A stretch of 64,000 bases of DNA from an uncultured Nitrososphaerota archaeon. Lineage in GTDB: Archaea > Thermoproteota > Nitrososphaeria > Nitrososphaerales > CADDZS01. Below, piece after piece: positions 1 to 64,000 of the stretch. Where the stretch lies: contig CAWCYI010000004.1 of the NCBI GenBank assembly GCA_963799845.1, positions 1,056,001-1,120,000 on the forward strand, written 5' to 3'. The translations under genes and the position numbers were made by a program. Below the pieces are notes generated by a model. The model did not search any database, had not been told where the DNA came from, and saw only the letters and a program-made list of their open reading frames with translations. Each line of letters starts with the position of its first letter. Positions within the stretch are counted from its first letter, which is position 1.

Positions 1-1107
1 TGTGCCGTCGGCGATCCCTGCGGCGGTCTCATTAAGCAGTGTCTTCACGGATGCTGGGATTATACTGTCGTAGGAATGGAAGGGCCCGAGAGAACCAAGA
101 TTCAAGTTTTCTACTTGGCCTCCGATCTGGCTCCATGTGCCATTCAAGATGTGCTGGATCACTGGCTGTATGAATGCGGTCATGTTAAGGAGGACGCTTG
201 TCATCATGTCGGTTGGGGATAGATCAATTTGGTCCAAGACAGTACCTATGAGAGTAGTGTTACTAATCGTAGCTGCAGAGATTACTCCCAGTCCAGTCGT
301 GTCAGCAATTGGGACGAGGATGTCGACATGATCCGCTGTAATCATCGTCTGTGCATCTTCGTATCCGATGGTTGGGTCACTCCACGTTCCTGGAACGGTG
401 AGGTAAACCTGGGCCGAAGGATTCGAGCTGTGCACGCCAGCCTGATACGCATAGAACTCGTACGAGAGCGCTGCGAACCACTGACCGATTATGACTCCGG
501 TGGCGTTGGTCTTCGTCATTTTCCCAGATAGAACGCCTGCCAAATAGTAGCCCGTCGCTTGGTTTTGGGCGCCTAATGCTACCACGTTCTTGGTGAGGTT
601 GTCTCCGTCATATGTTGGAGTCATGATGAAGTCAACATTGGGGAATTTTGCGGCGATTGCTTCAGTTGTTCCGATGAATTGATTTCCGTCGGTCCATATC
701 ACGTTGTAGCCTTGCTGTGCGTACGATGTCATTACTGCCCCCTGATCAGAATAGGCGACATCTTGCGAGATTGAGACCGTCCAACCATAGGTGGCACCGA
801 TCCATTGCGCTACTTGAACGCCTTGATCGTTCAAACCATCATCTGTTGTGTCTCCACCGACAAGAAGCGCTAGCTTGTACTGTTGAGTTGGCGAGCTGCT
901 ACTTGTCGTCGAGCTGGTTGTGCTAGTGACGGTTGAGACGGCCGTTGAAGTGGCAGTAGTCGTGGCGGTAGTGGTCGCAGTGGTTGTGAGAGTCTTCGAA
1001 AGCGAGGGAATAGCGATCACTATCCCAATTGAAGCCACCAATATGATTACTATAACGATTATAACCGCAGCCATCGTTGAGAGTGCTTTCTTATTTTCGA
1101 ATTTCAT
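1..1107 (-). CDS. BMP-family (nucleoside/purine) ABC transporter substrate-binding protein, 3' end outside window
   Basis: Manual translation from ATG 1107 is open to base 1 (not in the ORF track because it has no stop): MKFENKKALSTMAAVIIV, Thr-rich linker, then KLALLVGGDTTDDGLNDQG...GYYLAGVLSGKMTKT...PGTWSDP...ADTTGLGVI. Adjacent to two BPD_transp_2 permeases. Confidence 0.88.
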   Translation of the reverse strand, partial: MKFENKKALSTMAAVIIVIVIILVASIGIVIAIPSLSKTLTTTATTTATTTATSTAVSTVTSTTSSTTSSSSPTQQYKLALLVGGDTTDDGLNDQGVQVAQWIGATYGWTVSISQDVAYSDQGAVMTSYAQQGYNVIWTDGNQFIGTTEAIAAKFPNVDFIMTPTYDGDNLTKNVVALGAQNQATGYYLAGVLSGKMTKTNATGVIIGQWFAALSYEFYAYQAGVHSSNPSAQVYLTVPGTWSDPTIGYEDAQTMITADHVDILVPIADTTGLGVISAATISNTTLIGTVLDQIDLSPTDMMTSVLLNMTAFIQPVIQHILNGTWSQIGGQVENLNLGSLGPFHSYDSIIPASVKTLLNETAAGIADGT

Positions 1108-1159
1108 AAAAATTCGCTGAGTATTGAATACGCTCCCGATTTTAATAAGGGAGAACACG

Positions 1160-1177
1160 ATTCTCAATCCTGAGAAT
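1160..1177. promoter_or_regulatory. Palindromic operator ATTCTCA-atcc-TGAGAAT upstream of BMP gene TATA box
   Basis: Perfect 7-4-7 palindrome, 11 bp upstream (minus strand) of TTATTAAA (1148-1141); recurs at six other promoters. Confidence 0.75.
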
Positions 1178-1213
1178 GTGATCAAGAAGGCAAGCTCTGA
1201 CCAGAGGCTTCAT

Positions 1214-2158
1214 CTACTTCCGCTTGTATGGAACGGTAAGGGACGATGGTGACTTGGTTCCCCTATGAAAGAGTAGTATGAAGATAATGGCGAAGATGTA
1301 TGGTATCGCCAGTAGGAAGTAACCCGACGCCGTTCCAAGGCCAGAGAATATGCCGGAGCCTATGAATATCGCGGCTATCGAATATCCGAGTCCAAACAGC
1401 CAAGCTCCGGCGATCGCTTTGTAAGGACTCCATCTCGCGAAAATCACGACGACGATAGCAATCCACCCCCTCCCGGCTACGAGAGTATCTCCCGTCGCGT
1501 AAAGGCCAAGGTAGCCAAGCACAAGGGATGCTCCTGCAAGGCCAGCGAGAGTAGCACCCAGGATTACACACAGGTTCCTCACCAGATTGACGTTGATTCC
1601 GGCCGAATCAGCGGCTTCGGGATTCTCTCCTACCGCCCTGATTTTGAGGCCCCAAGTGGTCCTATAAAGAACAAGACCCAAAAGTATTGCCAAGGCGAGT
1701 GAAGCGTAGACCAAGATGTTCTGGCTGAACAAAATGGGGCCCACCACCGGCAGATTACTTAGGATGGGGATTTGCACCGGTGATATAGGGCGTACATGCA
1801 AGTACGAAGTCTTCGTCACTATTATGTAACCGAAATCACCCAAGGAGAGTGCTAGGAAGTATATCATGAGTCCTGCGATCAGCTGGTTGATTCCTATCCT
1901 GATAGTTGCGAATGAGTGCAGCACACCCATGGCAGACCCTACAGCCATCGCGGCGAGAAGTCCGTACAGGTAGGAGCCTGTCGAGAAGGTAACCCACAGC
2001 GAGATGAACGCTGATAGACTCATCACTCCCTCGATGCCCATGTTAAGCACACCGGACCTCTCTGCGTAGACTTCGCCGATCGAGGCGTAAAGAATGGGCA
2101 TAGTCAGCGGCAGGCTCGCTGCCAAGATTGATATGGCAAGATCTCCGTAAGAAACCAT
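1214..2158 (-). CDS. Nucleoside/sugar ABC transporter permease (BPD_transp_2 family)
   Basis: ERSGVLNMGIEG, GLKIRAVGENPEAADSAGI and GRGWIAI motifs; probable start MVSYGD at 2158. Confidence 0.92.
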   Translation of the reverse strand: MVSYGDLAISILAASLPLTMPILYASIGEVYAERSGVLNMGIEGVMSLSAFISLWVTFSTGSYLYGLLAAMAVGSAMGVLHSFATIRIGINQLIAGLMIYFLALSLGDFGYIIVTKTSYLHVRPISPVQIPILSNLPVVGPILFSQNILVYASLALAILLGLVLYRTTWGLKIRAVGENPEAADSAGINVNLVRNLCVILGATLAGLAGASLVLGYLGLYATGDTLVAGRGWIAIVVVIFARWSPYKAIAGAWLFGLGYSIAAIFIGSGIFSGLGTASGYFLLAIPYIFAIIFILLFHRGTKSPSSLTVPYKRK

Positions 2159-2166
2159 CCCATTCT

Positions 2167-3198
2167 TTACCCCTTGTTCGTCCTGTCGCCGATCCACTTC
2201 TGAACGATTAGGACAGACAGCACTATAATCGCCTGCAGAGCGTAGATCAATTCGATTGGTATAGCCGCGGCGCTGCGCTGCAGGCTCTCGCCACCAATTG
2301 TCAGCGCGGCATACAATACGGAGGCGATGACGATGCCCAACGGATGGAACGCACCCAGTGCAGCCACGGCGATTCCCTGATAGCCGTACCCGGGCGAGAA
2401 GTTCTGCGCGAGCACGTGGTCAACGCCTGCTACGACTACGATCCCTGCTAGTCCCGCGAGCGCCCCACTCATTAGGCCCACCGCGACTATGCTCCTTGAG
2501 ACATTGATGCCACCGCTCTGTGCCGCTCGTGGGTTCGCCCCAGACGCCCTGATTTCATATCCTAGAACCGTCTTGTAGAGAACAAAGTACACTGCGAAGG
2601 CTGCAATCCCGGCGATTATGGCACCTATGTTGAATTCCGTGCTCTGGACAAAGACAGGGAGCCAAGTCGACTGCGGCAAGGCTGGAGTCTGAAGGTTACC
2701 CGACAGCGGATCCTTAAGAGGTCCCGCCGTGAGCCAGTTCACTAGGTCCAAGGCAATAAAATTCATGACGAGCGTCGGAAAAATTTCGTTTACTTGGAGC
2801 TTGACTCTCATGAAGAGTGGCAGCGCTAGCCAGAGTGTTCCTCCAGCCGCAGCTGCCAAAAGCATCAGTGGAATTGCAATCACGCTGGGAAGATTGCCGA
2901 GCTGGGCAGCCGCCACATAGCCGAACAATGCACCAATGTAGAGCTGACCCTCTACCCCGATGTTGTAGAATCTAGCCCTGAACGCCACAAGGAATGCAAG
3001 AGCAGCGAGCAGAAGGGGTGCCGTGAGAAAGAATGTCTCGGAGGTGAGAAAGGTTGTACCAAATGACCCTGTTACGAGACCCTCCATGCTCGTGATAGGA
3101 TTGTATCCGAAAGCCAAGAGAATGAGAGAGAAAATTACCAGCGACGCAACAATCCCGAGCAAGTATGAGACGTAATTTCCCAGGGATAGTTGCGTCAT
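2167..3198 (-). CDS. Nucleoside/sugar ABC transporter permease (BPD_transp_2 family)
   Basis: FYNIGVEGQ, GYEIRASGANPRAA and GYGYQGIAVA motifs; multi-pass membrane protein. Confidence 0.92.
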   Translation of the reverse strand: MTQLSLGNYVSYLLGIVASLVIFSLILLAFGYNPITSMEGLVTGSFGTTFLTSETFFLTAPLLLAALAFLVAFRARFYNIGVEGQLYIGALFGYVAAAQLGNLPSVIAIPLMLLAAAAGGTLWLALPLFMRVKLQVNEIFPTLVMNFIALDLVNWLTAGPLKDPLSGNLQTPALPQSTWLPVFVQSTEFNIGAIIAGIAAFAVYFVLYKTVLGYEIRASGANPRAAQSGGINVSRSIVAVGLMSGALAGLAGIVVVAGVDHVLAQNFSPGYGYQGIAVAALGAFHPLGIVIASVLYAALTIGGESLQRSAAAIPIELIYALQAIIVLSVLIVQKWIGDRTNKG

Positions 3199-3222
3199 AA
3201 TACACCCCACACAGGCATCCGA

Positions 3223-4488
3223 TTAGGCGTACTCGGCCGCAAAAGTTGTGAGGGCTTTTTTGAATGCCTCCATCGGCGCCTCAGCGATCCCGGTACCTAT
3301 TATCCCATGGCCGCCGTCCTTGTGAGCAATTCCAGTATCAACTCTTGGCGGGGAATTGAGCTCTACTACTTTGCGAATGTCAATCCCGACTGGGACGCCG
3401 ACAAAATCCATGTAGGGAATTCTGAATAGTGGGTCTTCGGCAAGAGAGACTTTTTGCATCGCTCGTGTGTGTTGGACTGCCTCGTCAAGCCCACCTCCGA
3501 AAAGTCTCGCTTGGGAGGGAGATGCGGGTAACGCGGTTCCTCCGAACCCTCTGGATTCCGAGATCGCGCTATCGCCTATATCTGGAGCTGCGTCAGCTGC
3601 CGTGAAACCGGGGAATAGAAAACCTTTGATCTCTCCGGCCGGACCGGTAAACCATTCGTCACCGAGGGCGCTTACCTTGATCCCGAAATCAACACCATTT
3701 CTTGCCATCGCGGTCACAACCGTACTGTACTTTATCCCTTTGGCCGAGTCCATCATCACCTTGCAAGCGCCCATCATCAAGTTGCCGCAGTACCAGCGAC
3801 CACCATTTCCCATGAAGTAGTCGCCGACCTCTCCCAAAGTCTCCTTGGGAAAGCCAGTCCTAACAATGTGGGGAAGAATCCAGTTCATGAGAACGCCACG
3901 ACAGGCTTCGAAAGAACCGTGTAATTCGTCGCCCATGGTAAGCCCCTTGGAAAGCAATTCTTTGATATTGAATCCACCTGCGTGCTTGATGGTCGCCGCG
4001 AGAACAGGAGCCATCGTCTCCTTGACAAACTCAACTTCCTTGATTGCCCGCTCATATTTGTCGGCAAACGATGTTAGATCTGTCTGCATCCAGTCGGTTG
4101 CAGTGTTACCGTGCACCTTGTCTTTGAGAACCAGAACCGGACTCGATGCTGATGTCACGCCGCACATACCGCTTACATTTCCGTAATTGTGATTGGGTTC
4201 AATTCTGACCTCGCCCGTCCTAGCGAGCTTCTCCGCACGTCGCGCAGTATCGGCGAGGCCTTCCGCCCTAATTGCGTTGATAATAGCGATCTTTTGAACT
4301 TTGATCATTCTGTCCCATTCGATTGGCGGCCCGGCGTGTGTAATCAGGTCGCTCTTGTATCCTGATATTGCTTTAATCGCTGGTTTCAGGTCAACCAAAA
4401 CCGCTTCAGATTCAAGTATTCTGGCAACAGCTTTTCCGTTAGCTTCATCGATCTGGTCTTTCAGCTCACTACTCAAATTAGCTAGCAC
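3223..4488 (-). CDS. DUF1116 family protein (YlbE/AllG-like, oxamate carbamoyltransferase subunit family)
   Basis: HAGPPIEW, MGDELH, MARNGVDFGI, PDIGDSAI and TGIAHK motifs; divergent from carbamate kinase. Confidence 0.85.
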   Translation of the reverse strand: MLANLSSELKDQIDEANGKAVARILESEAVLVDLKPAIKAISGYKSDLITHAGPPIEWDRMIKVQKIAIINAIRAEGLADTARRAEKLARTGEVRIEPNHNYGNVSGMCGVTSASSPVLVLKDKVHGNTATDWMQTDLTSFADKYERAIKEVEFVKETMAPVLAATIKHAGGFNIKELLSKGLTMGDELHGSFEACRGVLMNWILPHIVRTGFPKETLGEVGDYFMGNGGRWYCGNLMMGACKVMMDSAKGIKYSTVVTAMARNGVDFGIKVSALGDEWFTGPAGEIKGFLFPGFTAADAAPDIGDSAISESRGFGGTALPASPSQARLFGGGLDEAVQHTRAMQKVSLAEDPLFRIPYMDFVGVPVGIDIRKVVELNSPPRVDTGIAHKDGGHGIIGTGIAEAPMEAFKKALTTFAAEYA

Positions 4489-4559
4489 TTCTATTTTTCA
4501 GCAACATTCTTAGAATAGGCTCTAGTTTTCGACGTGTAGACAATTTAAGTACGGGGACG

Positions 4560-4577
4560 ATCTTCAGATCTGAGAAC
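4560..4577. promoter_or_regulatory. Operator variant ATCTTCA-gatc-TGAGAAC upstream of DUF1116 operon TATA
   Basis: Same 7-4-7 layout; 11 bp from TTAAAT on the minus strand. Confidence 0.65.
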
Positions 4578-4615
4578 GTCAAACAAGCCGCTCAAGCTAG
4601 AAGACTATTGTGTTG

Positions 4616-4633
4616 ATTCTCAAGTATGAGAAT
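4616..4633. promoter_or_regulatory. Operator ATTCTCA-agta-TGAGAAT upstream of arcC TATA
   Basis: Perfect palindrome 13 bp upstream of TTATAT (4647). Confidence 0.75.
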
Positions 4634-4726
4634 CGTCATGTCGGATTATATGTTGCAATGAACAAAAATCCTCTCTCTGGGATTTGGTATCCGGCCTTTT
4701 AGATTTTAGATGTTCCATGGCAAGTC

Positions 4727-5734
4727 GTGAATGACAAAATTTCCTTGAATGAAGAGGAGAGGGATAAGATATTGGGAAGATATGCGAATGCCAAGAAGAA
4801 AATTTTAGTCGCCCTGGGCGGAAACGCCCTCATAACGCATGGAGAATCAGGCATAATTGAACAAGAGGAAAATGCCAAGGCTGCTGTCAAGCATCTGGTT
4901 AAACTTCTTGAAGAGGGTAATAAATTGGTGATAACCCATGGTAACGGACCTCAAGTTGGAGACATCCTCCTAAGGAATGAAATTGCGAAGGATACAGTTC
5001 CGGCCATGCCACTCGACGTATGTGGTGCCGAAAGCCAAGGGATGATCGGTTACGTACTCCAGCAATCTCTCTACAATGAATTAAGAAGGAAGGGCAAGAA
5101 TACTCCGGTCGCTACGATTCTCACGCAATCAATAGTCGACAAGGCTGATCCGGCGTTCAAGAAGCCCACAAAACCAATTGGTCCATTTTATACGAAAATC
5201 GAATCTTCAAAGCTGTCACGAAAAAAGGGATGGAAAATGATCAACGACAGTGGTCGGGGTTATCGACGCGTCGTACCTTCCCCGCGCCCGATTGCGATTC
5301 CGGAGTTTCCGATAATTAAGGAATTGTTTGATCGTAACTACATCATAATTCAATCTGGAGGCGGAGGCATTCCAGTTGTGCGTAAGCAGAATGGGACGCT
5401 GATTGGCGTGGAGGCTGTTGTCGACAAAGATCTTTGCGCGTCCTTGCTTGCTTCTCTTCTCAAGACTGATGTATTGTTAATCCTGACCGACGTTGACAAA
5501 GTTAGGCTGAACTACGGCAGACCGGACCAAAGATCTCTTGACAGAATGACAGCGGACGAATGCAAGAAATATCTTGCGGAGGGGCAATTCCCTGCAGGAA
5601 GCATGGGCCCTAAAATAGAAGCAGCGATGAATTTTGTTAAATCTGGAAAAGAAAAGACTGCGATAATTACGTCGTTAGAGCTTGCTGAGACAGCATTGAA
5701 AGGCGAGACCGGCACGAGAATTGTAAATTCGTAA
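4727..5734 (+). CDS. arcC: Carbamate kinase
   Basis: VALGGNAL, THGNGPQVG, PTKPIGPFY, GGGGIPV and GSMGPKIEA motifs. Confidence 0.96.
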   Translation: MNDKISLNEEERDKILGRYANAKKKILVALGGNALITHGESGIIEQEENAKAAVKHLVKLLEEGNKLVITHGNGPQVGDILLRNEIAKDTVPAMPLDVCGAESQGMIGYVLQQSLYNELRRKGKNTPVATILTQSIVDKADPAFKKPTKPIGPFYTKIESSKLSRKKGWKMINDSGRGYRRVVPSPRPIAIPEFPIIKELFDRNYIIIQSGGGGIPVVRKQNGTLIGVEAVVDKDLCASLLASLLKTDVLLILTDVDKVRLNYGRPDQRSLDRMTADECKKYLAEGQFPAGSMGPKIEAAMNFVKSGKEKTAIITSLELAETALKGETGTRIVNS

Positions 5735-5915
5735 GTGGGCTGTTCCAGTTCCCGATCTTCTTCTGATATCACGACTCTTGGGACAACATCGCCATCTTTG
5801 CACGGATTCCGCTGCCGTTGAATAGGCGGGTTTCTCTGTTCTGACAGATTGGTCGACGGCTAACCATGATAGTCTCTATATTGAAATTCACGTGAGTAGA
5901 AAGGCTCCTTTTACA

Positions 5916-5933
5916 ATTCTCAATTTTGAAGAT
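5916..5933 (+). promoter_or_regulatory. Operator variant ATTCTCA-attt-TGAAGAT
   Basis: About 12 bp upstream of CTATAT (5946), in front of the 5992 gene. Confidence 0.65.
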
Positions 5934-5991
5934 CGTGTACTGTATCTATATCGTTAAGCAAGATCTTATTTTACAGAGGTCATGAAACCCA

Positions 5992-6216
5992 ATGTCAACA
6001 GTAATGAAAGAGACAGTCGAGGAAGAGCGTCCGGTTTCGTTGTCACATGTGAGGCAGCAAATACTGACCTATGGTGACGAAATACACGCGTTTCTGGAAC
6101 ATGTTCACGCAGATGTAGAGAACTATAAGTTCACCGTGGAAAAACGTGCAGATGGCGTAGTAGTTGAGATCAACTTTAAGGCCTTGATCAAAACGAAGCC
6201 GGTTCTGAAGCCATAG
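5992..6216 (+). CDS. Small hypothetical protein (74 aa)
   Basis: ATG ORF with protein-like composition, own promoter, no competing ORF. Confidence 0.7.
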   Translation: MSTVMKETVEEERPVSLSHVRQQILTYGDEIHAFLEHVHADVENYKFTVEKRADGVVVEINFKALIKTKPVLKP

Positions 6217-6316
6217 GTCTAAGCCGAACTGACTTTACTTAATTGTCCTCGTTCTCAACGAGGACTTCACCTAATTGGCAGGAATTTGACCTGTAACGAA
6301 GGATGGTTGTGAACAA

Positions 6317-6667
6317 TTGAATCTGAGACAAACTCGGCGAAAATCGAATTCTAAGATTCAGCAATCAGATAGGGCTGTTATATCTTCTCCAACCTTCTTG
6401 AAATTAGATGATTCGATTCTGATGGGTATTGATCGAAGAACCGCCGGAGAGCTCGTGGCTGGGTATCTCTACTTCAAATCAACTCGCAGAACGGATGCCG
6501 ATTTCACTCGTTTTCTGTTGGCCAACAGATTAGATGTTGTCTTGCGGATAGTTGGGAATTCTCTCCCAGTGCTAATACCTGCGTTCTTCTCCGACAAGGA
6601 ATTAAGATCGTTAGTTGTAAACGTTTTCATGAGATCATTTTATAGTTTAGAGCCGAATCAGTACTGA
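6317..6667 (+). CDS. Hypothetical protein (true start probably 6398 or 6422)
   Basis: A TATA-like TTATAT at 6378 lies inside the annotated N-terminus, suggesting a later start. Confidence 0.55.
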   Translation: MNLRQTRRKSNSKIQQSDRAVISSPTFLKLDDSILMGIDRRTAGELVAGYLYFKSTRRTDADFTRFLLANRLDVVLRIVGNSLPVLIPAFFSDKELRSLVVNVFMRSFYSLEPNQY

Positions 6668-6795
6668 AGGGAAAGCGGCCCGCAGGTTGCTTCATTTCTG
6701 GAAAGAATCACACTTCCGATCGTACGGGCCCCATTAGGAGGGTAGACGAAAAATTAGTGTAATAAGTCAAACCGGTATGAATTCTCACTCGGCTC

Positions 6796-6832
6796 AATTT
6801 CATTTTTGAGAATCGTCTACCCCACTTTAATA
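6796..6832 (+). promoter_or_regulatory. Operator AATTTCA-tttt-TGAGAAT plus TATA box TTTAATA driving the candidate ncRNA
   Basis: Motif 6796-6813, TATA 6826-6832 (12-bp gap as at the other copies); no long ORF follows. Confidence 0.7.
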
Positions 6833-6856
6833 TTGGCTGTGTGTACTTATTCATTC

Positions 6857-7088
6857 GTCGTTCGGCCAGGTAAAGGTTGTATTTGGAGACAAGAAAAAGC
6901 ACTGGGTAAGGGCTTAGTGCATGGCGCCTATCTCTGACCGTCCGGGTGAGTATGTAGAAACGGGTTCACCCGAACTTCGGACACTCTCGGACGAGGGCAA
7001 ACCGAGACAGTGGGAATGAAGGAAATCTACGTAGCCGCTGTCAAAGGAAAGCCACATGCGTCCTGAAAGCCGAATGGCATTATTTTTT
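6857..7088 (+). ncRNA. Candidate ~230-nt multi-stem structured non-coding RNA (family not recognised)
   Basis: Closing stem 6857-6870/7062-7078; nested TGGC/GCCA, CCT/AGG, TGAC/GTCA, CGG/CCG and TATGTAGA/TCTACGTA; hairpins 6899-6920, 6961-6972 and 6982-7012; G-U wobbles favour the + strand; T-tract at 7083-7088. Confidence 0.6.
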
Positions 7089-7745
7089 CCAAGACCAAGC
7101 AAAAGGTTTCTGTTGTTCTGCGGTTTGACTAAGATAAACATCAGGAGTTGTTTCACGAATTGATCCGTGATCAACATCGAGAATGAATATCGTATGGACT
7201 TCGGCATAGGTAATTTGATCTATCGTTACTGCGGGATTTGAATAGTACATATCACAAACGAATTTAGCCATTTGAACTTCCGCAGTGTTTCTGAATCGAG
7301 GAGGCTGTTGGAAGATGCCTGGAACCGGCAGGATATTTGTGACAGTCGTCCCCAAAACGAATCTATTTGCAAACGGACTGTATCTTGCGGTCTTACTGAT
7401 TATTCTTGCATAACAGTATCTTGCAGGATCAAGCGCATGGGAAGGGGGAACAAAACCCGTCTCAATCTCGACTATCATGGTGCTCTCACCCTTCATGCCG
7501 TAGACATCGCAAACCAGATTATCCTTCAATTCGTGCTCGACTTTGACTTCGTAGCCTTCAGAAATCAGTTTGTCCGCGCACAACAGTTCAATTACAGAGT
7601 GATTGATCTTGACAAGGTTCTTCCTATAGAGATCGACGAGGTGCAGCCTCACAGAATCAAGTTTGGCCTTGACTTCTGGGGATCGTCCTATCGAAACTCT
7701 CCTGCACATCTCCACTAGATCATCATCAAATCTCTTTACATTCAA
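7080..7745 (-). CDS. Archaeal hypothetical protein with PD-(D/E)xK-like motif
   Basis: VEHE...CDVYG...IVEIETGFVPP resembles a restriction-endonuclease-like fold core. Confidence 0.7.
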   Translation of the reverse strand: MNVKRFDDDLVEMCRRVSIGRSPEVKAKLDSVRLHLVDLYRKNLVKINHSVIELLCADKLISEGYEVKVEHELKDNLVCDVYGMKGESTMIVEIETGFVPPSHALDPARYCYARIISKTARYSPFANRFVLGTTVTNILPVPGIFQQPPRFRNTAEVQMAKFVCDMYYSNPAVTIDQITYAEVHTIFILDVDHGSIRETTPDVYLSQTAEQQKPFAWSWKK

Positions 7746-7837
7746 CAGTTATTGTACACTGCAATCAAATCACTGACTATCATAGAATATAAAAGAAAAA
7801 GCATGGATCCTGTCAGAAATTCTTCCCGCTCTTGATG

Positions 7838-7855
7838 ATTATCAAATCGGAGAAT
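7838..7855 (+). promoter_or_regulatory. Operator variant ATTATCA-aatc-GGAGAAT
   Basis: 11-13 bp upstream of TTTTTTAT (7867), before the 7921-mgtA cluster. Confidence 0.55.
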
Positions 7856-7920
7856 CGTATAACCTCTTTTTTATCCTGCTTTGATATTACTTGTACGTTG
7901 AATAATGTGGGAACCTGGAA

Positions 7921-8496
7921 ATGTTGAATGATCAAGAACGATTACAGCACAAGAAGGAAGTAGCAGAGCTGGTGATCAAGGATATCGAACTTCTGGAGGG
8001 TGATGTCCGCAAGGGGATGTTCCCAGCCGAGACAGAACCCGAACAAATAATTGAACTTGTGAAAGCGCTCGCGAGCCTAAGTGGGGGTATAGATGTGGTA
8101 AACCTACAGAAAATCTTAGGCATACATAGTGACGAAATGGAACGATTAGTAAACGCTAGCCAGATCTTGGGCTTCACGAGTATCCACAATGGTCTTATCT
8201 GGTTAAGTGGGGCTGGAACGGAGCTGGGCAATTCTCCGATGAGCAAGAAAAGGCAGCTTATATCAGAAAGGATTTCCTTACTCGAACCTTTTAGGACAGC
8301 GATCGATATTGCGACTAAATCCAAGAGTTTCTCATCAGACAAAGTAGCTGATGTCCTCTCAAAGAAAGACCTCAGATGGGCAGAGGAAGAAGAGCTGAAT
8401 GAGTTACTTGTCCACGACATTCTTGTAGACTGCGCGGTTTTTGCAGGATTGCTTGAGTATGATGGAAGGACTGATATGTTTAGCCTGCGGTCGTGA
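7921..8496 (+). CDS. Stand-alone AAA-associated (nitrate/sulfonate ABC ATPase C-terminal-like, wHTH) domain protein
   Basis: GGIDVVNL...LVNASQILGF...IWLSGAG...FAGLLEYD pattern resembles AAA_assoc_C. Confidence 0.65.
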   Translation: MLNDQERLQHKKEVAELVIKDIELLEGDVRKGMFPAETEPEQIIELVKALASLSGGIDVVNLQKILGIHSDEMERLVNASQILGFTSIHNGLIWLSGAGTELGNSPMSKKRQLISERISLLEPFRTAIDIATKSKSFSSDKVADVLSKKDLRWAEEEELNELLVHDILVDCAVFAGLLEYDGRTDMFSLRS

Positions 8497-8571
8497 ATGT
8501 GGAAATATTACAAATGCTCTAAACTCGAAAAGAGTTTCAGCTGAGACAAAAACGGATCTGAATTACGTCTT

Positions 8572-9363
8572 TTGCCTATTCCACTCGTCGAACCATCCGA
8601 GAGACAGGCAGTTCGGAGAATCAAGCGACACATTCACGCCTTGGAGGAAGTCGAGCAGTGCCGAGAAGTGCGAATGTCGTTCACAAGAAAGAAACCGCAT
8701 GTATACGTGCACGTCTGGCTTCGGGGAAACCCTGACTACGAGACTATTCACAGGATCTGCTCAACAATTGAAGTTGTAGTCAGAGTCATTGTCCCAAATG
8801 CAAGGGTAGCAGTGCGTTCAGAACCGAGCGTTGAAGGAACCGAAGAGGCGTGGTATCTCGTCAAGAAAATCGCGGAAGAGGAATCCGGATCTAGGGGCGC
8901 GCACAATATTCATCTAAAGAATGCCGGGGAAACGCTGGGAGTTGATTTTGTTCTTGAAGTGAGCGCGGACATGAACCTAAGACAGGCACATGACGTTTCG
9001 GCTCGGATAGAGAAAAAGATCGTTGCGTCAAATTCTAGAATATCGGAGATAATCATTCACGAAGAGTATGTTTCCGAGCTGATCGCGAGCGAACAATCCG
9101 GTCATGGCACCGAGATAAAATGGTACATTTTCCATGTCGTAATGAGATTTCCTGAAATTAGATTGATTCGGAATCCGACTATTCGACGGGTTGGTGATTT
9201 TTTCCACGTTTCAATCAGAGCAGCATTCAAGACCGGGACTAGTCCAGAGAAAATAAGTGAGGTTACATCAAGACTGGACTCGGCTATCAGAAACGGATAT
9301 CCAGCAATCGAAAAAGTATTCATTGTAACAGACTCGTCATCACGTGCTTCTGATACATTATAG
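8572..9363 (+). CDS. Soluble protein of tandem cation-efflux dimerisation (ZT_dimer-like) domains
   Basis: Three ~80-aa repeats, e.g. AHNIHL...VDFVLEVSADMNLRQAHDVSARIE...IIIHEE; no TM helices. Confidence 0.7.
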   Translation: MPIPLVEPSERQAVRRIKRHIHALEEVEQCREVRMSFTRKKPHVYVHVWLRGNPDYETIHRICSTIEVVVRVIVPNARVAVRSEPSVEGTEEAWYLVKKIAEEESGSRGAHNIHLKNAGETLGVDFVLEVSADMNLRQAHDVSARIEKKIVASNSRISEIIIHEEYVSELIASEQSGHGTEIKWYIFHVVMRFPEIRLIRNPTIRRVGDFFHVSIRAAFKTGTSPEKISEVTSRLDSAIRNGYPAIEKVFIVTDSSSRASDTL

Positions 9364-9441
9364 CGGCGAAGAAGCACGAAATCAAAGAAGCCCGAAGCTT
9401 CGAGAACTGTCGCAGAGTACTGGTCGCTTGAGAGTTCTGAC

Positions 9442-11949
9442 GTGTTCCGAGCTGAGGGCACAAGTGAGCAGGGCTTATCAAGCGAGGAAGCGAGGAATCG
9501 TCTTGCCATTTACGGCCCAAACGAACTGCCAAGGGAAAAATTCAGCTGGATAAAAATTCTCATCAATCAATTCACGAATCCAATGTTCGTAATACTCATC
9601 GTTGTGGCCGTCATTTCAGGATTCCTAGGCCAACCGGAACAATCTGCAATCATACTTGTGATCATAGGTCTGAGCGTAGTTCTCGGATTCTACAACGAAT
9701 TTCGTGCCGAGAAACTCGTCGAGGAGCTGAAGGACACTGTTTCAATAAAGGCTGTCGTCACAAGGGACGCCAAGACGAGCGAGCTCGATTCAGCCTTGCT
9801 TGTTCCGGGTGATCTTGTAACAGTGTACATAGGTGATATCGTCCCCGCCGACATGAGAATAATCGACTCGAAGGAATTACAAGTCAACGAGGCCGTACTG
9901 ACCGGTGAGTCGTTTCCCGTAGATAAGAATCCGGAGAGACTTTCAAACGCACCTTCTGCCCTAACTCAGGCCTCAAACTTGCTCTTCATGGGCACTGTCG
10001 TTACAAAAGGGATCGCTCGTGGAATCGTAACTTCTACAGGCAAGAATACCGAATTCGGCTCGATTTCAAAGAGCCTAGCTCGCGCGCACCCGGAAACAGA
10101 GTTCCAAAAAGGCACAAAGCGATATGGGAACCTGTTACTAACTCTCACGTTCTTTCTTGCAATAGGGATCTTTGGTTTCAATGCTTTAGTGGGACACTCG
10201 TTGCTGAACTCTCTTCTGTTTTCACTCGCAGTTGCAATAGGAATCGTGCCCGAGATGATGCCAGGGATAGTGACAATCACACTGTCACGTGGCGCTCACA
10301 AGATGGCGAAAGAGAAGGTCATTGTAAAGAGGCTTGTTTCAATGGAGAACTTGGGAAATATCAACGTGCTATGCACTGACAAGACCGGTACCTTAACAGA
10401 AGGTAAGATTATTCTGGAGAATTCAATAGCTCCTGACGGTACGGCCTATGAGAGACCTGTCACCTTGTCAGTTGTTTGCAGCGCGGCAACCTTCGTTGGA
10501 GAGAAGATCTCTGGCAATCCCATGGATGTAGCGATTCAGGAGTACGCTATCCAAGAAGGTCTACAAAATTTGGCCGCAGATTACCAGAAGGTCAACGAGG
10601 TTCCGTTTGACTATCATAGACGCATGGTGACTGTCATTGCAAACTGCAAAGACGAACTGATCCTGATCACAAAAGGTGCCCCCGAATCAGTGTTGCAAAA
10701 ATGCAAGTATGTAGAGTGGAATAAAGAAAAGACAGAGATTACTCCTGAGCTTACGGAAGAGATGTCCAAGAATTTCAACAATTTTTCAGAGAAAGGTCTG
10801 CGGGTTCTTGCAGTAGCTTGCGGTGAGACGGGAGCAAAAAGAGAGTACAGCAGCGCAGATGAAACAGATCTCACAATGGTGGGTTTTCTTGTCTTTACAG
10901 ATCCTCCAAAATTGAATGCAGGCAGTGCCATCGCAAAACTCAAGGCGCTTGGGGTGGATACCAAGATTTTGACTGGTGACAATGAATTAATTGCAAAGAA
11001 AGTTTGCGAGGATCTGGGTCTCCACATCAACGGAATCGTTACTGGTTCAGACCTGACTCCATTGAGCTGGGTTGAGTTCAAGTCGCGAGCGGAAGAAGCG
11101 ACAATTTTTGCTAGAGTCACCCCAGATCAAAAGCTAGATCTGATCAAGGCACTAAAGGAAAATGGGCATGTTGTGGGTTACATGGGAGACGGCGTAAACG
11201 ATGCTCCTGCCCTCTATGAAGCAGACGCTGGAATATCTGTAGACTCGGCTGTCGATGTCTCGAAATCAGCAGCCGATATAGTTCTTTTGGAGAAGGATCT
11301 AAATGTTCTCGCAAACGGCGTGGAAGAAGGACGAAGGACCTTCGCCAATACAATGAAGTACGTCCTAATGGGTACGAGTTCAAACTTTGGTAACATGTTC
11401 AGCGCATCCGCTGCTTCCGTGTTCCTCCCCTTCCTGCCGATGCTTCCAATGCAGATTCTTTTCATGAACCTGTTATACAATTTCTCAAATCTGACTCTTC
11501 CAACCGACAATGTTGATCCAGAGTACACCAAATGGCCAAGGCGATGGGACATTGGGTTTGTACGGAATTTCACCTTGTTTTTCGGACCGTTTAGCTCGGT
11601 CTACGACTTCTTGACGTTTGGGATAATGCTGTTCATATTTCAAGCGTCAGCCTCGCTTTTCCAAAGCGGATGGTTTGTCGAATCCTTCTGGACGGAGGTA
11701 TTGATCATATTTGTGATCAGAACAAGACGTATTCCGTTTTACAAAAGCCGGCCTGGTAAGTGGCTCACGGTCTTGACGCTGGGTTGCGTGGCGTTCGGTA
11801 CGGTACTACCATTTACAACGCTGGGTAGTTTCTTGGGTTTTGTGCCACTGCCACTTGGCTTCTGGGTACTAAACATACTCATGACTGCCACCTACCTGCT
11901 ACTAGTAGACGCAGGTAAGGTCTTCTTTTACAGGGTGTGCGGATTTTGA
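9442..11949 (+). CDS. mgtA: Magnesium-translocating P-type ATPase (P3B)
   Basis: TGES, PEMMP, DKTGTLT and MGDGVND motifs; FQSGWFVES and FVIRTRRIPF are typical of MgtA; start codon uncertain. Confidence 0.92.
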   Translation: MFRAEGTSEQGLSSEEARNRLAIYGPNELPREKFSWIKILINQFTNPMFVILIVVAVISGFLGQPEQSAIILVIIGLSVVLGFYNEFRAEKLVEELKDTVSIKAVVTRDAKTSELDSALLVPGDLVTVYIGDIVPADMRIIDSKELQVNEAVLTGESFPVDKNPERLSNAPSALTQASNLLFMGTVVTKGIARGIVTSTGKNTEFGSISKSLARAHPETEFQKGTKRYGNLLLTLTFFLAIGIFGFNALVGHSLLNSLLFSLAVAIGIVPEMMPGIVTITLSRGAHKMAKEKVIVKRLVSMENLGNINVLCTDKTGTLTEGKIILENSIAPDGTAYERPVTLSVVCSAATFVGEKISGNPMDVAIQEYAIQEGLQNLAADYQKVNEVPFDYHRRMVTVIANCKDELILITKGAPESVLQKCKYVEWNKEKTEITPELTEEMSKNFNNFSEKGLRVLAVACGETGAKREYSSADETDLTMVGFLVFTDPPKLNAGSAIAKLKALGVDTKILTGDNELIAKKVCEDLGLHINGIVTGSDLTPLSWVEFKSRAEEATIFARVTPDQKLDLIKALKENGHVVGYMGDGVNDAPALYEADAGISVDSAVDVSKSAADIVLLEKDLNVLANGVEEGRRTFANTMKYVLMGTSSNFGNMFSASAASVFLPFLPMLPMQILFMNLLYNFSNLTLPTDNVDPEYTKWPRRWDIGFVRNFTLFFGPFSSVYDFLTFGIMLFIFQASASLFQSGWFVESFWTEVLIIFVIRTRRIPFYKSRPGKWLTVLTLGCVAFGTVLPFTTLGSFLGFVPLPLGFWVLNILMTATYLLLVDAGKVFFYRVCGF

Positions 11950-11969
11950 AGGGAGCTAGTTGAGAGGGA

Positions 11970-12263
11970 ATGGTTTACGCGGATCTGTTTGGCTGGTGGA
12001 TCGGCACAATCAGCTGGAGTATCGCCTTTCCAATCGTGGTGAGCATTTACTTGCATCGGCGTAGAATTCGGTCATCAACGGCCCAAGTGAGAAAGAAGGT
12101 CCAGTGGGTAAGAGACTTTACGTTTGTATGGTTTCTATTGGGTCTTCTTATTTTCTACATAATTACAGTAAGTCAAGGGTCGTCTTTAGAGTTCGGGATT
12201 GGGAATATCGCCTTCGAGTTGTTGCTCATCACATACGCTTTCAAAAACAGACAGAAAAATTAG
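11970..12263 (+). CDS. Small membrane protein (3 TM)
   Basis: Hydrophobic segments; SD-like GAGGG before ATG; 20 bp after mgtA. Confidence 0.7.
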   Translation: MVYADLFGWWIGTISWSIAFPIVVSIYLHRRRIRSSTAQVRKKVQWVRDFTFVWFLLGLLIFYIITVSQGSSLEFGIGNIAFELLLITYAFKNRQKN

Positions 12264-12359
12264 TCCTCAGAGATGAAGTACAGGATATTCGCCATCGTAA
12301 TGACAAACACTGATAGACACGCTCTAAGTTGAATCAAAGGTTGACTTCAAAAGTCGAGC

Positions 12360-12377
12360 GTTATCATTGTTGAGAAT
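12360..12377 (+). promoter_or_regulatory. Operator variant GTTATCA-ttgt-TGAGAAT
   Basis: 12 bp upstream of TTAAAA (12390). Confidence 0.6.
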
Positions 12378-12455
12378 CGTATTCGGGTCTTAAAAGAATG
12401 GAAGAGCATTATGTGCTCGCTGTGGTTCAGCTTGACGAATGGTGATATTATAAGT

Positions 12456-12572
12456 ATGGAAGTATCAAATGATGCACTCGTAATCTGCGATTCGAGATTT
12501 GGAAATACAAAGAAAATAAGAGAGGGGAAAAAGTTGAGGAGATCGGAAAGTCTTTCTCAGCCATCACAATAG
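12456..12572 (+). pseudogene. Truncated flavodoxin remnant
   Basis: Manual translation MEVSNDALVICDSRFGNTKKI... matches the flavodoxin N-terminal S-x-x-G-N-T loop, then stops at 38 aa. Confidence 0.6.
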
Positions 12573-12587
12573 GGAGGAGATGCAAGT

Positions 12588-12857
12588 ATGAGCGTTGTCA
12601 GCGAACGTAGATCAGCGACAGGATATGAAGGCCCCATAGCTCCTATCATTGCATCAATTGTTGGAATTATTGTGTGGCTTGTTTTTTTCTTGGTTTATGC
12701 GCTGTAATGGTCAAAGAGTTTTGATCTTTTTCAAAACGTCATTGTCACGATGGTCTCGCTCACAATCGCTACAGTGTTGATCGGCTTGATGTGGCTCATC
12801 TGGTTCAAACCAACGGGTGAGCTCCGAAGACCTTTAAAAGAAACATCTGCCAATTGA
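12588..12857 (+). pseudogene. Two-TM membrane protein interrupted by in-frame TAA (12705-12707)
   Basis: MSVVSERR...VWLVFFLVYAL*WSKSFDLFQNVIVTMVSL...; the hydrophobic frame continues after the stop. Confidence 0.6.
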
Positions 12858-12961
12858 GCGGCCGCGACAAAAACCGATCTGTTATCAATTGCATCACTTC
12901 CTTAGATGAAATATCAGTTTCTGGGGCCATGGGAAACTCTTAGGTTCTCGATCCCCATCGT

Positions 12962-13840
12962 ATGTCGAATAAATTGGTATACGCTGAGCTTGCTGGGATT
13001 AAGTTAGGAGACGACTATCCTGTCAGAATAATGGGAATCATTAACGTCAGTCCCGAGTCCTTCTACAAGGGCTCGGTGAAATCGAGACCGGATGACGCTT
13101 CTGAACTTGCCGCCGAGATGGTGAAGGAAGGCGCGGATATTATCGATGTAGGCGGAATGTCGACTGCCCCTTATCTCGTAACGGAGATTTCCATCGAAGA
13201 GGAGACCAAGAGATTGATGACAGCGATCAAAGCGATCAGGGAAGCTGTTAAAGTACCGATATCAGTTGATACTCCCAGGTTGGCTCCAGCAGAAGCTTCT
13301 CTGGAAGCCGGAGCGAAAATTGTTAATGATGTAAGCGGTCTGAAGCATGACGCGCGAATGGCAGACCTCATCACAAAACATGATGCTTCCGCTATCCTGA
13401 TGGCCTTCGAAATGAAGAATAGCTCCGGTCCACCCATGGAAAGAATCACGTCAGCATTGAGAGAAACACTCGACTTGAGCAGCAGGGTTGGAATACCAGA
13501 GAAGAAGATCGTGATTGATCCTGGTCTGGGATTTTTTCGCAAGGATGGAAGAGGATTTGGATTCTCACCTTCCAGCGAACTTCCTTGGTACGCGTGGGAT
13601 TGTACCGTTATTAGGGAGCTTGGTCAACTTCGAAGTTTGGGCAGGCCTTCGTGCATCTCGATATCAAGAAAGTCCTTCATTGGCAAGATACTCGGGATCG
13701 AAAATCCTGACGAGCGGCTGATCGGTTCGCTTGCAGCGACATCAATTGCCGTCTTTAACGGGACTCACCTAGTTAGAACTCACGACGTCGGCGCAACCGT
13801 TCAGGCAGTAAGATTGGCTGAGAGTATCAGGAAGCGATGA
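12962..13840 (+). CDS. folP: Dihydropteroate synthase
   Basis: IMGIINVSPESF, DVGGMST, SVDT, DPGLGF, SRKSFIG and RTHDV motifs. Confidence 0.95.
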   Translation: MSNKLVYAELAGIKLGDDYPVRIMGIINVSPESFYKGSVKSRPDDASELAAEMVKEGADIIDVGGMSTAPYLVTEISIEEETKRLMTAIKAIREAVKVPISVDTPRLAPAEASLEAGAKIVNDVSGLKHDARMADLITKHDASAILMAFEMKNSSGPPMERITSALRETLDLSSRVGIPEKKIVIDPGLGFFRKDGRGFGFSPSSELPWYAWDCTVIRELGQLRSLGRPSCISISRKSFIGKILGIENPDERLIGSLAATSIAVFNGTHLVRTHDVGATVQAVRLAESIRKR

Positions 13841-13873
13841 GGATGACAGAATGCGATATCCCCGAAGCTGTGA

Positions 13874-14233
13874 TTGATTGTGGATAAGATCTTCATCGAG
13901 AATATGGTGGTGCCGTGCAGGGTGGGCATCACCGAGAAAGAAAGGGGTAGAAGGCAGACTGTAATCGTTGACCTTTACATCTTCCGCGACTTGACGGATG
14001 CGGGTATTACGGATGACCCTGATAAGACATCAAGCTATTCAGAAATTAGGGAGAATGTATTCGACTTTGTCTCAAAGGGCGAGTTCAGACTTCTGGAGAG
14101 CATCGCCGAGGGAATAGCTTCTCTCCTTCTCGAGAATACCGTTGTAATGAAAGTGAAGGTCAGGGTTCGGAAGAAAAAATACGCGACAAGTCCAGGCATT
14201 GGAATAGAGATTATGAGGACTCGCCATGGTTGA
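13874..14233 (+). CDS. folB: Dihydroneopterin aldolase (bacterial type)
   Basis: DKIFI...VGITEKE...QTVIVD...Y...FRLLESIAE...VRK; lies between folP and folK. Confidence 0.9.
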   Translation: MIVDKIFIENMVVPCRVGITEKERGRRQTVIVDLYIFRDLTDAGITDDPDKTSSYSEIRENVFDFVSKGEFRLLESIAEGIASLLLENTVVMKVKVRVRKKKYATSPGIGIEIMRTRHG

Positions 14234-14714
14234 TGTCTTTATCGGTCTTGGATCAAATCTTGACGATAGGGAGGGCAACCTGAGGAGGGCCGTAGAATTA
14301 CTGAAACAGAAGATGAAACTCGTCAAGGTCTCTTCTCTTTACGAGTCAGAACCAATGTACGTGAAAGACCAGCCTTGGTTCTTGAATTGTGTCGCGGAGT
14401 TCGAGACCAAACTTACTCCGGTAGAACTCCTGGATTATCTTCGTGAAATCGAAAGAAAGTTGAGAAGACAAGAGAGTGTGAGGTACGGTCCCAGGTCCAT
14501 CGATCTGGATATCTTATTCTACGGAAATGAAGTCGTAGAGAAAAACGGATTGAAAATTCCCCATCCCAGGATCCAAGAGAGGCGATTTGTCTTGGTTCCC
14601 CTCGAAGAGATTGATCCAGATTACATTCACCCGGTTTATCGAAGTAGTATTTCCACTCTCCTCGCTAATCTGAAATCGAACGAGTTGGTCCGAAAGGTTG
14701 AACAGTCAATTTAG
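14226..14714 (+). CDS. folK: 6-hydroxymethyl-7,8-dihydropterin pyrophosphokinase (bacterial type)
   Basis: IGLGSN, QPWFLN, GPRSIDLDIL and IPHPRIQERRFVLVPL motifs. Confidence 0.96.
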   Translation: MVDVFIGLGSNLDDREGNLRRAVELLKQKMKLVKVSSLYESEPMYVKDQPWFLNCVAEFETKLTPVELLDYLREIERKLRRQESVRYGPRSIDLDILFYGNEVVEKNGLKIPHPRIQERRFVLVPLEEIDPDYIHPVYRSSISTLLANLKSNELVRKVEQSI

Positions 14715-15011
14715 GGCACATATGGGGACGATACTTACGAGAAAATAGCTATCCCTAGCTATAACTCTATCCTGTACTCTCGCGCTTTTAATAGCAGTTC
14801 CCATTGATTCTTATATAGAAAAAATTCTGCCGTTTAGCAACCGCGCGTACCTTTTGGCCGAAGAGTTACGTTCAAGCTCTGTTCAATTGAAGCAGCTTGT
14901 TTCACCTCTGTAGCTAAAACAGAGCTCGAAACACCGAGTTCGATTTTCTTCTTCTGCCTCTTTTCCTGCCTAACTGTCAGGGGTCAATTCTTATCTTAGA
15001 AAGTATCACTC

Positions 15012-15548
15012 GTGAAACTGGCGATAGGCGTAATAACGAGCCCGCAAGCTGGAAATCCGACAAAATTGACAGTAGACATTGCAGTCAAGACGACACCAAG
15101 CTACAAAGTAGCGTCACTTGAAAAAGTGGGTTCCGAAGGCTCTGATCCGCTCCGGCGAGAATTTTCAGAACTGGAAAAGTGGGCGAAAAAACAGAAGGTC
15201 AAAACCGGGAGATGGATATTCTACTTTTTTGAGACTGGGAGGGCGCCGAGTCGATACAAATTCGAAGCGTGTTTAGAGATAAGAGGGAATCCAAAGCCGG
15301 AGGGAAAGATCAAGCTTAAAACACTTCCAAAGCTGACCGTGGCGGGCGTAAAGTTCAACCCTGACCACGTTGCCCCGAGGCTGGTTTACAACGGAGTCTA
15401 CGGTTGGCTGGATGAGAATGACATGTACAAAGTGTCCGGTCCGTTCTCAAGGGAAATTTATTTCGGAAATCCGTGGACTGATTCTTGGGCGTGGGCTCGT
15501 GCTGAAATCCAAGTTCCAGCTGAAAAAAAGTCGAAGAAAAAACGCTGA
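15012..15548 (+). CDS. GyrI-like small-molecule binding domain protein
   Basis: LEKWAK...FEACLEI...VYGWL...REIY...EIQVP pattern. Confidence 0.7.
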   Translation: MKLAIGVITSPQAGNPTKLTVDIAVKTTPSYKVASLEKVGSEGSDPLRREFSELEKWAKKQKVKTGRWIFYFFETGRAPSRYKFEACLEIRGNPKPEGKIKLKTLPKLTVAGVKFNPDHVAPRLVYNGVYGWLDENDMYKVSGPFSREIYFGNPWTDSWAWARAEIQVPAEKKSKKKR

Positions 15549-15558
15549 TCTCTAAGAA

Positions 15559-17404
15559 TTAGATTTCAATTTCCTTACCCGTCCTCCCGTCGATCCACAC
15601 GTGCCGAGTTCTCCCTTTCAGGATGATTTCGGCCACGTAAACTGGATAGTAGATGTGCCTGAAACTATCCACGTCGGCGCCCTCCCAAAGTCCCTTTACC
15701 GCCTCTCGTACCTGAGGCTCTTTTATCTTCAATTTTGAGAGCTTGAACCCATCGGAAGGAGTAAGCTCGTTCAGCTTCAGAAGCGGCTGGCTGATCAAAT
15801 CTATTTTCGGAATGTCCAAGAGCCGCCTGTACATCTTCGCCCGACCGCTCTTTGTTGAACGGACGAGTCGCCTGTCTTCGAGCCCCTTGAGGAATCGGCG
15901 GGTTTCTTCGGTCTCCCTCTTCGCGACACCAGCGATCTCGATCAGGCTCAAATCCCTGTCCGGGTACAGCGCTTTTAAAATCGCAATGTGCCCTTCGTCT
16001 AGCGTCAACAGTTTTTCGAATCCTTTTTTCGTGCCAAGTCTATCTGTGACCTCCGCGAGCTTACCGCTCATGCCGTCCAGAAGGAAATATTTCGTGTCAA
16101 ATTTTTTCTTGATGAGGCCTGCCCTAATTCTTACGCCCACCTCCACCAACGGCCTAAAAACCAGGGCCACTCCCGTTACGTTTTCCTTCTGCCCAAACAA
16201 CCTGTACGTCTTCTCAAGCTTGATGAGAGCGGGAACCGACTCGGCCTGTATCATCGGGGCGAGTCCCATGATTTTGGAATCGGAATCAGTCCCGGCTCTA
16301 ATCGGCTCAAAGTCTACTGAGTCGCTCTCTGGAATATCCTCGGATTGATTGTCTTCGAATTGAGCTCCCAACTCTTCCACGACATCCGAAATCTCCTTTC
16401 TCGGCACGACAGCGGTCGTCTCAGGTTTGGGCAGCGCAACCGCCGTCTCTTTTTTCTCCTGTACCAGGACGGCGGTCTCCTGCTCGTCCGGAAGCGCAAT
16501 CGCCGTTTCCCGCGGCGTACCCAGCTGGATCGTCTCCAATATTTTCCCAACAGAATCTCCTACCACGGTCGGGTGGAGTTTCGGGGTCATTCCGCCATGA
16601 CGCGTCTCCCGAGCGCGTATCTTCACTTTTTCTGGCTCCTGCACTATGCCACCGAGGGCAAAAAATTCACCGGGAGATAGTGCGGTCAGCTGATTTGGGG
16701 GCCCGTGGTTTGAAAAAAACTGCGCGACAGAGTTCAGGTCGTTCTTGATTACGAGTTTTCCAATTAACTGGTTCGAGCACTGGCTCAAAATATTCTTGTC
16801 GACAACAGAGGGCCTCTGGGTGCATAGCATCAATCCAAGGCCTCGCTTTCGGCCGCGGCGCGCGATCTCGTCGAAGATGGGAAGCCTATCGCCAACCTGC
16901 GGGGAGAATCGATCCGCCTCCTCTAAAATGACGAGATAAGGCGTCCTCCGTCTGGATATTTCTCGATAGAGCTCGATGAGAAATTCGCTTACCTTCTCGC
17001 GTGGCTTAACCGCTTCCGAGAGATCAAACACTATCGGTGGACAATCTGGGGCTCTCTTCGCAAGCAATTTTAGATCAAACTTGTTCCTCCAGCGGAGATC
17101 GCTTTTTTCATCATCTCCAACCCAGATGACTTCGAATTTTTCTTTGAGCCCCGAATATTCGCCTTCAATGTCCACAATCACAAAAGGAACCTTGTTCTTG
17201 CATAGTTCCTCGCAAATCACTCCCACGGTGTAGACTCTTGCCGCTCCCGCTGCTTCCGATGACACAAGTTCTCCCGGTTGCGATCAAATCCGGACTCACC
17301 TGAAATGGCTGTGCATCCTCTTCCTCCAAAAAAAACGGAGTATCCCCACCAATTTCTCCTTTGGAAATTATTGTCCCGAGATTCAGAAGCTGTTCGGCAG
17401 ACAT
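15559..17404 (-). CDS. HerA/FtsK-superfamily (DUF87-like) ATPase with C-terminal wHTH; frameshift at ~17233
   Basis: Walker A GSSGSGKS in ORF 17165-17470 joins YTVGVICEEL in ORF 15559-17265 if one base is removed; Walker B LVILEEAD; RRGRKRG and TQRP motifs. Confidence 0.85.
16395..16520 (-). repeat. Four degenerate ~10-codon tandem repeats (ETAxxxx) in the ATPase linker
   Basis: ETAIALPDEQ-ETAVLVQEKK-ETAVALPKP-ETTAVVPRK. Confidence 0.6.
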
Positions 17405-17646
17405 CGCGGGAAACGCTAGGTAGAAAGCTTCTATTAACTTGTCTAAGATCACTCTCGACTTTCGAGACATGAAAAGGCATTTGCTGAAATCCGGTTATTC
17501 TCGCCATCAGAATTCTACCCGGATCGATTAAAGAAAATTTTCCGTTTTCTTAACGAGAGCATGTATCTTTCCAAAACTGAATTCTGACTTTCCGGACAAC
17601 ATTAATACCGCTCTCAAAAAATCCGAAATAACGATCATTAGATAAG

Positions 17647-18777
17647 TTGGGAACAATGAAGATCTCGAAAATCGATGCAACTCCCGTACGCATGCCGATG
17701 CGCCTTTTCACAGATGCCTATTCCGGGTATGACAGGGGCGAGTTTGCCCTAGTCAAGATCGAGACAGACGAGGGGATAATCGGATACGGAGAGGCTCCTT
17801 GCAGCGTCACCGTCGGATTTTACGGCGAGACGCTCGAGACTGTTACACTTTCGCTGAGGAATATCCTCGCACCAAAATTGATTGGAGAAGATCCACTGAA
17901 CATACGGAAACTCACCTCAATCATGGACGTGGCTCAGGGGAATTCGTTTATCGCAAAGACCGGCGTCGACATCGCCCTGCATGATCTGATCGGGAAAATT
18001 CTCAAAGTCCCTGTTAGCACGCTTCTCGGTGGTAGACAGAGGGACAGAATAAAGGCGTGCTCCGAAATCGGCATCGTCAAGTCCAGCGAGATGGCTTCAG
18101 AAGCTTTGCGCCTCGTCGAAATCGGCTTCAAGGCAATAAAAATCAAGGCTGGAAGCGACGTCGAGGACGAGATGAAGGGCGTGAAAAATGTCCGGGATGC
18201 CGTTGGAGATGACATCGAACTCAGAGTTGATCCTAACGCGGGCTGGTCGCGGGAATCGACCCTCAAAGCTACGAAGACTTTACTGAAATGCAATGTGCGA
18301 TATCTTGAGCAGCCGCTTCCGGGCTGGGATCTCGAAGGGCTTTCGAGGGTACGCAAGAGTACTGGTATGCAGATTATGGTTGATGAGAGCGTGTGGACCC
18401 CTCAGGACGTAGCCAGGGTATCCAAAGCTCAGGCTGCGGACATTGTCAACATAAAGATAACAAAGACGTGCGGTTTGAAAAAAGCAATCGAGGTCTACGA
18501 CACCGCCACCGCGCACGGATTGCCGTGCGTTATCGGAACTGAGCTGGAATCATGCATGGGCTTGCCTGCAAAACTTCACATCGCCGCAGCGCTTGAGAAG
18601 CTGCCATTTGCTTGCGAATTTACCGAGGTCGCTTTCCAGAAAATCGCACTCAATGGTTCTGTGAAACTGGATGGCGAAGGATGTATCTCTGTACCTCAGG
18701 GACACGGGCTCGGCATCGATCCCGACTTGAAAATGATAGAGGGGCACATAGCGAGTGAGGGGACAAGAACTCAATGA
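17647..18777 (+). CDS. Mandelate racemase/muconate lactonizing enzyme family protein
   Basis: KIK, DPN, EQP, DES and NIK catalytic/metal-ligand motifs. Confidence 0.9.
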
Positions 18778-19877
18778 AGATCACCAGAGTGCGCGCATTC
18801 AAAGTCGACCTCCCTCTCCACGAAGGCGCTTACAAGTGGTCGGGCGGAAACTTTGTGAATGTCTTTGATTCGACGGTTGTGGAGATTCAGACCGATGAGG
18901 GGATTTCCGGTTACGGCGAAATTTGTCCCTTGGGTCCGGCTTATCTCCCCGCGTATGCTGCCGGCGCTCGTACAGGAATCGCCGAGCTTTCTCCTAGTTT
19001 GATAGGATTAGATCCGACCGAGCTCGGCGTGATAAACGAGCATATGGACCGGGTGTTGCGAGGTCATCCTTACGTAAAATCCGCCCTCGATATCGCCTGC
19101 TGGGACATACTGGGCAAGGCCAGCATGAAGTCGGTTGCTACTTTACTTGGAGGCAGGTTCGGGAAAGATTTTCCACTTTACCGCGCGATCTCTCAAGATA
19201 CTCCCGCAGCGATGGTGGAGATGGTTTCAAAATACCGACGCGAGGGGTACACAACATTTCAGCTGAAGGTGGGCGGCGTCCCGGATGTTGATGTTGAGAG
19301 AATTAGGGCAATCAGGGAGATCATTCGCGAGGGAGAGGTATTGATCGCGGATGCAAACACCGGCTGGACTCAGCACGACGCGATGCGGGTTGCAGACAAA
19401 ATTCGTGACGTGGATGTTTACCTGGAGCAGCCCTGCCCAAGCTATGAGGAGTGTCTCTCGATCCGTAGGCACACTTCACTGCCCTTTGTACTTGACGAGG
19501 TAATAGACAATGTCTCTATGGTTATCCGTGCCATCTCGGATAGGGCGATGGATGTGGTCAACTTGAAAATTTCAAAGGTTGGAGGGCTCACAAAAGCAAG
19601 GCAGATCCGAGATCTCTGTGTCAGCGAAGGAATCGTCCTGACGATTGAGGACACATGGGGCGGAGACATCGTGACCGCAGCTATCGCGCATCTTGCGCAC
19701 AGCACTCCACCGCGCTATCTCTTTTCCACGACCGACTTTAACAGCTACGTGACTCGTAGCATTGCAGAGAACGCGCCGCATCGCCATGAAGGAAGGATGG
19801 AGGCCCCGACCGAACCGGGACTGGGAGTAAATCCGCGCATGGAGGTTTTGGGTAAACCGATCGTCGATGTGACGTGA
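18774..19877 (+). CDS. cis-3-hydroxy-L-proline dehydratase / hydroxyproline-betaine epimerase-like enolase-superfamily enzyme
   Basis: [33 protein letters not shown] and EDTWGGDI motifs. Confidence 0.85.
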
Positions 19878-19894
19878 TGGATGGGGCTTGTGCT

Positions 19895-20365
19895 CTAAAA
19901 ATAATCTGTCATTAACTCTTTGGCCCAGCGCGGTTCCCAAATCGGAGTCAAAGTGATCAATTCGTTGAACCATGGCTTGATATCCAAGACAGGAGTGCCG
20001 TCAATAGCGTCGAGTCCGCGAACTTTCAAACTCATTTCCTTGCGTCCGACCAGTTCGCAAATCGACACCCCGATCCTGTTCGGCCTGTTTTTTGCCCTCT
20101 GCGCAAGAATTCCGACTTCAGGCCAGGCAGGATTATCGCGCGGCCGCCTTTTGCCATAGGAGATCGAATCCTCATCCATCCTGTGAAACACATAGACGAC
20201 CTCCACATGGCTGAATTCTACGATTCCGTCGAGTGCGCTAGATTCTAAATTTGAATTCAACTCAATGGTTGATTCGATTTCTCCCCAGCTATCGTCGATA
20301 GGCTCCTTTCTGGGAGACCTCACCGTCCCGATCGTTTTTACGATCCACGATCCATCGTTCGACAT
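19895..20365 (-). CDS. TsaA/TrmO-like SAM-binding protein (single domain)
   Basis: RAKNRPNRIG and GLDAIDGTPVLDIKP motifs. Confidence 0.85.
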   Translation of the reverse strand: MSNDGSWIVKTIGTVRSPRKEPIDDSWGEIESTIELNSNLESSALDGIVEFSHVEVVYVFHRMDEDSISYGKRRPRDNPAWPEVGILAQRAKNRPNRIGVSICELVGRKEMSLKVRGLDAIDGTPVLDIKPWFNELITLTPIWEPRWAKELMTDYF

Positions 20366-20481
20366 TAGATTTGACCTACGATACGGATGAGAAACAATTC
20401 AGGCACTATTATCAAATTTCTTGAGTTCTGTCGTATTGATTGATCCGATAAAGCATAATAGAATCATAACCTCGCTGTCTT

Positions 20482-20973
20482 ATGAGTCCCATGATACGCT
20501 GGCCAGATAACTACAAGCCCGAGAGTACGGGCGTTCACGTCCGAAACGAACTGGAAATGCCCGTTGCTCCCGAGCTGGTCTGGGCGTGGCTCATTCGAGC
20601 AAAGCTATAGCCGACTTGGTACTCGAACTCATCGAACGTTGTGATCGAAGGCGGAGGACCTGACCTTCAGGCGGGAACGAAATTCAAATGGACGACATTC
20701 GGCGTCAGATTGGACTCCCGAGTCGAAGAATTTGTTTCATTCGAACGGCTCGCGTGGAGCGCTAGGGGAACCGGAGTGGACGCATATCATGCGTGGTTGA
20801 TCGAAAAGAGGCCGACCGGTTGTTATGTTTTGACGGAGGAAAATCAAAATGGTTTACTTGCAAAATTGAGCAACGCGCTCAGGCCCCAGAATATGAGTCG
20901 ACAACATCAGAACTGGCTGGAAGGACTGCTCAGGAAAGCGAGAGAAGGTCCCCCGCCTAAATCAAGCTCGTAA
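20482..20973 (+). pseudogene. SRPBCC/polyketide cyclase-like protein with in-frame TAG (20608-20610)
   Basis: MSPMIRWP...VWAWLIRAKL*PTWYSNS continues in frame into ORF 20641-20973; the stop sits where W is expected (WPxW). Confidence 0.75.
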
Positions 20974-21004
20974 TAACATGGTGTTCATTATCTGCAGTTG
21001 CTCA

Positions 21005-22375
21005 TTACTTCATTGCACGAAGTCCATTAACGATCAGGAACTTTCCGATCCAGAACGATCTGAGCACGGCTAGAAATTGGATGGGTGAAGTCCATATCGG
21101 ACCAAATTGCGCAACGGCCGGCAGATTTATCCCCAGAAAGGCAAGCGCGGCAGAAAAACCCCATATTATCACCAACGCGTTTACGATTTCAAATATGAGA
21201 AACTCTGGATAATACTTTGTCATTCCCGGAAGCAAAACGAAGAATGGCAGGAGCATGAGATTCATCTGCGGAGTGCAAATATAACTGGAAAATAAAAACG
21301 CGAACATGAAGAAAGAGCTCGTTGTTACGACGAGTATTGCCCGATCGAGGGGCGTTACCACGTACTTCTTCATCTTTAAGCCCTTGTACACAATCAATGC
21401 GGTCAGCGCAGCGAACAGACCGGGAAAAATATAGTGGCGTAACGGACTAGTGTTAGTGAGAAATGCGAGCATCCATGATCCTTCCGTGTACCAATTCTGC
21501 TCGTAATGCAGGAAATCCGTTATGAAGTTGATATTTGGAAATTCGAATGGATACTGTACGATGACGTGCTCGGCGTTCATGTAGGAATGCGGAAACGAAT
21601 TGAGAGCTGTCAGCGGCAGGTAAACAGCCAAAAGAGCTGAAGTCATCCCAGAAACAAACCGAGCTCTCTCCCTCCAACGGTTCGCTCCAAAAGTCAAAAT
21701 TCCAAGGGCAGGCACAGCCGTGACCAAGTTCGAAGCCGCGGACAATCCGAAAAGAAGCCCGCTCCAAAACCAGCTGTTTCTGCCGCCTTCAAGGAACTTG
21801 CGCAGCCCAAATACCGCGAAGAAGACGCCTAATATGTACCAGTTCAGGAGAAGCATGAAGACAAAACTGGGAGTCGCAACGAGATAGACCAGGGCGCGCC
21901 TATTTCTCTGCCAGATTCTAAGAAGCTCACTGATCTTGACGAGGTTGTAAATCAAGAGGAGCGTCGGAGCAAGCAGAAATATGGAAGTGTAAGAATAGTA
22001 ACTGCCGAGCAAATCGCTGGCTGGAAGCGGGAAGATATGTCCAAGCATCCCCATCGCGTACATGAAAAAACCTGTAATCACAGGATACTCAACAAAATAG
22101 TTTACGTACGGAAGACCCGTCCCGCACGAGTCGGAGTAACAGAACCTGTTTTGGTAGACACTCACAATGTCGCTGTATATGTGGCCACCCGAGAAAGGAA
22201 GGTGTTCCCATACTCCCAACAGATAAAAGAGGCAGGCTATGACATAGAGCCATGTCTCGCCGCGAGCATAACTTGCTCGGATGACTTTCGTAATCTGTTG
22301 ATGAATCTGCAATTCAGAAAGATGACTGCTTGGATTGTTTAACGACGAACGTTTCGGTTCGAACTCTCTCCTCAA
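21005..22375 (-). CDS. GT-C fold membrane glycosyltransferase (GT87-like)
   Basis: YSDI...EYPVITG and TPQM motifs; about 11 TM helices. Confidence 0.7.
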   Translation of the reverse strand: MRREFEPKRSSLNNPSSHLSELQIHQQITKVIRASYARGETWLYVIACLFYLLGVWEHLPFSGGHIYSDIVSVYQNRFCYSDSCGTGLPYVNYFVEYPVITGFFMYAMGMLGHIFPLPASDLLGSYYSYTSIFLLAPTLLLIYNLVKISELLRIWQRNRRALVYLVATPSFVFMLLLNWYILGVFFAVFGLRKFLEGGRNSWFWSGLLFGLSAASNLVTAVPALGILTFGANRWRERARFVSGMTSALLAVYLPLTALNSFPHSYMNAEHVIVQYPFEFPNINFITDFLHYEQNWYTEGSWMLAFLTNTSPLRHYIFPGLFAALTALIVYKGLKMKKYVVTPLDRAILVVTTSSFFMFAFLFSSYICTPQMNLMLLPFFVLLPGMTKYYPEFLIFEIVNALVIIWGFSAALAFLGINLPAVAQFGPIWTSPIQFLAVLRSFWIGKFLIVNGLRAMK

Positions 22376-22707
22376 ATTGAACCCTGCGTTTTACTTGAGC
22401 TTAGAGAATTCGTGTCCGATTCTGTCTGGCGATCAGAACACGGTTCAGATTGCATTGCTTTCAAATGCTGGAATGTGTGCGAGAAATTCTCCCATATTAT
22501 TTGAGACTAGGCATCAGATCTGATGTTCTCGCGCTCAGAACAGGTAACAATAGATAAATTCGATCGAATGGTTCAGGAGTTTTAGAGCAGAAACGAACGG
22601 GATGAAGCTGTTAAAGAAAATATTGTTGTAGTTGTAATCTTGATTCTAGCAGGGATGATGTTATTGGGATTCCATTATTAGTTTGCGCAAATTCTTCGGT
22701 GTCCGGA

Positions 22708-22749
22708 TCAGGAAGTTGGAGACGACCCTTTGTCGCCCCCAGTTCCCGA
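22708..22749 (-). terminator. Long 3'-UTR hairpin of the 22775-23035 gene
   Basis: Minus strand TCGGGAA-c-TGGGGGCGAC-aaagg-GTCGTCTCCA-ac-TTCCTGA: 17 pairs, three of them G-U. Confidence 0.55.
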
Positions 22750-22774
22750 ACGATGCGTCGCTAACAGGACCCAG

Positions 22775-23035
22775 TCATCCTGTTGTCGTAGTCGAACTGC
22801 TTGATCCGCCGGAGTAAGATCCCATGTTTGGGCAATGACTGCTGCTAGATGTTCCAGATGACGTCGAGCCGCTTGCCGTTGACGTGGTCGTCGAAGTGGT
22901 TGTCGCTGCGAATGAGGCGAAGCCGAACGCGACTAGAGCGCCTACTGCGAAGATTGCGAGGACTGCGATGAGCAACAGGGATCGTTTGCTGGGGAACGAA
23001 CGAATACTCGGCTGTGGAGTTGTTCCAAATTCCAT
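22775..23035 (-). CDS. Small secreted/anchored Ser/Thr-rich protein with HCPNM motif
   Basis: SD GGAGGTGA (23052-23045); N-terminal TM helix; S/T linker; SHCPNMG. Confidence 0.75.
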   Translation of the reverse strand: MEFGTTPQPSIRSFPSKRSLLLIAVLAIFAVGALVAFGFASFAATTTSTTTSTASGSTSSGTSSSSHCPNMGSYSGGSSSSTTTTG

Positions 23036-23090
23036 TTTCTTGATTCACCTCCGACAATATCGTGAATAAGGTTGCGTCTCTAATATCGAA

Positions 23091-23239
23091 TTTCCGAGAA
23101 CTGTCCATAATCTATAGCTAATCAAACTAGAATTCAGTCATATCTCAATACGAGCGTCGAAGTTAAGCGGTACATCGTTTCTTGAATCCGTGGAGCATTA
23201 GAGAATGATTTCGTAACGATTTGGGAATCTTCTCGGAAA
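23091..23239. promoter_or_regulatory. Divergent promoter pair sharing TTCTCGGAAA
   Basis: TTTCCGAGAA (23091-23100) and TTCTCGGAAA (23230-23239) are exact reverse complements, each just upstream of an AT-rich box. Confidence 0.55.
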
Positions 23240-23282
23240 GAGGATAATATTCTCGAAGACGAATAGGTGATCGAATTTCAAG

Positions 23283-24464
23283 ATGTTGAACCAGAAATCT
23301 GTCTATTCAAGACGTGGCCTCATACCCGCGCTAGCAGCGATAGCGGTAGTAGCCATCGTCGGTCTTCTGGCGTCGTTTCTTGTTATAGGCAATGCAGCTC
23401 AAACAGTGACGACGACTCAGGTGACCACAGTTCCGACAACAATCACAACCGATCCAGCAGTCAATTCATCTAGCCAACTGAACTCAGAGCAGATCTATGC
23501 AAATGCCAATCGAAGCATCGTGACGATCCAGGGTACTCAGGTCCAGAATTCTTTCTACGGCAACCAAGTCGCAAGTATTCTCGGTTCCGGATTCGTCGTG
23601 AGTTACTCCGGTGCAAACTACATAGTAACCAACTATCACGTAGCGGGCACAACCTCGAATCTCACCGTAACATTCTCCAACGGGGACTCGTATCCCGCAA
23701 AAGTCGTCGGATCAGACCCCTATTCTGACCTTGCTATAGTCTCGGTTCAGGCTCCAAGCAGCGAATTTTACCCACTGACACTCGCAGCCTCTTCCTCGCT
23801 CAGAGTCGGAGATTCAGTTGTAGCGATTGGCGATCCTTACGGCTTGACAGGTTCAATGACCGAGGGAATCGTAAGCCAGCTTGGCAGGACAATCCAAGAT
23901 GAGACGGCCGGGAACTTCTCCATCGCCAACGTAATCCAAACCAGCGCCCCGATAAATCCAGGAAACTCCGGTGGACCTCTATTGGATGTGAACGGAGATG
24001 TCGTGGGAATAACCACGGCGGGCATAACGAGTTCGCAGGGTCTCGGCTTTGCGATTCCGTCCGACACGATAATCGGGGAGCTGCCATCTCTAATAGCAAA
24101 CGGCTCATACAACCTCCACTCATACCTCGGGATTTCCGAGACCGACATGAATTACCAACTCTCTCAAGCGACGGGAGCAAACGTAACGTACGGCGTATTG
24201 ATCGAGAACGTAGTCCAGGGCGGACCGGCGGCAACAGCAGGACTGCAATCGGGTACCCAAACAGTCGTGATCGAAGGTCAGCAGTATCTCATAGGGGGAG
24301 ACATCATCATTTCCATAAACGGCACGCGGATCATCGATTCGGACTCGCTGGGCACTTACCTTGCGGCACACACGGTGGCGGGTCAGACTGTATCACTCGG
24401 AATCGTAAGAGCGGACAAATACATGACGGTAACCGTAACTCTGGGAGCTAGACCCTCCCTCTGA
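23283..24464 (+). CDS. htrA: HtrA/DegP-type serine protease with PDZ domain
   Basis: TNYHV, DLAIV and INPGNSGGPL triad; GGDIII PDZ; N-terminal anchor. Confidence 0.93.
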   Translation: MLNQKSVYSRRGLIPALAAIAVVAIVGLLASFLVIGNAAQTVTTTQVTTVPTTITTDPAVNSSSQLNSEQIYANANRSIVTIQGTQVQNSFYGNQVASILGSGFVVSYSGANYIVTNYHVAGTTSNLTVTFSNGDSYPAKVVGSDPYSDLAIVSVQAPSSEFYPLTLAASSSLRVGDSVVAIGDPYGLTGSMTEGIVSQLGRTIQDETAGNFSIANVIQTSAPINPGNSGGPLLDVNGDVVGITTAGITSSQGLGFAIPSDTIIGELPSLIANGSYNLHSYLGISETDMNYQLSQATGANVTYGVLIENVVQGGPAATAGLQSGTQTVVIEGQQYLIGGDIIISINGTRIIDSDSLGTYLAAHTVAGQTVSLGIVRADKYMTVTVTLGARPSL

Positions 24465-24562
24465 CCCCCTTTTTGATTCTCCGAATTCGTTTCAAAACGA
24501 GAACAAGAATATCCGAGTGATTTATTAGAAAGAGATTCGAATTAAATTGGCTTGGGAAAAGA

Positions 24563-24811
24563 ATGAAAGTCAAGAATAATCCAAAATTCGTCATCCTGCT
24601 TCTTGCGTTAGTTTTCGGTGCCTTGCTTGCGATTGCACTTTATTCTCCAGCATACATTACGGCCGGGCCATCACAAAATTCCGCTGTTTTGACTGTTATT
24701 CCAGTGAGCTTTATCCATTCCAACAACCCATCTAACACGGTTCATACTATTCCCTCCGAAAACTATACCGGGCTGTTCTACGTCCAGCATGTTTGCACCT
24801 ATCATGAGTAG
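24563..24811 (+). CDS. Short hypothetical exported protein (possibly truncated)
   Basis: N-terminal hydrophobic segment only. Confidence 0.45.
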   Translation: MKVKNNPKFVILLLALVFGALLAIALYSPAYITAGPSQNSAVLTVIPVSFIHSNNPSNTVHTIPSENYTGLFYVQHVCTYHE

Positions 24812-24950
24812 ATTTGCTGAGTGATAGGAATCATCTCCAGCGGCTTTCAGTCCAAGCTACAGAAAACCTGAGCACTAAGCGAAACCCTGCGACGGCTTGT
24901 TAATCTAATAACAAGAATTAACGAGTCCTCTGACGAGCAAAAGTTCCTTC

Positions 24951-26108
24951 ATGGCTACAAGATTAGCTGTAGTGAAAGTCGGTACTAGCTCCATCACTAC
25001 AGCTGAAGGAAAACTGGACGAAGGAGAAATGCACAGACTGACCGATCAAATATCAGCAGTAGTAAGGGGGACTGACAGAATAGTCCTTGTGACGTCTGGT
25101 GCAGTCGCTGCTGGTATCGCCGAATTAGGCATAGCTCAAAAACCAAGTCATGACATTGTCTTTAGGCAAGCCGCTGCCGCGACAGGGCAAAGCGTCTTGA
25201 TGGCAAAATACCGCGAGCTGTTCAAGTCTCACGGGGTCAAAGTCGCCCAGATTTTGCTCACCGCTGAAGATCTGTCCAACAGAGGATCTTACCTCCACAC
25301 CTGCAATGTCTTGAAAATGCTACTAAAGATGGGATTGGTACCGATCATAAACGAGAACGATGTGACCTCAGTCGACGAACTGTTGCCCCTTGCTGAAGGA
25401 TTGAAGGTGAATTTCAGCGATAACGACATCCTATCAGCTCTTGTAGCCAACGCAATAAGTGCTGACATACTCATAATATTGTCCGATGTAGACGGCTTGT
25501 TTACAGCCGACCCAAGGAATCCAGAAGCGGTCATAATCAGAAATGTGGAAAATATAGCGATTGAGCTCAAGAATGCTTCCATTGGCGGAAAAAGCAGGAC
25601 AGGCAGGGGAGGAATGCAAAGCAAGATAAAAGCGGCTGAAATCGCAACCAAAAGCGGTATTCCAGTTGTAATTGCCAACAGCCGAAGGGAAGACGTAATC
25701 CCCGATATTCTTGCAGGAAAAGAAGATGTAGGCACCTATTTCAAGCCGCAAAGCAGAATGCCCTTAGTGAAAAGATGGATAGCTTTCGGCGCCTCAGTAA
25801 AGGGCGAGATCCACGTAAACGAAGGGGCTAAGAGAGCTATACTGGCAGGCTCGAGCCTTCTGGCCGTAGGAGTCACCAAGATAACAGGTCATTTCGATGT
25901 TGGAGATGTAGTCTCCATTGTAGATTCTGACAATTCAGAATTTGCAAAAGGCAATCCAAATTTTAACAGTGACGAGATAAACACGATAAAGGGATTGCAA
26001 GTATTGGAGATAAAGAAAAAATTACCCAATTCTCGATCAAAAGAAGTCGTGGCACGAAAAAAGATACATCTGATAACCAGAGAAAGAGAAGAAAAGCAAC
26101 TTTGTTAA
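24951..26108 (+). CDS. proB: Glutamate 5-kinase with PUA domain
   Basis: VVKVGTS, VTSGAVAAG, NEND, DND, GGMQSK motifs; PUA domain SLLAVGV. Confidence 0.96.
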   Translation: MATRLAVVKVGTSSITTAEGKLDEGEMHRLTDQISAVVRGTDRIVLVTSGAVAAGIAELGIAQKPSHDIVFRQAAAATGQSVLMAKYRELFKSHGVKVAQILLTAEDLSNRGSYLHTCNVLKMLLKMGLVPIINENDVTSVDELLPLAEGLKVNFSDNDILSALVANAISADILIILSDVDGLFTADPRNPEAVIIRNVENIAIELKNASIGGKSRTGRGGMQSKIKAAEIATKSGIPVVIANSRREDVIPDILAGKEDVGTYFKPQSRMPLVKRWIAFGASVKGEIHVNEGAKRAILAGSSLLAVGVTKITGHFDVGDVVSIVDSDNSEFAKGNPNFNSDEINTIKGLQVLEIKKKLPNSRSKEVVARKKIHLITREREEKQLC

Positions 26109-27343
26109 TAGAGACAGGTAAAAGGGCGAAGGCAGCCTCGGTGGAGCTAGCCAAACTTTCCGCTGAAAAAAAGAATAGAGCACTCCAGAAAATGGCGCTG
26201 GCGCTTGAAAACAACGTGGAGGCAATACTCTCGGCCAATCGGAAAGATGTTGAGAGCGCGAAAATCAGAGGATTGAAGCCCGCTCTTCTGGACAGATTGG
26301 CCTTAGACGAGCGCAAGATCAAGAACATGGCGAAATGTCTGAGGGAGGTCGCTGAATTGCCCGATCCGGTCGGTGTCATTTTGAGCACTTGGACAAGGCC
26401 CAACGGTCTCTTGATTGGGCAACTCCGCGTTCCCCTCGGTGTAGTGGGAGTTATCTATGAGTCTCGTCCGGACGTCACCTCCGATGCTGCTGGAATATGT
26501 TTGAAATCAGGCAACGCTGTCATTCTCAGAGGTGGGTCAGACGCACTAAACTCAAACACGGCAATAGGTGGAGTGCTGAAAGAAGCTCTCGCGGACGAAG
26601 TTCCCAGTGATTCCATCCAGGTAATAAGCTCAACCGAAAGAAGTGTAGCTGAAGAGCTTATGCGAATGAGAGAGTATGTCGATGTTCTGATCCCGCGTGG
26701 AGGGGCTGATCTCATAAAGACGGTAGTGGAAAAAGCCTCTGTTCCCGTAATCGAGACAGGGACTGGAAATTGCCACATCTACGTTGAAGAAGACGCTGAT
26801 CTCGAGAAGGCAGTCCGTATCATTATCAACGCAAAGTGCCAGAGACCCGGGACCTGCAACTCAGCAGAGAAACTTCTTGTCCATAGCAACATAGCTAGTA
26901 AATTTCTGCCGCTTGTTGTTAGTGCGCTCAGGGCGGAGGGAGTCGAAGTCAGAGCAGATGAGCAAACAGCCAAGATCGTTTCTACAGGAGTGAAGCTAGC
27001 CACGGAGGAAGACTGGGGCACCGAATACTTGGACCTAATCATGGGTGTCAAAGTTGTAAAGGATATGGACGAGGCGATATCCCACATAAACAAATACGGT
27101 TCGAAAAACTCTGAATCCATACTAACATTGGATTTCGACAAGGCTCAACGTTTCATCAGAGAAGTTGACTCTGCAGCAATCTACTGGAACGCCTCCACTC
27201 GCTTCACAGATGGTAACCAATTCGGGTTGGGAGCGGAAATAGGCATTAGCACGCAGAAAATTCATGCTCGGGGACCAATGAGCGTGCAACACTTGACAAC
27301 CACGAAATATTTCATTCTAGGAAGCGGCCAAACAAGGGTTTAG
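26102..27343 (+). CDS. proA: Gamma-glutamyl phosphate reductase
   Basis: IYESRP, IPRGG, GNCH and GAEIGISTQKIHARGPM motifs. Confidence 0.96.
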   Translation: MLIETGKRAKAASVELAKLSAEKKNRALQKMALALENNVEAILSANRKDVESAKIRGLKPALLDRLALDERKIKNMAKCLREVAELPDPVGVILSTWTRPNGLLIGQLRVPLGVVGVIYESRPDVTSDAAGICLKSGNAVILRGGSDALNSNTAIGGVLKEALADEVPSDSIQVISSTERSVAEELMRMREYVDVLIPRGGADLIKTVVEKASVPVIETGTGNCHIYVEEDADLEKAVRIIINAKCQRPGTCNSAEKLLVHSNIASKFLPLVVSALRAEGVEVRADEQTAKIVSTGVKLATEEDWGTEYLDLIMGVKVVKDMDEAISHINKYGSKNSESILTLDFDKAQRFIREVDSAAIYWNASTRFTDGNQFGLGAEIGISTQKIHARGPMSVQHLTTTKYFILGSGQTRV

Positions 27344-27427
27344 ACTTTGTAATCGTAGTAGATCATTCATTCCGAGCGAGAATTTACGTAAAACATTAAC
27401 TATTGCGCACGATCAAGTCGATTATCG

Positions 27428-27907
27428 ATGGCATACTCACTTCGTTACAAGTTCAGCCAAGAGTTCAGAGTTCCGGCGCGCGAGGCGTTCGAGTGGTGCA
27501 CGAGCTACGACCCGAACGACCTGACTTTAATGGGAGAGGTGGGAACAAGATCAATCGATATTATTTCAGAAACAACGCTGATTTTGAATGATACCTACAG
27601 GGATGGAAAAACAATCAACGAGAGAAAAAGATTGGTGCAACTCTATCCGGCCGACCTGTTTTGGGTATCAACTCACCTGATAGGCCCCACAAAGTATTCC
27701 CAGTTTCTGTACAAGATTTCTCCGGAATCTGAATCTAGCTCTCGGCTTGACTTTACCGGTCTGCAAGTCGAGTACGGATCCGAGAAGATAACGAAAAGAA
27801 GCTTATCCATAAGAGCTGAAAAATTAAGGAAACTCGATTCGGGAGCGTGGAAGAAGCTCGCCGAAGAAATGGAACGTGACTGGAAGAAGAAACTTTCGAA
27901 GAATTGA
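27428..27907 (+). CDS. Hypothetical protein (possible SRPBCC-like fold)
   Basis: ATG ORF of 159 aa with protein-like composition. Confidence 0.7.
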   Translation: MAYSLRYKFSQEFRVPAREAFEWCTSYDPNDLTLMGEVGTRSIDIISETTLILNDTYRDGKTINERKRLVQLYPADLFWVSTHLIGPTKYSQFLYKISPESESSSRLDFTGLQVEYGSEKITKRSLSIRAEKLRKLDSGAWKKLAEEMERDWKKKLSKN

Positions 27908-27933
27908 TTTAGGGAAAAAATGTAGAAAACATC

Positions 27934-27982
27934 CAACTAGCTCACCTGCGATTGGAAAAAAATACGACAGGTGAGTTAGTTG
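27934..27982. other. 15-bp stem hairpin in the intergenic region
   Basis: CAACTAGCTCACCTG / CAGGTGAGTTAGTTG (one G-T); flanked by T-tracts on both strands. Confidence 0.7.
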
Positions 27983-28004
27983 AGCGAAGCTAAGCTTCTG
28001 CTTG

Positions 28005-28037
28005 TTACTTCTTCTTCTTTGTTTTCTTAGCTGGCAA
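28005..28037 (-). CDS. Candidate 10-aa basic peptide MPAKKTKKKK
   Basis: TTG CCA GCT AAG AAA ACA AAG AAG AAG AAG TAA; TATA-like CTTAAGTA about 30-40 bp upstream; hairpins and T-tract downstream. Confidence 0.4.
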   Translation of the reverse strand: MPAKKTKKKK

Positions 28038-28303
28038 AGGTACTTGCAAAAGTGCTAATCGATCTACTTACTTAAGTATCTTGCGTTTTTTGACATTTTT
28101 TCGAAATCTCGATCGAAATCCGCGAAAACCGGGGGATTCTTGTGAATTTAGGGCAGTTGGAGGTCATCCGAAGCGGTTAATTTGATTTTGCGGGAAAGTA
28201 AACTTCACTCGATTTCTCAAAATAGTTTCCTCGGGATTCCGCCGCTTACAGCTAATCTTTTCTGTATTGAAAACTGGGTTGTCTCGGGATTAGGATGATG
28301 TAA

Positions 28304-29092
28304 TTGACCGATCCGGTCGTGGAATTCTCGCATGTCAGCGTTGACATTCAGGGCAACAAGGCTCTCTCCGATGTCAGTTTCAGGATAAATCCGGGCGAAA
28401 AATGGGCGATCGTCGGCCCGAACGGGTCAGGCAAGACGACGCTTCTCAAGATTGTCAATGGATACCTCCGTCCGTCGGCGGGGGAAGTTTCCGTCTTGGG
28501 AGGCAAGTTCGGCGAGACAAGCTTGCCGGAAATCAGGAAAAGATCAGGTTTCGTCAGCTCGTACCTCGATAATCTGTTGGAATCGGACGACAACACTCTG
28601 GACGTTGTCGTGAGCGGCATGTACGGTGCAACGAGACTGTGGGGAGTCCCCCCGAAGGAAGACGTGAAGAGGGCGCGAGAGATATTGAGAGAGCTGGGGT
28701 GCGCGAGGTTCGAAGACAGGAGGCTGCGGGAACTCTCCCAGGGGGAACGGCAGAAAATCCTGATTGGAAGAGCTTTGATGCCTGATCCGGGGCTGCTCAC
28801 TTTCGACGAGCCCTGCGCTTCTCTAGATCTGGGCGCTAGGGAGTCTTTTCTGAAGGGGATAGAAGCCATCGCGAAGGACCGGAAAAGAGCCGCGCTGGCG
28901 ATGATTTACGTGACACACCGGATAGACGAGATTCCTGATTGTTTTACGAACGCGATCTTGATGAAGAAGGGAAAACCGATGGCGGTCGGAAAGATCAGAA
29001 GAATAATCATCGGAAAGAACCTTAGCGATTGTTTTGACGTTAAGGTGGAAGTCAAACGCTGGCGGGGTAGACTCTACCCGGTCGTGGTCTGA
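28304..29092 (+). CDS. ABC transporter ATP-binding protein (YlmA/ModF-like, orphan)
   Basis: GPNGSGKT, LSQGE, DEP and VTH motifs. Confidence 0.9.
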   Translation: MTDPVVEFSHVSVDIQGNKALSDVSFRINPGEKWAIVGPNGSGKTTLLKIVNGYLRPSAGEVSVLGGKFGETSLPEIRKRSGFVSSYLDNLLESDDNTLDVVVSGMYGATRLWGVPPKEDVKRAREILRELGCARFEDRRLRELSQGERQKILIGRALMPDPGLLTFDEPCASLDLGARESFLKGIEAIAKDRKRAALAMIYVTHRIDEIPDCFTNAILMKKGKPMAVGKIRRIIIGKNLSDCFDVKVEVKRWRGRLYPVVV

Positions 29093-29251
29093 GGCTCCCG
29101 CCCTTCGAGGATTTGCTTGCCGATTCCCAGAATAGAGCACGGTCGGGTTTAGCAAACCGTCAAAAGATCACCCGAATTTTTCTGGAAGAGGAACAAAAAA
29201 CCTAACTTTCTTCGGTTCGCTAGTTTTGGATAACCGACACTGTGAAACAAG

Positions 29252-29575
29252 ATGGAAGAGTACGACCTGCTTCAGTGCATCGACAAGGGTCTCGAACCGT
29301 TCGGATCTCACGTCACGCAATCGATTTACTGGAAAATGTCGATTCTCCACAACTATTCGCGCAATGAAGTTATCGAAAATCCTGAACGCCTGTCGAACGT
29401 CATCAGGGAAACTCTCGGCGACAGTTCGGGGGCGGTTGAGGAATCGATAATGAAGGAGATCAGAGAAAAATTCAGCATCCCTGACGAAGAGTCGCAATCG
29501 ATCGTTGATGCGATCGGGAGTGCCAAGAGGCAGATAATCAATATTTACGCCACCACGGTGACTGTATCCTCCTGA
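29252..29575 (+). CDS. NitrOD5/DUF3227-like small helical protein
   Basis: IDKGLEPFG...IYW...IENPERL...LG...VEESI pattern. Confidence 0.55.
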   Translation: MEEYDLLQCIDKGLEPFGSHVTQSIYWKMSILHNYSRNEVIENPERLSNVIRETLGDSSGAVEESIMKEIREKFSIPDEESQSIVDAIGSAKRQIINIYATTVTVSS

Positions 29576-29667
29576 CTTTGTTAGTTCTTGTCTATGTTTT
29601 GGGGCTCTACCCAAACGCTTTCCTTCAACGAAAATGATTTGAAAACGATCTGACGAAAATATCTCGC

Positions 29668-30174
29668 ATGGCCTTTTCTGAGTTTGGAATCGGCATCGCA
29701 AACCTTGCGGGATTCCTTGCTCTCTTTTTCATCATCGCGACCGCGGTAATGATGTTCATTAAGACACGCCTATTCAACAGGTATCCTTCGTACCAGAAGC
29801 TGCTGCGGAATACTCACATCGTCCTCGCTTCACTCGGTGGAGCGTTCCTGTTGGTACACGCTGATTATTTCATAAACGCGCCGATTTTGAACACGGGAAT
29901 TTTTCTCGGCTACGTCTCGACAGCTGTCGCGCTAGTAGTATGGTTCACAGGGTTCTCGTTTCTTGAGCGGTTGAGGTACTCACTTCTCTACCATGGATCG
30001 CTCTCGCTGTTTGCAATCTCTCTTATGGTTGTTCACGCAATAGATCTCGGATTCAACATCTCACTTGAAATTTCGGAAACAATCCTGGCAGCTATTGTCG
30101 TCGTGACATTCGCGCGGGCGCTTTTGCATGTCAACAAGATCTTAAACAAGAAAAGCGTGGCAGTGAGGTCCTAG
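29668..30174 (+). CDS. Membrane protein with TM histidines (possible cytochrome b-like)
   Basis: 5 TM helices; His pairs in TM helices (THIVL...LLVH; LYHGS...MVVH). Confidence 0.65.
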   Translation: MAFSEFGIGIANLAGFLALFFIIATAVMMFIKTRLFNRYPSYQKLLRNTHIVLASLGGAFLLVHADYFINAPILNTGIFLGYVSTAVALVVWFTGFSFLERLRYSLLYHGSLSLFAISLMVVHAIDLGFNISLEISETILAAIVVVTFARALLHVNKILNKKSVAVRS

Positions 30175-30324
30175 TTTGAAGCGCGGCGAGCTCATCTGGA
30201 GAGTTGTGTCCATCTCGTTTTTTGTAGTTGCCAGTGCAATTGCGCTGATCATTCTGATTCAGATGCTCCAGACATTTAGCTAGGATTCCTGAATCGAAAG
30301 TACGAAGTTATTCCAGAAAACAGT

Positions 30325-30597
30325 TTATGACTTCAGTTCGATGTCCAGATTCAGCACGTCCGTTGAACCGAGGTTTTCAATTTCGTGAGTGATTCCCTCG
30401 GAATAAGTCGCCTGACCCTTCGCAATTTCCGCTATCCGGCTGGACCCGTCGGGAAAGGTAAACTTGACCCTCGCGGGATTCATTGTGTACGCGACGTATG
30501 CGGAGTGAGTATGCATGGGCATCTTCTCGCCGGCGGGGAGTCTGATCTCGACAATCTTCACGCGGTCGTTGTCAAGAAGTACTTTCTTTTCTATCAT
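30325..30597 (-). CDS. Cupin domain protein
   Basis: LLDNDRV, PMHTH and THEIENLG motifs. Confidence 0.85.
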   Translation of the reverse strand: MIEKKVLLDNDRVKIVEIRLPAGEKMPMHTHSAYVAYTMNPARVKFTFPDGSSRIAEIAKGQATYSEGITHEIENLGSTDVLNLDIELKS

Positions 30598-30650
30598 GGT
30601 TCGTTGCACTCTGGTTCATATGAAACCGCGTATGTATTTTAAGAGATCAA

Positions 30651-31010
30651 TCAGGCTTTTTTTGGAACGAACTTTAGCGAAATCGAATTGACGCAGTGCC
30701 TCGTATCCTTTGGGGTGAAACCCTCTCCCTCAAACACGTGGCCCAGATGAGCTCCGCAGCTTGCGCACTCGATCTCGATCCTCTCGCCGTCGGGATCGGG
30801 GAGTCTCTTCACCGCGCCTTTGATTTCATCGTCAAAACTCGGCCATCCACACCTTGCGTCAAACTTGTCTTCCGATCTGTACAGGGGAGCATCGCACCTC
30901 TTGCAGATGTACACACCAGGTTGGAAATTTTCTTCATACTCGCCGCTGAACGCCCTCTCGGTACCTTTGCGGACGATAACTCTTTCTTCCTCAGCCGTGA
31001 GTTTATTCAT
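30651..31010 (-). CDS. msrB: Methionine-R-sulfoxide reductase
   Basis: GTERAF, CGWPSF, HLGHVF and RHCVNS motifs; two CxxC. Confidence 0.96.
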
Positions 31011-31042
31011 TTTCTCGGCACGGACAGATCAATTGAAAGATC

Positions 31043-31276
31043 CTAATGAATATCTTTTCCCTTCCACGCCTGCGCCTTCTCGCAAAAGGCATCGATTTCC
31101 TTTTGAGATATTGAGCAGTGCCGGTAGTGGTTGATTATTTCCCGCAGCGCTTCCTCGATCGGTGTTGGAGCTCCGGGGCACGATGCGTCGAGCTGGGCCC
31201 TAATCTCGACTAGGGGTTGCCAGATGTCCTTGGGAATGTGGAGAGGAACGCTTTCCTTTGTAGTGGTCATGTGCAC
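31043..31276 (-). CDS. Small hypothetical protein
   Basis: SD-like GGAG upstream; 77 aa. Confidence 0.55.
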   Translation of the reverse strand: MHMTTTKESVPLHIPKDIWQPLVEIRAQLDASCPGAPTPIEEALREIINHYRHCSISQKEIDAFCEKAQAWKGKDIH

Positions 31277-31467
31277 TCCGCTTCATCGCACTAGGAGAAA
31301 AACATTCTGATGGAATCTGTTTCTCTCTTGCCACCCGATCCGCAAGAACAAATGAAAGCGTCAATCTGAATGCTCATCACTGGTTTATGATTAAACATCC
31401 TGTTTCCCTTTCTGTTTAGATACAATAAACTGTAGCACTAAATAGTCGTAGCTCGCTTATCTTCAAT

Positions 31468-33007
31468 TTGAAGGAAGGAAAGATGGTAGACCATCGGGGT
31501 AAGGCTATCATTGCATCGACTATCGCAATACTGATAGCTTTGACCATCGGACTAGGGATCTACTACATTCAACCTGTAGGGTCTGGGGGTATTTCTGTAA
31601 CAACGATAAAGATGCCTAAAGGCAACGGAACAGATCAATATCCCGTGACCTCCGACGATACAAATTCTACATTGGGCTTACAGCTTCAACTTTCGATAGG
31701 CTCCACTTTGTATAATCCTGGCGATAACGTCTCAATCAATATTACGGAGTACAATATTCTTGGAACGCAAAACAACGTTACAGCGTCAAATAATTGGCCA
31801 AACGAGACGAGCCCAATAGCAGTCTGCGATCCGATCTATCCGCTGCGCGTCGGAATCATCAGTGGCTTTTACGATTCAAACAACATTTCTCGAATCTCCT
31901 CGACCCAGATCGTCCACTTTATCGACCCGAATTTGGTGTACCCATGTCCTGCTATTCCGGTGATAAATTCCTACAATTTCCAGCCCAATAGTGACAATGC
32001 AAGTGCTTTGTGTTCTCCTACAGTTTCTAACTGCTACTACCCTATGACACATTCAGTCGATTTCAACGGAAGCTGGATAGAACGAAACGATTCGGGAACA
32101 AACACGTCTGCGACGCTTCAGGATGAGTCCAGGCGTATACACTGTTGCCGGGGGTGACGAGTGGGGAGATCTCACGCTGTTGCATTTTGAGGTAAGCACG
32201 ACATCGAACATTTTGGAAACCACGACAAATACTACAAACAGCTATCCACCTGGTTGTGACTCGCTGGGCTGCACTACAGTCGGCACCACGACGTCGAGCA
32301 TTTGCTCGGTTTCGGCGGAGCCAACCGGTTTCTACCTCCATGTCATAGCGGATGGAACTTCTGATCCTATTCAGGGAGCAAGACTAAACGCGACGCTAGT
32401 GAATGGATGCGGTTATCCTCCCGCCAGCCCGGATTATCAGATCATCACCACGAATTCGACTGGGTGGGCCTCGGTTTCTATTCCGCAGAATGCCTCAGGA
32501 GCTTTCTCATTTATCTTCAACGTTCAGTTTCCCTCCGCTAATTTTTCAAAAACTTTTCAAGTAGGGTGGGCTCCGCAGCAGGGAACATTCGTAACGCTGA
32601 GTTTGCCGTCGGGTGCCGTCAGCGTCAATTATCGCTTCCCTATCACCTGCAACGGCGTTTGCTACTATCTGGATATTTCTGAAGAAATTTCTGTCGTGCA
32701 GCCGACTGGTGATTACATAATCCAGCTCTGGACAAACAATACCAATTCAGAGCCAACGATCTCAAACATTACGCTTCTAACACAACCTGCAAACCGAACC
32801 CAGATCATCCAGTTTTACTTGCCGGTCGCAAGCTATGTATTTGTCAGTCCAACATTCACTCTGGTCCCGAACAGCAACGGCACGCTGTTTTACCTCACTT
32901 CGGGTAATGGGACGAGGATCTCTACGACTATTGACACAACTAATAACCTGCTCTACACCAATGAAAAAGTCCACGGTTGGATCGAGATCAATTGCTTCAT
33001 AGCATGA
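31468..33007 (+). CDS. Anchored surface protein: GDEWG domain + prealbumin-like domain + C-terminal domain; frameshift at ~32120
   Basis: ORFs 31468-32157 and 32123-33007 together give one complete GDEWG domain, as in paralog 51390-52547. Confidence 0.75.
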
Positions 33008-33062
33008 TCTAGACCTTCCGAGCCGCCACGGTACAGTTCACCTAGTATAATGAAGACAAGAT

Positions 33063-33308
33063 TCACAGGAGAAGAGCGCCAATAGAATGCGGACGATCCG
33101 GTAATAAGGGCAGAGATGGGTTGCAGGTCCAGGAGTAGGTACCGGCATATTTCGTTACGCCATAGTGAATCAGCTGACAGCTCAATGACTTGTAAATTGT
33201 GGTCGCTGTCCCTAGAGTTATGCTACCGACGTAAACAACGGAAGCTGCAAAGACAAAAGCTCCAACGAGCATGATGCCGATAGCAAGTACTATCCAACGA
33301 GTAGTCAT
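33063..33308 (-). CDS. Small anchored hypothetical protein
   Basis: N-terminal TM helix; Cys pair. Confidence 0.5.
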   Translation of the reverse strand: MTTRWIVLAIGIMLVGAFVFAASVVYVGSITLGTATTIYKSLSCQLIHYGVTKYAGTYSWTCNPSLPLLPDRPHSIGALLL

Positions 33309-33488
33309 CCTGTTTACTCAAGTGGGATCAAAGCCTATCCATACTTGAATCTTCTTTTCAGAACACTTCTCTCACCATTTGATTATGATTTTCATTCAGC
33401 TGAGAACCTCCAGTATAACAAAATTATGGCACCTAATGATCAGTAAATTCGACAGTCTCAAATAACGGTACAACACAACGATCTGGAC

Positions 33489-34010
33489 ATGTCCCGGAGA
33501 ACGCTGATGTGGGATGGCCTGGGTCTTCTTTCATTCATTTCCGGGTCGCTCTTGATCAGCAGTGCATCATCTCCGTCAATGTATGTCTCCCCGTACTGCG
33601 TCGGCGGGGAGTTGAATTTTTGCCCGGTGCTTTCGGAATTTAACTGGTCTCCCTGGTTTTTCGTCCTCGGAGTGCTCTTGGTATTTCTCGCCTACCCGGT
33701 TGCGCTCGCGGGATCTGACAAAAATCTCGATGAACCGCTCATTCTTAACCGAACCATTTCGGGAATCTCTTTCATGCTCACAGGTGCTGTGGTAACGATC
33801 CTCGGCGTGGAAAGCTTTCAGGAAGTCCAATTCATGGTAAATTGCCCAGTGAATTACTGTTCGACCGGCATATTCAGCCCGGTCTATCTCCTGAGCTGGA
33901 TTCAGATTTTCTTCGGTCTTTCTCTTGTAGCGGTCGGCGCCTTCCTTCTGGAATCAAGACGGTCCAAAAAGATGCTGATGCAGGAAACAGCTCAGCAAAT
34001 AACTGGTTGA
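33489..34010 (+). CDS. 4-TM membrane protein with Cys-pair loops
   Basis: Two TM-loop(C..C)-TM units. Confidence 0.65.
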   Translation: MSRRTLMWDGLGLLSFISGSLLISSASSPSMYVSPYCVGGELNFCPVLSEFNWSPWFFVLGVLLVFLAYPVALAGSDKNLDEPLILNRTISGISFMLTGAVVTILGVESFQEVQFMVNCPVNYCSTGIFSPVYLLSWIQIFFGLSLVAVGAFLLESRRSKKMLMQETAQQITG

Positions 34011-34048
34011 AAAGAATGATAACGTGATCTTTCTGTCGGTTGAACATA

Positions 34049-34456
34049 CTAACAGTCTATTGCCACATTTGATTGTTCCGAGGAAAGCGATAATCCATTA
34101 ACTGCCCATGCGAAGACATTGACAGTGTAGTTTCCATATGGCAGAGTTATGATCACGTATGTAGTTAGATTTTGTCCGCCAGATACAATGACACTAGAAG
34201 TGGAGACCTCGAGTGTTTGTCCAATTGAGTTGTGAAATACACCGAAGACGATTGCATTAAGCGAAATCGCCAAATTATTTGTAAGTGGAACTTCAATCGT
34301 TTGGTAGCCGAGCGGATAACACGATGCTGGTGATGGAACCGTGATTGGGTCCAAAAAATTTGCGCCAGTACTTGCCAAAATTGTAGTGTTCGATCCACCA
34401 ATCAGCAATATACCAACGATAATTAAATTCAACAATTTCATTTGAAGACAGTTCAT
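34049..34456 (-). CDS. Exported Ig-like domain protein
   Basis: Signal peptide; beta-rich, VFHNSIGQT...GNYTVNVFAW. Confidence 0.65.
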   Translation of the reverse strand: MNCLQMKLLNLIIVGILLIGGSNTTILASTGANFLDPITVPSPASCYPLGYQTIEVPLTNNLAISLNAIVFGVFHNSIGQTLEVSTSSVIVSGGQNLTTYVIITLPYGNYTVNVFAWAVNGLSLSSEQSNVAIDC

Positions 34457-34547
34457 ATCCCTTGTCTACCCATCAGCATGGGCTAGACGATCCTTTCGTA
34501 ATCATGTGCAATAAGCGTTCCTAAATCGAGAACGTGTAGTTTGATAC

Positions 34548-35861
34548 GTGGCTTCAAATATGGCCGATGAGCATGACTTGGTCATGAAATTGAAGAACGG
34601 GTTGGCGATCAGTCAAACCGCAACTATCATTGTGCTTGTCCTCATAATTGCAGGTGTTTCCGTCGGATTCGGATCCGGCTACGTTGAAGGTCAGCAAGGA
34701 AAGACGACGATAACAACTACAACTTCGCAGTATGAAGAGTCCCAGCAAACGATTATTTCGTTTCAGACGGCTACTACGACTGTTTCCAATTCGACCACGA
34801 TCTCCGAATACCTGGGTGCTGCTTCCACGACGGTAACTTCGACTCTATTCCAGACAAACGTAGTCAGCGAAAACGATTCGCTGTCGAATTTGGTGGTGGC
34901 CAACGTCACTGTTGACGGATTTCCAGACAGCATCGGAATCAACACGAATACCGATGTGGTGTACGTCGAGTACTCCTTCAATACGACGAACCTTGCAGTA
35001 ATCAATGGAAGTACAGATTCGTTGATCACGAGCATACCGCTGGGGTCGGCGACGCAGGCGACTCCCATAGTGAATCCGGATACAAACACGGTCTACATAG
35101 GAAACGTCATAATCAACGGAAGCACGAACGAGGTTTCCCAGTACTATAACCAGAGCTTGACCTTCGTCGCTGCCGACCCAAGCTCAAACGTAGTCTATGC
35201 GATGAACACGACGGGCTACGCTACAAACAGCACTACCACGATATTTGAGGTAAACGGCTCGAACAACAAGATCGTTAGCTCCGTCAGTTTTGAGGGAGAA
35301 CCCGCGGCTGGAGACAATCCAATCGCGATGAACGAGCAAACCGGAATACTCTACCTTGCGGTATGCACGAATGAATGCGGCTTTTTGGAACATTCTATCA
35401 TTGGAATCGGCCAGACCTCTTCCGGTCTCACGATTTTATCCCAGATTGCACTAGACCAGCTGGTGTTCAATATAGCAGTTGATCCTTCGACAAACATGAT
35501 CTTCGTCACTGCACTACAAAACCTGCTCATCGCTATCAACGGAACAACCGATCAGATTGTAGATGAGATTCCAATTACGGCGTACGCAAATGAACTCCGG
35601 GGAATCACAGTCGATCCTACCGGGAACGAAATTTTTCTGGCTGGTGGTCCCGACTGTCAAAGCTTTTCAGGCTGCGGAGCTAACACACTGTACGTAGTGA
35701 GCGAAGGAAATTACGGAATCTTTGCGATGTTCACGAGTCCCAATCCGTTCATCCTTCAATTTGACCCCGCGAATAATCAGACGTACGCCGTTTTCTATTT
35801 CTCTGATTTCGTGGCAGCGCTGAGGATACCACACTACAACGAGACGTTCCTGCTTCCGTAG
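34548..35861 (+). CDS. Anchored YncE/YVTN-like beta-propeller surface protein
   Basis: Repeats of VNPDTNTVY / VDPSTNMIFV / VINGSTD; Thr-rich stalk. Confidence 0.85.
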   Translation: MASNMADEHDLVMKLKNGLAISQTATIIVLVLIIAGVSVGFGSGYVEGQQGKTTITTTTSQYEESQQTIISFQTATTTVSNSTTISEYLGAASTTVTSTLFQTNVVSENDSLSNLVVANVTVDGFPDSIGINTNTDVVYVEYSFNTTNLAVINGSTDSLITSIPLGSATQATPIVNPDTNTVYIGNVIINGSTNEVSQYYNQSLTFVAADPSSNVVYAMNTTGYATNSTTTIFEVNGSNNKIVSSVSFEGEPAAGDNPIAMNEQTGILYLAVCTNECGFLEHSIIGIGQTSSGLTILSQIALDQLVFNIAVDPSTNMIFVTALQNLLIAINGTTDQIVDEIPITAYANELRGITVDPTGNEIFLAGGPDCQSFSGCGANTLYVVSEGNYGIFAMFTSPNPFILQFDPANNQTYAVFYFSDFVAALRIPHYNETFLLP

Positions 35862-35876
35862 ATTCGTTATCACGAA

Positions 35877-36701
35877 TTAGTTCGTCTGATTTGTCGTTGG
35901 CGACGTAACGACAAAGTGCAATAGGACCATCTGTCCCCATTCGTCCCCGGCAGCAATCGTGTAGGCTCCATCGCTGAAGGGTGTCGAAGAGATGGTGATA
36001 TTTCCAGAATTTGACTCATACAAGCTCACGAATCCTGTTATCACATTGGAAGATGTCAATGCCGTATTGTATGTTATTCCTGAAGAATTCTCGAAAGCTC
36101 CGTAAGCTGCTGCCTGCGAACTGTTTGGCTGGAAGACGTAGTTTCGAAAGTCAAGATTGGGACAATATGAGGGTGAGCTGATACTGACATTCATCGGAAT
36201 CGAAGATGAAATGTTAGCTTGGGTATAGTAACCGCTGGAAACTAGGACAGATTCCCAAGCAGGGCAGGGGAAAAAATCTCCGGAGAAGTTTTGAAGGACT
36301 GGAATCGCCCAACCAGAAGCTCCGGTTACGTTGTTTATCCTCGACAATGTATTGAAAAGAGAGACGGAGATGTTGACCGCCTGACCGCTTTGAATTCTCG
36401 AGGAATTTATTGAAAGTTCAAGCTTCAACGCCAAGGATGAATTTGTAGTCTCGGCGAAAGTATCGTTGGCTGTTGAATCGGAAAGATTCTTGGTCGTAAT
36501 GTTGACCTTGACGGAACCGTTCGTGCGAGTTATCATAATGCTGGCTAGGACAGTGCCGATAAGAGCTACGGCAAAAAGAAATGCCACGAGCGAAATTATG
36601 GCAAAATGCGAGATTCTACCGCTTCTTGCGAATTTCAAAGGACTACTGCCACTTTTATGAAACACGAATGGATCCTCATTCTCATTGGAAGGACCTCTCA
36701 A
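35877..36701 (-). CDS. Anchored surface protein, single GDEWG domain
   Basis: GAYTIAAGDEWGQMVLLHFVV; conserved Cys pair; SGYY and FQP motifs. Confidence 0.8.
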   Translation of the reverse strand: MRGPSNENEDPFVFHKSGSSPLKFARSGRISHFAIISLVAFLFAVALIGTVLASIMITRTNGSVKVNITTKNLSDSTANDTFAETTNSSLALKLELSINSSRIQSGQAVNISVSLFNTLSRINNVTGASGWAIPVLQNFSGDFFPCPAWESVLVSSGYYTQANISSSIPMNVSISSPSYCPNLDFRNYVFQPNSSQAAAYGAFENSSGITYNTALTSSNVITGFVSLYESNSGNITISSTPFSDGAYTIAAGDEWGQMVLLHFVVTSPTTNQTN

Positions 36702-36832
36702 AGTTAGGTCAGAGGGCAGGCATCAATCGCAAAGCTCCTTATCTTCCATCTTGATTTTCACGCGGAGCCATCCTATAAAGTTCTAGTCCTCAGAACAATC
36801 AGATCTCATCCTCTTTACTTCCGGTCTAGATC

Positions 36833-37306
36833 TTACTCCGAAATGAGCGAGCCTGAAACTGACTCACCGTTAGCCAAGACAATCACGTAGTTCCAATCCT
36901 CTCCCGCCGTGATATTCACAGGAAATGCGGTTCTTGGATAATAGGTTAAGTTAGTTACTTTGCCAGAAGCGATTACATTGGCTGGAGAATGAACTGAGAA
37001 ATCAATCAGACTGGTCGAGTTTTCTCCGTCCTGCCATGTCGTTATTGTTATTCTCTCCTCCGTGACTGATAGCGAAGTTACATATGTTTCTGCTTCCGGA
37101 TTATTGAAAGATATCGAGAGGTTTGCTTTCGGTGGATTGGAGGACGACCCAGTGAGCCCATCGTAAAAGTTGGCCGATGAAAGGGTGAGCCCCGGATAAC
37201 TGGCATCGCAACCCAAACAGGTTTCCAAGGTTGCAAAGTACAGAGTTCCAGCTATCACTGTGACTGCCAGTGCGAGGATCAGGAGATTTCTTGCTTGGAA
37301 CTTCAA
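36833..37306 (-). CDS. Exported protein, possibly pilin-like globular domain
   Basis: N-terminal TM helix, CxxC, beta-rich C-terminus YVIVLANGESVSG. Confidence 0.6.
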   Translation of the reverse strand: MKFQARNLLILALAVTVIAGTLYFATLETCLGCDASYPGLTLSSANFYDGLTGSSSNPPKANLSISFNNPEAETYVTSLSVTEERITITTWQDGENSTSLIDFSVHSPANVIASGKVTNLTYYPRTAFPVNITAGEDWNYVIVLANGESVSGSLISE

Positions 37307-37498
37307 TCGAGGAATACGATATTTCGTCTCACTAACGTTTTGGTCTTCTGGAGCACGAATCGTGTTTCGAGTTCTCGATCGTGTTCATTCTACGTACCCA
37401 TATGAGTTCCGAAGGAGCTAACCGAACCCGTTCTAACTCTTGAATTATTTGAGCTAAAGATTAGTCTCAAATATAACGGTCTCTAGCTATGCTGTAAC

Positions 37499-38041
37499 TT
37501 GCGGGACAAAGACACCAGATCAGCTATTTCGATCATCACCGGAGTTGCAGTTGTCGCTTTGGTTATACTTTCATCGGTTGCTGGATATCTGTTGAGCAGG
37601 TCGCAATTCTCCCAACAGACCACTACGGATGTAGTTTCGTCTGTATCCACTCAGACAATCATTCAGCTGAAAGAGACCACCATTACCACTGAGGAGACTA
37701 TTACTGAAGAGACGACATTGCCCTACAATCTAACATCGACTAGCCTCGTTAATTTGTTTACGATAACAGATGATCTAATTATCCAAGCTGTCGCGGGCTA
37801 TACGGTAACCATAAGCGGCAACTGCACTATCTATCCTGGCACAATCTCTGTAAGCAGCGTTTCGAACTACACGTCGATAATCTTGCCCACGAATGCCACC
37901 AGCAACCTTGCAACGATCACATACATTACGGACTATAACATCAGTGATGTTTCTACTACAATAACGTTAAACTCCGTTACAGTTTTGAACGGGTCAACAA
38001 TTACCACTATGAGCTTCTCCAGCTGCCCCAGCAGCGCTTAG
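37499..38041 (+). CDS. Anchored Thr/Ser-rich surface protein
   Basis: Class-III-like signal TRSA|ISII; two Cys. Confidence 0.65.
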   Translation: MRDKDTRSAISIITGVAVVALVILSSVAGYLLSRSQFSQQTTTDVVSSVSTQTIIQLKETTITTEETITEETTLPYNLTSTSLVNLFTITDDLIIQAVAGYTVTISGNCTIYPGTISVSSVSNYTSIILPTNATSNLATITYITDYNISDVSTTITLNSVTVLNGSTITTMSFSSCPSSA

Positions 38042-38158
38042 TACCTAGAAAGTTAACACTCAGTTGACAGGACACACCGATTGAAAGTAAAACTAGGATG
38101 CCTTTAATTCTCAACGAAACCTAAATAGAAGAGTACTGATTACGAACTCTCGCCTATT

Positions 38159-39055
38159 TTGGACCTACCAACTCATTTCTTCTTCGGAATCGCAGTGGCG
38201 CTTGTTTTCTTCGGGAGGCCAGAGGTGGCGCTTCTCGTCGGAGTAGGTGCACTCCTCCCGGATCTTGATAGAGAATACTGGTACGTGAAACCTCAGAAAT
38301 ATGCCGATGAACAGTATCACAGGGCCAGATTCCACAACGTTTTCGCCATTCTCGCTGCCTATCTCGTCAGTCCCTTCCTCTCCTTGGGAGTGTTCCTTCA
38401 CATGTTGCAGGATTCATTCACGACTGCAAAGGATCGGGGAGTAGAATGGTTCTATCCCCTGACCTGACTTGTCAAGAGAGGAATGTATGACGCCGACGGG
38501 AAAACACAGCCACAAGATCCCAGAGAACACGTTTACTTTTATCAGGAAGATCCGATAGGTATCATAGAACATGCCGACGTGGATCTAAGGGAAAACCATC
38601 CGGTACCATGGCGGAGAGTTTACGGGTTCGCCCAGAACAGCCACTTGCTTGACAGGGGATTCCTGTTCTGTTCGCTGGTTGTAATTTTGATCTGGTTTGC
38701 CGCTCCCATGACTTTTGCGAGATTCATGCTGTTTGGAAACTTTTTCCAGACAAACTGGCTCGTTTGGCTTCTCGGTTATCTTTCCGTCGTGGTTCTGTTC
38801 GCAGCCGGCGAAACTCAGCGTAGAGATGTCCCGGCAAAGCTTCCTCAATTAAAGCCAATCCAGCTTCCTCTTCTTATCGCTGGAATCATCTTGCTAGTAT
38901 CTTGGCTGGTGGTTTACGGCTCTCAGATTCTTAGTAATTTGATGAACATTTTCGCCGCTCCGCTGCCAATCGTTCTAGGCGTCATACTCGTCCCGATTAC
39001 CGCAGTCCTGGTCTTACTGTGGCAGATCAGAAAAGGCAAGACCACAGTTGTATGA
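38159..39055 (+). pseudogene. Membrane-bound metal-dependent hydrolase (YdjM-like) with in-frame TGA (38465-38467)
   Basis: THFF, LPDLD, HRARFH and HMLQDSFT motifs; ORFs 38159 and 38483 are in the same frame (FYPLT*LVKRGMYD). Confidence 0.75.
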
Positions 39056-39305
39056 AAAAGCCACTTCGTATGAATCATAAATGCTTCGCTCGGGCCGGTG
39101 TCGCCCCAACCGGGAGTGTTTCTCGGTTCGATGTGCGATCAAAAGCGATCCCTCGACTGTTAATTGGGGATCCCACAAACTATCTGGAATAGAGCAAACT
39201 CAAAAACGAGTTTTCTCCAAGAATCCTAGGGCGATTTCTGTTTTCTGTAATCGATGTGAAACGATTATAATTCGTCTGAAACGAGTTAACGAAACAACGT
39301 GGTTT

Positions 39306-40085
39306 ATGATGAAAAACTTGAAGGTGTTCTTGAGCGTTTTACTATTCGGAGGGATGTTGTTACTTTTCACCGCGGAAACATTTCCTCTGACTACCGTCGC
39401 AGCATCAACGCAGTCTCCTCTGGCATCGACTCTCTATACCGGATACCAGGTGGTTGGTCCCTATACGACTTTGAGGGTCAAAGGTTCCTGGGTAGTCCCT
39501 ACTGCCAATTGCGCAGCAACGCCAAACTCTGTCTCGAATATCTCCGTGATCATCGACGGCATTAATGGCGAGGGCGACGCGATGGAGATTGGCACTTATC
39601 AGAACTGTGTCAACGGAGTTGCGGTCTACGGAGCCTTTGTGAATCTCTATCCCATGACTACATTCTACGGAAAGGGAGGCATCTCTAAGGTAGTCATTCA
39701 TCCCGGTGATATAGTTGAGGCCCAGGGCACCTGGAGACCTTCAACTCAAACGCCAGTAAACTGGAATACTAATTTCATCGATGAAACCACAAAAGTACAG
39801 GTAGATACAAACGCGCGCACAAGTTCTGGATTCAAGCCGGTCCTAGATTCCGGAGCAATAATTCTTAGTTCGGACGGTCATACTCTGACAGCTTTGAGTA
39901 CGATAGATTCGGGTCAACGTTACACGAAAGTTAATCCGTCTGATCTAACCGGACCGCAGCTGGCAAAGTCGACCTTCGGCGAAACTGGTGCCTTGGCTGG
40001 CTATACCCTCATCGCTTGGCAAATTCCTGGAACAACCTTGGGTCCATTGACAAACAGCGGATCCAGCTTCCAGATAACTGCGTAG
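39306..40085 (+). CDS. Peptidase G1 (eqolisin) family homolog, catalytic motifs degenerate
   Basis: Signal peptide; YTGY...VKGSWVVP...C...VIIDG...EIGT...C...YGAF..YP...PGD framework; start taken as ATG 39306. Confidence 0.7.
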   Translation: MMKNLKVFLSVLLFGGMLLLFTAETFPLTTVAASTQSPLASTLYTGYQVVGPYTTLRVKGSWVVPTANCAATPNSVSNISVIIDGINGEGDAMEIGTYQNCVNGVAVYGAFVNLYPMTTFYGKGGISKVVIHPGDIVEAQGTWRPSTQTPVNWNTNFIDETTKVQVDTNARTSSGFKPVLDSGAIILSSDGHTLTALSTIDSGQRYTKVNPSDLTGPQLAKSTFGETGALAGYTLIAWQIPGTTLGPLTNSGSSFQITA

Positions 40086-40229
40086 TTCTCGGATAACTAC
40101 GCGGCTTTTTCTTAGTCCGGACACACTAATTCTCTTGTTTCGGAACGAAGGCGTATAGGATAGCGAATAGTAAATTATCTCAGGTTAGTTTTCCGATTCA
40201 AGTAATAGTCCGTGAATCGCATTCGTCGA

Positions 40230-41546
40230 TCAACCGGTTTCGCCTGAAGCATTTTGAGCAGGCACGGACTCGGCAATAAGTTGACCGTCTTCTTCTACGT
40301 GCTGTTCCTGTTTTTCCCCAACATGGCTCTTTGATTCTGACTCGATCTTCTCCAGAGAGCGGATGATTCGGTCAATTTCCTTCACCCCTTCAGAAACCGG
40401 CGCGGTGGCCTTTGTCCCCGGGGCTTCCTCGATCGGACCCGAACTTTTCATCATGCTTTCTTTCTTACCCTTTGGAGCAAAACGTTCAGCTCTAATCTTG
40501 GTCGGAATCTCTTCGGCGAAGTGTAGACTCAATGTTTTGCTGTTCTGATCATACTTCTCGCCCACCAGCATCATCTTGTTCCCGTTGCTGCTAGCTTCTT
40601 CCAGGAGGCCCGCCGCGAGGCCCTCGACAAACTGATTGCCGTACGCGAGGTCGCCCTCCAAAGTTGGCGGGTCTGATATTGTCACCGCCCCAAATCTTCC
40701 TTCCATCGCGCTTCGAAGCTCAAAGGTCCCCCATCCCGCGGACATGAGGAACGCCTGAGCGTTTTCAATAAGCGGACTACCCCTTATCTTGCCATAAATC
40801 TTCGCTCCAATCTTGAAGACCTTGGTGTTACATGTAGAGCAGGTCCCTTGCAAGGCATGCGTTCGGTTCGACAAAATGACCTGCCTCGGATTCTGGATCT
40901 TTCTCATCATTCGGCACTTCATGCAATAGGCCTCCTCGATCTTTTGATCAGAGCTAACTCCCTGACCGTAATAGTAGATCGAATACTCAGGTTCGTAATC
41001 CTGGTTCAAGAATTGGCCGAGTTCCCGTACTATTTGGTGAGCGTATTCCCGTCCCTCCTGATATAGGGCAGAGGTGCCTGTAGATCCTGTTTCTTTTGCT
41101 AGGCGCCTTCCCAGATTGATCAGCGTGCCAGAGTGCAGCGAAACTGCAGGACGTTTATTGTTGAAAGCGATTCCCGCCATTCTTCTTCCAAATAGTCGAC
41201 CATTAATTTCGCAGTACTCTGCCGACATTACAAATTTCATTGTATGCAGTCGAACCGCGAGCTCGACGGGCCCCAGGTCGGCGTTCTCAAGGTTGCAGCA
41301 TATAGAAAGAATGAACTTGTTTTCGGGCGCGTTTATGCTGCTATCAAGAGCCAGTAGCATCGCACCATTTTCGATGAACACGTTGATAATCTGATTCTGG
41401 GTATAGGGAACGTTTTTACCACAAATCAAAAATTCATAATCAAACATTTTTGCTGGAAATGAAAAGCCGATGCTCTTCGGATAGTGATCTGAGATCATCT
41501 TTTTTTCTTGCCCGGAGCTGAAAAGTTTCACAACTTCTTCAATCAC
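40230..41546 (-). CDS. ACT-like + V4R-like protein with inserted DUF5679 zinc finger
   Basis: LYQEGREYA...AGWG...FVEGLAAG V4R pattern interrupted by EAYCMKCR...GTCSTCNTKVFKIG. Confidence 0.75.
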   Translation of the reverse strand: MIEEVVKLFSSGQEKKMISDHYPKSIGFSFPAKMFDYEFLICGKNVPYTQNQIINVFIENGAMLLALDSSINAPENKFILSICCNLENADLGPVELAVRLHTMKFVMSAEYCEINGRLFGRRMAGIAFNNKRPAVSLHSGTLINLGRRLAKETGSTGTSALYQEGREYAHQIVRELGQFLNQDYEPEYSIYYYGQGVSSDQKIEEAYCMKCRMMRKIQNPRQVILSNRTHALQGTCSTCNTKVFKIGAKIYGKIRGSPLIENAQAFLMSAGWGTFELRSAMEGRFGAVTISDPPTLEGDLAYGNQFVEGLAAGLLEEASSNGNKMMLVGEKYDQNSKTLSLHFAEEIPTKIRAERFAPKGKKESMMKSSGPIEEAPGTKATAPVSEGVKEIDRIIRSLEKIESESKSHVGEKQEQHVEEDGQLIAESVPAQNASGETG

Positions 41547-41797
41547 ACGTAAGCTGGGCCAGATTAGGACTTTATGAATTGGGGATTAGTGACAGCGGGT
41601 TAGAATTAAGAGTACGAGTTACAACAAGATGATAGAGATCCTCCCTCGGTCTATTTTTGACAGGATCGTTATGTAAATAGGCATATTTTGTCATGAATTT
41701 CCCTTCCCTTCGCCTAATTTTAGTCGCTCATCAGTGCGATGCTATCCCAAGTTTTGCCGCGTCAATTGAGAACGCTATCGGGGGATCTTCTATAAAT

Positions 41798-42262
41798 TCA
41801 AGTATCTCTTGGTATTTGGCCACCCTCTACCCTTTCAATTTGTGAATAATTTTTTGTATGCGCTCTGTTATGAATTCTCATCCAGAAACTAATCACGCCA
41901 GCAAATAGAAGTAAAAGAAATCCAGCAACACCCAGATCGATACTCCAGAAATACAAAAAGGGGTTAAACCAGGCGATTGGGCTTATCCACACGGGCGGAC
42001 TCCTATGACAAGATAGAGGTACTGGTACTGCCGGGCATGAAACTACGTAGTCGCCCTTGAAATAAAGAATTGAGCAAAAAGTACCATATTGATTCGTAAG
42101 GCATGTGGTGACTGGTTGAACAGGAATGGCAAATGAAAAGAAAATTGACGATGACAGCAAGACCACGCCTGAAATTGATAGCGCCAGTAAAACCAGGATT
42201 TTTGATTTCAACTTATGACATGATTCAAGCTCGCTTGAATTTACGCATTTTTCATTTAGCAT
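41798..42262 (-). CDS. 2-TM protein with Cys-rich loop
   Basis: TM - four Cys - TM. Confidence 0.6.
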   Translation of the reverse strand: MLNEKCVNSSELESCHKLKSKILVLLALSISGVVLLSSSIFFSFAIPVQPVTTCLTNQYGTFCSILYFKGDYVVSCPAVPVPLSCHRSPPVWISPIAWFNPFLYFWSIDLGVAGFLLLLFAGVISFWMRIHNRAHTKNYSQIERVEGGQIPRDT

Positions 42263-42318
42263 TCGAACAAACTAAATTATGATTAGAGCTCAAATCCAAA
42301 TGCCAGAAATGATGACGG

Positions 42319-44071
42319 TTACCGCCAGATGACAGTCTCGTCGGCCGGGCTGTGTCCGGAGTAATAAAACTCCACCTCGTAGTTTCCGAGATAAGAAAAA
42401 GTCATTCCTTTGTAGGTCTCCCCGAAAGTGTAGAGACTCTTCCAGAAGGAATGTGAACCGTTGATGTACGAGGCCGCAGAGATGCAACCGCGGGTGCCGT
42501 TCAGGTACTATGTTCGGGCACTCGACAAAGACATGCCAGTTTCCATCCGTTATTGGATATGCGCTCGAAACTCCAAACTGATAGAACGGAGCGTAGCCGA
42601 TAGGAGGATTGCCCGCTCCAAGCAAGCCGGCATCCCAGTAATGATTCTCTATCTTTGGCGGAGTGAAGCTGTCGTAGAGAATCCAGGGAGTCACGCTTCC
42701 GTTGCTCTCGTAGTGAATCCGGTAAAACCATTGAATGTCCTGGGAGTTAGTCCAGTTCATTTGAAGCTCAACCCAGTTTGACAGTGCTCCCGCGGGCAAG
42801 TCCGACGATCCAAGATGCAGCAGCTGCTGCCAGCTGTAGCCACCGCACGCCATGATGTAGTCGCATGCCCACCAAGCTCTTGCCAGGACCGCTTCGGTCC
42901 CGTTGCTGAACTCGATTACATCGGCACGATAGGCGAGATCCAATCCATCCTTACAGCAGTTGGGCGATTGATCTCCGACTCCGGCGGCGAGAAAATCGTT
43001 CGGGTACTCATTTTGCGAGATGGTGGTATTCCCTAGACTCACGTTGATTCCGACTGATTGCGATACCACTCTCGGTATCGCCAGATAACCCGCAGAGTAC
43101 ACAAACGTGTGGCCCACCTCCAGAGGAGAGAAAGCAGAATTGGAGACTCCGGAAAACCCGTTCATGACTGACAACTGATAACTCCCGGTGAAGAAGAGGC
43201 TCAAGAGTAAGACGATTGCCACAGCCATGGTTGCGGCAGTTATAATTCCGGGCGCCTTCCTAGCAAGTCCGTTAGAAGTCAAAACAGCTCGTCGCCTCTG
43301 AATTTCGAGAACAATTGCAGGAGCGCAAAATGCAGCGGCGAGCAGGAATATCGATACGATTGACGTTGGATAGTTAGTACAGTTCTCGCACGGAATCTCT
43401 ACGCCGAGACCGATCGCAAGGATCACGCCAGAAATGCCAGCGAAGAGCTTCGAAGCAACTCCGCTCATGGTTCCACGATCGAGAATCCACATCGAACCAG
43501 CTAGGCCGGCTGGTGCTCCAGCGAGAAACCACTGGAGATAATTTACCGGATAGTCCGCGCTCACGCCGGCAAATATGTGCATGACCGGAAAGAAACTTAG
43601 GGCAAAGCCAGTGAGTGCCGTTACGCCCAGTTGAAATGGCATGTCAATTGTAGATCGTTTCAGATTGCTCCATGTCTTCATAGAAGCGGAAGAGGTTATC
43701 ACCGCCAGGGAGGCAAACAGCAGAAAGTCTCTTAGGGGTCCGAGTCCGTCGGTTGAACTAATGTAACATTCCTTCATCGTGCACAGGGGTGCGACGTATA
43801 CTGTGACAGTAAATATCAACGACCCAAACAGCGGCGGAAGAATGACAGCCTTTGTGTTTCTGCCCACAACAAGGGCGGCCACGACTCCGGCAACGCAGAA
43901 CCATATGATGTCAAACCAGAACCTATCGACTGAAAAAGTGCCGAAAGTGGGGCTGGCTATTGCGTAATAGTGGTAGGTGAGCTTCTCGAAGACTATGGGT
44001 GGAATGGAAAGGATTACTGTTGCCAGTATTACTCGAAACAGCAGGTTCTTCTGGGTAACGACCTTGCACAT
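42319..44071 (-). CDS. Multi-TM protein fused to extracellular Trp/Cys-rich beta domain; frameshift at ~42505
   Basis: About 9 TM helices, then DQSPNCCKDGLD...AWWACD...; removing one base at GTACC gives ...LNGTRGCISAASYINGSHSFWK...IWR* ending at 42319. Confidence 0.7.
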
Positions 44072-44074
44072 GTG

Positions 44075-44479
44075 TTACTCTCTCTCGAGCTGTTCGATCT
44101 TTCTCGCCAAGATGCCCCTGATCTCGAATTCGAGCTTCGAAACTATTTCGTATGTTTGATCGTCCAGCAGATGTCTCATCCGATCGAGCGCGATTCGGAT
44201 CACAGTCTGTTCCCTCCTTAGATCACTTGTCCTCGATCTCTTTCCTAGTAAAACCGTCGTTTCGTCCTTCGGCCTTTTGTCAGGTTGAGCATCCAGCCGC
44301 AATTTTCTCGATTCGTCTTCGTAATACGATCGTACAAGCGTGATACCGAATGCAATCATGCTATCATAAGTCAACGATTTCAAGTTCGCACTTGTTCGTC
44401 CTCGCAGACCCTTTTCCAAGTCTTTTGAGAGCCGGTCTAGTTCTTTTATGGTCTTGTTGGTAATTGGAATCTTGGGCAT
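44075..44479 (-). CDS. Hypothetical basic protein
   Basis: ATG ORF 3 bp upstream of the previous gene, probably co-transcribed. Confidence 0.65.
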   Translation of the reverse strand: MPKIPITNKTIKELDRLSKDLEKGLRGRTSANLKSLTYDSMIAFGITLVRSYYEDESRKLRLDAQPDKRPKDETTVLLGKRSRTSDLRREQTVIRIALDRMRHLLDDQTYEIVSKLEFEIRGILARKIEQLERE

Positions 44480-44600
44480 ACTTTCTCACTGGCAATATTT
44501 CAACTAAAAGTGCTATGGCGGTCAAGGATCATCTTTTATCGGAGAGTCGTCAGAACCTTAATAGCAATCTATCAAGTTTTGAGTCTCGATTGGGCAAATC

Positions 44601-45452
44601 TTGGCAAGCGAAACTGAATACCATCGATTTCGCGCAGGGAAAGATATGGAGACAGAACGTCTCGAATTGCAGGCTAAATCCTTCCGTGATTCCATCCAAA
44701 AGCAAATATCGTTACTTGGAATCAAGAAGGACAGCAACGTTCTCGATGCTGGTTGTGGAACAGGATCATTTGCCAGAGCGATCGCACCTCTCGTTTCACC
44801 CACGAAAGTAAGAGCGATTGACATCGAACCTATCTTCATTGAAGAAGCAAAAAGACTCTCAAGAATAAATGGAATCCCAAACATCGAATTTGAAATAGGC
44901 GACATTCAAAACCTTGGATTTCCAGATAAGACATTCGATCTTTCATATACCAAGTTCGTGTTTTCTCACCTGACGAATCCGATGAAATCTATTTCCGAAT
45001 TGATCCGAGTCACCAGAAAGGGAGGAATTATCGCTTCAGTTGACGAAGGAGGTTTGTTCGTCCATCCTCCGACATCGCTTGACAAATTCTTCGCATTATT
45101 TGAAAAGATGGCGCAGTGGCGCAAAGTAGCGCAGGCGCCGAATATGCATTCTTCAGAAAACATTGGAAAAGAACTTTTTCGGCAATTTAGTTCCAGTGGA
45201 TTGTCCAACGTAACCGTTTATCCCATTCCAACTTACGCATCTTCTTCGGAAAATCCTGGCATATTGAACGATCTCACGACCGTTGCTAGGCAAATGATTG
45301 AGATTTACAAGGACGAGATAATCGCGAGAGGTTTCCTGACCAAAACGGAATACGTTGAAGGAGTGAACGAACTTGAAAAATGGCTGCGGAGACCCGATGC
45401 GTTTTGGCTGGTCCTCACAATAATGACTGTGGGGACCGTAACGGATCCTTGA
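44601..45452 (+). CDS. Class I SAM-dependent methyltransferase
   Basis: VLDAGCGTG and GDIQNLGFPDKTFD motifs. Confidence 0.9.
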   Translation: MASETEYHRFRAGKDMETERLELQAKSFRDSIQKQISLLGIKKDSNVLDAGCGTGSFARAIAPLVSPTKVRAIDIEPIFIEEAKRLSRINGIPNIEFEIGDIQNLGFPDKTFDLSYTKFVFSHLTNPMKSISELIRVTRKGGIIASVDEGGLFVHPPTSLDKFFALFEKMAQWRKVAQAPNMHSSENIGKELFRQFSSSGLSNVTVYPIPTYASSSENPGILNDLTTVARQMIEIYKDEIIARGFLTKTEYVEGVNELEKWLRRPDAFWLVLTIMTVGTVTDP

Positions 45453-45679
45453 AGTCGAAGGGTATTTTTCCATCCGAAGACAGAATTCGGGCTCTACCAA
45501 AAAACAGCTATTTAGTGAATGGAAAATTCGAGCACCGGGAGATTCCGTTTCAAATTATCAATGACTTGATCTGATACTTTACTTGGATTGATTCTGTCGG
45601 AAGCAAACACTCTCTGTTCTAATTCGAGAAACAATCTCAATGCTATGTAGGTTCAAATAATACAGCTACAAACATCTGT

Positions 45680-46519
45680 TTGGATAGATTTTTGCAATCA
45701 CGGCTCGCGGCACTCGTCGCCGCCATTATAGTACTTGCATTGGCGATAGGGGCAACTATGGGATACACTTTCTCCTCGCAAAGAACATCCACTGTAACTG
45801 ATACCGCGACTATAATAAGCTCGCAAACCTCTTCGGTAACCCCCATACAGTTAGATTCTACAACGGTTTCTCAGACGACCACTATTTACCAAACAGTCAC
45901 ACGAGTGGTAGCCGGTGCCGAAAATGAATGCGAATTTACCGAAACTTGCAGCGTTCAAAGTCCTCTGGGTCTCGAACTGTTGCTCTCGGTAAACTCGACT
46001 CAACTCAGTCCAAACAACAGCATTTCCCTGAACATTACCGAGGTCAACATTCTTTCGACCGCAAACAACGTATCATTTTCCAATGCGTGGGCGATTGAAG
46101 GATTGGAGCAAATGTGTGTTTTTGAACCCGCTACAGGTTTCGCAGTATTCAGTGGATACTTTGCACTGAACAATCTTTCTTCCGCAAAGCCACTCGATCT
46201 TTGGCCAATAGTTCCGGAGTGTCCCGCCTCGTTCATATTCAATGGGACAACGATTGTTGGGATTTTGCAAAATGTGACGAGTTATTCGTTCCTTCCAAGA
46301 AGTGATGTCGCAAATTATTCCGCGTATTATATCCCAGAATCTTCCAATAATTCCGCGCTTTTGTTTGGCAAGTTTTCAATGTCAATGAGCACAATAAGAA
46401 ATATCTTTACGAACAATTCCTCGGAACCCACACTTAACTCGGTCGCACCAGCCGTTTACACTCTTGCTGTTGGCGATGAGTGGGGTGATCTTGTCTTGCT
46501 TCACTTTTCAGTAACTTAA
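45680..46519 (+). CDS. Anchored surface protein, single GDEWG domain
   Basis: PAVYTLAVGDEWGDLVLLHFSV; Thr-rich stalk. Confidence 0.8.
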   Translation: MDRFLQSRLAALVAAIIVLALAIGATMGYTFSSQRTSTVTDTATIISSQTSSVTPIQLDSTTVSQTTTIYQTVTRVVAGAENECEFTETCSVQSPLGLELLLSVNSTQLSPNNSISLNITEVNILSTANNVSFSNAWAIEGLEQMCVFEPATGFAVFSGYFALNNLSSAKPLDLWPIVPECPASFIFNGTTIVGILQNVTSYSFLPRSDVANYSAYYIPESSNNSALLFGKFSMSMSTIRNIFTNNSSEPTLNSVAPAVYTLAVGDEWGDLVLLHFSVT

Positions 46520-46563
46520 CCAACAGAGCCGTATTCATAAGTTTCTAAAACAAGTGAAGGCAA

Positions 46564-46824
46564 TTGGAACGTAGGATTCTGATTTTTATTATCTCAGTAA
46601 TTGCAATTATAATTGTCATCTCTCTATTTTTTACAACTTCTTACAACCCTGATAACATGCTAACCGAAACAGTCTGTAGCGAAGTTGCCACAACTGTTGT
46701 TGGCGCAACACACGTAATTTCCAATTCTACGGGAGAAACAAGTTACACAGTATCAATGACATTAACTTACACAACAATTTCCACTATGATATATCACGCA
46801 GGAACTATGCCCTTATGTCCCTAG
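46564..46824 (+). CDS. Small anchored Thr-rich protein
   Basis: TM helix plus Cys pair. Confidence 0.55.
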   Translation: MERRILIFIISVIAIIIVISLFFTTSYNPDNMLTETVCSEVATTVVGATHVISNSTGETSYTVSMTLTYTTISTMIYHAGTMPLCP

Positions 46825-46877
46825 AATAACTGGCTTCTTACCCATCCTAACCTTAACGCACCTAACTTCCTAGATTG

Positions 46878-47390
46878 TTAATGTCTGTTTCTTTCAACTA
46901 GCTCCTGTTGTTGGCTGTGACTTTCACGTTGTAGTCTAATGCCGCCGATAGTGTACAGGACTATAGCGGCGGCAACCACCAGCAGCCCAATATCGGGAAC
47001 AGGAGCATAACAAGTGGAACCACAATCCAATTGCGAAAAGAAACTCAAGAATCCAAGCAAAAGAACGATATCGAGTATCATCACCGAGCCTGCCGCAATG
47101 GTTAGTCGACGTGAGTCCCATCGTTTGAAAATGACTACTACGCCCATGAGTAGCCCAACGACGTACAGAAATCCTGTGAAAATATTGTAATACAAAATAT
47201 TGAATCCGGGGCCAGCAATTATTGCTCCCGCGGAATAATACGTCGCTGAACCGTTGTAAGGCGTTGGAAGATAGAAAACCGGAATGAAAAGTCCTACAGC
47301 GACTAAGATAAGGAGAAACAAATAGGTAATTCTCTCTCTTGATAAGTCAAAGGTAGATCTGCGGATCCCAAATTTTTCCTTGTTCTGCAT
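46878..47390 (-). CDS. 4-TM membrane protein
   Basis: Hydrophobic helices; CGSTC loop. Confidence 0.65.
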   Translation of the reverse strand: MQNKEKFGIRRSTFDLSRERITYLFLLILVAVGLFIPVFYLPTPYNGSATYYSAGAIIAGPGFNILYYNIFTGFLYVVGLLMGVVVIFKRWDSRRLTIAAGSVMILDIVLLLGFLSFFSQLDCGSTCYAPVPDIGLLVVAAAIVLYTIGGIRLQRESHSQQQELVERNRH

Positions 47391-47412
47391 GGTTACACAC
47401 TCTTAGATCTTT

Positions 47413-48519
47413 TCAACCAGCATACTGAAACAAAAACTGCTGCTCCGAATATACTGTCCCGTTGTGTTCGTAGCCAATGAAAATAGCATAATTTCCTGGA
47501 CTGAGATGATCCGTATTGGCAGTCAACTCAATGCTACAAAACTGCCACGGAGAGTTTATAGAATCGTGCAGAGTTGAGGCTGTCTCGTTTGCTGTGATGT
47601 ATGGCGAGCTGGTGTTAACATAGAAACTCCCTGGCAATAGAGCAGTAATATTTCCAATGTGAATCGAGTAATTCACCCCGATCGAGGGATTGGAATGAGA
47701 CGTCGATCCGCCTGTTGAATTTAGAGCGCTATATGTATCATTTGCAGGACCTGCAATTGAAGGATAGGCGATGCCCAACCCCGTTACACCAATGATACTC
47801 TCGCCCATGTTCTGGTCGGATGTGGTACAACCATAGTTCGATGAGAGACTGGGAGAATTGAGAAACTGCCGAAAGTTATCTCCTCCTATTTGGGATGGGG
47901 AAAATCCAATGGCCAGAGGAAATAGACTCGGGCAGAAAAGTGGTGTTTCCAGCAGATAGAAACCGTCAACTGAATCATTGGATCTTATTGTGTAGGAAAC
48001 GACTGCGCTTGATTCATAAGAATTTAGTACAAAGTGGCTCCGGCTCGCAGTAACACCGACCGCCTGAGCTTGCAAAAGATAGGACGCGTTCCCATTTTCC
48101 AAAGTCACGGAAGATGAAGATGAAGACTCATTTTGCGGTTGAGCAAGCCAAACGGCAGGATTAATTGATTGCGAAAATGGTGTCGCCGTTTCTGGCTCCG
48201 CATAATAAATTACACACAATGTCGCGGATGAGCTAGCATTCATCAATAAGACAGTGAACTTTGCCTCTTGCGAGAAATTATTGCTTGGAAAGGGAGTCGG
48301 AGGATACGCGGTAGTACAACCTCCCGTGCCGGCATTATTCACCGGTGAGATCCAAGGTGTGTGTGGTGCAGTCCCATAAAACGGAGCATAAACGAACCCC
48401 TGCCCTACACCGAAAATGATTACAAATGACAACATAATTGCAAGCATCAGTAGTACCCTAAAGCCAGTCAGCATAAGGTTGGTTGTGCACTGTACAAGCA
48501 AAAATTGCGTGGGAGCCAC
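47413..48519 (-). CDS. Exported Ser/Asn-rich multidomain surface protein
   Basis: Signal/TM helix; many N-x-S/T sequons; Cys pairs. Confidence 0.7.
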   Translation of the reverse strand: MAPTQFLLVQCTTNLMLTGFRVLLMLAIMLSFVIIFGVGQGFVYAPFYGTAPHTPWISPVNNAGTGGCTTAYPPTPFPSNNFSQEAKFTVLLMNASSSATLCVIYYAEPETATPFSQSINPAVWLAQPQNESSSSSSVTLENGNASYLLQAQAVGVTASRSHFVLNSYESSAVVSYTIRSNDSVDGFYLLETPLFCPSLFPLAIGFSPSQIGGDNFRQFLNSPSLSSNYGCTTSDQNMGESIIGVTGLGIAYPSIAGPANDTYSALNSTGGSTSHSNPSIGVNYSIHIGNITALLPGSFYVNTSSPYITANETASTLHDSINSPWQFCSIELTANTDHLSPGNYAIFIGYEHNGTVYSEQQFLFQYAG

Positions 48520-48560
48520 TTAAATTCTTGCTACCATAAAATGGACGTGGAATACATCTA

Positions 48561-48578
48561 GACTGCCGATTGGCAGTC
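48561..48578. other. Perfect 7-bp palindrome GACTGCC-gatt-GGCAGTC in divergent intergenic region
   Basis: Seen directly; possible operator or hairpin. Confidence 0.4.
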
Positions 48579-48792
48579 CATCTGCCCCTAGGAGACTGCG
48601 CGCTTAATGCTAGAACTTTGCAACTCGACCGAGCCTTTTGGAGAAGTTAAGCTGCAAGAGGAAATGATTTCGTGAATTGCTTTGTCGAATTGCGCGATGC
48701 ATCTGCTCTGGTGATCAAAGCAGAAATTCTATACTAAAACATGAAATATCTCGTGACTGTATGAAATAGGTTTGCGGTAGCGAGATGCAAAA

Positions 48793-50572
48793 GTGACAGC
48801 CGTTAGGAACAAGTTTGTGATCGCAATAGTCGCTGCAATAATTGTTATCTCGGCTGTTGTGAGTGCTTATCTCATCTCGGGAACCTCGACCACGCTTGCA
48901 GTGCAAACCACAGGCGTGACTACAAATACAACATCATCTGCTGTCGAAACAACAGTTGCTGAGACCAGGAATTCTACCTTGGACTTGGAACTTTCTCTCT
49001 CGATCAATTCCACAACTGTTGAAACAGGCCAGGCGATCAATATCTCCCTCTCGTTGCAGAATACATTGCCCCGAATTAACAACGTATCCGCCGAATGGAT
49101 TTGGGCATTTCCATCCCTGCTCAATTTTTCATATTCCATCTTGCCTTGCCCCAGATGGGATACCTTCCGAGTCTTCAACGGCTATTATTCGAAGAATAAC
49201 ATTTCAAGCGCCGCGCCTCTCTATCTCTAGCCGATAGCCGAAGGTTATCCCTTGTGTCCAAACTGGAATTTTAGCAACTATCTCTTCCAGCCTTCCAGCA
49301 GTACGGTGAACGTGAGTAACACTTCCCCTTCGAATTATGATAATTCATTCAGCACGGCAGAAAGCCACTCGCTAGCCGGCTATTACTTCCCGAATCAGGG
49401 TACACCGGGCTCAAACGAGTTTCCTCCCGCCACACCTTTTCCAGTCGGTGTCTTCACTATAGCTGCAGGAGATGAGTGGGGGCAACTCACGATCCTTCAC
49501 TTTAATGTAATGCAGGGCTCAAAGACAAATCAGACCGCTAGCTTCTCCACATGCCAGGCTGTCGGCAGAGTTAATTCTACGATATCGACCGGAGGAAACA
49601 CAATCGGCGGGCCGATCGCATACGATTCACACGACAACGAGATTTACGCGGCTGGCACGAGTTTCAACTACCAAGGACCCGGACAGTCAAATTCGGTTTA
49701 TGCAATCAATCCTTCGACTAATTCTTCAACTGCCGCGATCGCGGTTGGCAGCGAACCGACAGACATTGCTTTCGATCCGAACAACAACAATTTGTACGTC
49801 ACAAACTTTGGTTCAAATTCAGTTTCAGTAATTAGCGACGCTACGAACAAGATAATCGGAAACATTTCTGTCGGAGCAGGCCCGATCAGGATAACGTACC
49901 GATCCCTACAACAAGGAGCTCTACATCTCAAACCGCATTTCGGGCACGGTTTCCGTGATCAACGCAACAACAGATATGGTCGCATCAAACATCGTAGTAA
50001 GCGGTTCTCCATTCGAGATAGTCTATGACTCGTTCAATCACGATCTCTATGTCACCGATGGTGCGTCCGGAAACGTCACGATTATTGATAGCAGCTCAAA
50101 CAAAGTCGTGGGAGGTTTTTCTCTTGGACAGGGTTCGGGAATGATTGCATACGATTCTGCAAATAACTACATGTACTTTTTCCCGCAAGACTCGCAAGTG
50201 CTCTACATTATCAACGGTTCCAATAATCAGGTTGTCGGAAATGTAAGCGGGATATATGATTTGAATGCGATCGCTTACAACCCTTCGAATGATGACATCT
50301 ACGCCGCCGGGAATGCAACAGACGGATTTCTCTATATAATATCTGGCAGCTCCACTAACAGTAGCGAAATCGTTTCTTCGGTCTACGGGCAAGGCTGGGT
50401 GCCTGTCGATTTCGTGTACGTAAACGGTTCGATGTATCTTGGCACGAATTATGGAAACGCGATTTACGTTTTGACTACAGAGGGAACGAGCACAACATGT
50501 ACCAACTCTAACTCTACAGTGACTTACATAGGATCCATCGTGACTATGATTATTACAACTTCAGACGGTTGA
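48793..50572 (+). CDS. Anchored surface protein: GDEWG domain + YVTN beta-propeller; in-frame TAG (49228-49230) and frameshift at ~49900
   Basis: ORFs 48793 and 49252 are in frame (APLYL*PI vs paralog KPLDLWPI); LYVTNFGSNSVSVI repeats continue in ORF 49955-50572. Confidence 0.78.
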
Positions 50573-50749
50573 ATTTACCAACCTATTCAATCATGAATTC
50601 ACTCTTTTCACGCAATCTAATCCTCATTCGAGCAGTTAGCCCTAATATTTGAAACTATACAGTAACAAAACAGTTTTCAGAGAAGGAAAAGGAATGGTCT
50701 TGGGTACTGTTCTAAAGACTAGAACCTTATAGGATGCCATCATTTGTAG

Positions 50750-51292
50750 TTGTTTGTCATGAATAAACTGGTTGTTGTCACGGGCGCTGTTGGAATAATC
50801 GCATTGATTATTGGTGTTGCAATAGGCACTCAAATTCCGATCAGATCCACGTTTCCAATAGTGAGCATCACTGCAACTTCAACCCTGACGGTTACGACAT
50901 CTTGCAGCACTACATTCAACAGCATCGCCTGCTTTACAATTAGCGGGAGTTCTACAGGAGAAAGTTCCTGTCAGTTCATTACCGATGCAGGTCTGTTCTT
51001 CATTCGAGTCCTGAATGATTCCGGCGCTCCGGTGGAGGGGGCCTCCATCTCGGCGAATTACAACGAACCATTTTGTCCTGGCATGACCGTGTACACATCA
51101 ACACGAAGCCCACTTATTACGAATGCGAGCGGCTGGGCAGTTGACGATTGGAGTTTAATTGGGAACTATACCTACTACATCAACAACGATTTCAATCATC
51201 CGGTTAATGTCTTCCTGACATACAACATGTCAACATATGTCAGCGTAAGAATTCCATCGTACAACATCACGACCCTCTACGAACCGGATTGA
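50750..51292 (+). CDS. Anchored surface protein with prealbumin/carboxypeptidase-regulatory-like domain
   Basis: FFIRVLNDSGAPVEGASI...TNASGWA. Confidence 0.7.
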   Translation: MFVMNKLVVVTGAVGIIALIIGVAIGTQIPIRSTFPIVSITATSTLTVTTSCSTTFNSIACFTISGSSTGESSCQFITDAGLFFIRVLNDSGAPVEGASISANYNEPFCPGMTVYTSTRSPLITNASGWAVDDWSLIGNYTYYINNDFNHPVNVFLTYNMSTYVSVRIPSYNITTLYEPD

Positions 51293-51389
51293 AAGAGCTA
51301 TCCAAGAACAGCCTGTTCTGCACCTGCTTTGGTGTAGTAAAAAAAGTAGCACTAAATACCAATGACATGCTTACCTACTCAGCGGGAAC

Positions 51390-52547
51390 ATGGCAGTATA
51401 TGGGAAAACGATCATTGCCTCAGGAATCGCAATAGTAGTTGCCTTGTCAGTTGTTTTGGGCTTTTACTTCATTCAGCCACAACTAGCGAGTCAGGGCGCA
51501 ACATCGACGACCAAGACTACCTCTGTGAATGTCAACGGGACCAATCAGTACTCTAACCTACCAAAGATTTCAAGCGCTGTAAATTCAAACTTAGGCCTGG
51601 AAATGTACGTTTCGTTGAATTCCACACTTGTTAATCCAGGTGAGAGTATGCTTGTGAACATCACCGAAATCAATACACTTTCCAGACAGAGTAACGTGTC
51701 CTCAGCTGGGGATTGGCCTATCAAGGGGCTCACTCTTAGCGCGTGCGGATCGCTAGGTTATCCAGTAGGGGCAGAAATCTTTCAGGGATACTACGATTCT
51801 TCCAATATCTCATCTGCAAATGCTCTGAGCCTCTTCGCCTCAGGCATCTACTCGTGTCCCGCGATCTTTAACGTGGAGTACTTTGTCTTTCAGCCGATGA
51901 GCGACAACGGTACGATCTTCGCAGACAACGGGAACGGCAGCGGTGTCCCGTGTTGTAACGCCATTCCCGGACAGCCATATCCAATCACAGGAATATTGAA
52001 TGTCGGAGGTTACTGGGACAGTCAAAACAAAGAACACAACCTAATCCCAGGAGTCTACACGGTCGCAGCGGGAGACGAGTGGGGAGACATTGTACTGCTG
52101 CATTTCATCGTAACCACGTCAGTCATCTCGGAGGCAACGACAGTTTTCGGTTCCGTTTCGGTGAGTGGTTCGAGCGCTCTTTCAACATGTACTCAACTCG
52201 AGACTGCCCCACTATTCCTGACAATAAAGGCAGCTTCAACTGGAGACCCAATAAATTCTGTTCCGATTACTGTCCAAAAGTTGACTCCTCAAAATCTTTG
52301 CGAAGACAATGGCAACGCTGGCTCCAACAGTTCTGATCTCGGCACAATGGAGACAGATGTAAACGGGACAATTGAATTGCAATGCTGCAGCGGTGATGAA
52401 TTCTTGTTCAACATAACCTATTCTGGAACTAGCTATTACTTCAATGCCATTTCCGAAGGAGCTGAAAGTGCCGAGTGCATTACTTTGTTCCTTCCAACTT
52501 TGGAAACAACTACAACGTACTCCCCACAGTTTCAGTATGAGTGCTAA
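51390..52547 (+). CDS. Anchored surface protein: GDEWG domain + prealbumin-like domain
   Basis: PGVYTVAAGDEWGDIVLLHFIV, then STGDPINSVPI...TDVNG. Confidence 0.82.
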   Translation: MAVYGKTIIASGIAIVVALSVVLGFYFIQPQLASQGATSTTKTTSVNVNGTNQYSNLPKISSAVNSNLGLEMYVSLNSTLVNPGESMLVNITEINTLSRQSNVSSAGDWPIKGLTLSACGSLGYPVGAEIFQGYYDSSNISSANALSLFASGIYSCPAIFNVEYFVFQPMSDNGTIFADNGNGSGVPCCNAIPGQPYPITGILNVGGYWDSQNKEHNLIPGVYTVAAGDEWGDIVLLHFIVTTSVISEATTVFGSVSVSGSSALSTCTQLETAPLFLTIKAASTGDPINSVPITVQKLTPQNLCEDNGNAGSNSSDLGTMETDVNGTIELQCCSGDEFLFNITYSGTSYYFNAISEGAESAECITLFLPTLETTTTYSPQFQYEC

Positions 52548-53407
52548 TGCAGGAAAAAAAGAAGGGAGAGATTTTGGAAGGGTCTTTTGCACGGCCAGTT
52601 CGGCGAAATAAAGCACTTGGTAACGTCACCAAGATCCTCTTCGTGGTAGCGATAATTCTTGTGTTATCAATTAGCTTGTTCATCGGCTATGAAATTGGTT
52701 TGCAAAATGTTCAGACCACAACGCAATCTGTAACCGAAGTGAGCACACAGACCGTCTTTGCCGTTCCCAGTACCCAAACAATCACGACGACAGCGAGCTT
52801 ACTTGTGTTCAATTCATCGAGCTATACATTCCCCGTGAATTGCTGCCTAACGCTACCCGATGCCTTTCTTTTAGGAAACTATTCCTTTAGTACTCTTCTG
52901 TACGCACCACCACCGGGTACAACCAGAAATGGTACTGTGATTACTCAGGCTGGCGGTGTTCTTCTTATTATCGAAATCTCGTCGGGTCAGACGACGGAAA
53001 ATGTTTCATTTAGTTGGGCAGGAACCTTCAGTGAGACTCTGCCTTTTCCGAATAACGCAACAGCTTTCTATGGAGCAGTGCGATTGGTATGGTTTACTAA
53101 TGGCACTTCTGCCCAAGCGCAGGATCTCTATTTGGGAATCTATACGGGCAACTCTCAAATTTTGTCGAATGCGGAAGATTGCACGGTTGCAGAATATACT
53201 ATAGCTCATCTTGCAATGATTCACAACGAAACATCAACTACGATAACGAATTTCACCTCGACGACTTTCGCTCATACAACATCGTTCTACACTACTGCAA
53301 ACTACAGTACCTCCGTAGGCTATGCCTCATCAACAACAACAAGCCCATTAACGCAAACAGGTGAATTCTATTGGACCGTAACGGCATGCCAGTTTGTAAG
53401 TCCCTAG
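52541..53407 (+). CDS. Anchored Thr-rich surface protein
   Basis: RRNKA|LG signal, TM helix, Thr-rich, Cys pairs. Confidence 0.72.
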   Translation: MLMQEKKKGEILEGSFARPVRRNKALGNVTKILFVVAIILVLSISLFIGYEIGLQNVQTTTQSVTEVSTQTVFAVPSTQTITTTASLLVFNSSSYTFPVNCCLTLPDAFLLGNYSFSTLLYAPPPGTTRNGTVITQAGGVLLIIEISSGQTTENVSFSWAGTFSETLPFPNNATAFYGAVRLVWFTNGTSAQAQDLYLGIYTGNSQILSNAEDCTVAEYTIAHLAMIHNETSTTITNFTSTTFAHTTSFYTTANYSTSVGYASSTTTSPLTQTGEFYWTVTACQFVSP

Positions 53408-53928
53408 ATGCAGATGTACCGGATTTATCTGTGCTCTAAGACTTTGCTTGACACTTTCAATTTGCAATCCAAAATAAATCAGTCATGAAGGAATATCTGA
53501 AATTCTAAGAAGTCCTGATTTCGAAATTAACGGTAAGAAATTCCGTTTTAAATTACCGGAAGAATTAAACCAGATACTTTGGTTAACCAGATTGTGTCGA
53601 TTCAGTAAAGATTTAGGAACGATTTTGCAAATTAAGTAAATAGGTAGCTCAACATCCTCATCTTTGACAAAATCATGCAGAAAATCGAAGACGGAAAAGA
53701 ACAACCACGATTGATGGTGGAAAGATCGATTAGGCATAACGAGATTCTAATGGTAACAACGCCGAAAGGATCGAAGTCAGTTTCGCTTTCTGATATTGGA
53801 CTCGGAGACTCGTTCGTCGAAGACGCCTTGAGGGTTCACCTCATTCACTCACTCAAGAAGAAATGGTAGACGGAGTGCACTCTTTATCATCAATTCGCCG
53901 CGCTATTATGGTGAACAATAAGTAAATT

Positions 53929-54210
53929 ATGGAAGTAAGTAAGAAGAAGCTAGCCGTACCGCTTCTCAAAGCGCTGTGGATTTACACTCTGATACTCTGG
54001 ATGTATATTGTGGCTGATATGTTTGTATTTCCCCAGTATCAATATGACCCCATTTCTCGCTTTGTCCCCATTCCACAAAACCTCATTGCCGTAACTGCCT
54101 TTCCTGTTTCCTTCTTAGCTTTCGCTGTTTGGGAATACCTTCGAAATCTGCCAGACTCTACGTCTAATTCAAACAAATCTGAACTAGAAAACAGGCAGTC
54201 TCAGAAATAA
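53929..54210 (+). CDS. Small 2-TM membrane protein
   Basis: Two hydrophobic helices. Confidence 0.65.
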   Translation: MEVSKKKLAVPLLKALWIYTLILWMYIVADMFVFPQYQYDPISRFVPIPQNLIAVTAFPVSFLAFAVWEYLRNLPDSTSNSNKSELENRQSQK

Positions 54211-54524
54211 GAACGAAATAACCCGCTAGAATATTCCTATGTATCAGTGGCAATTGTAGTGACTTTGTAATTACATTCGAAGGACTTTATCGCTGGGGCA
54301 CTCTTTTCTCAAAGATAAGGAAAATATTGGATCAGCTGGTACCAAAATTGTCCTAAATTTGATGGAACAAAAAGAGGGAGAATTAAGATTCTCTGCGTTC
54401 CCTTCAGCGAGGATAATAACCTCTGTACTTCGCCATTCTACTTGAGACGTGACTCCCAGGATTGATGATCGTCTGCATTGTTTATTTGTAACATGGTGAA
54501 AGTAAATGAAGAAAGGTAGTTGCA

Positions 54525-55320
54525 ATGTCGAAAGTTAGAGTGAATGATATTGACATTTACTACGAAGTGCGCGGCGAAGGTTTTCCGTTAGTGATGATTC
54601 AAGGATTAGGCGCCAACTTGGACCAGTGGGACCCGCGCATGGTCCGAGAACTTTCCAAGAGATTCAAGACGGTCACGTTCGACAACAGGGGGGCCGGACG
54701 CACCGACGTATCTGACAGAAAATATACCATCAGACTGTTTGCCGATGACACAGCGGGTCTGATGGATGGCTTGGGGATTTCCAGGGCTCACGTGCTTGGG
54801 CTTTCAATGGGTGGAATGATAGCCCAGGAGCTGACGCTCAACTACCCCCAGAAAGTCGAAAAGCTTGTCCTCTGTTCAACTAACTGCGGAGGCAGATTAT
54901 CAATTCGGCCATCTAACAGTGTGATAGGAAATCTCTTGGTGGACAGAAGCGCTTTGTCCCAAAAGGAAATAGAACAAATGGTAGTTCAAATAACTTTGAC
55001 TGAAGATTTCGCCAAGAAGAACCCCGACTTGGTAAAGGAAATGATGCAACGTGGCCTCAAGGCTCCGATTTCGCCGGAAGCCTTCAGTCGGCAAATGATT
55101 GCAATCTCAGGATTCGACACCCACGACAGACTATCCCAGATTAAGGCGCCCACTCTGATATTCAGCTGGCAAGAAGGATATTCTCGTTCCTCCTGGGAAC
55201 AGTTCAATATTGGCCGAAGCCATTCCCAATGCTAAGCTTGTCTATCTTGAAAGGTCGGCCCACATTCTTACAGAAGATATGGATGAAGTAATCAACTCTG
55301 TAACAGGTTTCCTTGGCTAA
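54525..55320 (+). CDS. Alpha/beta hydrolase; frameshift at ~55163
   Basis: DNRGAG and GLSMGG; shifted frame gives AGKKDILVPP...SAH...FLG* with catalytic Asp/His. Confidence 0.88.
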
Positions 55321-55329
55321 CCTTTCCAC

Positions 55330-55790
55330 TATCGAGAATCCTGCGTAGCATATAGTAACGACTACAGAAAATTCGTCAACCACAACCATATTCATCACAC
55401 AAGTACTGACAATTGTCACAAACGCTTCCTCGACTTCTTCCGTATGCACTGATACTGGCGGTATTGGTTGTCCTCATTTCTTCAATCAGACATTCGTCGT
55501 ATCTGTAGACTACAGCGGGCCTTGGGGGATTATCCTATCAAGGCTGACTGGGTGACGATATATTAGTGCCTCCAATCGTAGCCGACAATTTCTTCGGTCA
55601 TGGTTCAACAAGTGAGTCTATCACCGTAACTGGAGCGGACACTTACGGAATCACAGCGTGCGACGAAGCAAGGAAACTTGACGCATCGAACTCAGTCCTA
55701 GTTTTGACGCTTCAGGCATCGAACGATGTTAATCAGACTGCTGTTCCCTACGGCACAACCAAAACCTGTTTGACGTACGCAATAATATGA
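55330..55790 (+). pseudogene. 5'-truncated, frameshifted remnant of a Thr-rich surface protein
   Basis: ...TTTENSSTTT...CTDTGGIGCPHF...VDYSGPWG(fs)SYQG*LGDD then ORF 55566-55790; no start or signal peptide. Confidence 0.55.
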
Positions 55791-55843
55791 TACTTATCAA
55801 ACCTTCAATATCTTGAAATCCCGAATTTTAAGTCAGCTCGATA

Positions 55844-56215
55844 TTATTCCTGCGACTTCATTGAAAAGAGCGAGATCTTCACGTCTTTAGAAATTTCCAC
55901 CCGGCTGCTCTTTGGATGCTTTATCATCAACTTCGAAACTTCCTGGAGGTTGTTCGTGTTGTAGTGTATCTCGATCTTCTCACGCAAAACGAGGATCGTA
56001 TTTTCGTCGGATACGAACATCGGTCTGTTTCTCCTCCCGGCAAAAAGAAGTCTGGCCCTGTCACTCGAAAATAATGCGATCTTGCTATTCTTCGGAATCT
56101 GCAAGGACTGCAACGCATAGTCCCCCTTTGGAATTTGGATGTTCGCGAAATCTTCGGAAGCTTTCGCACTTGATTCAGTTATCGTTTGTTGGAGCCAGAT
56201 CGTAATATCCTGCAA
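55844..56215 (-). CDS. Hypothetical protein (start probably TTG 56215)
   Basis: 3' part of ORF 55844-56545; TATA-like box near 56250; the longer start overlaps a better + strand gene. Confidence 0.55.
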   Translation of the reverse strand: MQDITIWLQQTITESSAKASEDFANIQIPKGDYALQSLQIPKNSKIALFSSDRARLLFAGRRNRPMFVSDENTILVLREKIEIHYNTNNLQEVSKLMIKHPKSSRVEISKDVKISLFSMKSQE

Positions 56216-56279
56216 AGCGGGAAATTGCTTTACGGCAAGGGATATAATATTGATCTGTGACCGTAAGTGATGATCTGAT

Positions 56280-56702
56280 TTGGTATTCATATTGGATGAA
56301 GGCAGCGAGTTCGATGCTCCGGTCGAGAAGATCTGGCGGTTCATGTCTACTCCGGGAGACCACCACAAACACGCGAGCATGACGAACAGGAAGTTTGAAA
56401 TGGATGGAAAAAGCACGGTCCTTTCTTTTGAAGTTGAAGGCCCGGGGGGTGCGAAGACACTGGTCAAGATCAGGAGTACCCCGCTCGTTCCAGTCGGACG
56501 GATGCTGGAGTATCTCGAAGGGCCGCTCGCTGGTTCAAAGGTCATGTCATATTATATTCCGAAGGATCAAAGAACTGGAATAACTCTCGTGGGCGAATAT
56601 GTCTCAAAAGTGATTCCGGAGGGCCAGCTAAAGACGGTCGTCATGAATCAGTTAGAGCAGTCGTTCAAAGAAGACACCGAGAACCTGAAGAACTTCAAGT
56701 AG
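56280..56702 (+). CDS. SRPBCC/Bet v1-like protein
   Basis: FDAPVEKIWRF...EGPLAGS...EDTENL pattern. Confidence 0.7.
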   Translation: MVFILDEGSEFDAPVEKIWRFMSTPGDHHKHASMTNRKFEMDGKSTVLSFEVEGPGGAKTLVKIRSTPLVPVGRMLEYLEGPLAGSKVMSYYIPKDQRTGITLVGEYVSKVIPEGQLKTVVMNQLEQSFKEDTENLKNFK

Positions 56703-56720
56703 ACCGTCTCAGAATTAAAT

Positions 56721-56758
56721 CTGGCTCCCATCTCCCTGGGAGCCGGTGAAGCTTTTTT
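56721..56758 (+). terminator. Hairpin plus T-tract
   Basis: GGCTCCCA-tctccc-TGGGAGCC then TTTTTT, between convergent genes. Confidence 0.6.
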
Positions 56759-56778
56759 GTAGGATTGAAATGAGTTAT

Positions 56779-57414
56779 CTATCTGGATCTAACATCCTCT
56801 AATTTTTCTGTACTGGCCAGCGCCATTGTCTTCATCTTTCCGGTGAGGATAGAAAAAGAAAGTATGATTACAAATGCGGCAGACGCAGCTGAAGTGGTTA
56901 CTTCCTGAATTGCCACTCCCTGCCACGGCCACCTAGCGACCCACATTATGCAACAAAAGACTCCTAGGATTAATGCGAGGGCACCAGTTTTCGGAGTACC
57001 CATAGGAAACGAGACGTAGCTATAGAGGAAAAGGGACAGTGCAGTGAAGAAGAAGAAAATTATTGATACAATCAAATGGATGTCGCCGAAACTCTCATTG
57101 AAAATCCCAATTGTAGAAAGATCTATCGCGGATATCGTCAGTGGTATTCCCCATATCAGGTACTCCCACGAGAATCTGAAATCTCTCAAAAGCAGGAGGA
57201 CAAATGCAAGAGTCAGCAGCCCAGAAATTATCAGGCCTCCGTCGAAAACTGCTGCAGAACCGCTTGTAATGTTTCGTTGAGCTGAAGTATTTCCAAGATC
57301 GCTCAGTGCGTTGTTGAGCCAGCTGAACCAGGGAGATACAAGGATGGCGATTATGATCGACGAGTAAGCAATGACACCGGCCAAAATCCCTAGGAGCGGA
57401 TAACGCTTTGCCAT
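56779..57414 (-). CDS. DUF998 family membrane protein
   Basis: PWFSWLNNALSDLG and GIFNE...IH motifs. Confidence 0.82.
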   Translation of the reverse strand: MAKRYPLLGILAGVIAYSSIIIAILVSPWFSWLNNALSDLGNTSAQRNITSGSAAVFDGGLIISGLLTLAFVLLLLRDFRFSWEYLIWGIPLTISAIDLSTIGIFNESFGDIHLIVSIIFFFFTALSLFLYSYVSFPMGTPKTGALALILGVFCCIMWVARWPWQGVAIQEVTTSAASAAFVIILSFSILTGKMKTMALASTEKLEDVRSR

Positions 57415-57522
57415 TTATGCTATCTCGTTTTGAACTAACGAACGTGAGCAAGAATTCAATAATAAAATTGCCTAACTGGATTCCGAAGGCAATAATAGCA
57501 CAGACCAAGAAAAGGCGCATCA

Positions 57523-58455
57523 TTGCAAGCCCGCCGGACTGCACTTCTGGGTACTTTATTCGGTACCTCATTCTGGGGGCTTTCCGGAACGGCGTCGCAG
57601 GCTCTTTTCCAGCTGTATCACTTCCCCGTCCTGGGTCTCGCGTTCATCCGGATGGCGGTTTCCGGTCTCCTGCTTCTCGTCGTTCTCCGACCGGCGCTGC
57701 CCGAGTCCAGGATCATCGGCAAACTCATTGCCATCGCGATCTTTGGGTTCGTGGGAACTCAGGTTTCGTACCTCGCCGCGATCCAGTATTCAAACGCCCC
57801 GACCGCAACCTTACTCCAGTTCCTCTTTCTCCCGATGGTCGCGGGTTACGAAGCGCTCACGGGGGCGCTTCGCTGGTCATCCAGGTGGACCGCCATCCTA
57901 GTTTTTGCCGGAGTTGGAACGCTGCTTCTGATCGGCATTTTTTCCGGGGGCGGCTTCAAGGTCTTGATAACACCGATCGGGCTCATCTCAGGGCTGCTCG
58001 CCGCGGTAACCGCAGCCTACTACTCGCTTGCGTCGCGTAAAATCATCAGGGAGCGGGGCTCGTGGTGGCTCCTTACATGGGGATTTATCATAGGCGGTAT
58101 CGTTACATTCCCGCTGGGAATTTTTTCTCTTGCAAACTATACTTTTCCAACAGCTTCACTGTTAGCGGTATTCGGCCTCGTCCTGTTTGTGATAATCTTC
58201 GGAACGATACTCTCGTTCGGGCTGTACCTGTCGGGACTGCGGCGGCTCCCCGCGACCGAGATTGGCGTGGTAGCTTCTTTAGAGCCGATAGCTGCTTCAC
58301 TCGCAGCATATGTGTTCCTTGGCGTCAGGCTGGATCTCATTCAATACTTAGGCGGTGCCATAATTTTATTCGCGGTAATTCTGACGGCGTCGCGTCCGGC
58401 GCAGATCAACCAAACCGGCGAGAGAAAACTTCCTGACCAGGAAAAGGCTGGATGA
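57523..58455 (+). CDS. EamA/DMT family transporter
   Basis: FWGLSG, ATLLQF and LEPIAA motifs; 10 TM helices. Confidence 0.92.
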   Translation: MQARRTALLGTLFGTSFWGLSGTASQALFQLYHFPVLGLAFIRMAVSGLLLLVVLRPALPESRIIGKLIAIAIFGFVGTQVSYLAAIQYSNAPTATLLQFLFLPMVAGYEALTGALRWSSRWTAILVFAGVGTLLLIGIFSGGGFKVLITPIGLISGLLAAVTAAYYSLASRKIIRERGSWWLLTWGFIIGGIVTFPLGIFSLANYTFPTASLLAVFGLVLFVIIFGTILSFGLYLSGLRRLPATEIGVVASLEPIAASLAAYVFLGVRLDLIQYLGGAIILFAVILTASRPAQINQTGERKLPDQEKAG

Positions 58456-58456
58456 C

Positions 58457-59146
58457 TCAGCCCAGCAAAAGATGGGTGTTGAAAAACAGTATCGTCTTCT
58501 CCCACGCGTCCTTCGCGGCCTCCGGTCTGTACCCCTGCTTGTTAGTCTCGTTCGCGAATGCGTGTGGAGCCCCCTCGTAGAGCAAAAGTTGAGCATTCTT
58601 GCCAAGTGTCTTCAGCGTCAGCTCCAGCTGGCGCGCCTGATCTGGCTTTACGGAATGATCCTGATCGCCGTAAATTAGCAGGAGCGGCACAGAGATATTC
58701 GCGAGCTGTTCATCGCTCGGAAGTCTGCTCGCGTAGTAAATTACACCGGCGGAAGCATCCTTCGATTCACACATGTAGTTGAACGCGTGGGTCCCTCCAA
58801 AGCAATAACCCGTAATGCCGACCCGAGACAGGTCAAGCGCCTTCAGATACACTGCCGTACTGTCGATCATTTTCTTAGAGTTTTGAGTCGTTATGCTCAT
58901 CGACAGTTTTCGGGCTTCGTCGGGGTTGCTCGCCGACACCCCCGCGTAAAGATCTGGGGCAATCGCAACATAGCCCTGCTCGGCATATTTATCGGCGATT
59001 CCCTTGACGTGTGGGACGAGCCCCCACCACTCGTGAATTATGATGACCCCAGGCGTCTTGTTACTAACGTTGGCAGGCTTGTTGACGTAAGCTGGAACCT
59101 TGCCGTCCTGCGAATCAATCATAATCATGCTGCCTTGCAGAGACAT
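58457..59146 (-). CDS. Dienelactone hydrolase family protein
   Basis: HEWWGL, GYCFGG and HAFAN motifs. Confidence 0.93.
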   Translation of the reverse strand: MSLQGSMIMIDSQDGKVPAYVNKPANVSNKTPGVIIIHEWWGLVPHVKGIADKYAEQGYVAIAPDLYAGVSASNPDEARKLSMSITTQNSKKMIDSTAVYLKALDLSRVGITGYCFGGTHAFNYMCESKDASAGVIYYASRLPSDEQLANISVPLLLIYGDQDHSVKPDQARQLELTLKTLGKNAQLLLYEGAPHAFANETNKQGYRPEAAKDAWEKTILFFNTHLLLG

Positions 59147-59202
59147 GACGCAGGCCGTCCTTTGCTCATTATTTCAGATTGTCGCAAACACTGGCTAAGC
59201 AG

Positions 59203-59506
59203 CTACTCCATGGAGACTCTGACGATGCTGATTAGACCGATCGTCTCGACCAGGTTGATGACGGTCATGTATGGAGATGCGGCGTTGACTATCGCGACCG
59301 CTGGACCCAAGCTGTAAAGCTGGTACCAGAATATGATGATGGCGATATTTTGCACCAAGAAAAACAGTGCAAAAAATATCAAGCCTATCGTGAACGGCGA
59401 TCTGATCTTCCTGAAGCTCGACGAATAGAGTACGATAAGAATTATGATCAACACCGTGTTAGCTGAGGGCGAAAACCGCGGCCGCGTACAACCAGATATC
59501 CGTCAT
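59203..59506 (-). CDS. Small membrane protein paired with ArsR-like HTH; frameshift at ~59463
   Basis: MTDIWLYAAAVFAL(+1)ANTVLIII...SPFTIGLIFFA..QN; follows the HTH gene. Confidence 0.7.
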
Positions 59507-59515
59507 TATCTATAT

Positions 59516-59833
59516 TCACTTTGTCTCCTTTGATGTCTTATCTACTTTAGCCCAAATCTCCTCTAAGATCGAATATTCGGCTTCCATGTACGGTGAGAGA
59601 AAATACACCGCGCCGTAAGAGCCCTTTTGAGAAGATACGATGAGACCGTTCTGCTCCAGGATCTTGATGTGGTGCTGCACTGTCTTGTAGTCGAGTTTTA
59701 GGTCGGTCGACAGTTTGTTCGCGTTTACAGGCGTAGCCTTGAGATATCGCAGAATTAGGAGCCGGTTTAAGGCGCCCCGGGTTCCGGCGAGAAGATAATA
59801 GAGCAGTCTTCGAAATGCTGGATCTCCGGGCAC
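59516..59833 (-). CDS. ArsR-like winged-helix transcription regulator
   Basis: LLAGTRG..NR...NANKL...LDYKTVQHHI...YG..YF. Confidence 0.88.
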   Translation of the reverse strand: MPGDPAFRRLLYYLLAGTRGALNRLLILRYLKATPVNANKLSTDLKLDYKTVQHHIKILEQNGLIVSSQKGSYGAVYFLSPYMEAEYSILEEIWAKVDKTSKETK

Positions 59834-60188
59834 TGTAGGAACCTACCATTAACCTTAGATCGATGTTTAGGCTGGATTCCGTGTTCGTTTTTCGCCCGAT
59901 AATAACTGTTCTGTACACTTTGTGAATCTGCTCATTGAGTTCGACTTGGCTGAAGACCAGCTGGCTAACCCGAGGGCTGATCAAGACGAGTTCCAAACCC
60001 TCGGAAATCACTAATGGAGTCTCTCGCCATGTTTCATTAAGCCGGTTTTGTCGTCATGATATTTAGAAGAATGCCCAAATCGAACCCAAATTTGAGCAGA
60101 GGTACTGATTTGAAATCATATCAAGATTCGATGTTTGTAATTCATTGAATCATAACTTTATAGTTTGAAAACAGAGCGAAAAAGAACA

Positions 60189-61038
60189 ATGTCTTTTGTC
60201 GTCCAACCGTTCACTGAGAGGGACATGGAAGCGGCGGATGTCGTGCTCAGATCGGCGTTCAAAACTTCGTACGGACGAAAGGACTATATGAGGCGCTACT
60301 TGCAGACTCTTCCCAGTCGTGCGTTTGTCGCAAAAAAGGATGATGAAATAGTCGGTTTCGGAGCTACAATGGATTTCGGCCGCTTTGCGTACATCGGACT
60401 GATGGGCGTCGACCCTAAGGTTCAGCGACAGGGGGTCGGCGGGATGATACTGGAAAACATCATGGATTGGCTTGAGGCTCGCAATTGTCCCACGTTTTGC
60501 TTGACGCCAGCCCTTACGGGGCCCCCCTTTACGAAAAATATGGGTTCGCGGATTCCGACCTGACCCTAGTCTTCCAGCAAAGCAGGACGAAAGAACAGCC
60601 GAAAGGTGAACATGCTCTAAATTACCATCTGACCCAAGGAGAATTTCCGAAACTGGTCTCATTCGATTCGCCGCATTTCGGGGCTGATCGATCCCAGCTT
60701 CTTCACTCATATTTTGAGGACGATCCGATCCGGTTCTTGGTGTCGCGTGATGCGAATGGGCTAATCGACGGCTTTCTGGTTGCACAGCCTCGGGTCATCG
60801 GGCCATGGGTCGTGAGCAATTCCGATGCTGCAGAAGAGCTACTGGTCAGCGCTCTAAGATTTTCCTTCGAAGATTGCCCGACGGTATTCGTTTCTGCGTC
60901 GAACAAAGAGCTCTCGAATTGCTTTCCCGTTACGGGTTCGAGAAACTGCGAACTCAGCGTCACATGTTCAAAGGCAAGCCAATTCATCGCGATCGTCATA
61001 GTTCGATCTACGGACAGGCCACTCTGGGCTTCGGCTAG
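60189..61038 (+). CDS. GNAT acetyltransferase (two-domain); frameshifts at ~60495 and ~60907
   Basis: VDPKVQRQGVG (ORF 60165), LDASPYGAPLYEKYGF...IGPW (ORF 60485), YGF...HM...IYGQATLGFG (ORF 60805). Confidence 0.82.
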
Positions 61039-61456
61039 GTTATGCCGGCGCCTCGGATCCAATCAGATTATACAATCCACGCAGGTCTTCCTCTCCACGC
61101 TGTTCTTTTTCCTGTACCTGCAGACCTTTTCTGTTTTCCAAGGCTATCGTTTTACCTTCATTGATTTATTATGCCAATTTTGACCTGTTCTACACGGGGG
61201 GGGCAATTCTGCGTACCGAAGAGTTCAGTTCAAGCTCTTCGGCGAGATTTCATTTGTTATTGTTTGATATTCAAAGTGAACTCAAAAGTAAACGTCTCGC
61301 GTCAGCCTGTAAATCCGGTCCTAAGTCTCGTGGTACTCAAATCTACTTTGATTAGACCTGTTGGGGCGGTCGAAATTCTCGACAGAAGAATAGGGAGGAT
61401 CTCTAGCTCTCGCGATTCAATCTAAACGGAAACTGGGATTTTTGCGTGATAGCATC

Positions 61457-62519
61457 CTAATGTTTGGAATAGTAATCGGCCACTGCTCTAAACGACTCCT
61501 TCGGCTCCCAGGTCATATCCGGATAAGTCGTGCCATGCCTTCCGTCATCATAATATTTCACTAGGCTCGAGCTCGCTATGTCGAGATCGAATCTGGGATT
61601 GTCATTATAGGGGGTTATTTCAGAAATGAATTGGAATATGAAGGCACCATCAACACCCACTTCGTCGAGTGCGGAGAGATTTTCTATCAGTTTGCGTGCC
61701 TGCCAACCTTCATCACGAATGTGATCGACATTCAGGTGCGGTCGTACAAATCGACCCACAAATGGTACCTGATGCAAGAACTGCGATTTGTGGTCGACGA
61801 TATCCCCGCCCAATCCCGCCGAGCTCAAAAATCCTTCTGAGCCGAGACCTCCTTGACACGTCCCATAACCGAACTCGGTTATTTCGACCGGCTTGTTGTG
61901 TATGAAAGACGGTTTTAGAAGTTCAATGTACTTGTCCTCAATGCGGGTGATTCGATAGTGATCAACTCCAACAAAATCGAAAAGACTCCAATCGACTGCT
62001 TCCCAGACGAGTGAACGCGTAAGTAAGCTTGCCGTGAAAGACTCCTCTAACTGCCGCGGCGGCCTTAGCCAAGAAGGCATTCAGCGGCTTGTTGTGTTCC
62101 CCGGCCATCACGCTTGCCCGCAGATTCTTGTTGGCAATCCTTGCCGCGAAGTTTCTACCTTCGACGATTCCTCGCATGAAGAGAGTCAACTCTGAGCCTA
62201 CGCTCAAGACCAACTGGTCCGGCCACCGCTGACGCAATGTCTCCGCGGATGCAGCGGCTCTCATGATGTAATTCAGCGTCTCTTCCTGACCCTTGTCCCA
62301 CATCTCAGGCGAAAGCCAAACTTCCAGCCCTTGCTTTAATGCATCCTCGGTAGCTATCATCAGCCTTTCAATGTCGAGGCCGCAGATCCTAATGGCATTG
62401 CAATGAAGGTCGTTCTTGATGATCTCTAGTTCGCGGTGAACTACTTTTGGATCAAAGCCAGGTCTCCAATTAAATCCCATTACTCGGCCCACGTCGTAGC
62501 TGACCCCTTTTCGTATCAT
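61457..62519 (-). CDS. TIM-barrel glycoside-hydrolase-superfamily protein (often mislabelled 'abortive infection protein'); frameshift at ~62015
   Basis: GVSYDVG, LHCNAIRI, VGSE, FHGKLTYA, VGVDHY, ITEFG and WEPKESF motifs. Confidence 0.75.
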
Positions 62520-62531
62520 CGATGTCTGTCC

Positions 62532-63140
62532 TTACTGGGAGTCTGGCTTCAGAATCCTCAGTATGATCCGATCATCAGGAAAGTTCTGATTGGAAGTCTT
62601 TGGATCGCCCAAATTGATTCTCTTTACCAATCCATCAATGCAGGCAATTAGAGCGGTTAACAGCTGGTCAGGATCATCTTTTGCAACCTGACCGGAAGTC
62701 TGCCCTTCGACAATGAGCTGTCGCATTGTGTCGAGAATGATTCTGCCGTTTTTGCGAACGAGTTTGCGGAGCTCCTCGGGCATCTTTTCGTCTGCCAGAA
62801 CTTGGTAGAGGAATTGATAGAACTCCGGGTGCTCTCGTCTGTCCTTCAATAAGTATGAAACCAGGACTGTCAGACGCTCGCCTGGTGTGCCTTGAATTTC
62901 CTTAATGCGGGCAGCTGGTCCACCCCCCGATTGTGCGGACCGCTTCACCAGTGTGGTCAGGATCTCTTCCCTACTTGCAAAGTATCGATACGCCAGACCC
63001 TGACTGACCCCTGCTTCGACAGCCACATCGGCCATCGTTGCACTGCTACCTTTTCGTCCAAAGACGATTCTAGCTGAATCGAGAATCTTCTTCTCTGTTT
63101 CTTCTCGAATTCTTTGATTGGACTCTTTGGAACGCGGCAT
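62532..63140 (-). CDS. TetR/AcrR family regulator
   Basis: ILDSA..VF...ATMADVA..AGVSQGLAYRYF HTH. Confidence 0.93.
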   Translation of the reverse strand: MPRSKESNQRIREETEKKILDSARIVFGRKGSSATMADVAVEAGVSQGLAYRYFASREEILTTLVKRSAQSGGGPAARIKEIQGTPGERLTVLVSYLLKDRREHPEFYQFLYQVLADEKMPEELRKLVRKNGRIILDTMRQLIVEGQTSGQVAKDDPDQLLTALIACIDGLVKRINLGDPKTSNQNFPDDRIILRILKPDSQ

Positions 63141-63156
63141 TTCGGATCAGATTATT

Positions 63157-63183
63157 AATGAATGAACGAATTATTCATTTAAA
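63157..63183 (-). promoter_or_regulatory. Palindromic operator AATGAAT-N9-ATTCATT abutting the TetR gene TATA box
   Basis: Palindrome 63157-63179; TTTAAA at 63178-63183. Confidence 0.65.
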
Positions 63184-63283
63184 GATGTCCCACATTTCGT
63201 TCCCAATTAAAAGTAGCACGCTGTCAGACATTGAAAAACTGATAAAGTTCGATTAAAGCCAAGAAACATGGACTGATTTTCGG

Positions 63284-63565
63284 ATGTTTGTCAACATGGC
63301 TACCGTTAAACCACTTCCAGGCAGGGAAAGGGAGCTCGCGGACAGAATGCGCGCTTTTGCAGAAGCTATCAAGAACCAGCCGGGAATAATCGGAGTGCAC
63401 GTGCTTTCCGAAAAAGGCACTAATGCACTTGTGGGCATATCAATGTGGACTGACGAAGAGTCTTTCAATAATGCCATGACGGCTGTGAGTGTCCCGGCTC
63501 ACTCGCCACAAGCAGACTCTTTGCGTTCAGATCCTCCACTCGTACGACAATTCATTGAGATTTAG
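63284..63565 (+). CDS. Antibiotic biosynthesis monooxygenase (ABM)-like dimeric alpha/beta barrel protein
   Basis: KPLPGRE...QPG...SMWTDEESF. Confidence 0.8.
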   Translation: MFVNMATVKPLPGRERELADRMRAFAEAIKNQPGIIGVHVLSEKGTNALVGISMWTDEESFNNAMTAVSVPAHSPQADSLRSDPPLVRQFIEI

Positions 63566-63579
63566 GAAATCGATTCCGC

Positions 63580-63723
63580 CTAACCGGAACCAATTCTGAA
63601 TATTTTAGTCCCGCAGACTGGACAAACGCCCTGCATCGCAGGCTTTCCATTTTTCATGGTAACTTTCTTCGGATCCTTCATCTCTCTTTTAGCTTTGCAT
63701 TTTACACAATAAGCTTCAACCAT
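63580..63723 (-). CDS. DUF5679-type small basic zinc-finger protein (47 aa, below ORF-track cutoff)
   Basis: Manual translation MVEAYCVKCKAKREMKDPKKVTMKNGKPAMQGVCPVCGTKIFRIGSG*. Confidence 0.9.
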   Translation of the reverse strand: MVEAYCVKCKAKREMKDPKKVTMKNGKPAMQGVCPVCGTKIFRIGSG

Positions 63724-64000
63724 TTTACTTCGAACGGGGCATCCGACTGAATTGGTATAACAGTCTTACGCGTGGGGACTTAAAAAGTGCAGATAAATAG
63801 ATTCTGTAGTGGGCTCCCTTCTTGAAAAGTCGTTGAATCCGATCAGATAGTTAATTTAGTACAACATGTTCTTTTTGAAAATCCGACTTCCTAATTTGCA
63901 AATTCTTTGGAGAAATCTTTCCGTAGCATGCTCTGTAAGTCCTGCATGATTTCTAGATGATTGTAAAAGTAGGACGGTCTTATCGCTTCCAGATGAGTCG

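Follow-up and report, generated by a model that had tools for sequence, protein, structure and literature searches.

Does a palindrome that recurs in front of several genes mark one regulon, and if so, which protein reads it and under what conditions? The question was raised by a 64,000-nt stretch of DNA from an uncultured soil archaeon of the Nitrososphaerota (hereafter the window), for which a preliminary description had listed seven copies of ATTCTCA-N4-TGAGAAT upstream of TATA-like elements. Nitrososphaerales (Thaumarchaeota) are abundant members of soil and ocean communities, yet to our knowledge very little has been learned about how they regulate their genes. In other archaea, Ptr2 of Methanocaldococcus jannaschii and TFB-RF1 of Pyrococcus furiosus are activators that bind just upstream of BRE/TATA.

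We scanned the window for ATTCTCA-N4-TGAGAAT with up to three mismatches and obtained 15 matches, compared with 5.0 +/- 2.2 in shuffled sequences; none of 100 shuffles reached 15. All seven listed copies proved real, with zero mismatches at 1160 and 4616, two at 5916, 6796, 7838 and 12360, and three at 4560, and they scored 22.0–26.3 bits with a genome-trained position weight matrix (PWM). The consensus of the element is ATTMTCA-N4-TGAKAAT, an 18-bp palindrome, followed by an asymmetric CGT on the gene-facing side; the CGT was present in 7 out of 7 window copies (1160 and 4560 read on the minus strand). By reading the sequence, we found that the 18-mer ends 11 nt (1160, 4560, 4616 and 7838), 12 nt (6796 and 12360) or 13 nt (5916) before a TATA-like box, so that all seven copies show the claimed spacing of 11–13 nt toward the next gene, on both strands. 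The centre of the palindrome lies at about -50 relative to the inferred transcription start. The features in the window are as follows.

1140..1177, minus strand: motif at 1157-1177 (including CGT) with TATA-like box at 1140-1148; 26.3 bits
4542..4577, minus strand: motif at 4557-4577 with TATA-like box at 4542-4549; 22.0 bits
4616..4652, plus strand: motif at 4616-4636 with TATA-like box at 4645-4652, serving the carbamate kinase gene at 4727-5734; 26.2 bits
5916..5952, plus strand: motif with TATA-like box, two small genes downstream; 26.1 bits
6796..6833, plus strand: motif with TATA-like box at 6826-6833, promoter of a non-coding RNA (ncRNA); 23.6 bits
6856..7080, plus strand: structured ncRNA of about 225 nt, supported by its minimum free energy (MFE) z-score and covariation
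7838..7874, plus strand: motif with TATA-like box, four-gene cluster downstream; 23.6 bits
12360..12396, plus strand: motif with TATA-like box, two decayed genes downstream; 24.6 bits

A weak eighth copy had been suggested at 6348, but the matrix gave it only -0.5 and -1.6 bits in the two orientations, so it is no site. The statement that no copies lie beyond 12.4 kb holds inside the window, because the best scores there (15.8, 14.4 and 14.2 bits) are at background level. The cluster does extend past the left window edge, with ten further sites of at least 20 bits at C4:1,020,753-1,047,346.

The sites at 4560 and 4616 form a divergent two-site promoter pair with a spacing of 59 nt. Leftward from 4542..4577 runs an operon comprising, according to Pfam, an AllG-like gene (3223-4488), two BPD_transp_2 permease genes (2167-3210 and 1214-2197) and then a Bmp gene; it extends past the left window edge with genes for an ABC ATPase, AllH and FdrA/AllF (FdrA NCBIfam match, 5.8e-136). 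The promoter at 1140..1177 has the second permease gene on one side and the Bmp/PnrA-like substrate-binding gene (minus strand, start 1107; Bmp Pfam match, 2e-37) on the other. On the other side of the divergent pair, the carbamate kinase matched arcC TIGR00746 at 1.8e-123, over the cut-off. The 5916 site drives two small open reading frames (ORFs), 5992-6216 (74 aa) and 6317-6667 (116 aa), whose products fell into no family in Pfam and NCBIfam searches; motif and both ORFs are kept in genome G004 at 72% DNA identity. The cluster behind 7838 encodes an AAA_assoc_C protein (7921-8496) and a protein with two ZT_dimer domains (8572-9363), both by Pfam, an MgtA-type P-type ATPase (9442-11949; TIGR01524 Mg-ATPase, 5.9e-240) and a 97-aa ORF (11970-12263). 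Behind 12360, the flavodoxin remnant that had been described is indeed present (12411-12572, 53 aa): it is identical at 11 of 15 positions to the N-terminal signature of two motif-driven flavodoxins (E 2e-5). The second decayed gene, 12588-12860, codes for a small membrane protein and contains an in-frame TAA; its product shares 60% identity over 72 aa with that of C4:1581707-1581958, and the two promoters are near-identical.

The preliminary description had proposed a genome-wide matrix scan for enrichment at a fixed promoter position. In the 4.6-Mb Nitrososphaerales genome, counting both strands, 188 matches reached at least 16 bits, whereas reversed or permuted matrices gave 7–14 and a genome simulated with a Markov-3 model gave 43. 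With the threshold raised to 20 bits, there were 87 matches against 0–2 in controls. After merging of strands, 65 sites of at least 20 bits remained, on five contigs. The enrichment was found: the best TATA-like 8-mer begins 6–10 nt past the CGT in 52 out of 65 sites, and a good TATA stands at the expected place in 32 out of 65; for the distal side the figure is 1 out of 65, and for random positions 14 out of 2,000. No ORF longer than 150 aa covers the site in 53 out of 65 cases, and an ORF starts 20–90 nt downstream in 56 out of 63, with gene starts taken from mechanical ORF calls. Divergent gene pairs carry one correctly oriented copy per gene. One repeated sequence accounts for three matches of 18.6–19.6 bits (C4:42147, C6:1626299 and C7:6284).

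Could the copies instead be left over from a mobile promoter cassette or repeat, or have arisen by chance in AT-rich intergenic DNA? Such a reading could draw on the clustering of sites in two islands (C4:304-334 kb and C4:1020-1068 kb) and on the three repeat-derived matches. Against it stand the control counts at 20 bits and the comparison of strong-site regions: only 27 out of 2,080 promoter pairs align, and 25 of these 27 alignments span just the motif to the TATA, indicating that the flanks are non-homologous. Moreover, in orthologous promoters of other genera the site is retained while the neighbouring sequence has diverged. We therefore consider this explanation refuted by the matrix controls, orthologous loci and promoter-pair alignments, and give it next to no weight.

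The exact 21-mer occurs in 10 out of 12 other genomes of the family (control matches, 0) and in 1 out of 18 genomes sampled from other families. Comparison of orthologous promoters, another proposed check, showed that the divergent double site is kept at 4 out of 5 carbamate-kinase loci (G011, G004, G009 and G002). Thus, the idea of a shared regulon stands insofar as one oriented cis-element precedes the BRE/TATA of the listed genes, whereas its confinement to a local 12-kb block does not: there are 65 sites across the genome, conserved in the family. A variant palindrome, GGWCCCA-N4-TGGGATTCGT, lies beside a homologue of the candidate factor gene described below in 6 out of 10 Nitrososphaera loci. 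We rejected it as the mark of a large regulon among the genomes sampled, because an order-wide scan with YCCA-N4-TGGRATTCGT detected it in only 2 out of 61 genomes, both in family f1.

What do the marked promoters control? The first ORFs after the sites (n = 66) encode seven CBS-pair proteins, three universal stress proteins (Usp) and two flavodoxins, as well as Hsp20, an NrdG-like protein and others; receiver-only proteins also occur among the targets. Operon members add a permease-OTCase-arginine deiminase unit, NrdJ/Z (the B12-dependent ribonucleotide reductase), a nitroreductase, PGA_cap, DLH plus PRTase, NaPRTase and DnaK. The genes for NrdJ/Z, PGA_cap, DLH plus PRTase and NaPRTase, which are served by motif promoters, all lie inside 10 kb. 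Two carbamate kinases are among the targets, one for the arginine deiminase route and one for the oxamate route. In sister genus g2, which has the same promoter architecture, the targets include 3 Usp proteins among 31 ORFs, 4 Fe-S ferredoxins, 3 radical-SAM enzymes and cytochrome bd oxidase I. Searches of G000 with the McrA family found nothing; those with the AmoA and AmoC families also found nothing, and because control genomes were equally silent, this does not show absence.

The genes of the regulon, both here and in g2, are consistent with a programme for stress, low energy or low oxygen, in keeping with the low-oxygen or energy-stress programme that had been put forward as plausible. 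From these targets, we infer low oxygen or low energy charge as the probable trigger. The same genes might instead form a Phr-type regulon for general or heat/proteotoxic stress that is not tied to oxygen or energy supply in particular. Hsp20, DnaK, Usp and CBS proteins are generic markers that suit general stress as well as hypoxia, and the nearest fold of the candidate factor is that of the heat-shock regulator Phr. The arginine deiminase operon, the two carbamate kinases, the B12-dependent ribonucleotide reductase and the NrdG-like activase, however, point to anaerobic or low-energy supply, as do the cytochrome bd oxidase, ferredoxins and radical-SAM enzymes targeted in g2, and we regard a purely general stress regulon as unlikely.

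The energy-limitation set resembles the DosR (DevR) regulon of Mycobacterium tuberculosis, for which the gene table in PMC4090907 lists several Usp proteins, hrp1, alpha-crystallin, nrdZ with Rv0571c and Rv0574c, ctpF, ferredoxin and nitroreductase. Usp, CBS pair, Hsp20, NrdJ/Z, P-type ATPase, nitroreductase and ferredoxin occur in both gene sets. Here, we take hrp1 to be a CBS pair, nrdZ a class II enzyme, ctpF a cation P-type ATPase and the nitroreductase to be of the acg type. The circuits differ: DosR control involves a NarL-type response regulator and haem kinases, whereas our candidate is a small winged-helix protein working with archaeal transcription machinery, and the motif differs from the DosR box. 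The resemblance is one of analogy, possibly with shared transferred gene modules, rather than a homologous circuit.

One target is the ncRNA, whose presence at 6856-7080 we confirmed. Its 5′ end lies about 30 nt past the first TATA base and its 3′ end directly before a T-run, and it is convergent with a conserved 221-aa ORF (7080-7745, minus strand). The MFE z-score was -3.2. Compensatory changes were seen at 10 out of 70 pairs across 7 sequences, and covariation at 45 out of 70 pairs across 16 sequences from five families, compared with 9–14 in slid controls. An Rfam 15 search of window positions 1-16000 returned no match at E<=1; with a 261-nt stretch, the best E was 0.37, and the top scores of 18.9, 16.2 and 14.8 bits compare with gathering scores of 45–50. 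This is a new structured RNA without a known family. Relative to the 5′ end of the RNA, the motif is positioned at -58 to -60 in G000, G007, G029 and 5 out of 5 metagenome homologues; by family, f1, f18 and, in degenerate form, f9 have it there. In f6 and f11, the ncRNA promoter lacks the motif, and the winged-helix protein was found in 0 out of 2 and 0 out of 5 genomes there, respectively.

No cognate regulator had been evident in the block, yet a candidate family exists. The factor most likely belongs to a Phr/ArsR-like winged-helix family whose genes have a gene for a DUF7521 membrane protein as their partner. The source genome has several paralogues; one lies 5 kb to the left of the window (C4:1050780-1051103), one at C4:317464-317784, and another, C4:304534-304887 (118 aa), carries the motif in its own promoter, 66 nt before the start. 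Orthologues of the latter in other genomes (56–92% identity) have the motif upstream in 3 out of 6 loci, a fourth locus beginning too close to a contig end to be checked. The recognition helix, ST(S/C)YRR, is common to the paralogues without exception. The sole domain match of the candidate is HTH_20 (26.0 bits, cut-off 27), and PF12840 is listed for most of its homologues in precomputed tables. A fold model (pLDDT 85.6) placed 2cwe, 1uly and 2p4w (PH1932 and Phr) nearest in Foldseek (E 1e-4 to 4e-4; TMq 0.62–0.67), with HlyU and SmtB also among the best matches; a phmmer search against PDB sequences gave a best E of 0.85, at chance level, and no match to Phr. Like Phr of P. furiosus (2p4w) and PH1932 (2cwe and 1uly), the protein has a winged helix, beta strands and a C-terminal helix, and like Phr, it has hsp20 and its own gene in its putative target set. 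It differs in its 17–19% identity to them in fold alignments and its length of 118 aa, compared with about 190–200 aa.

Linkage between motif and gene supports this candidate. A motif-type site (core score >=15) lies within 1.6–1.7 kb around the homologous gene in 8 out of 12 loci from families f9, f10, f14 and f17. In G020, there are 4 sites genome-wide, of which 1 adjoins the factor gene, and in G063, 3 out of 12 sites fall within 1.1 kb of it. In f14, a site sits in the gene's own promoter, 39-22 nt before the start codon and apparently downstream of the TATA.

It is conceivable that a different factor binds the operator and that the winged-helix/DUF7521 genes are only conserved targets: linkage shows that the gene or its neighbours are regulated, not that the product binds. 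We did not find close orthologues of the motif-bearing paralogue in the motif-rich genomes G004 and G011, where only paralogues at 40–49% identity turned up, so the acting paralogue may be a different one. Many genomes across the order contain the protein family but lack the exact f1 21-mer. Counts of a looser pattern (real/control) were 152/66, 86/46, 31/32, 98/49 and 15/19 in protein-lacking genomes and 4/1, 12/2, 47/24, 40/21 and 47/10 in protein-bearing ones. In AT-rich genomes, the ratio is about 2 with or without the protein and does not discriminate, leaving the counts in protein-lacking genomes uninformative. Opposed to a different factor are the linkage of motif and factor gene across five families while the neighbouring genes change, the identical recognition helix across paralogues, and the ncRNA promoter, which is free of the motif in precisely those two families, f6 and f11, whose genomes yielded no such protein. 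As for a specific alternative, we rejected the Lrp/AsnC-like target C6:560446-561111 as regulator: it belongs to a patchy multi-copy family that has 12 matches in G000 but was not found in 7 out of 12 family genomes, although the exact 21-mer is present in 6 of these 7, including G007 and G011. On balance, binding by another factor appears unlikely.

How the winged-helix candidate might sense its signal is less apparent. The motif-bearing paralogue contains no Cys and no His and therefore has no evident sensing chemistry, unlike ArsR/SmtB sensors with their Cys/His ligand sites; other paralogues do have Cys, one group in a Cys-rich C-terminal tail. A complex prediction for the factor with DUF7521 gave a score of 0.00 (mark, 0.32), from which we drew no verdict. 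In a Haloferax volcanii preprint (10.1101/2025.11.10.687552), the gene pair with the strongest up-regulation in a mutant is reported to consist of a transmembrane-protein gene and a regulator gene with DUF7521, neither of them characterised there. Full-text literature searches returned no paper on the motif, regulon, factor or RNA; the promoter motifs treated in PMC3379541 are those of amo genes only.

Does the factor switch its targets on or off? A search of sequencing runs for the region returned four DNA runs from a single study and no RNA run. The distribution of A residues before the TATA offers one indication: at -6 to -3, the A frequency is 0.11–0.24 in 54 motif promoters, compared with 0.35–0.43 in 184 others, the general BRE of the lineage not being independently known and the gene starts being mechanical calls. 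The comparison rests on 184 ORFs with well-bounded starts because the first-ATG ORF set, which yielded only codon periodicity as a promoter model, and tRNA upstream regions, too few with the 9 tRNAs found by aragorn, were unusable. The A-poor stretch may point to a weak BRE in need of help; alternatively, it could reflect extended contacts of the factor. The architecture recalls Ptr2 and TFB-RF1: a dimer-type site directly upstream of BRE/TATA at a fixed distance, at targets whose core promoter may be sub-optimal. The candidate, however, belongs to neither the Lrp/AsnC nor the TFB-RF1 family, and the regulon of about 60 promoters is far larger.

With the same site and regulon, the protein could be a repressor sitting against the BRE and keeping TFB/TBP off until stress, or, in a variant, a dual regulator that activates or represses according to where its site lies. 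Phr, ArsR/SmtB proteins and HlyU are repressors, and the best fold matches of the candidate (Phr, PH1932, HlyU and SmtB) are of this kind. The gap between CGT and TATA is only 8–10 nt, so a footprint extending a few bases past the palindrome would reach the BRE, and the own-gene site in f14 occupies a repressor-type position. Conversely, in the 52 out of 65 promoters with fixed spacing, the site overlaps neither TATA nor start site, the region just before the TATA is A-poor where other promoters are A-rich, and archaeal operators lying wholly upstream of the BRE (those of Ptr2, TFB-RF1 and SurR, and upstream TrmBL1 sites) activate. Phr represses from an operator that covers the transcription start; the sites here, except for that f14 site, lie upstream of the BRE. 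SurR and TrmBL1 of Thermococcales are dual regulators with the sign set by site position, and the arrangement here is similar, with the palindrome upstream of the BRE at most targets but, in f14, apparently placed after the TATA of the factor's own gene; their protein families and motifs are different, and the motif-bearing paralogue has no redox-switch cysteines. We judge repression or dual control to be somewhat unlikely, and infer activation rather than repression.

Taking these results together, we favour, at somewhat better than even confidence, one dimeric factor on the palindrome that governs a stress and energy-limitation programme of about 60 promoters, mainly by activation, with the winged-helix protein as the likely regulator. 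ATTMTCA-N4-TGAKAAT with its CGT would be the binding site of this factor, placed directly upstream of the BRE, ending 11–13 nt before the TATA and marking about 55–65 promoters of a programme with a low-oxygen flavour. The programme would yield ATP at substrate level through the two carbamate kinases and sustain oxygen-independent ribonucleotide reduction; it would also span Usp, CBS-pair, Hsp20 and DnaK proteins, flavodoxins, ion pumps and the RNA of about 225 nt. The winged-helix protein (HTH_20 by sequence, Phr by fold) would probably bind the site and act chiefly by bringing TFB/TBP to promoters with a poor BRE.

A bolder reading, which is possible but falls clearly short of an even chance, is that soil Nitrososphaerales, a lineage usually regarded as strictly aerobic, possess their own archaeal version of the dormancy regulon known from mycobacteria, composed of a Phr-like factor, a DUF7521 sensor, about 60 promoters, feedback on the factor's own gene and the RNA. 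The DUF7521 partner would then read the state of the membrane or respiratory chain, and the cell would outlast anoxia on carbamoyl phosphate from arginine and purines. Factor, motif and RNA co-occur in other families of the order, those of G020 and G063 among them, in genomes of one to few contigs; the factor-operator-RNA core would, on the dormancy reading, be ancient in the order and much expanded in the source family.

For Nitrososphaerales, this work provides a rigidly positioned cis-element, the regulon of about 60 promoters that it marks, a candidate regulator family and a new conserved RNA. It also supplies a physiological hypothesis, namely that limitation of oxygen or energy may be survived by substrate-level phosphorylation. 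The gene content shared with the DosR regulon suggests a common 'dormancy toolkit' that may have been wired independently to the bacterial and archaeal transcription machineries.

We searched the window with the palindrome ATTCTCA-N4-TGAGAAT at up to three mismatches and obtained 15 matches, compared with 5.0 ± 2.2 in shuffled sequences; none of 100 shuffles reached 15. The seven copies named in the preliminary description, which carry zero to three mismatches, scored 22.0–26.3 bits with a matrix trained genome-wide. All seven are followed directly by CGT, read toward the next gene, and have a TATA-like box 11–13 nt past the end of the 18-mer, and we regard them as real. An eighth copy, proposed as a weak site at 6348, scored below 0 bits with this matrix and does not stand. 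The claim that no copies occur beyond 12.4 kb held within the window, where the best score past that point was 15.8 bits. The divergent copies at 4557 and 4616 are separated by 59 nt. The following features of the window lie behind motif promoters:

Bmp/PnrA-type ABC uptake system with an AllG-like gene
carbamate kinase gene
two small genes, family unknown
promoter at 6796, structured RNA
cluster encoding an AAA_assoc_C protein, a ZT_dimer protein and an MgtA-type ATPase
decayed flavodoxin gene, then 12588–12860 (+), small membrane-protein gene with an in-frame TAA at 12705–12707

The product of the last gene shares 60% identity over 72 aa with that of C4:1581707–1581958 (C4 is the contig carrying the window, which spans C4:1056001–1120000). 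Because its promoter is near-identical to that of this paralogue while the gene itself contains a stop codon, the promoter has outlived its gene.

We then scanned the source assembly (4.6 Mb in nine contigs, 47% G+C) with an iterated 21-column matrix; controls were reversed or column-permuted matrices and a third-order Markov genome. With both strands counted, 188 matches reached at least 16 bits, compared with 7–14 for the reversed or permuted matrices and 43 in the Markov genome, and 87 reached at least 20 bits, compared with 0–2 in the controls. Once both strands of each palindrome were merged, 65 sites of at least 20 bits remained, spread over five contigs; 17 of them lie in an island at C4:1.02–1.07 Mb, which extends into the window, and seven more at C4:0.30–0.35 Mb. 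The best TATA-like 8-mer (consensus NTTAWWTA) begins 6–10 nt past the CGT in 52 of the 65 sites, and a good TATA box was present at the expected place in 32/65, versus 1/65 on the distal side and 14/2000 at random positions. Most sites (53/65) are not covered by any ORF longer than 150 aa, and an ORF of at least 50 aa begins 20–90 nt past the motif in 56 out of 63 cases. Divergent genes each have a separate copy, oriented to their own gene. Since sites of 12–18 bits showed TATA association at background level only (8/330), the real set comprises about 55–65 promoters. The copies form no repeat family: when 260-nt promoter regions were compared in 2080 pairs, 27 aligned, 25 of these from motif to TATA only. 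Three matches of 18.6–19.6 bits (C4:42147 and, on two other contigs, C6:1626299 and C7:6284) have identical downstream sequence without a TATA box; they are parts of a repeated element that the matrix picked up falsely.

The source genome contains ten copies of the exact 21-mer ATTMTCA-N4-TGAKAATCGT, which is also present in 10 of the 12 other family genomes (three genera, up to 17 copies per genome); the backwards control gave none. Of the two family members lacking it, G001 is flagged as unpublished and was counted solely as a non-match. A sample of 18 genomes, each representing a different other family of the order, gave a single match in one genome. Orthologous carbamate-kinase loci (59–63% identity) in G011, G004, G009 and G002 carry a kinase-facing site and a second, divergent site, and the G012 locus has just one match of 16.4 bits. 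No motif was found at five loci of a more distant carbamate-kinase paralogue group (45–49% identity).

The site at 6796 has no ORF downstream. Window 6853–7649 is 68% identical overall to the corresponding sequence of G007, from a sister genus, and the aligned promoter-plus-RNA stretch (6790–7100) has a mean column identity of 85%. A 24-mer search located five metagenome loci, all of which have kept the motif, the TATA box, an RNA of ~225 nt and a T-rich tail. The fold has a z score of −3.2. RNAalifold predicted 70 pairs from seven sequences, ten with compensatory changes, and 97.8% of cells were paired versus 35–40% in slid controls, which had 0–1 compensatory pairs. Across 71 genomes of the order, a covariance model found one full-length copy in each of 11: the source genome and one of six others in its family f1 (G007), and 4/6, 2/2, 2/6 and 1/2 genomes in families f9, f6, f11 and f18. 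With 16 sequences, in an alignment fitted to the model and hence favouring structure, compensatory changes occurred at 45/70 pairs (9–14 in slid controls) and 93% of cells could pair (35–40% in slid controls). The RNA matched no Rfam family. The motif lies 58–60 nt upstream of the RNA 5′ end in f1 (23.6 and 23.1 bits) and f18 (22.0 bits), and a degenerate palindrome of 8–13 bits occupies the same place in four f9 genomes. It is absent (at most 2 bits) from the RNA promoters of four f6 and f11 genomes, and the winged-helix protein described below was not found in either family. A 221-aa ORF at 7080–7745 (−), matching no Pfam or NCBIfam family and conserved in G007 and G012, is convergent with the RNA in the source genome and G007, the 3′ ends meeting at about 7080.

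A candidate regulator is itself a motif target. C4:304534–304887 has a standard motif in its promoter, encodes a 118-aa protein with an HTH_20 match of 26.0 bits, just below the Pfam cut-off of 27 bits, and is followed by a DUF7521 membrane-protein gene. The same motif is present at three of six orthologous loci in other genomes (56–92% identity); a fourth locus begins too near the contig end to be informative. The AlphaFold model (pLDDT 85.6, pTM 0.77) has as its nearest folds PH1932 and the heat-shock regulator Phr (E 1e-4 to 4e-4, TMq 0.62–0.67), followed by ArsR/SmtB-type proteins; PDB sequences gave no sequence-level match, and no informative name was available from the databases. Every paralogue or fragment in the source genome (C4:317464–317784; C4:1050780–1051103, 5 kb left of the window; fragment C8:72318–72509) lies within 3.4 kb of a strong site, and the helix ST(S/C)YRR(V/I)(N/H)E is kept in all paralogue groups. 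A near-identical pair of motif-driven genes, C4:305096–305671 and C8:48716–49288, encodes a 190-aa polytopic membrane protein without a Pfam family. One of the two genes lies divergent to the factor gene, and a G028 gene in its place weakly matches COX1.

Among 61 sampled genomes of the order, 42 contain the factor family, which was not found in families f2, f3, f6, f7, f11, f13 and f20. Of 12 loci from f9, f10, f14 and f17, eight have a site scoring at least 15 for the core in the 1.6–1.7 kb surrounding the factor gene, and four have none; several of these sites show the full CGT-N8-9-TATA architecture. The complete-looking genome G020 has just four loose matches (control, 1), one abutting the factor gene, and G063 has 12 (control, 2), three of them within 1.1 kb of it. 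The gene pair with DUF7521 is retained in f1, f9, f14 and f17. Counting against the candidate, its close orthologue group was not found in the motif-rich genomes G004 and G011, loose-match counts did not separate protein-bearing from protein-lacking genomes, and the motif-bearing paralogue contains neither Cys nor His. At six Nitrososphaera loci (L034, L036–L039 and L041), the factor homologue is preceded by a palindrome variant, GGWCCCA-N4-TGGGATTCGT, with the same spacing to a TATA box; at L039 this variant drives a divergent gene for a blue-copper (cupredoxin-like) protein. Full-text literature searches yielded no paper that describes the element, the factor or the RNA. In Haloferax volcanii, the gene pair HVO_B0192/HVO_B0193, which encodes a transmembrane protein and a regulator with a DUF7521 annotation, is reported to show the strongest up-regulation of any pair in a qarA mutant (preprint 10.1101/2025.11.10.687552). 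Pairs of this kind may thus be common among archaea.

The half-site centres of the palindrome are 11 bp apart, a geometry that fits a winged-helix dimer. If transcription begins ~26 nt past the TATA centre, as is general in archaea, the palindrome centre falls near −50. CGT occurs on the promoter side only and the distal flank shows no preference; CGT therefore marks orientation rather than symmetric recognition. The frequency of A at −6 to −3 before TATA is 0.11–0.24 in motif promoters (n = 54) versus 0.35–0.43 in other promoters of the genome (n = 184). Sites lying wholly upstream of the BRE, set at a fixed spacing and paired with an apparently poor BRE, are typical of archaeal activators, and by this analogy we favour activation of the motif promoters, with one paralogue positively autoregulated. 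The factor may instead repress by occluding the BRE; its nearest structural relatives are repressors.

For the target tally, we assigned Pfam families to the 66 first ORFs behind sites of at least 19 bits, gene starts throughout the analysis being mechanical ORFs. These included seven CBS-pair proteins, three universal stress proteins (Usp), two flavodoxins, two ABC ATPases and single cases such as Hsp20, an NrdG-like activase, CoxG and a cupredoxin protein; 26 had no Pfam family. Further targets or operon partners were as follows:

amino-acid permease, ornithine carbamoyltransferase and arginine deiminase operon, adjoining a second carbamate kinase and pyruvate kinase
C4:1044483–1046581 (−), B12-dependent ribonucleotide reductase (NrdJ/Z) in two ORFs, behind a CBS gene
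PGA_cap protein
dienelactone-hydrolase-like protein with phosphoribosyltransferase pieces
nicotinate phosphoribosyltransferase
xanthine-dehydrogenase-family enzyme with nitroreductase
DnaK
Rieske/cytochrome b set
FdrA/AllF
AllH

The adjacent NrdJ/Z ORFs (339 and 360 aa; L044:6486–8581, left of the window) jointly span the family model, and the division could be genuine or stem from a frameshift or a misassembly. Nearby, a NicO nickel transporter (174 and 178 aa) and a Mo-cofactor enzyme (357 and 484 aa) are likewise split. An Lrp/AsnC-like family, patchy among relatives, has 12 matches in the source genome (C6:560446–561111 and 11 further places), three with in-frame stops; two copies have motif promoters. 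The assembly contains an archaeal SSU fragment; AmoA, AmoC and McrA were not found in it (86.7% complete; the Amo searches had no positive control). Aragorn found just nine tRNA genes in the 4.6 Mb, mostly of 92–97 nt and with introns; most tRNAs either contain introns of a non-canonical type or are absent from this assembly.

In the sister genus (G011 and G007), 31 ORFs behind sites of the same architecture included three Usp proteins, three 4Fe-4S proteins, one 2Fe-2S protein, three radical-SAM enzymes, cytochrome bd oxidase subunit I, ApbE, a receiver protein and VKOR. The motif target set and the mycobacterial DosR regulon overlap strikingly, given the domain content usually ascribed to the mycobacterial proteins. 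The DosR genes tabulated in PMC4090907 include nrdZ together with Rv0571c and Rv0574c, genes for six Usp proteins, and hrp1, hspX, ctpF, fdxA and acg. The shared theme of the targets is stress protection together with respiration-free ATP supply and nucleotide synthesis.

Follow-up and report, generated by a model that had tools for sequence, protein, structure and literature searches.

A conserved structured RNA of ammonia-oxidising archaea, probably circularised at a bulge-helix-bulge site, and its orphan protein neighbour

The SRP RNA of Thermoproteus is a circular RNA made from a permuted gene, and several large or ornate bacterial RNAs, among them OLE with its Oap proteins, ROOL, GOLLD and the Y RNA bound by Ro, are known for dedicated protein partners or for self-assembly. 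Ammonia-oxidising archaea and Bathyarchaeia belong to the most abundant archaea of soils and sediments, and to our knowledge hardly any non-coding RNA apart from the universal ones has been found in either. Among circular RNAs of archaea, 23S rRNA carries a GNRA tetraloop that caps the bulge-helix-bulge joint (PMC12918454), and SRP and RNase P RNA also exist as circles in Sulfolobus and Haloferax (PMC12558985). Here, we analyzed a locus within a 64,000-nucleotide stretch of archaeal DNA, referred to as the window, in which positions 6855-7088 of the plus strand encode a structured RNA as a stand-alone gene with a TATA promoter of its own. The RNA represents a previously undescribed conserved family, present in ammonia-oxidising archaea of soils and in related archaea. 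The family, its architecture and its partner are new, the biogenesis route being already known. No description of the RNA or of the neighbouring protein was found in the literature covered, although supplementary tables of circRNA surveys may list the RNA.

The precursor transcript (6855-7088, plus strand, predicted ends) would comprise the RNA between a short leader and a trailer, with a T tract at 7083-7088; the covariance-model match extends from 6855 to 7079. An earlier note, made from the sequence alone, had placed TTTAATA at 6826, GTCGTTCGGC-CAGG at 6857-6870, CCTG-AAA-GCCGAATGGC at 7062-7078, a T tract at 7081-7088 and an open reading frame at 6921-7019, and every one of these elements sits at the position it was given. 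The TATA box TTTAATA at 6826-6832 (plus strand) serves as the promoter of the RNA gene, with a start predicted near 6855. In 31 out of 36 homologous loci a TATA-like hexamer begins 22-40 nt ahead of the RNA, compared with 6 out of 36 in a control window, in agreement with the earlier proposal of an own promoter. A scan of the locus for bacterial-type promoters and terminators is uninformative for an archaeon. The RNA is single-copy in the genome.

Further upstream, the sequence contains a putative operator-like palindrome of regulon type (6781-6813, plus strand), with half-sites ATTCTCA at 6781-6787 and TGAGAAT at 6807-6813 that are 19 nt apart here. The earlier note had named the 18-mer 6796-6813 as a regulon operator. 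A regulon-type palindrome is indeed found upstream; the exact 18-mer occurs once in the window, comprises only the right half of the palindrome TTCTCA-N-TGAGAA, and was discarded as a repeated operator, the repeated unit being the palindrome itself. TTCTCA-N-TGAGAA has three copies in the window against 0.27 expected. Its N4 form is present at nine sites genome-wide, compared with none for a control pattern, and N4-N6 versions precede the RNA in three further genomes (G007, G029 and G117).

Folding of the plus strand yielded -82.6 kcal/mol (z -3.20), with none of 200 shuffled sequences reaching an energy as low, as the earlier proposal of a structured RNA would have it, whereas the minus strand reached a z of -1.80 and was equalled by 9 of 200 shuffles. 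G-U pairs are compatible with the plus strand only, again as proposed. In an alignment of 30 homologues, 90.9% of cells are paired, compared with 29.5-38.4% when pairing partners are slid. Compensatory changes on both sides were identified in 56 of the 71 base pairs, values that none of 500 shuffles attained. The variable parts of the RNA are base-paired, rather than free guides. At the level of single helices, the earlier drawing was partly right. Its closing stem (both-side changes in 10/10 outer pairs), its 5′ hairpin GCACT...AGTGC at 6899-6920 (9/10) and its CGGG/CCCG hairpin (4/4) all covary. Its long-range helix 6951-6958/7026-7033 also recurs, with at least five contiguous pairs at the homologous place in 22 of 30 sequences by a register-free count, and from family to family the two paired words vary in concert; the column-wise count is only 58.7% because the loop stretch is poorly aligned, and per-sequence significance is weak, as 6 to 63% of shuffles match the helix length in many sequences. 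The six other inner helices drawn there, about half of the inner ones (TGGC/GCCA, CCT/AGG, TGAC/GTCA, CGG/CCG, CTCGG/CCGAG and CACT/AGTG), are paired in 6 to 27 of 30 homologues, lack a compensatory pattern and compete with the covarying helices. They were therefore rejected.

The ends of the transcript would pair into an archaeal bulge-helix-bulge motif, composed of a 10-bp outer helix and a 4-bp central helix, with a 3-nt bulge on each strand. The outer helix (6857-6866 with 7069-7078, plus strand) is paired in 97.3% of cells. The 5′ strand of the central helix, CAGG at 6867-6870, pairs in the precursor with CCUG at 7062-7065; each of its pairs is formed in 29/30 homologues and three of the four changed on both sides. 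The 5′ bulge UAA (6871-6873) is A at its third base in 29/30 homologues and variable at the first two. The 3′ bulge AAA (7066-7068) is exactly 3 nt long in the alignment, its first base being A and its second A or G in 30/30, the third variable. The 3′ side is canonical and the 5′ side relaxed, a displaced copy of the helix strand coming after its three bases. This is a point against circularity, since the 5′ bulge is canonical only when the AGG repeat is counted as displaced, and otherwise comprises 6-7 nt, as in a relaxed motif. Family f15 and sequences labelled Bathyarchaeia show the same bulge-helix-bulge pattern. By this arrangement, the tRNA-splicing endonuclease would cleave two bases into either bulge, so that the circle would start at 6873 and end at 7067, and RtcB would presumably ligate the ends into a covalently closed 195-nt RNA (6873-7067, plus strand), both strands of the outer helix being discarded. 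Both enzymes are encoded in the genome: two matches to PF01974 (EndA, 91.3 and 80.4 bits) and one to PF01139 (RtcB, 575.2 bits).

On ligation, what is left of the two bulges would form a GNRA tetraloop. Upon joining, the CCU of 7062-7065 would switch from the leader to a second copy of the leader's word within the RNA, having 6867-6870 as partner in the precursor and 6874-6876 in the circle, and would thereby close a capped helix, arm 1 (6874-6882 with 7056-7064, plus strand), under the tetraloop G7065-A7066-A7067-A6873. The same three CCUG columns covary with both partners. Because the leader-paired CCU re-pairs with the internal repeat only after joining, arm 1 exists in the circle alone. 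Seven of its nine pairs changed on both sides; closing pairs 20-240 and 21-239 are formed in 30/30 homologues and 22-238 in 26/30, with AU/GC exchanges, and the tetraloop conforms to GNRA in 29/30. RNAfold in circular mode recovers the same hairpin, with a fold of -61.2 kcal/mol (z -2.58) that none of 200 shuffles matched. Since joining turns the ligation site into a helix with a GNRA cap, the fold appears to have circularisation built in.

The permuted joint is present in RNA. Two contigs of the soil metatranscriptome run X8 proceed from 7026 and 7048, respectively, to 7068 and continue directly with a relative's equivalent of 6874 onward, giving the joint CCUG-AAAA-GG as predicted, its exact position open by one base in either direction within the run of A. 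These contigs have a depth of 2, stem from one RNA run and belong to close relatives (~91-97% alike) rather than to the source organism. X8 covers 6894-7068 only and none of the outer stem, although such contigs give no abundance and cannot show absence, the protein gene and the flanks being likewise without X8 cover. The DNA runs X2, X5 and X7 are collinear over 7068-7079, and the permuted joint is not in them. As RNA joins 7068 to approximately 6874 while DNA is collinear, the product is therefore a circle of ~195 nt. Taken together with the conservation around the joint, we consider it highly probable that this is a bulge-helix-bulge-made circular structured RNA, and the nuclease-resistant circle, not its precursor, would then be the functional product.

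For the circle, we propose a four-arm junction with an invariant core, loop-loop pairing between arms 3 and 4, and a palindromic loop in arm 2 (all coordinates on the plus strand). Next to arm 1, arm 2 (6883-6937) consists of a helix (6883-6889/6931-6937), an internal loop and a hairpin (6899-6907/6912-6920), with both-side changes in 8/8 pairs of the helix and, as given above, nearly all of the hairpin. The 3′ side of its internal loop contains the palindrome GGCGCC (6923-6928), and 27 of 53 homologues carry a perfect palindrome of 6-10 nt in this position, compared with 16.7% of shuffled segments. Such a self-complementary loop could let two circles pair. Arm 3 (6939-6993) is composed of a helix (6939-6946/6986-6993; 7/10 pairs changed on both sides) and the apical hairpin 6961-6964/6969-6972, while its 5′ internal loop 6951-6958 provides one strand of the long-range pairing. 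Arm 4 together with the invariant core (6994-7055) begins with A6994-G6995 and GGC 6996-6998 paired to GCC 7051-7053, followed by an A-rich symmetric 3x3 loop, CC 7002-7003/GG 7046-7047, a long helix 7006-7013/7035-7042 (8/9 pairs changed on both sides) and the apical loop 7026-7033, and returns to the junction at A7054-C7055. Across the 30 homologues, the core motifs GAGGGCNAAC and GAAAGCCACAU show no or almost no variation. By-eye inspection for H/ACA features showed that the invariant ACA following arm 4 (7054-7056) sits inside the four-way junction.

Of 151 genomes of the order, 44 contain homologues of the RNA, which were additionally identified in MAGs labelled Bathyarchaeia. The neighbouring gene on the opposite strand (7080-7745, minus strand), which encodes an orphan protein of 221 amino acids, accompanies the RNA: 41 of the 151 genomes harbor both, three the RNA only, 36 the protein only and 71 neither. 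RNA and protein gene are at most 1.4 kb apart in 34 of the 41 genomes with both, and their coordinates reveal four arrangements, namely convergent and abutting (4), protein followed by RNA (17), RNA and protein separated by another gene (10), and divergent (3). Seen from either partner, the protein lies within 1.5 kb at 23/30 RNA loci, and the RNA within 3 kb at 21/80 named protein loci, three of them labelled Bathyarchaeia. A third conserved neighbour was not found, the other neighbours differing from lineage to lineage (rhomboid, phosphoribosyltransferase, carbamoyl-phosphate synthase, CBS, 3-hydroxyacyl-CoA dehydrogenase). The linkage was missed in the earlier picture of a stand-alone intergenic element. 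As the genomes are related, these linkage counts are not independent, and since both genes are absent from many near-complete genomes, the pair is dispensable.

The protein is distributed more widely and patchily (77/151 genomes). Protein-only genomes include most of family f12, where the flanking genes leave too little space for an RNA beside the protein gene; a DNA search of this family detected the RNA in only 2/61 genomes, and with filters off no diverged RNA was found beside the protein, the intergenic gaps being too short. Known RNAs do not take its place either, as 20 protein loci of RNA-less lineages gave no Rfam matches. Low-G+C candidates resembling Nitrosotalea (19-35 bits) keep the GGCAA/GCCA core, and a bulge-helix-bulge motif could not be drawn for them.

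The best explanation of these data, and one we regard as likely, is that the circularised stand-alone RNA is the functional product and a dedicated RNA ligand of the neighbouring protein. That it acts together with this protein we consider about as likely as not; the presence of the protein without detectable RNA in 36 genomes weighs against the partnership. The alternative to be taken most seriously, possible though in our judgement unlikely, is that the circle works alone in a regulatory, scaffold or housekeeping-type role and that adjacency merely reflects inherited gene order. The same 36 genomes, out of 77 that bear the protein, speak for such independence, as do the seven of 41 genomes in which RNA and protein are on different contigs; in every lineage the RNA is preceded by a promoter of its own, and single-gene inversions retain neighbours without selection. 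Against this, the protein is missing from only three of the 44 RNA-bearing genomes, which are 88-91% complete, and proximity persists over all four arrangements and into MAGs labelled Bathyarchaeia, while every other neighbour changes by lineage. For the preferred reading of RNA and protein as partners, the circle would be a cofactor, scaffold or regulator of the protein, which it presumably binds, and a particle of circular RNA and nuclease-fold protein is our proposal for its function.

The protein family is small, slowly evolving and of uniform length (~215 amino acids), with ~700 members in a collection at 90% identity and 250 representatives at 50% identity. The AlphaFold2 model of the 221-residue protein (pLDDT 93.1) appears to contain an alpha-beta-beta-beta-alpha-beta core with extra N-terminal helices and a C-terminal domain. 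In a Foldseek comparison, the top PDB matches are all PD-(D/E)xK nucleases, though weak ones (E 3e-3 to 1e-1, TM 0.2-0.5), and no match was obtained at E <= 0.001, so that the model gives weak indication of a PD-(D/E)xK-like fold. Residues H49, E70, D80, E93 and K118 do not vary even among members with as little as 24% identity; Y122 is invariant as well, and E95 nearly so. The PD-(D/E)xK superfamily, to which the best structural matches all belong, includes XisH, SfsA, NucS, the CdiA-CT tRNase and Can2. The protein differs from the superfamily in its motif, which reads D...ExE with E95 at the position of the canonical (D/E)xK lysine and the invariant K118 on the next helix, and in being unrecognised by sequence models. 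Pfam assigned no family to the protein, to 32 aligned members or to 10 distant members, NCBIfam and PADLOC gave none for the protein, and PDB searches with the single sequence and with a profile were without match. The ESM Atlas returned only unnamed archaeal clusters, in addition to a weak PDDEXK_14 lead at 0.85.

A nuclease-like protein paired with a small stable RNA, in a patchy distribution, raises the prospect that the two form a selfish or defensive unit, whether as a nuclease toxin with its RNA antitoxin, as a defence system, or as a transposon-derived nuclease with its guide RNA. Archaeal omega RNAs of IS200/IS605 elements likewise have circular forms (PMC12558985). We nevertheless consider such a pair improbable. 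A type III toxin-antitoxin system was rejected, as the RNA region 6600-7900 contains no tandem repeats and no PADLOC family was assigned. TnpB or IscB with an omega RNA was dismissed on account of a partner lacking any Pfam domain, including RuvC, HNH and transposase domains, and of a single-copy RNA. Searches of 50,697 phage and 72,556 plasmid records gave no match, which speaks against a phage or plasmid origin. The slow evolution and uniform length of the protein across its representatives, and an RNA whose variable parts are base-paired instead of serving as free guides, argue in the same direction.

Less probable still is that the functional RNA is the linear transcript of ~230 nt described in the earlier note, closed by the 6857/7078 stem, with the circle as a rare by-product. 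The stem is long and covaries, and in the source genome a T tract follows it, which had been taken for a terminator; the tract is real here, but a T run 3′ of the RNA is present in only 11 of 36 homologous loci. The RNA contigs contain the joint and none of the stem, the sequence of the stem is free to vary, and those bulge bases that are kept in the circle, hence the tetraloop, are conserved while the discarded ones vary. Arm 1, a helix formable only after ligation, covaries. The former closing stem is thus better understood as a discarded processing site, leaving a circle of ~195 nt, as the X8 joint and the GNRA conservation indicate.

That a known RNA family is present here in circularly permuted form, overlooked by covariance models owing to a rearranged order such as that of the Thermoproteus SRP RNA gene, appears very improbable. 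Circularisation does permit permuted genes, and linear models would score these poorly. Yet, with the sequence scanned in its gene order, Rfam 15 produced no match at gathering score across the whole window, in line with the earlier suggestion of a possibly new class; a local search of the region at E up to 10 returned chance-level hits only (best 18.9 bits against a cut-off of 50, E 0.84), without a partial match to any large family, and no Rfam match overlaps the RNA in 11 homologous loci. Full-length RNase P RNA (188.8 bits) and SRP RNA (90.1 bits) genes are located elsewhere in the genome, and the existing gene order already yields a coherent nested fold. ARAGORN detected no tRNA or tmRNA genes in 6000-8000. 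That the region encodes the 32-residue peptide of the frame 6921-7019, a caveat of the earlier note, is next to impossible: the frame is open in the source genome, but only 5/30 homologues have a start codon at the aligned place, 16/30 an in-frame stop ahead of the aligned end and 4/30 a length that is a multiple of three, and substitutions keep pairing instead.

Returning to the circular RNA as ligand of its neighbouring protein, a bolder version is put forward tentatively, as we think it rather doubtful in its entirety: a new class of archaeal ribonucleoprotein in which a hitherto unknown PD-(D/E)xK-type nuclease would strictly require, as its cofactor, scaffold or switch, a circle completed by ligation and dimerised through its palindrome, from ammonia-oxidising Nitrososphaeria to Bathyarchaeia, and which here might belong to a regulon of nucleoside and ureide catabolism. 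The locus would represent the first stand-alone gene with a structured, bulge-helix-bulge-made circular RNA as its only evident product, and the RNA offers a first way into the function of an orphan protein family. The predictions for joint, cleavage sites, partner protein and candidate regulatory site all have single-base resolution.

Compared with described systems, the RNA resembles circular archaeal 23S rRNA and pre-rRNA intermediates in the flanking stem, the two bulge cuts, the ligation and the GNRA tetraloop at the joint (PMC12918454). These are excised from an operon transcript, whereas the 195-nt RNA described here has its own gene, no similarity to rRNA and a conserved protein-gene neighbour. 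With circular SRP RNA it shares the character of a stable non-coding RNA whose working fold would be completed by bulge-helix-bulge-dependent circularisation; SRP and RNase P RNAs are known families, in contrast to the absence of a family match and the non-permuted gene here. Circular tRNA introns, archaeal ones as well as metazoan tricRNAs, are likewise excised circles, made by the enzymes predicted to act here, but in the present case all conservation resides in the “intron”, the “exons” being a throw-away stem, and no tRNA is involved. Finally, an orphan structured RNA tied to a particular protein gene, with loops that may self-pair, is reminiscent of OLE, ROOL, GOLLD and Y RNA, and detection of the protein extends further than that of the RNA, as it does for Ro and Y RNA. 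Unlike OLE, ROOL and GOLLD, to which it shows no similarity by sequence or model, the RNA is archaeal, far smaller and circular, and has a partner with a nuclease-like fold.

The element at 6855-7088 (+) is very probably a stand-alone gene, from whose transcript the tRNA-splicing endonuclease and RtcB would make the functional product, a structured circle of 195 nt (6873-7067). An earlier note, made from the sequence alone, had described a linear RNA of about 230 nt, and every element that it listed is present at the position given, including a TATA box (TTTAATA, 6826-6832), both strands of a long closing stem (one at 6857-6870, the other at 7062-7078), a T tract (7081-7088), and a 32-codon ORF (6921-7019). 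The stretch is single-copy in its own 4.6-Mb genome. The + strand between 6855 and 7090 folds at -82.6 kcal/mol (z -3.2 relative to dinucleotide shuffles, 0/200 as low), compared with a z of only -1.8 for the - strand, where 9/200 shuffles are as low.

Relatives of the RNA were found by DNA search in 8 of 41 genomes, own genome counted. A seven-sequence alignment predicts 71 pairs, and compensatory changes occur in 37. Covariance models built from these seven (R1) and from 30 sequences (R2) detected the RNA in 32 and 44 of 151 genomes of the order, and a phylum-wide sample yielded 2/151, the window's own genome and one from another order; these counts are lower bounds, since the scans, scoring only ~15 candidates in each genome, overlook real copies: the RNA is present in four genomes in which R1 did not detect it. 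In the 30-sequence alignment, standard pairs occupy 90.9% of cells vs 29.5-38.4% when partners are slid by one to three columns, and changes on both sides occur in 56/71 pairs, values reached by none of 500 column shuffles. Being fitted to the model, this alignment is biased towards the modelled structure, yet the slid controls and the count of different pair types leave little doubt, on comparative grounds, that the structure is conserved. Some genomes of family f4 hold a second, more divergent copy (~96 bits vs 151-176; G032 contig C99:332-559, G069 contig C76:2340-2566), and G087 has two copies of equal score on different contigs (C8, C10). A shortened form scoring 24.5 bits, apparently without most of the 3' domain, lies ~1.3 kb from the protein gene described below (L052 1031-1221, equivalent to G133; L081 1531-1721).

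The neighbouring gene at 7080-7745 (-) encodes a 221-aa nuclease-like protein, and it is found within 1.5 kb of the RNA at 23 of 30 RNA loci. One 151-genome sample contains 41 genomes with both, three with the RNA only (88-91% complete), 36 with the protein only and 71 with neither, counts whose independence is overstated because the genomes are related. RNA and protein gene lie within 1.4 kb in 34 of the 41 and on different contigs in the other seven. By their coordinates, the 34 fall into four arrangements: convergent and abutting (4), protein-to-RNA tandem (17), RNA-phosphoribosyltransferase-protein (10), and divergent but separated by a gene (3); the remaining neighbour genes vary from lineage to lineage. 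Starting from the protein, the RNA was located within 3 kb in 21 of 80 named loci, including Nitrosocaldus, Nitrososphaera, and three Bathyarchaeia-labelled MAGs. As the RNA almost never occurs without the protein and adjacency is kept through repeated rearrangement, we propose that the circle could be the dedicated RNA ligand of the nuclease-like protein, a reading that may be held or doubted with equal reason. The alternative that survives best is an independent RNA whose synteny with the protein gene is merely inherited. Most of family f12 carries the protein gene with the RNA undetected, the gene's flanks there being too tight for an adjacent RNA, and a DNA search found a low-G+C form in only 2/61 genomes of this family, a pattern that would speak against an obligatory partnership.

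Further neighbours were noted at several loci. The phosphoribosyltransferase gene always lies between RNA and protein gene in family f9, all on one strand (L003/L018 ~1730-2410), and a rhomboid protease gene is convergent on the RNA's far side in families f4 and f8 (L033 839-1492, L037 1842-2390, L077 4026-4580). In G017, the protein gene is immediately preceded by an SRP RNA gene and has a tRNA gene nearby (L012 2543-2853 (-), 868-952 (-)), which leaves it flanked by two structured-RNA genes, and in G097 it is ~1.9 kb from the RNase P RNA gene (L049 274-554 (-)). Both may be chance, since 20 other protein loci contained no Rfam RNA.

A linear RNA sealed by the 6857/7078 stem, as the earlier note had it, is an improbable alternative; RNA contigs, DNA and comparative pattern point instead to that stem as a processing site and to the circle as product. 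One soil metatranscriptome (X8) and three DNA metagenomes were compared over 6600-7800. X8 coverage is limited to 6894-7068, and two of its contigs, on reaching 7068, pass straight into a close relative's version of 6874 onward, the 3'-to-5' joint reading CCUG-AAAA-GG; this evidence comprises depth-2 contigs of one RNA run, from close relatives rather than the window's organism. DNA contigs are collinear with the window (X2, 6600-6912 and 6890-7697; X5, 6870-7154; X7, 6900-7253). At its base the stem has the geometry of an archaeal bulge-helix-bulge motif, with an outer helix (6857-6866/7069-7078), a central helix (CAGG 6867-6870/CCUG 7062-7065), a 3-nt bulge on the 3' strand (AAA 7066-7068), and a UAA bulge (6871-6873) on the 5' strand, a side that is canonical only if an AGG-type repeat is counted as displaced. 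The splicing endonuclease cuts such motifs after the second base of each bulge, a rule that here predicts a circle of 6873-7067, 195 nt, with exactly the four A's at the joint that are seen in X8, where a 1+3 or 3+1 split of the A run would give the identical sequence. Genes for two EndA-family proteins and a single RtcB are present in the genome.

Comparison of the homologues supports this route. Each of the four central-helix pairs forms in 29/30. Bases to be kept are fixed, with A third in the 5' bulge of 29/30 and, in the 3' bulge of 30/30, A first and A or G second, while those to be discarded are variable; the joined ends read G-A-R-A, a GNRA tetraloop, in 29/30. Moreover, every sequence has, just 3' of the 5' bulge, a repeat of the three bases that end the central helix strand (AGG, GGG, GGN or GAR), and this repeat can pair with the same CCU/CCC/UCC/UUC as the leader (formed in 30/30, 30/30, and 26/30, with AU/GC exchanges). 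This covariation is not a fitting effect, as these columns are unpaired in the model behind the alignment. One strand thus has two alternative partners: the first pairing is predicted to build the precursor's cleavage site, the second a tetraloop-capped helix possible only in the circle. The same bulge, tetraloop, and repeat pattern occurs in Bathyarchaeia-labelled MAG sequences and family f15, and the other-order sequence keeps only the tetraloop and its closing pair, with 2/3 repeat pairs mismatched. Weak, low-G+C Nitrosotalea-like homologues (L062, L099, L128, L133, L140; 19-35 bits) retain the GGCAA/GCCA core and are convergent to the protein gene at 4/5 loci; no bulge-helix-bulge motif can be recognised at their ends, which may point to a different maturation.

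The circle has four arms at one junction with linkers of 0-2 nt. Folded in the circular mode of RNAfold, the window's 195-mer reaches -61.2 kcal/mol (z -2.58, 0/200 shuffles as low) and returns the ligation hairpin, carried by arm 1 (6874-6882/7056-7064), together with the other arms. Arm 2 (6883-6937) has a conserved terminal hairpin, and the 3' strand of its internal loop contains a perfect 6-10-nt palindrome in 27/53 homologues vs 16.7% of shuffled segments. The palindrome's sequence varies yet stays palindromic (CUGGUACCAG, CAGGUACCUG, UCGGUACCGA, CUGCGCAG, CCGCGCGG; GGCGCC in the own genome), and it is possibly a site at which two circles could pair. Arms 3 (6939-6993) and 4 (6996-7053) are linked by the previously noted 6951-6958/7026-7033 pairing, which holds up: at least five contiguous pairs form in 22/30 (mean 4.87 vs 3.77 in shuffles), and the words change together (GUAG/CUAC, GCGG/CCGC, GUGG/CCAC, GUGA/UCAC, GGGG/CCCC). 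Six further helices proposed earlier are not conserved. An invariant core comprises the C-G closing arm 3, A-G, GGC/GCC, a symmetric A-rich 3x3 loop, CY/RG, and the junction ACA.

A TATA-like hexamer starts 22-40 nt 5' of the RNA in 31/36 loci vs 6/36 in a control window, bearing out the suggested promoter and indicating that the RNA has its own in all lineages. The proposed terminator is seen as the T tract of the own genome, with a T run downstream in just 11/36 loci. Of the proposed operator, the exact 18-mer is unique, yet it includes the right half of a palindrome, TTCTCA-N-TGAGAA, present three times in the window vs 0.27 expected (1/100 shuffles reaches three). The form TTCTCA-N4-TGAGAA, often with TCGTC next and a TATA box ~10 nt on, has nine exact sites in the 4.6-Mb genome (contigs C4 and C6) vs none for a control pattern, and appears to mark a small regulon. 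The other two window sites (1161-1176, 4617-4632) precede genes for a PnrA-like nucleoside-binding ABC component and carbamate kinase, between which lies the AllG gene. Before the RNA, the half-sites are 19 nt apart in the own genome and at the usual short spacing in G007, G029, and G117, which together with the palindrome enrichment makes a regulated promoter plausible. A perfect 10-bp inverted repeat (GGGTAGACGA/TCGTCTACCC, 6740-6749 and 6813-6822) brackets the operator region just 5' of the TATA box, and a degenerate half-site with a T-rich box (7838-7875) precedes the AAA_assoc_C-domain gene at 7921-8496. The cluster at 1-5734 (PnrA-like binding protein, two permeases, the oxamate carbamoyltransferase subunit AllG, carbamate kinase) looks like nucleoside uptake and the last steps of purine/ureide breakdown; since ammonia is a product of this pathway, its presence in a relative of ammonia oxidisers is noteworthy.

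The nuclease-like protein belongs to no Pfam, NCBIfam or PADLOC family and has no PDB relative by sequence. Its 707 relatives in a 90%-identity collection are all unnamed or "hypothetical", the 250 representatives at 50% identity are of uniform length, and 10/10 distant ones lack a Pfam match. The best PDB matches of its AlphaFold2 model (pLDDT 93.1, pTM 0.90) are all PD-(D/E)xK nucleases (XisH, a CdiA-CT tRNase, SfsA, AF1548, NucS, Can2), at E values of only 3e-3 and weaker, with none at E <= 0.001. Down to 24% identity, H49, E70, D80, E93, and K118 do not change and E95 and Y122 hardly do, which suggests an active site. A selfish or defensive RNA/protein pair is an unlikely alternative; the protein was not found in phage or plasmid records.

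A permuted version of a known RNA family is a very unlikely alternative. Scanned in genomic order, the sequence gave no Rfam 15 match at gathering score across the 64-kb window, only chance-level matches at E up to 10 within 6650-7250 (best 18.9 bits, E 0.84), and none overlapping the RNA at 11 homologous loci, in line with the earlier view that the RNA does not fit the cores of RNase P, SRP, group II introns or common riboswitches; ARAGORN and Tandem Repeats Finder returned nothing in the RNA region. The genome's RNase P RNA (188.8 bits) and SRP RNA (C6:631481-631792) lie on another contig; the latter, at 90.1 bits, falls short of the 96.5-bit gathering score and would escape standard annotation. 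A small peptide from the internal ORF, a caveat of the earlier note, fails on comparison, as start codon (5/30 homologues at the aligned position), frame (length divisible by three in 4/30) and stops (in-frame stop ahead of the aligned end in 16/30) are unconserved, and the ORF is judged non-coding.

Searches of Rfam 15 and of article full texts turned up neither this RNA family nor an architecture of four arms with a tetraloop made by ligation, nor a link to an orphan nuclease-fold family; these are the elements that appear new here. Among the circles that a 2025 survey in archaea records in its main text (rRNA, tRNA, C/D-box, SRP, RNase P, and omega-RNA), none resembles this RNA (PMC12558985). 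The biogenesis route itself has precedents in rRNA, tRNA introns, and some SRP RNAs. A parallel is circular archaeal 23S rRNA, for which a published account describes a GNRA tetraloop closing the bulge-helix-bulge joint (PMC12918454), as it would in the RNA described here.

Follow-up and report, generated by a model that had tools for sequence, protein, structure and literature searches.

Five genes in the window, by which we mean the whole stretch of 64,000 nucleotides analysed here from an uncultured Nitrososphaerota archaeon, share a domain of about 180 residues whose C-terminal end reads YTVxxGDEWGxxVLLHF. The domain defines a real family that is unnamed in Pfam and NCBIfam. We consider it somewhat probable that this is an old family of membrane-tethered extracytoplasmic glycoproteins, which act as stable binding or adaptor modules of the cell envelope. 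The family itself, its fold class, anchoring signals, composition, selection regime and distribution are documented here; that the domain binds something, and what its target might be, we infer.

The five window genes and their relatives

All five genes proposed in the first-pass annotation were located, and the domain is present in each. They are listed together with a nearby enzyme gene.

31468..32157, plus strand: first piece of g1, with a signal-anchor helix, a Ser/Thr stalk and the GDEWG domain through the end of its variable block
32123..33007, plus strand: second piece of g1 in the +1 frame, with the PGVYTVAGGDEWGDLTLLHFEV hairpin and then about 260 residues of C-terminal domains
35877..36701, minus strand: g2, intact, 274 aa from a TTG start, consisting solely of anchor, stalk and a single GDEWG domain (35904-36443)
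39081-40085: gene of a G1 (Peptidase_A4) enzyme
45680..46519, plus strand: g3, intact, 279 aa; an anchor and a long Thr-rich stalk precede its single GDEWG domain (45956-46516)
48793..50572, plus strand: g4, which joins an anchor, a stalk and the GDEWG domain to a beta-propeller-like part at the C-terminus
51390..52547, plus strand: g5, intact, 385 aa; anchor and stalk are followed by the GDEWG domain (51582-52115) and, C-terminal to it, a Cys-rich domain (52116-52544)

Two of the five window copies are truly broken, and individual copies are therefore dispensable. The first piece of g1 runs into a frameshift near 32110-32130 and then a stop, and the GDEWG codons follow at 32153-32166 within the second piece. 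Since a short-read contig (X1 record 1) spans 32000-33709 with 0 differences from the window, this frameshift is not a long-read error. In a related strain (X3), 13 differences are found at 32776-32857, and 12 of them affect third codon positions in the frame of the second piece, so this piece was under coding constraint. The second broken copy is g4 (GDEWG codons at 49468-49481), which carries an in-frame TAG at 49228-49230. Its apparent second frameshift is an assembly error near 49899, where the window assembly holds one surplus base that is absent from short-read contigs of two runs (X1, X2); in X1 record 8, which spans 47799-50159, no letter is changed and there is one gap. The g1 frameshift, the g4 TAG and the spurious g4 frameshift had all been overlooked in the first-pass annotation.

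The C-terminal part of g4 gives weak Pfam matches of the NHL/YNCE/lactonase type at 49252-50025. The g4 DNA was not found in five same-genus genomes (58-87% complete). For the C-terminal part of g5, language-model comparison offers CarboxypepD_reg and DUF2606 (0.89-0.90) as leads only. The closest relative of g3 is L102, at 57% identity. In g2, whose GDEWG codons lie at 35935-35948, the anchor is present only if translation begins at the TTG at 36701; P0001, the publicly called gene, begins at Met56, just past the helix.

The window contains the coding pattern GGN GAY GAR TGG GG at 5 sites, where shuffled sequences predict 0.04, and the five sites do differ in synonymous codons as had been claimed (GGT/GGG/GGC/GGA/GGA, GAC/GAT and GAG/GAA). 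The genome as a whole holds 13 loci with the domain. Among its 9 intact copies, the invariant residues are L6, N31, N38, W45, G71, N77, C94, Y161, T162, D167, E168, W169, G170, H176, F177 and V179 (numbering of the g2 domain). Across 74 family members, only C60, C94, Y161, T162 and W169 remain invariant, while G166, D167, E168 and G170 are kept in at least 90%, H176 in 70-90% and Q105 in 50-70%.

A profile search recovers 1651 clusters at E<=0.001 among 1.84 billion public representatives, 268 of them at E<=1e-30, and 223 GDEWG loci were confirmed in species genomes. The statement that no named family is recognisable holds for Pfam and NCBIfam, none of whose models match the domain. The only hit of a sequence-profile search of the PDB was arrestin, which is not significant (E about 0.07-0.1, 47 columns), and a literature text search for 'GDEWG' returned only an unrelated match. 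The family was likewise not found in the available parts of PMC5767755, PMC4836417 and PMC10640624.

Predicted fold and location in the envelope

According to AlphaFold2, the domain is an Ig-like beta-sandwich, as the first reading of the sequence had suggested. The g2 model is confident (pLDDT 89.8, pTM 0.84); that of g5 reaches pLDDT 84-98 per 10-residue block within the GDEWG domain and falls below 50 in the C-terminal part. Both have the same strand order, with GDEWG as the turn joining the last two strands. Searches with the two paralogue models returned 675 and 422 solved chains at Z>=5, mostly Ig, Fn3 and macroglobulin (MG) domains, so that confident two-sheet models and solved Ig-like matches go together in both cases. 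The closest solved folds are macroglobulin domains and BsuPI of Bacillus subtilis at Z 7.5-8.4, a non-specific range that the tool itself rates as possibly reflecting a mere common arrangement. In the PDB, Foldseek found nothing beyond a weak similarity to the Fn3-like C-terminal domains of GH3 enzymes (TM 0.3-0.35, rmsd 9-12). For a homodimer of the g2 domain, complex prediction on alignment A4 gave no answer (score 0.01, mark 0.42), which speaks neither for nor against a dimer.

An N-terminal hydrophobic anchor helix is visible in all five window proteins (in g2 only from the TTG start), in agreement with the anchors first claimed for the whole set. The many sequons noted at the outset are also borne out: per 100 residues, family proteins contain 2.6-5.5 sequons and six cytoplasmic window proteins 0.2-0.5. 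Charged residues make up about 10% of family proteins as compared with about 25% in the cytoplasmic ones, and Ser, Thr and Asn together about 30% as compared with about 16%. Anchor signal, dense N-x-S/T sequons and low charge are, at the level of sequence, those of extracytoplasmic envelope glycoproteins, and the sequons suggest that family proteins are N-glycosylated. Among the homologues, a hydrophobic h-region followed by [GAS]C within 50 residues occurs in 16 of 22 bacterial and in 2 of 59 archaeal open reading frames; this lipobox arrangement predicts that the Chloroflexota proteins are lipidated. As the stalks comprise only about 20-60 residues, short members may lie beneath the S-layer, which in turn makes an outward-facing adhesive function less likely.

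These traits are common amongst Ig-like surface modules of archaea and bacteria such as PKD, Big_2, intimin D0-D1, RbmA and S-layer Ig domains, which are likewise extracytoplasmic, envelope-associated and glycosylated and often accompany beta-propellers (compare g4). Such modules align with our models at structural Z 6.2-7.3, and one GDEWG homologue also carries Big_2. In contrast to these generic modules, the GDEWG domain itself is matched by none of the PKD/Big_2-type HMMs, and the GDEWG hairpin and the two Cys are peculiar to it.

Distribution and candidate binding partners

The domain is present in 37 of 301 sampled genomes of the class. The genus holding Ca. Nitrosotalea devanaterra carries it in 18 of 26 genomes, and two other genera of the same family in 0 of 67 and 0 of 20. 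Hosts are acid-soil or peat Nitrososphaeria, including Nitrosotalea, and a narrow lineage of Dehalococcoidia; the domain is found almost nowhere else. On the basis of record titles, most of which name MAGs from acid soil, peat or fen, and of genus codes, this patchiness follows habitat rather than phylogeny. A search for amoA (PF12942) gave no match in the own genome, and control genomes were equally silent.

The cultured Ca. N. devanaterra has two GDEWG copies (L092, L103). In the available part of PMC5767755, Nitrosotalea-specific exported proteins appear among the candidate acidophily genes of acidophilic ammonia oxidisers; L092 and L103 may be among its 'exported proteins of unknown function'.

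The domain is a stand-alone module, with no conserved neighbour recurring in 80 related loci; the largest cluster of non-family neighbours is an ABC ATPase, at 12 of 81 loci. Family proteins mostly span 205-520 aa with one or two domains. The commonest architecture is a single domain in 205-260 aa, and tandem doubles are recurrent.

What such a module might bind can be approached from its conserved residues. The Asp-Glu-Trp turn could form, together with W45 and Y73, a carbohydrate- or metal-binding site for S-layer glycans, soil polysaccharide or a cation. It would fit this proposal that D167 and E168 are kept and W169 is invariant in proteins in which charged residues are otherwise rare, and that the fold neighbours include accessory sandwiches of glycoside hydrolases (GH3, GH2, dextranase) and one carbohydrate-binding module (2c4x). 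Nevertheless, the structural matches are of a general kind, neither a CBM nor a metal-site family of Pfam was matched, the domain lacks a conserved His or Cys cluster, and the turn may be purely structural. We therefore regard this specific site as a tentative and on balance unlikely proposal.

A further, still less probable role is that of a protease-inhibitor-like module, operating in the mode of BsuPI or macroglobulin and shielding the envelope from, or regulating, acid proteases that the cell itself secretes, for example the G1 (Peptidase_A4) enzyme encoded at 39081-40085. BsuPI (3isy_A) is the solved chain most fully covered by either model, with 111 of its 117 residues aligned at Z 8.3 and rmsd 3.6 in one case and 109 at Z 7.7 and rmsd 3.2 in the other, although macroglobulin domains and many unrelated sandwiches tie with it and such Z values are non-specific. 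BsuPI clusters are also found among the language-model neighbours (0.89 and 0.86). Peptidase_A4 occurs in 16 of the 37 domain-carrying genomes of the class against 32 of 301 overall, and lies within about 3 kb of domain genes in the window, in G086 and in G313 (an unpublished genome). This co-occurrence is, however, confounded by common lineage and habitat, and a local profile detects Peptidase_A4 in the flanks of only 1 of 80 related loci (L059).

Direct comparison with BsuPI, the intracellular proteinase inhibitor of B. subtilis (PF12690, PDB 3isy), further weakens the inhibitor proposal. The two domains have in common the Ig-like beta-sandwich as a fold class, a first hairpin of the form 'xxYxxGxxVxItvxxxN' and a 'PGxY' strand near the end. 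The GDEWG domain exceeds BsuPI by about 70 residues, contains a variable meander and a lobe stapled by a disulfide, and is tethered outside the cytoplasm. PF12690 matches 0 of 74 family members even at E<=10 and was found neither in 12 window proteins or 44 long homologues nor in the own genome. Profile-profile alignment of A3 and A4 against 13 BsuPI domains with hhalign gives probabilities of 8.4% and 9.5% over 26-29 columns, so membership in BsuPI by sequence was rejected.

The MG domains of alpha-2-macroglobulin, complement C3/C4/C5, TEP1 and CD109 belong to the same sandwich topology class (Z 7.4-8.4 over about 87 residues, 2.5-2.9 A). They come in extended arrays that include a thioester and a bait region, whereas GDEWG proteins have one or two domains. 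Membership was rejected here as well, as there is neither an array nor a Pfam A2M/MG match. A single macroglobulin domain is not known to be an inhibitor by itself, which also counts against the inhibitor proposal.

Variation among paralogues and the role of the family

The first-pass annotation had mainly envisaged a rapidly diversifying, immune-like or phase-variable repertoire of receptors or adhesins, with a conserved framework and hypervariable loops. The segmental part of this contrast stands: most of the variation in length and sequence falls between F104 and Y161, a block of 46-78 residues, with less of it around the two Cys. A contrast between strands and loops does not, as alignment columns average an entropy of 2.25 within predicted strands and 2.21 outside them. 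The strong variability of this one block, five copies within 21 kb and 13 per genome, the two broken window copies and a gene-sized duplicate in Ca. N. devanaterra (97.4% identity over 794 nt) would suit a repertoire.

The selection data speak otherwise. In 13 independent close orthologue pairs, dN/dS is 0.22 in the variable block versus 0.26 in the rest, that is, without any excess in the block, which is under purifying selection among orthologues. The window paralogues are dispersed across an old tree, on deep branches with orthologues in other genomes, and they lack DNA-level similarity that would point to conversion: g1 and g5 have in common one 75-nt stretch at 73%, g2 and g4 none. Contigs from four soil runs, in which rare variants are dropped, show just a single variant inside the genes of the domain. 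Because the block is under purifying selection and the paralogues are old, we do not see a hypervariable repertoire here and consider rapid diversification very improbable.

Equally doubtful is that the conserved Asp-Glu serves in self-crosslinking (by an isopeptide or ester bond) or in catalysis; an isopeptide or catalytic site had also been raised at first. Conservation of T162, D167 and E168 would fit, as would the H176 kept by all intact own-genome copies, but Q105 and H176 vary across the family, the GDEWG motif sits in a hairpin turn, and the absence of a conserved Lys makes an isopeptide site unlikely. The isopeptide pilin domains CnaA and CnaB combine a conserved Lys with Asn/Asp and a catalytic acid; a domain of this type was rejected, as Lys occupies none of the columns that are invariant or 90%-conserved in the 74 members.

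We thus return to the stable envelope module as the preferred explanation. The proteins would be held in the membrane by the N-terminal signal-anchor helix, or by a lipoprotein Cys in the bacterial homologues, and a short Ser/Thr-rich stalk would carry one, sometimes two, Ig-like sandwiches of about 180 residues, to which some members would add a beta-propeller (g4) or a small Cys-rich sandwich (g1, g5). The first 108 residues, which include one disulfide, make up the conserved scaffold together with the last hairpin PGxYTVxxGDEWGxxVLLHF, and this scaffold is probably also a common contact site. The beta-meander of 46-78 residues from FQPxS to the last hairpin is paralogue-specific and kept among orthologues. 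Such modules of differing specificity could be placed between membrane and S-layer in organisms of acid soil and peat.

We speculate, with little confidence, that the family is a niche-defining envelope component of acid soil and peat, either ligand-binding or protective, such as a shield against acid proteases or a clamp for glycans or cations beneath the S-layer. It would have originated in Nitrososphaeria and been transferred across domains to peat Dehalococcoidia with a change from transmembrane to lipoprotein anchor, and each paralogue's variable sheet would have its own target.

Should the domain be merely another structural Ig-like spacer, the result would be an ordinary one. The family would merit a curated domain entry, which would replace 'hypothetical protein' for thousands of soil metagenome genes. 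It occurs in both archaea and S-layered Chloroflexota, with a patchiness linked to habitat. Little is understood of how Nitrososphaeria of soil, among them the acidophilic ammonia oxidiser Nitrosotalea, construct and safeguard their envelope at low pH, and this unnamed family of 1651 clusters, confidently modelled and present in the cultured Ca. N. devanaterra, offers a concrete candidate for study.

Gene family and envelope island

An ORF listing together with an alignment bears out that five genes of the window, here g1 to g5, share a domain of about 180 residues with a GDEWG motif:

31468-32157 plus 32123-33007: g1, GDEWG domain gene in two pieces
35877-36701, minus strand: g2, GDEWG domain gene
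45680-46519: g3, GDEWG domain gene
48793-50572: g4, GDEWG domain gene
51390-52547: g5, GDEWG domain gene

The synonymous codon differences noted earlier between the copies are likewise real, the GDEWG coding pattern occurring five times in the window against 0.04 expected. A search of the source genome (4.6 Mb, 9 contigs, completeness 86.7%) with g2 gave 15 matches, counted as 13 loci, of which 9 are apparently intact; the exact motif is found in ten. Every member displays the N-terminal anchor proposed in the first-pass annotation, made up of basic residues and a hydrophobic helix; a Ser/Thr-rich stretch then leads on to the domain. In g2 this helix requires a TTG start at 36701, and the public gene call (P0001) begins behind it, at Met56. 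Compared with six cytoplasmic proteins of the same window, the GDEWG proteins are also as rich in N-glycosylation sequons as had been claimed (2.6-5.5 N-x-S/T per 100 residues vs 0.2-0.5), with about 10% vs about 25% charged residues and about 30% vs about 16% S/T/N.

Five further ORFs (34548, 37499, 47413, 50750 and 52541), none of which matched a Pfam or NCBIfam family, are also sequon-rich and low in charge and carry an N-terminal anchor; owing to this shared make-up, we regard 31-53 kb (31400-53400) as an island of genes for envelope glycoproteins. Both the 34548 product and the tail of g4 look like beta-propellers. Amid the island, 40230-41546 on the minus strand encodes a cytoplasmic-looking protein of 438 residues with a DUF5679 zinc-ribbon-like segment (E 1.3e-8).

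Two of the copies are broken. The reading frame of g1 shifts near 32110-32130, and a short-read contig over 32000-33709 agrees with the window without a single difference, so the population sampled there does carry the break. A related strain in X3, one of four soil sequencing runs whose contigs were compared, is about 92% identical over short contigs (32776-32857, 42842-42986, 47842-47932), and its differences are spaced in threes and are therefore mostly synonymous. Within 32776-32857, 12 of 13 differences hit the third base of a codon when read in the downstream frame of g1, a bias which indicates that this part was under coding constraint until recently. In g4, an in-frame TAG at 49228-49230, mid-domain, is confirmed by a contig spanning 47799-50159. 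What looks like another break in g4 comes from one surplus window base at 49899, which contigs of two runs leave out; without it, on our reading, the frame continues into the beta-propeller-like part. One base at 42504 is likewise left out by short-read contigs of two soil runs. The window assembly thus holds single-base insertions, which falsely break g4 and the gene of a 593-aa membrane protein (42290-44071, minus strand).

Fold and family affiliation

The family could not be named by the first-pass annotation, and database searches lead to the same result: no Pfam entry matches the domain in the window proteins, and none does in NCBIfam. Among 44 long homologues, 43 are without a Pfam match and the remaining one matches Big_2 outside the domain; across 74 members no consistent Pfam family emerges even at E<=10, and a sequence-profile search of the PDB returned only non-significant arrestin rows.

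The AF2 model of the g2 domain, built from 74 sequences (pLDDT 89.8, pTM 0.84), contains twelve strand segments and a single short helix, with GDEWG in the turn that joins the final two strands. A model of the g5 ectodomain predicts the same strand order, with pLDDT of 84-98 per block in the domain and below 50 in the C-terminal part. Foldseek gave weak matches only. In an exhaustive structure alignment, macroglobulin domains and the Bacillus subtilis intracellular proteinase inhibitor BsuPI rank first for both models: 2p9r_B (a macroglobulin domain) with Z 8.4 for g2 and 7.5 for g5, 87 residues aligned in each, and 3isy_A (BsuPI) with Z 8.3 (111/117 aligned) and 7.7 (109/117 aligned). Next, at Z 6-7, come hundreds of domains of the Ig, Fn3 and PKD types; values of this size may reflect a common arrangement only. 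Taken together, the two predicted models and the Ig, Fn3 and PKD-type domains among their matches support the earlier description as Ig-like.

Language-model neighbours included BsuPI clusters (0.89 and 0.86, below the level for more than a lead). A direct hhalign comparison with 13 BsuPI domains taken from same-phylum genomes yielded probabilities of 8.4% and 9.5%, with 26-29 columns aligned, and the GDEWG domain has about 70 residues more than BsuPI. Given this failure, the domain is best described as an Ig-like sandwich that is not a detectable BsuPI member. An isopeptide site, which had also been suggested, is unlikely because a conserved Lys is absent. The Asp-Glu-Trp turn, on the other hand, may be a site for some ligand.

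Spread among archaea and Chloroflexota

A profile built from the nine intact own-genome copies, in line with the check proposed earlier, matches 1651 representative clusters when the limit is E<=0.001, of which 1280 pass 1e-10 and 268 pass 1e-30; a word-indexed search found 17 proteins only, all unnamed or "hypothetical protein". A species-level survey with one genome per species confirmed 223 loci, of which the best 80 were kept.

Table. Record titles of the best 80 of 223 loci
Record title: loci
Thaumarchaeota/Nitrososphaer-, Nitrosotalea or Nitrosopumil-: 48
Chloroflexota (Dehalococcoidia/Chloroflexia): 14
"archaeon": 12
Bathyarchaeia: 2
Methanomethyliaceae: 2
Conexivisphaerales: 1
Terracidiphilus: 1

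Peat, fen or acid-soil projects figure in many of the titles, and the MAG AcS1-13 (L042, L052) is listed as coming from pH 4.2 topsoil (PMC10640624, Table 1). The Terracidiphilus (Acidobacteriota) label probably stems from mis-binning, since this locus (L026, on a 3.3-kb contig) is nearly identical to one from a Chloroflexia MAG (L028; branch lengths 0 and 0.016, protein 98% identical). Two of the Nitrosotalea loci belong to Ca. Nitrosotalea devanaterra, whose genome is complete (LN890280; L092 and L103, at about 456 kb and 556 kb). They are 97.4% identical over only 794 nt, namely the gene with about 60-80 nt of flank at either end, and 65 nt of its upstream side are repeated downstream in L103, which makes this a duplication or conversion of gene size.

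The domain occurs in 10 of 12 sampled genomes of the window's own family, and among 20 sampled families of the order one other is positive (2/2 genomes). The class sample contains it in 37 of 301 genomes; within one large family, the genus of Ca. N. devanaterra, recognised from genome G112 with its matches at the LN890280 coordinates, is positive in 18/26 genomes and two other genera in 0/67 and 0/20. These counts take in unpublished genomes (G001 in the order sample; G166, G262 and G313 in the class sample), and matches per genome are lower bounds, with 9-11 candidates scored. Archaeal amoA (PF12942) found no match in the source genome, but control genomes were equally silent. The GC content of about 47-48% and the large size of this genome resemble those of "heterotrophic terrestrial Thaumarchaeota" MAGs in Table 1 of PMC10640624, which we take as a lead only.

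The Chloroflexota loci are truly bacterial: type III pantothenate kinase, CoaBC, HisZ/HisG/HisD and Cas3 are encoded in the flanking DNA. Their 20 rows require two changes on the tree and lie nested within a section in which archaeal rows occur as well (unrooted, quick method). Since the domain is common in several archaeal lineages and was not detected in 250 further genomes of the bacterial class around a Dehalococcoidia carrier, transfer from archaea into a peat Dehalococcoidia lineage appears to be the simpler reading. Bacterial and archaeal members differ in the type of anchor: 16/22 bacterial ORFs vs 2/59 archaeal ones show a lipobox-like h-region and then [GAS]C.

Paralogue history and possible function

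The contrast between a framework and variable loops described earlier stands in part. The conserved part of the domain (residues 1-108 plus 156-180, g2 numbering) is distinct from a variable block at 109-155, which has zero conserved columns and a length of 46-78 residues, yet is predicted to form strands with high confidence; strands as such do not differ from the remainder (mean column entropy 2.25 vs 2.21). The proposed "diversified repertoire" is not supported where this is taken to mean ongoing diversification. In 13 non-overlapping close pairs (70-98% identical; Nei-Gojobori), dN/dS is 0.22 for the variable block and 0.26 for the conserved part, which here took in a few residues ahead of the domain. 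In a quick, unrooted maximum-likelihood tree of 104 domains the window paralogues are scattered: g3 pairs with an orthologue from another MAG (57% identity), g2 lies near two own-genome copies, and g5 falls in the half holding the Chloroflexota rows. In tandem-domain proteins, each half sits in a different, well-supported clade. At the DNA level g1 and g5 share 75 nt only, at 73%, and g2 and g4 show zero similarity. Across contigs from four soil runs of a single study, the domains of these genes show one variant (51429 G>C), which is weak evidence because contigs drop rare variants. The dN/dS values, the scattered tree, the DNA divergence and the contigs together point to old subfamilies with stable, differing blocks and not to a repertoire in rapid evolution.

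No neighbour gene recurs across 80 related loci. A gene for a G1 peptidase (Peptidase_A4, an eqolisin-type acid protease; 23.6 bits, cut-off 22.3) lies at 39081-40085, 2.4 kb from g2, and the source genome has at least 9 Peptidase_A4 matches (including C4:1476817 and C6:1011885), three of them close paralogues. The domain could be imagined as a protease inhibitor, a minor alternative with which the co-occurrence of Peptidase_A4 in 16 of 37 GDEWG-carrying genomes and its position within about 3 kb of a GDEWG gene in G086 and G313 (unpublished) are consistent; however, only 1 of the 80 related loci has such a neighbour. Acid proteases as such are in keeping with an acid-soil heterotroph. The function of the GDEWG proteins is inferred only, and the family itself is an unnamed, new variation on a well-known kind of protein module.
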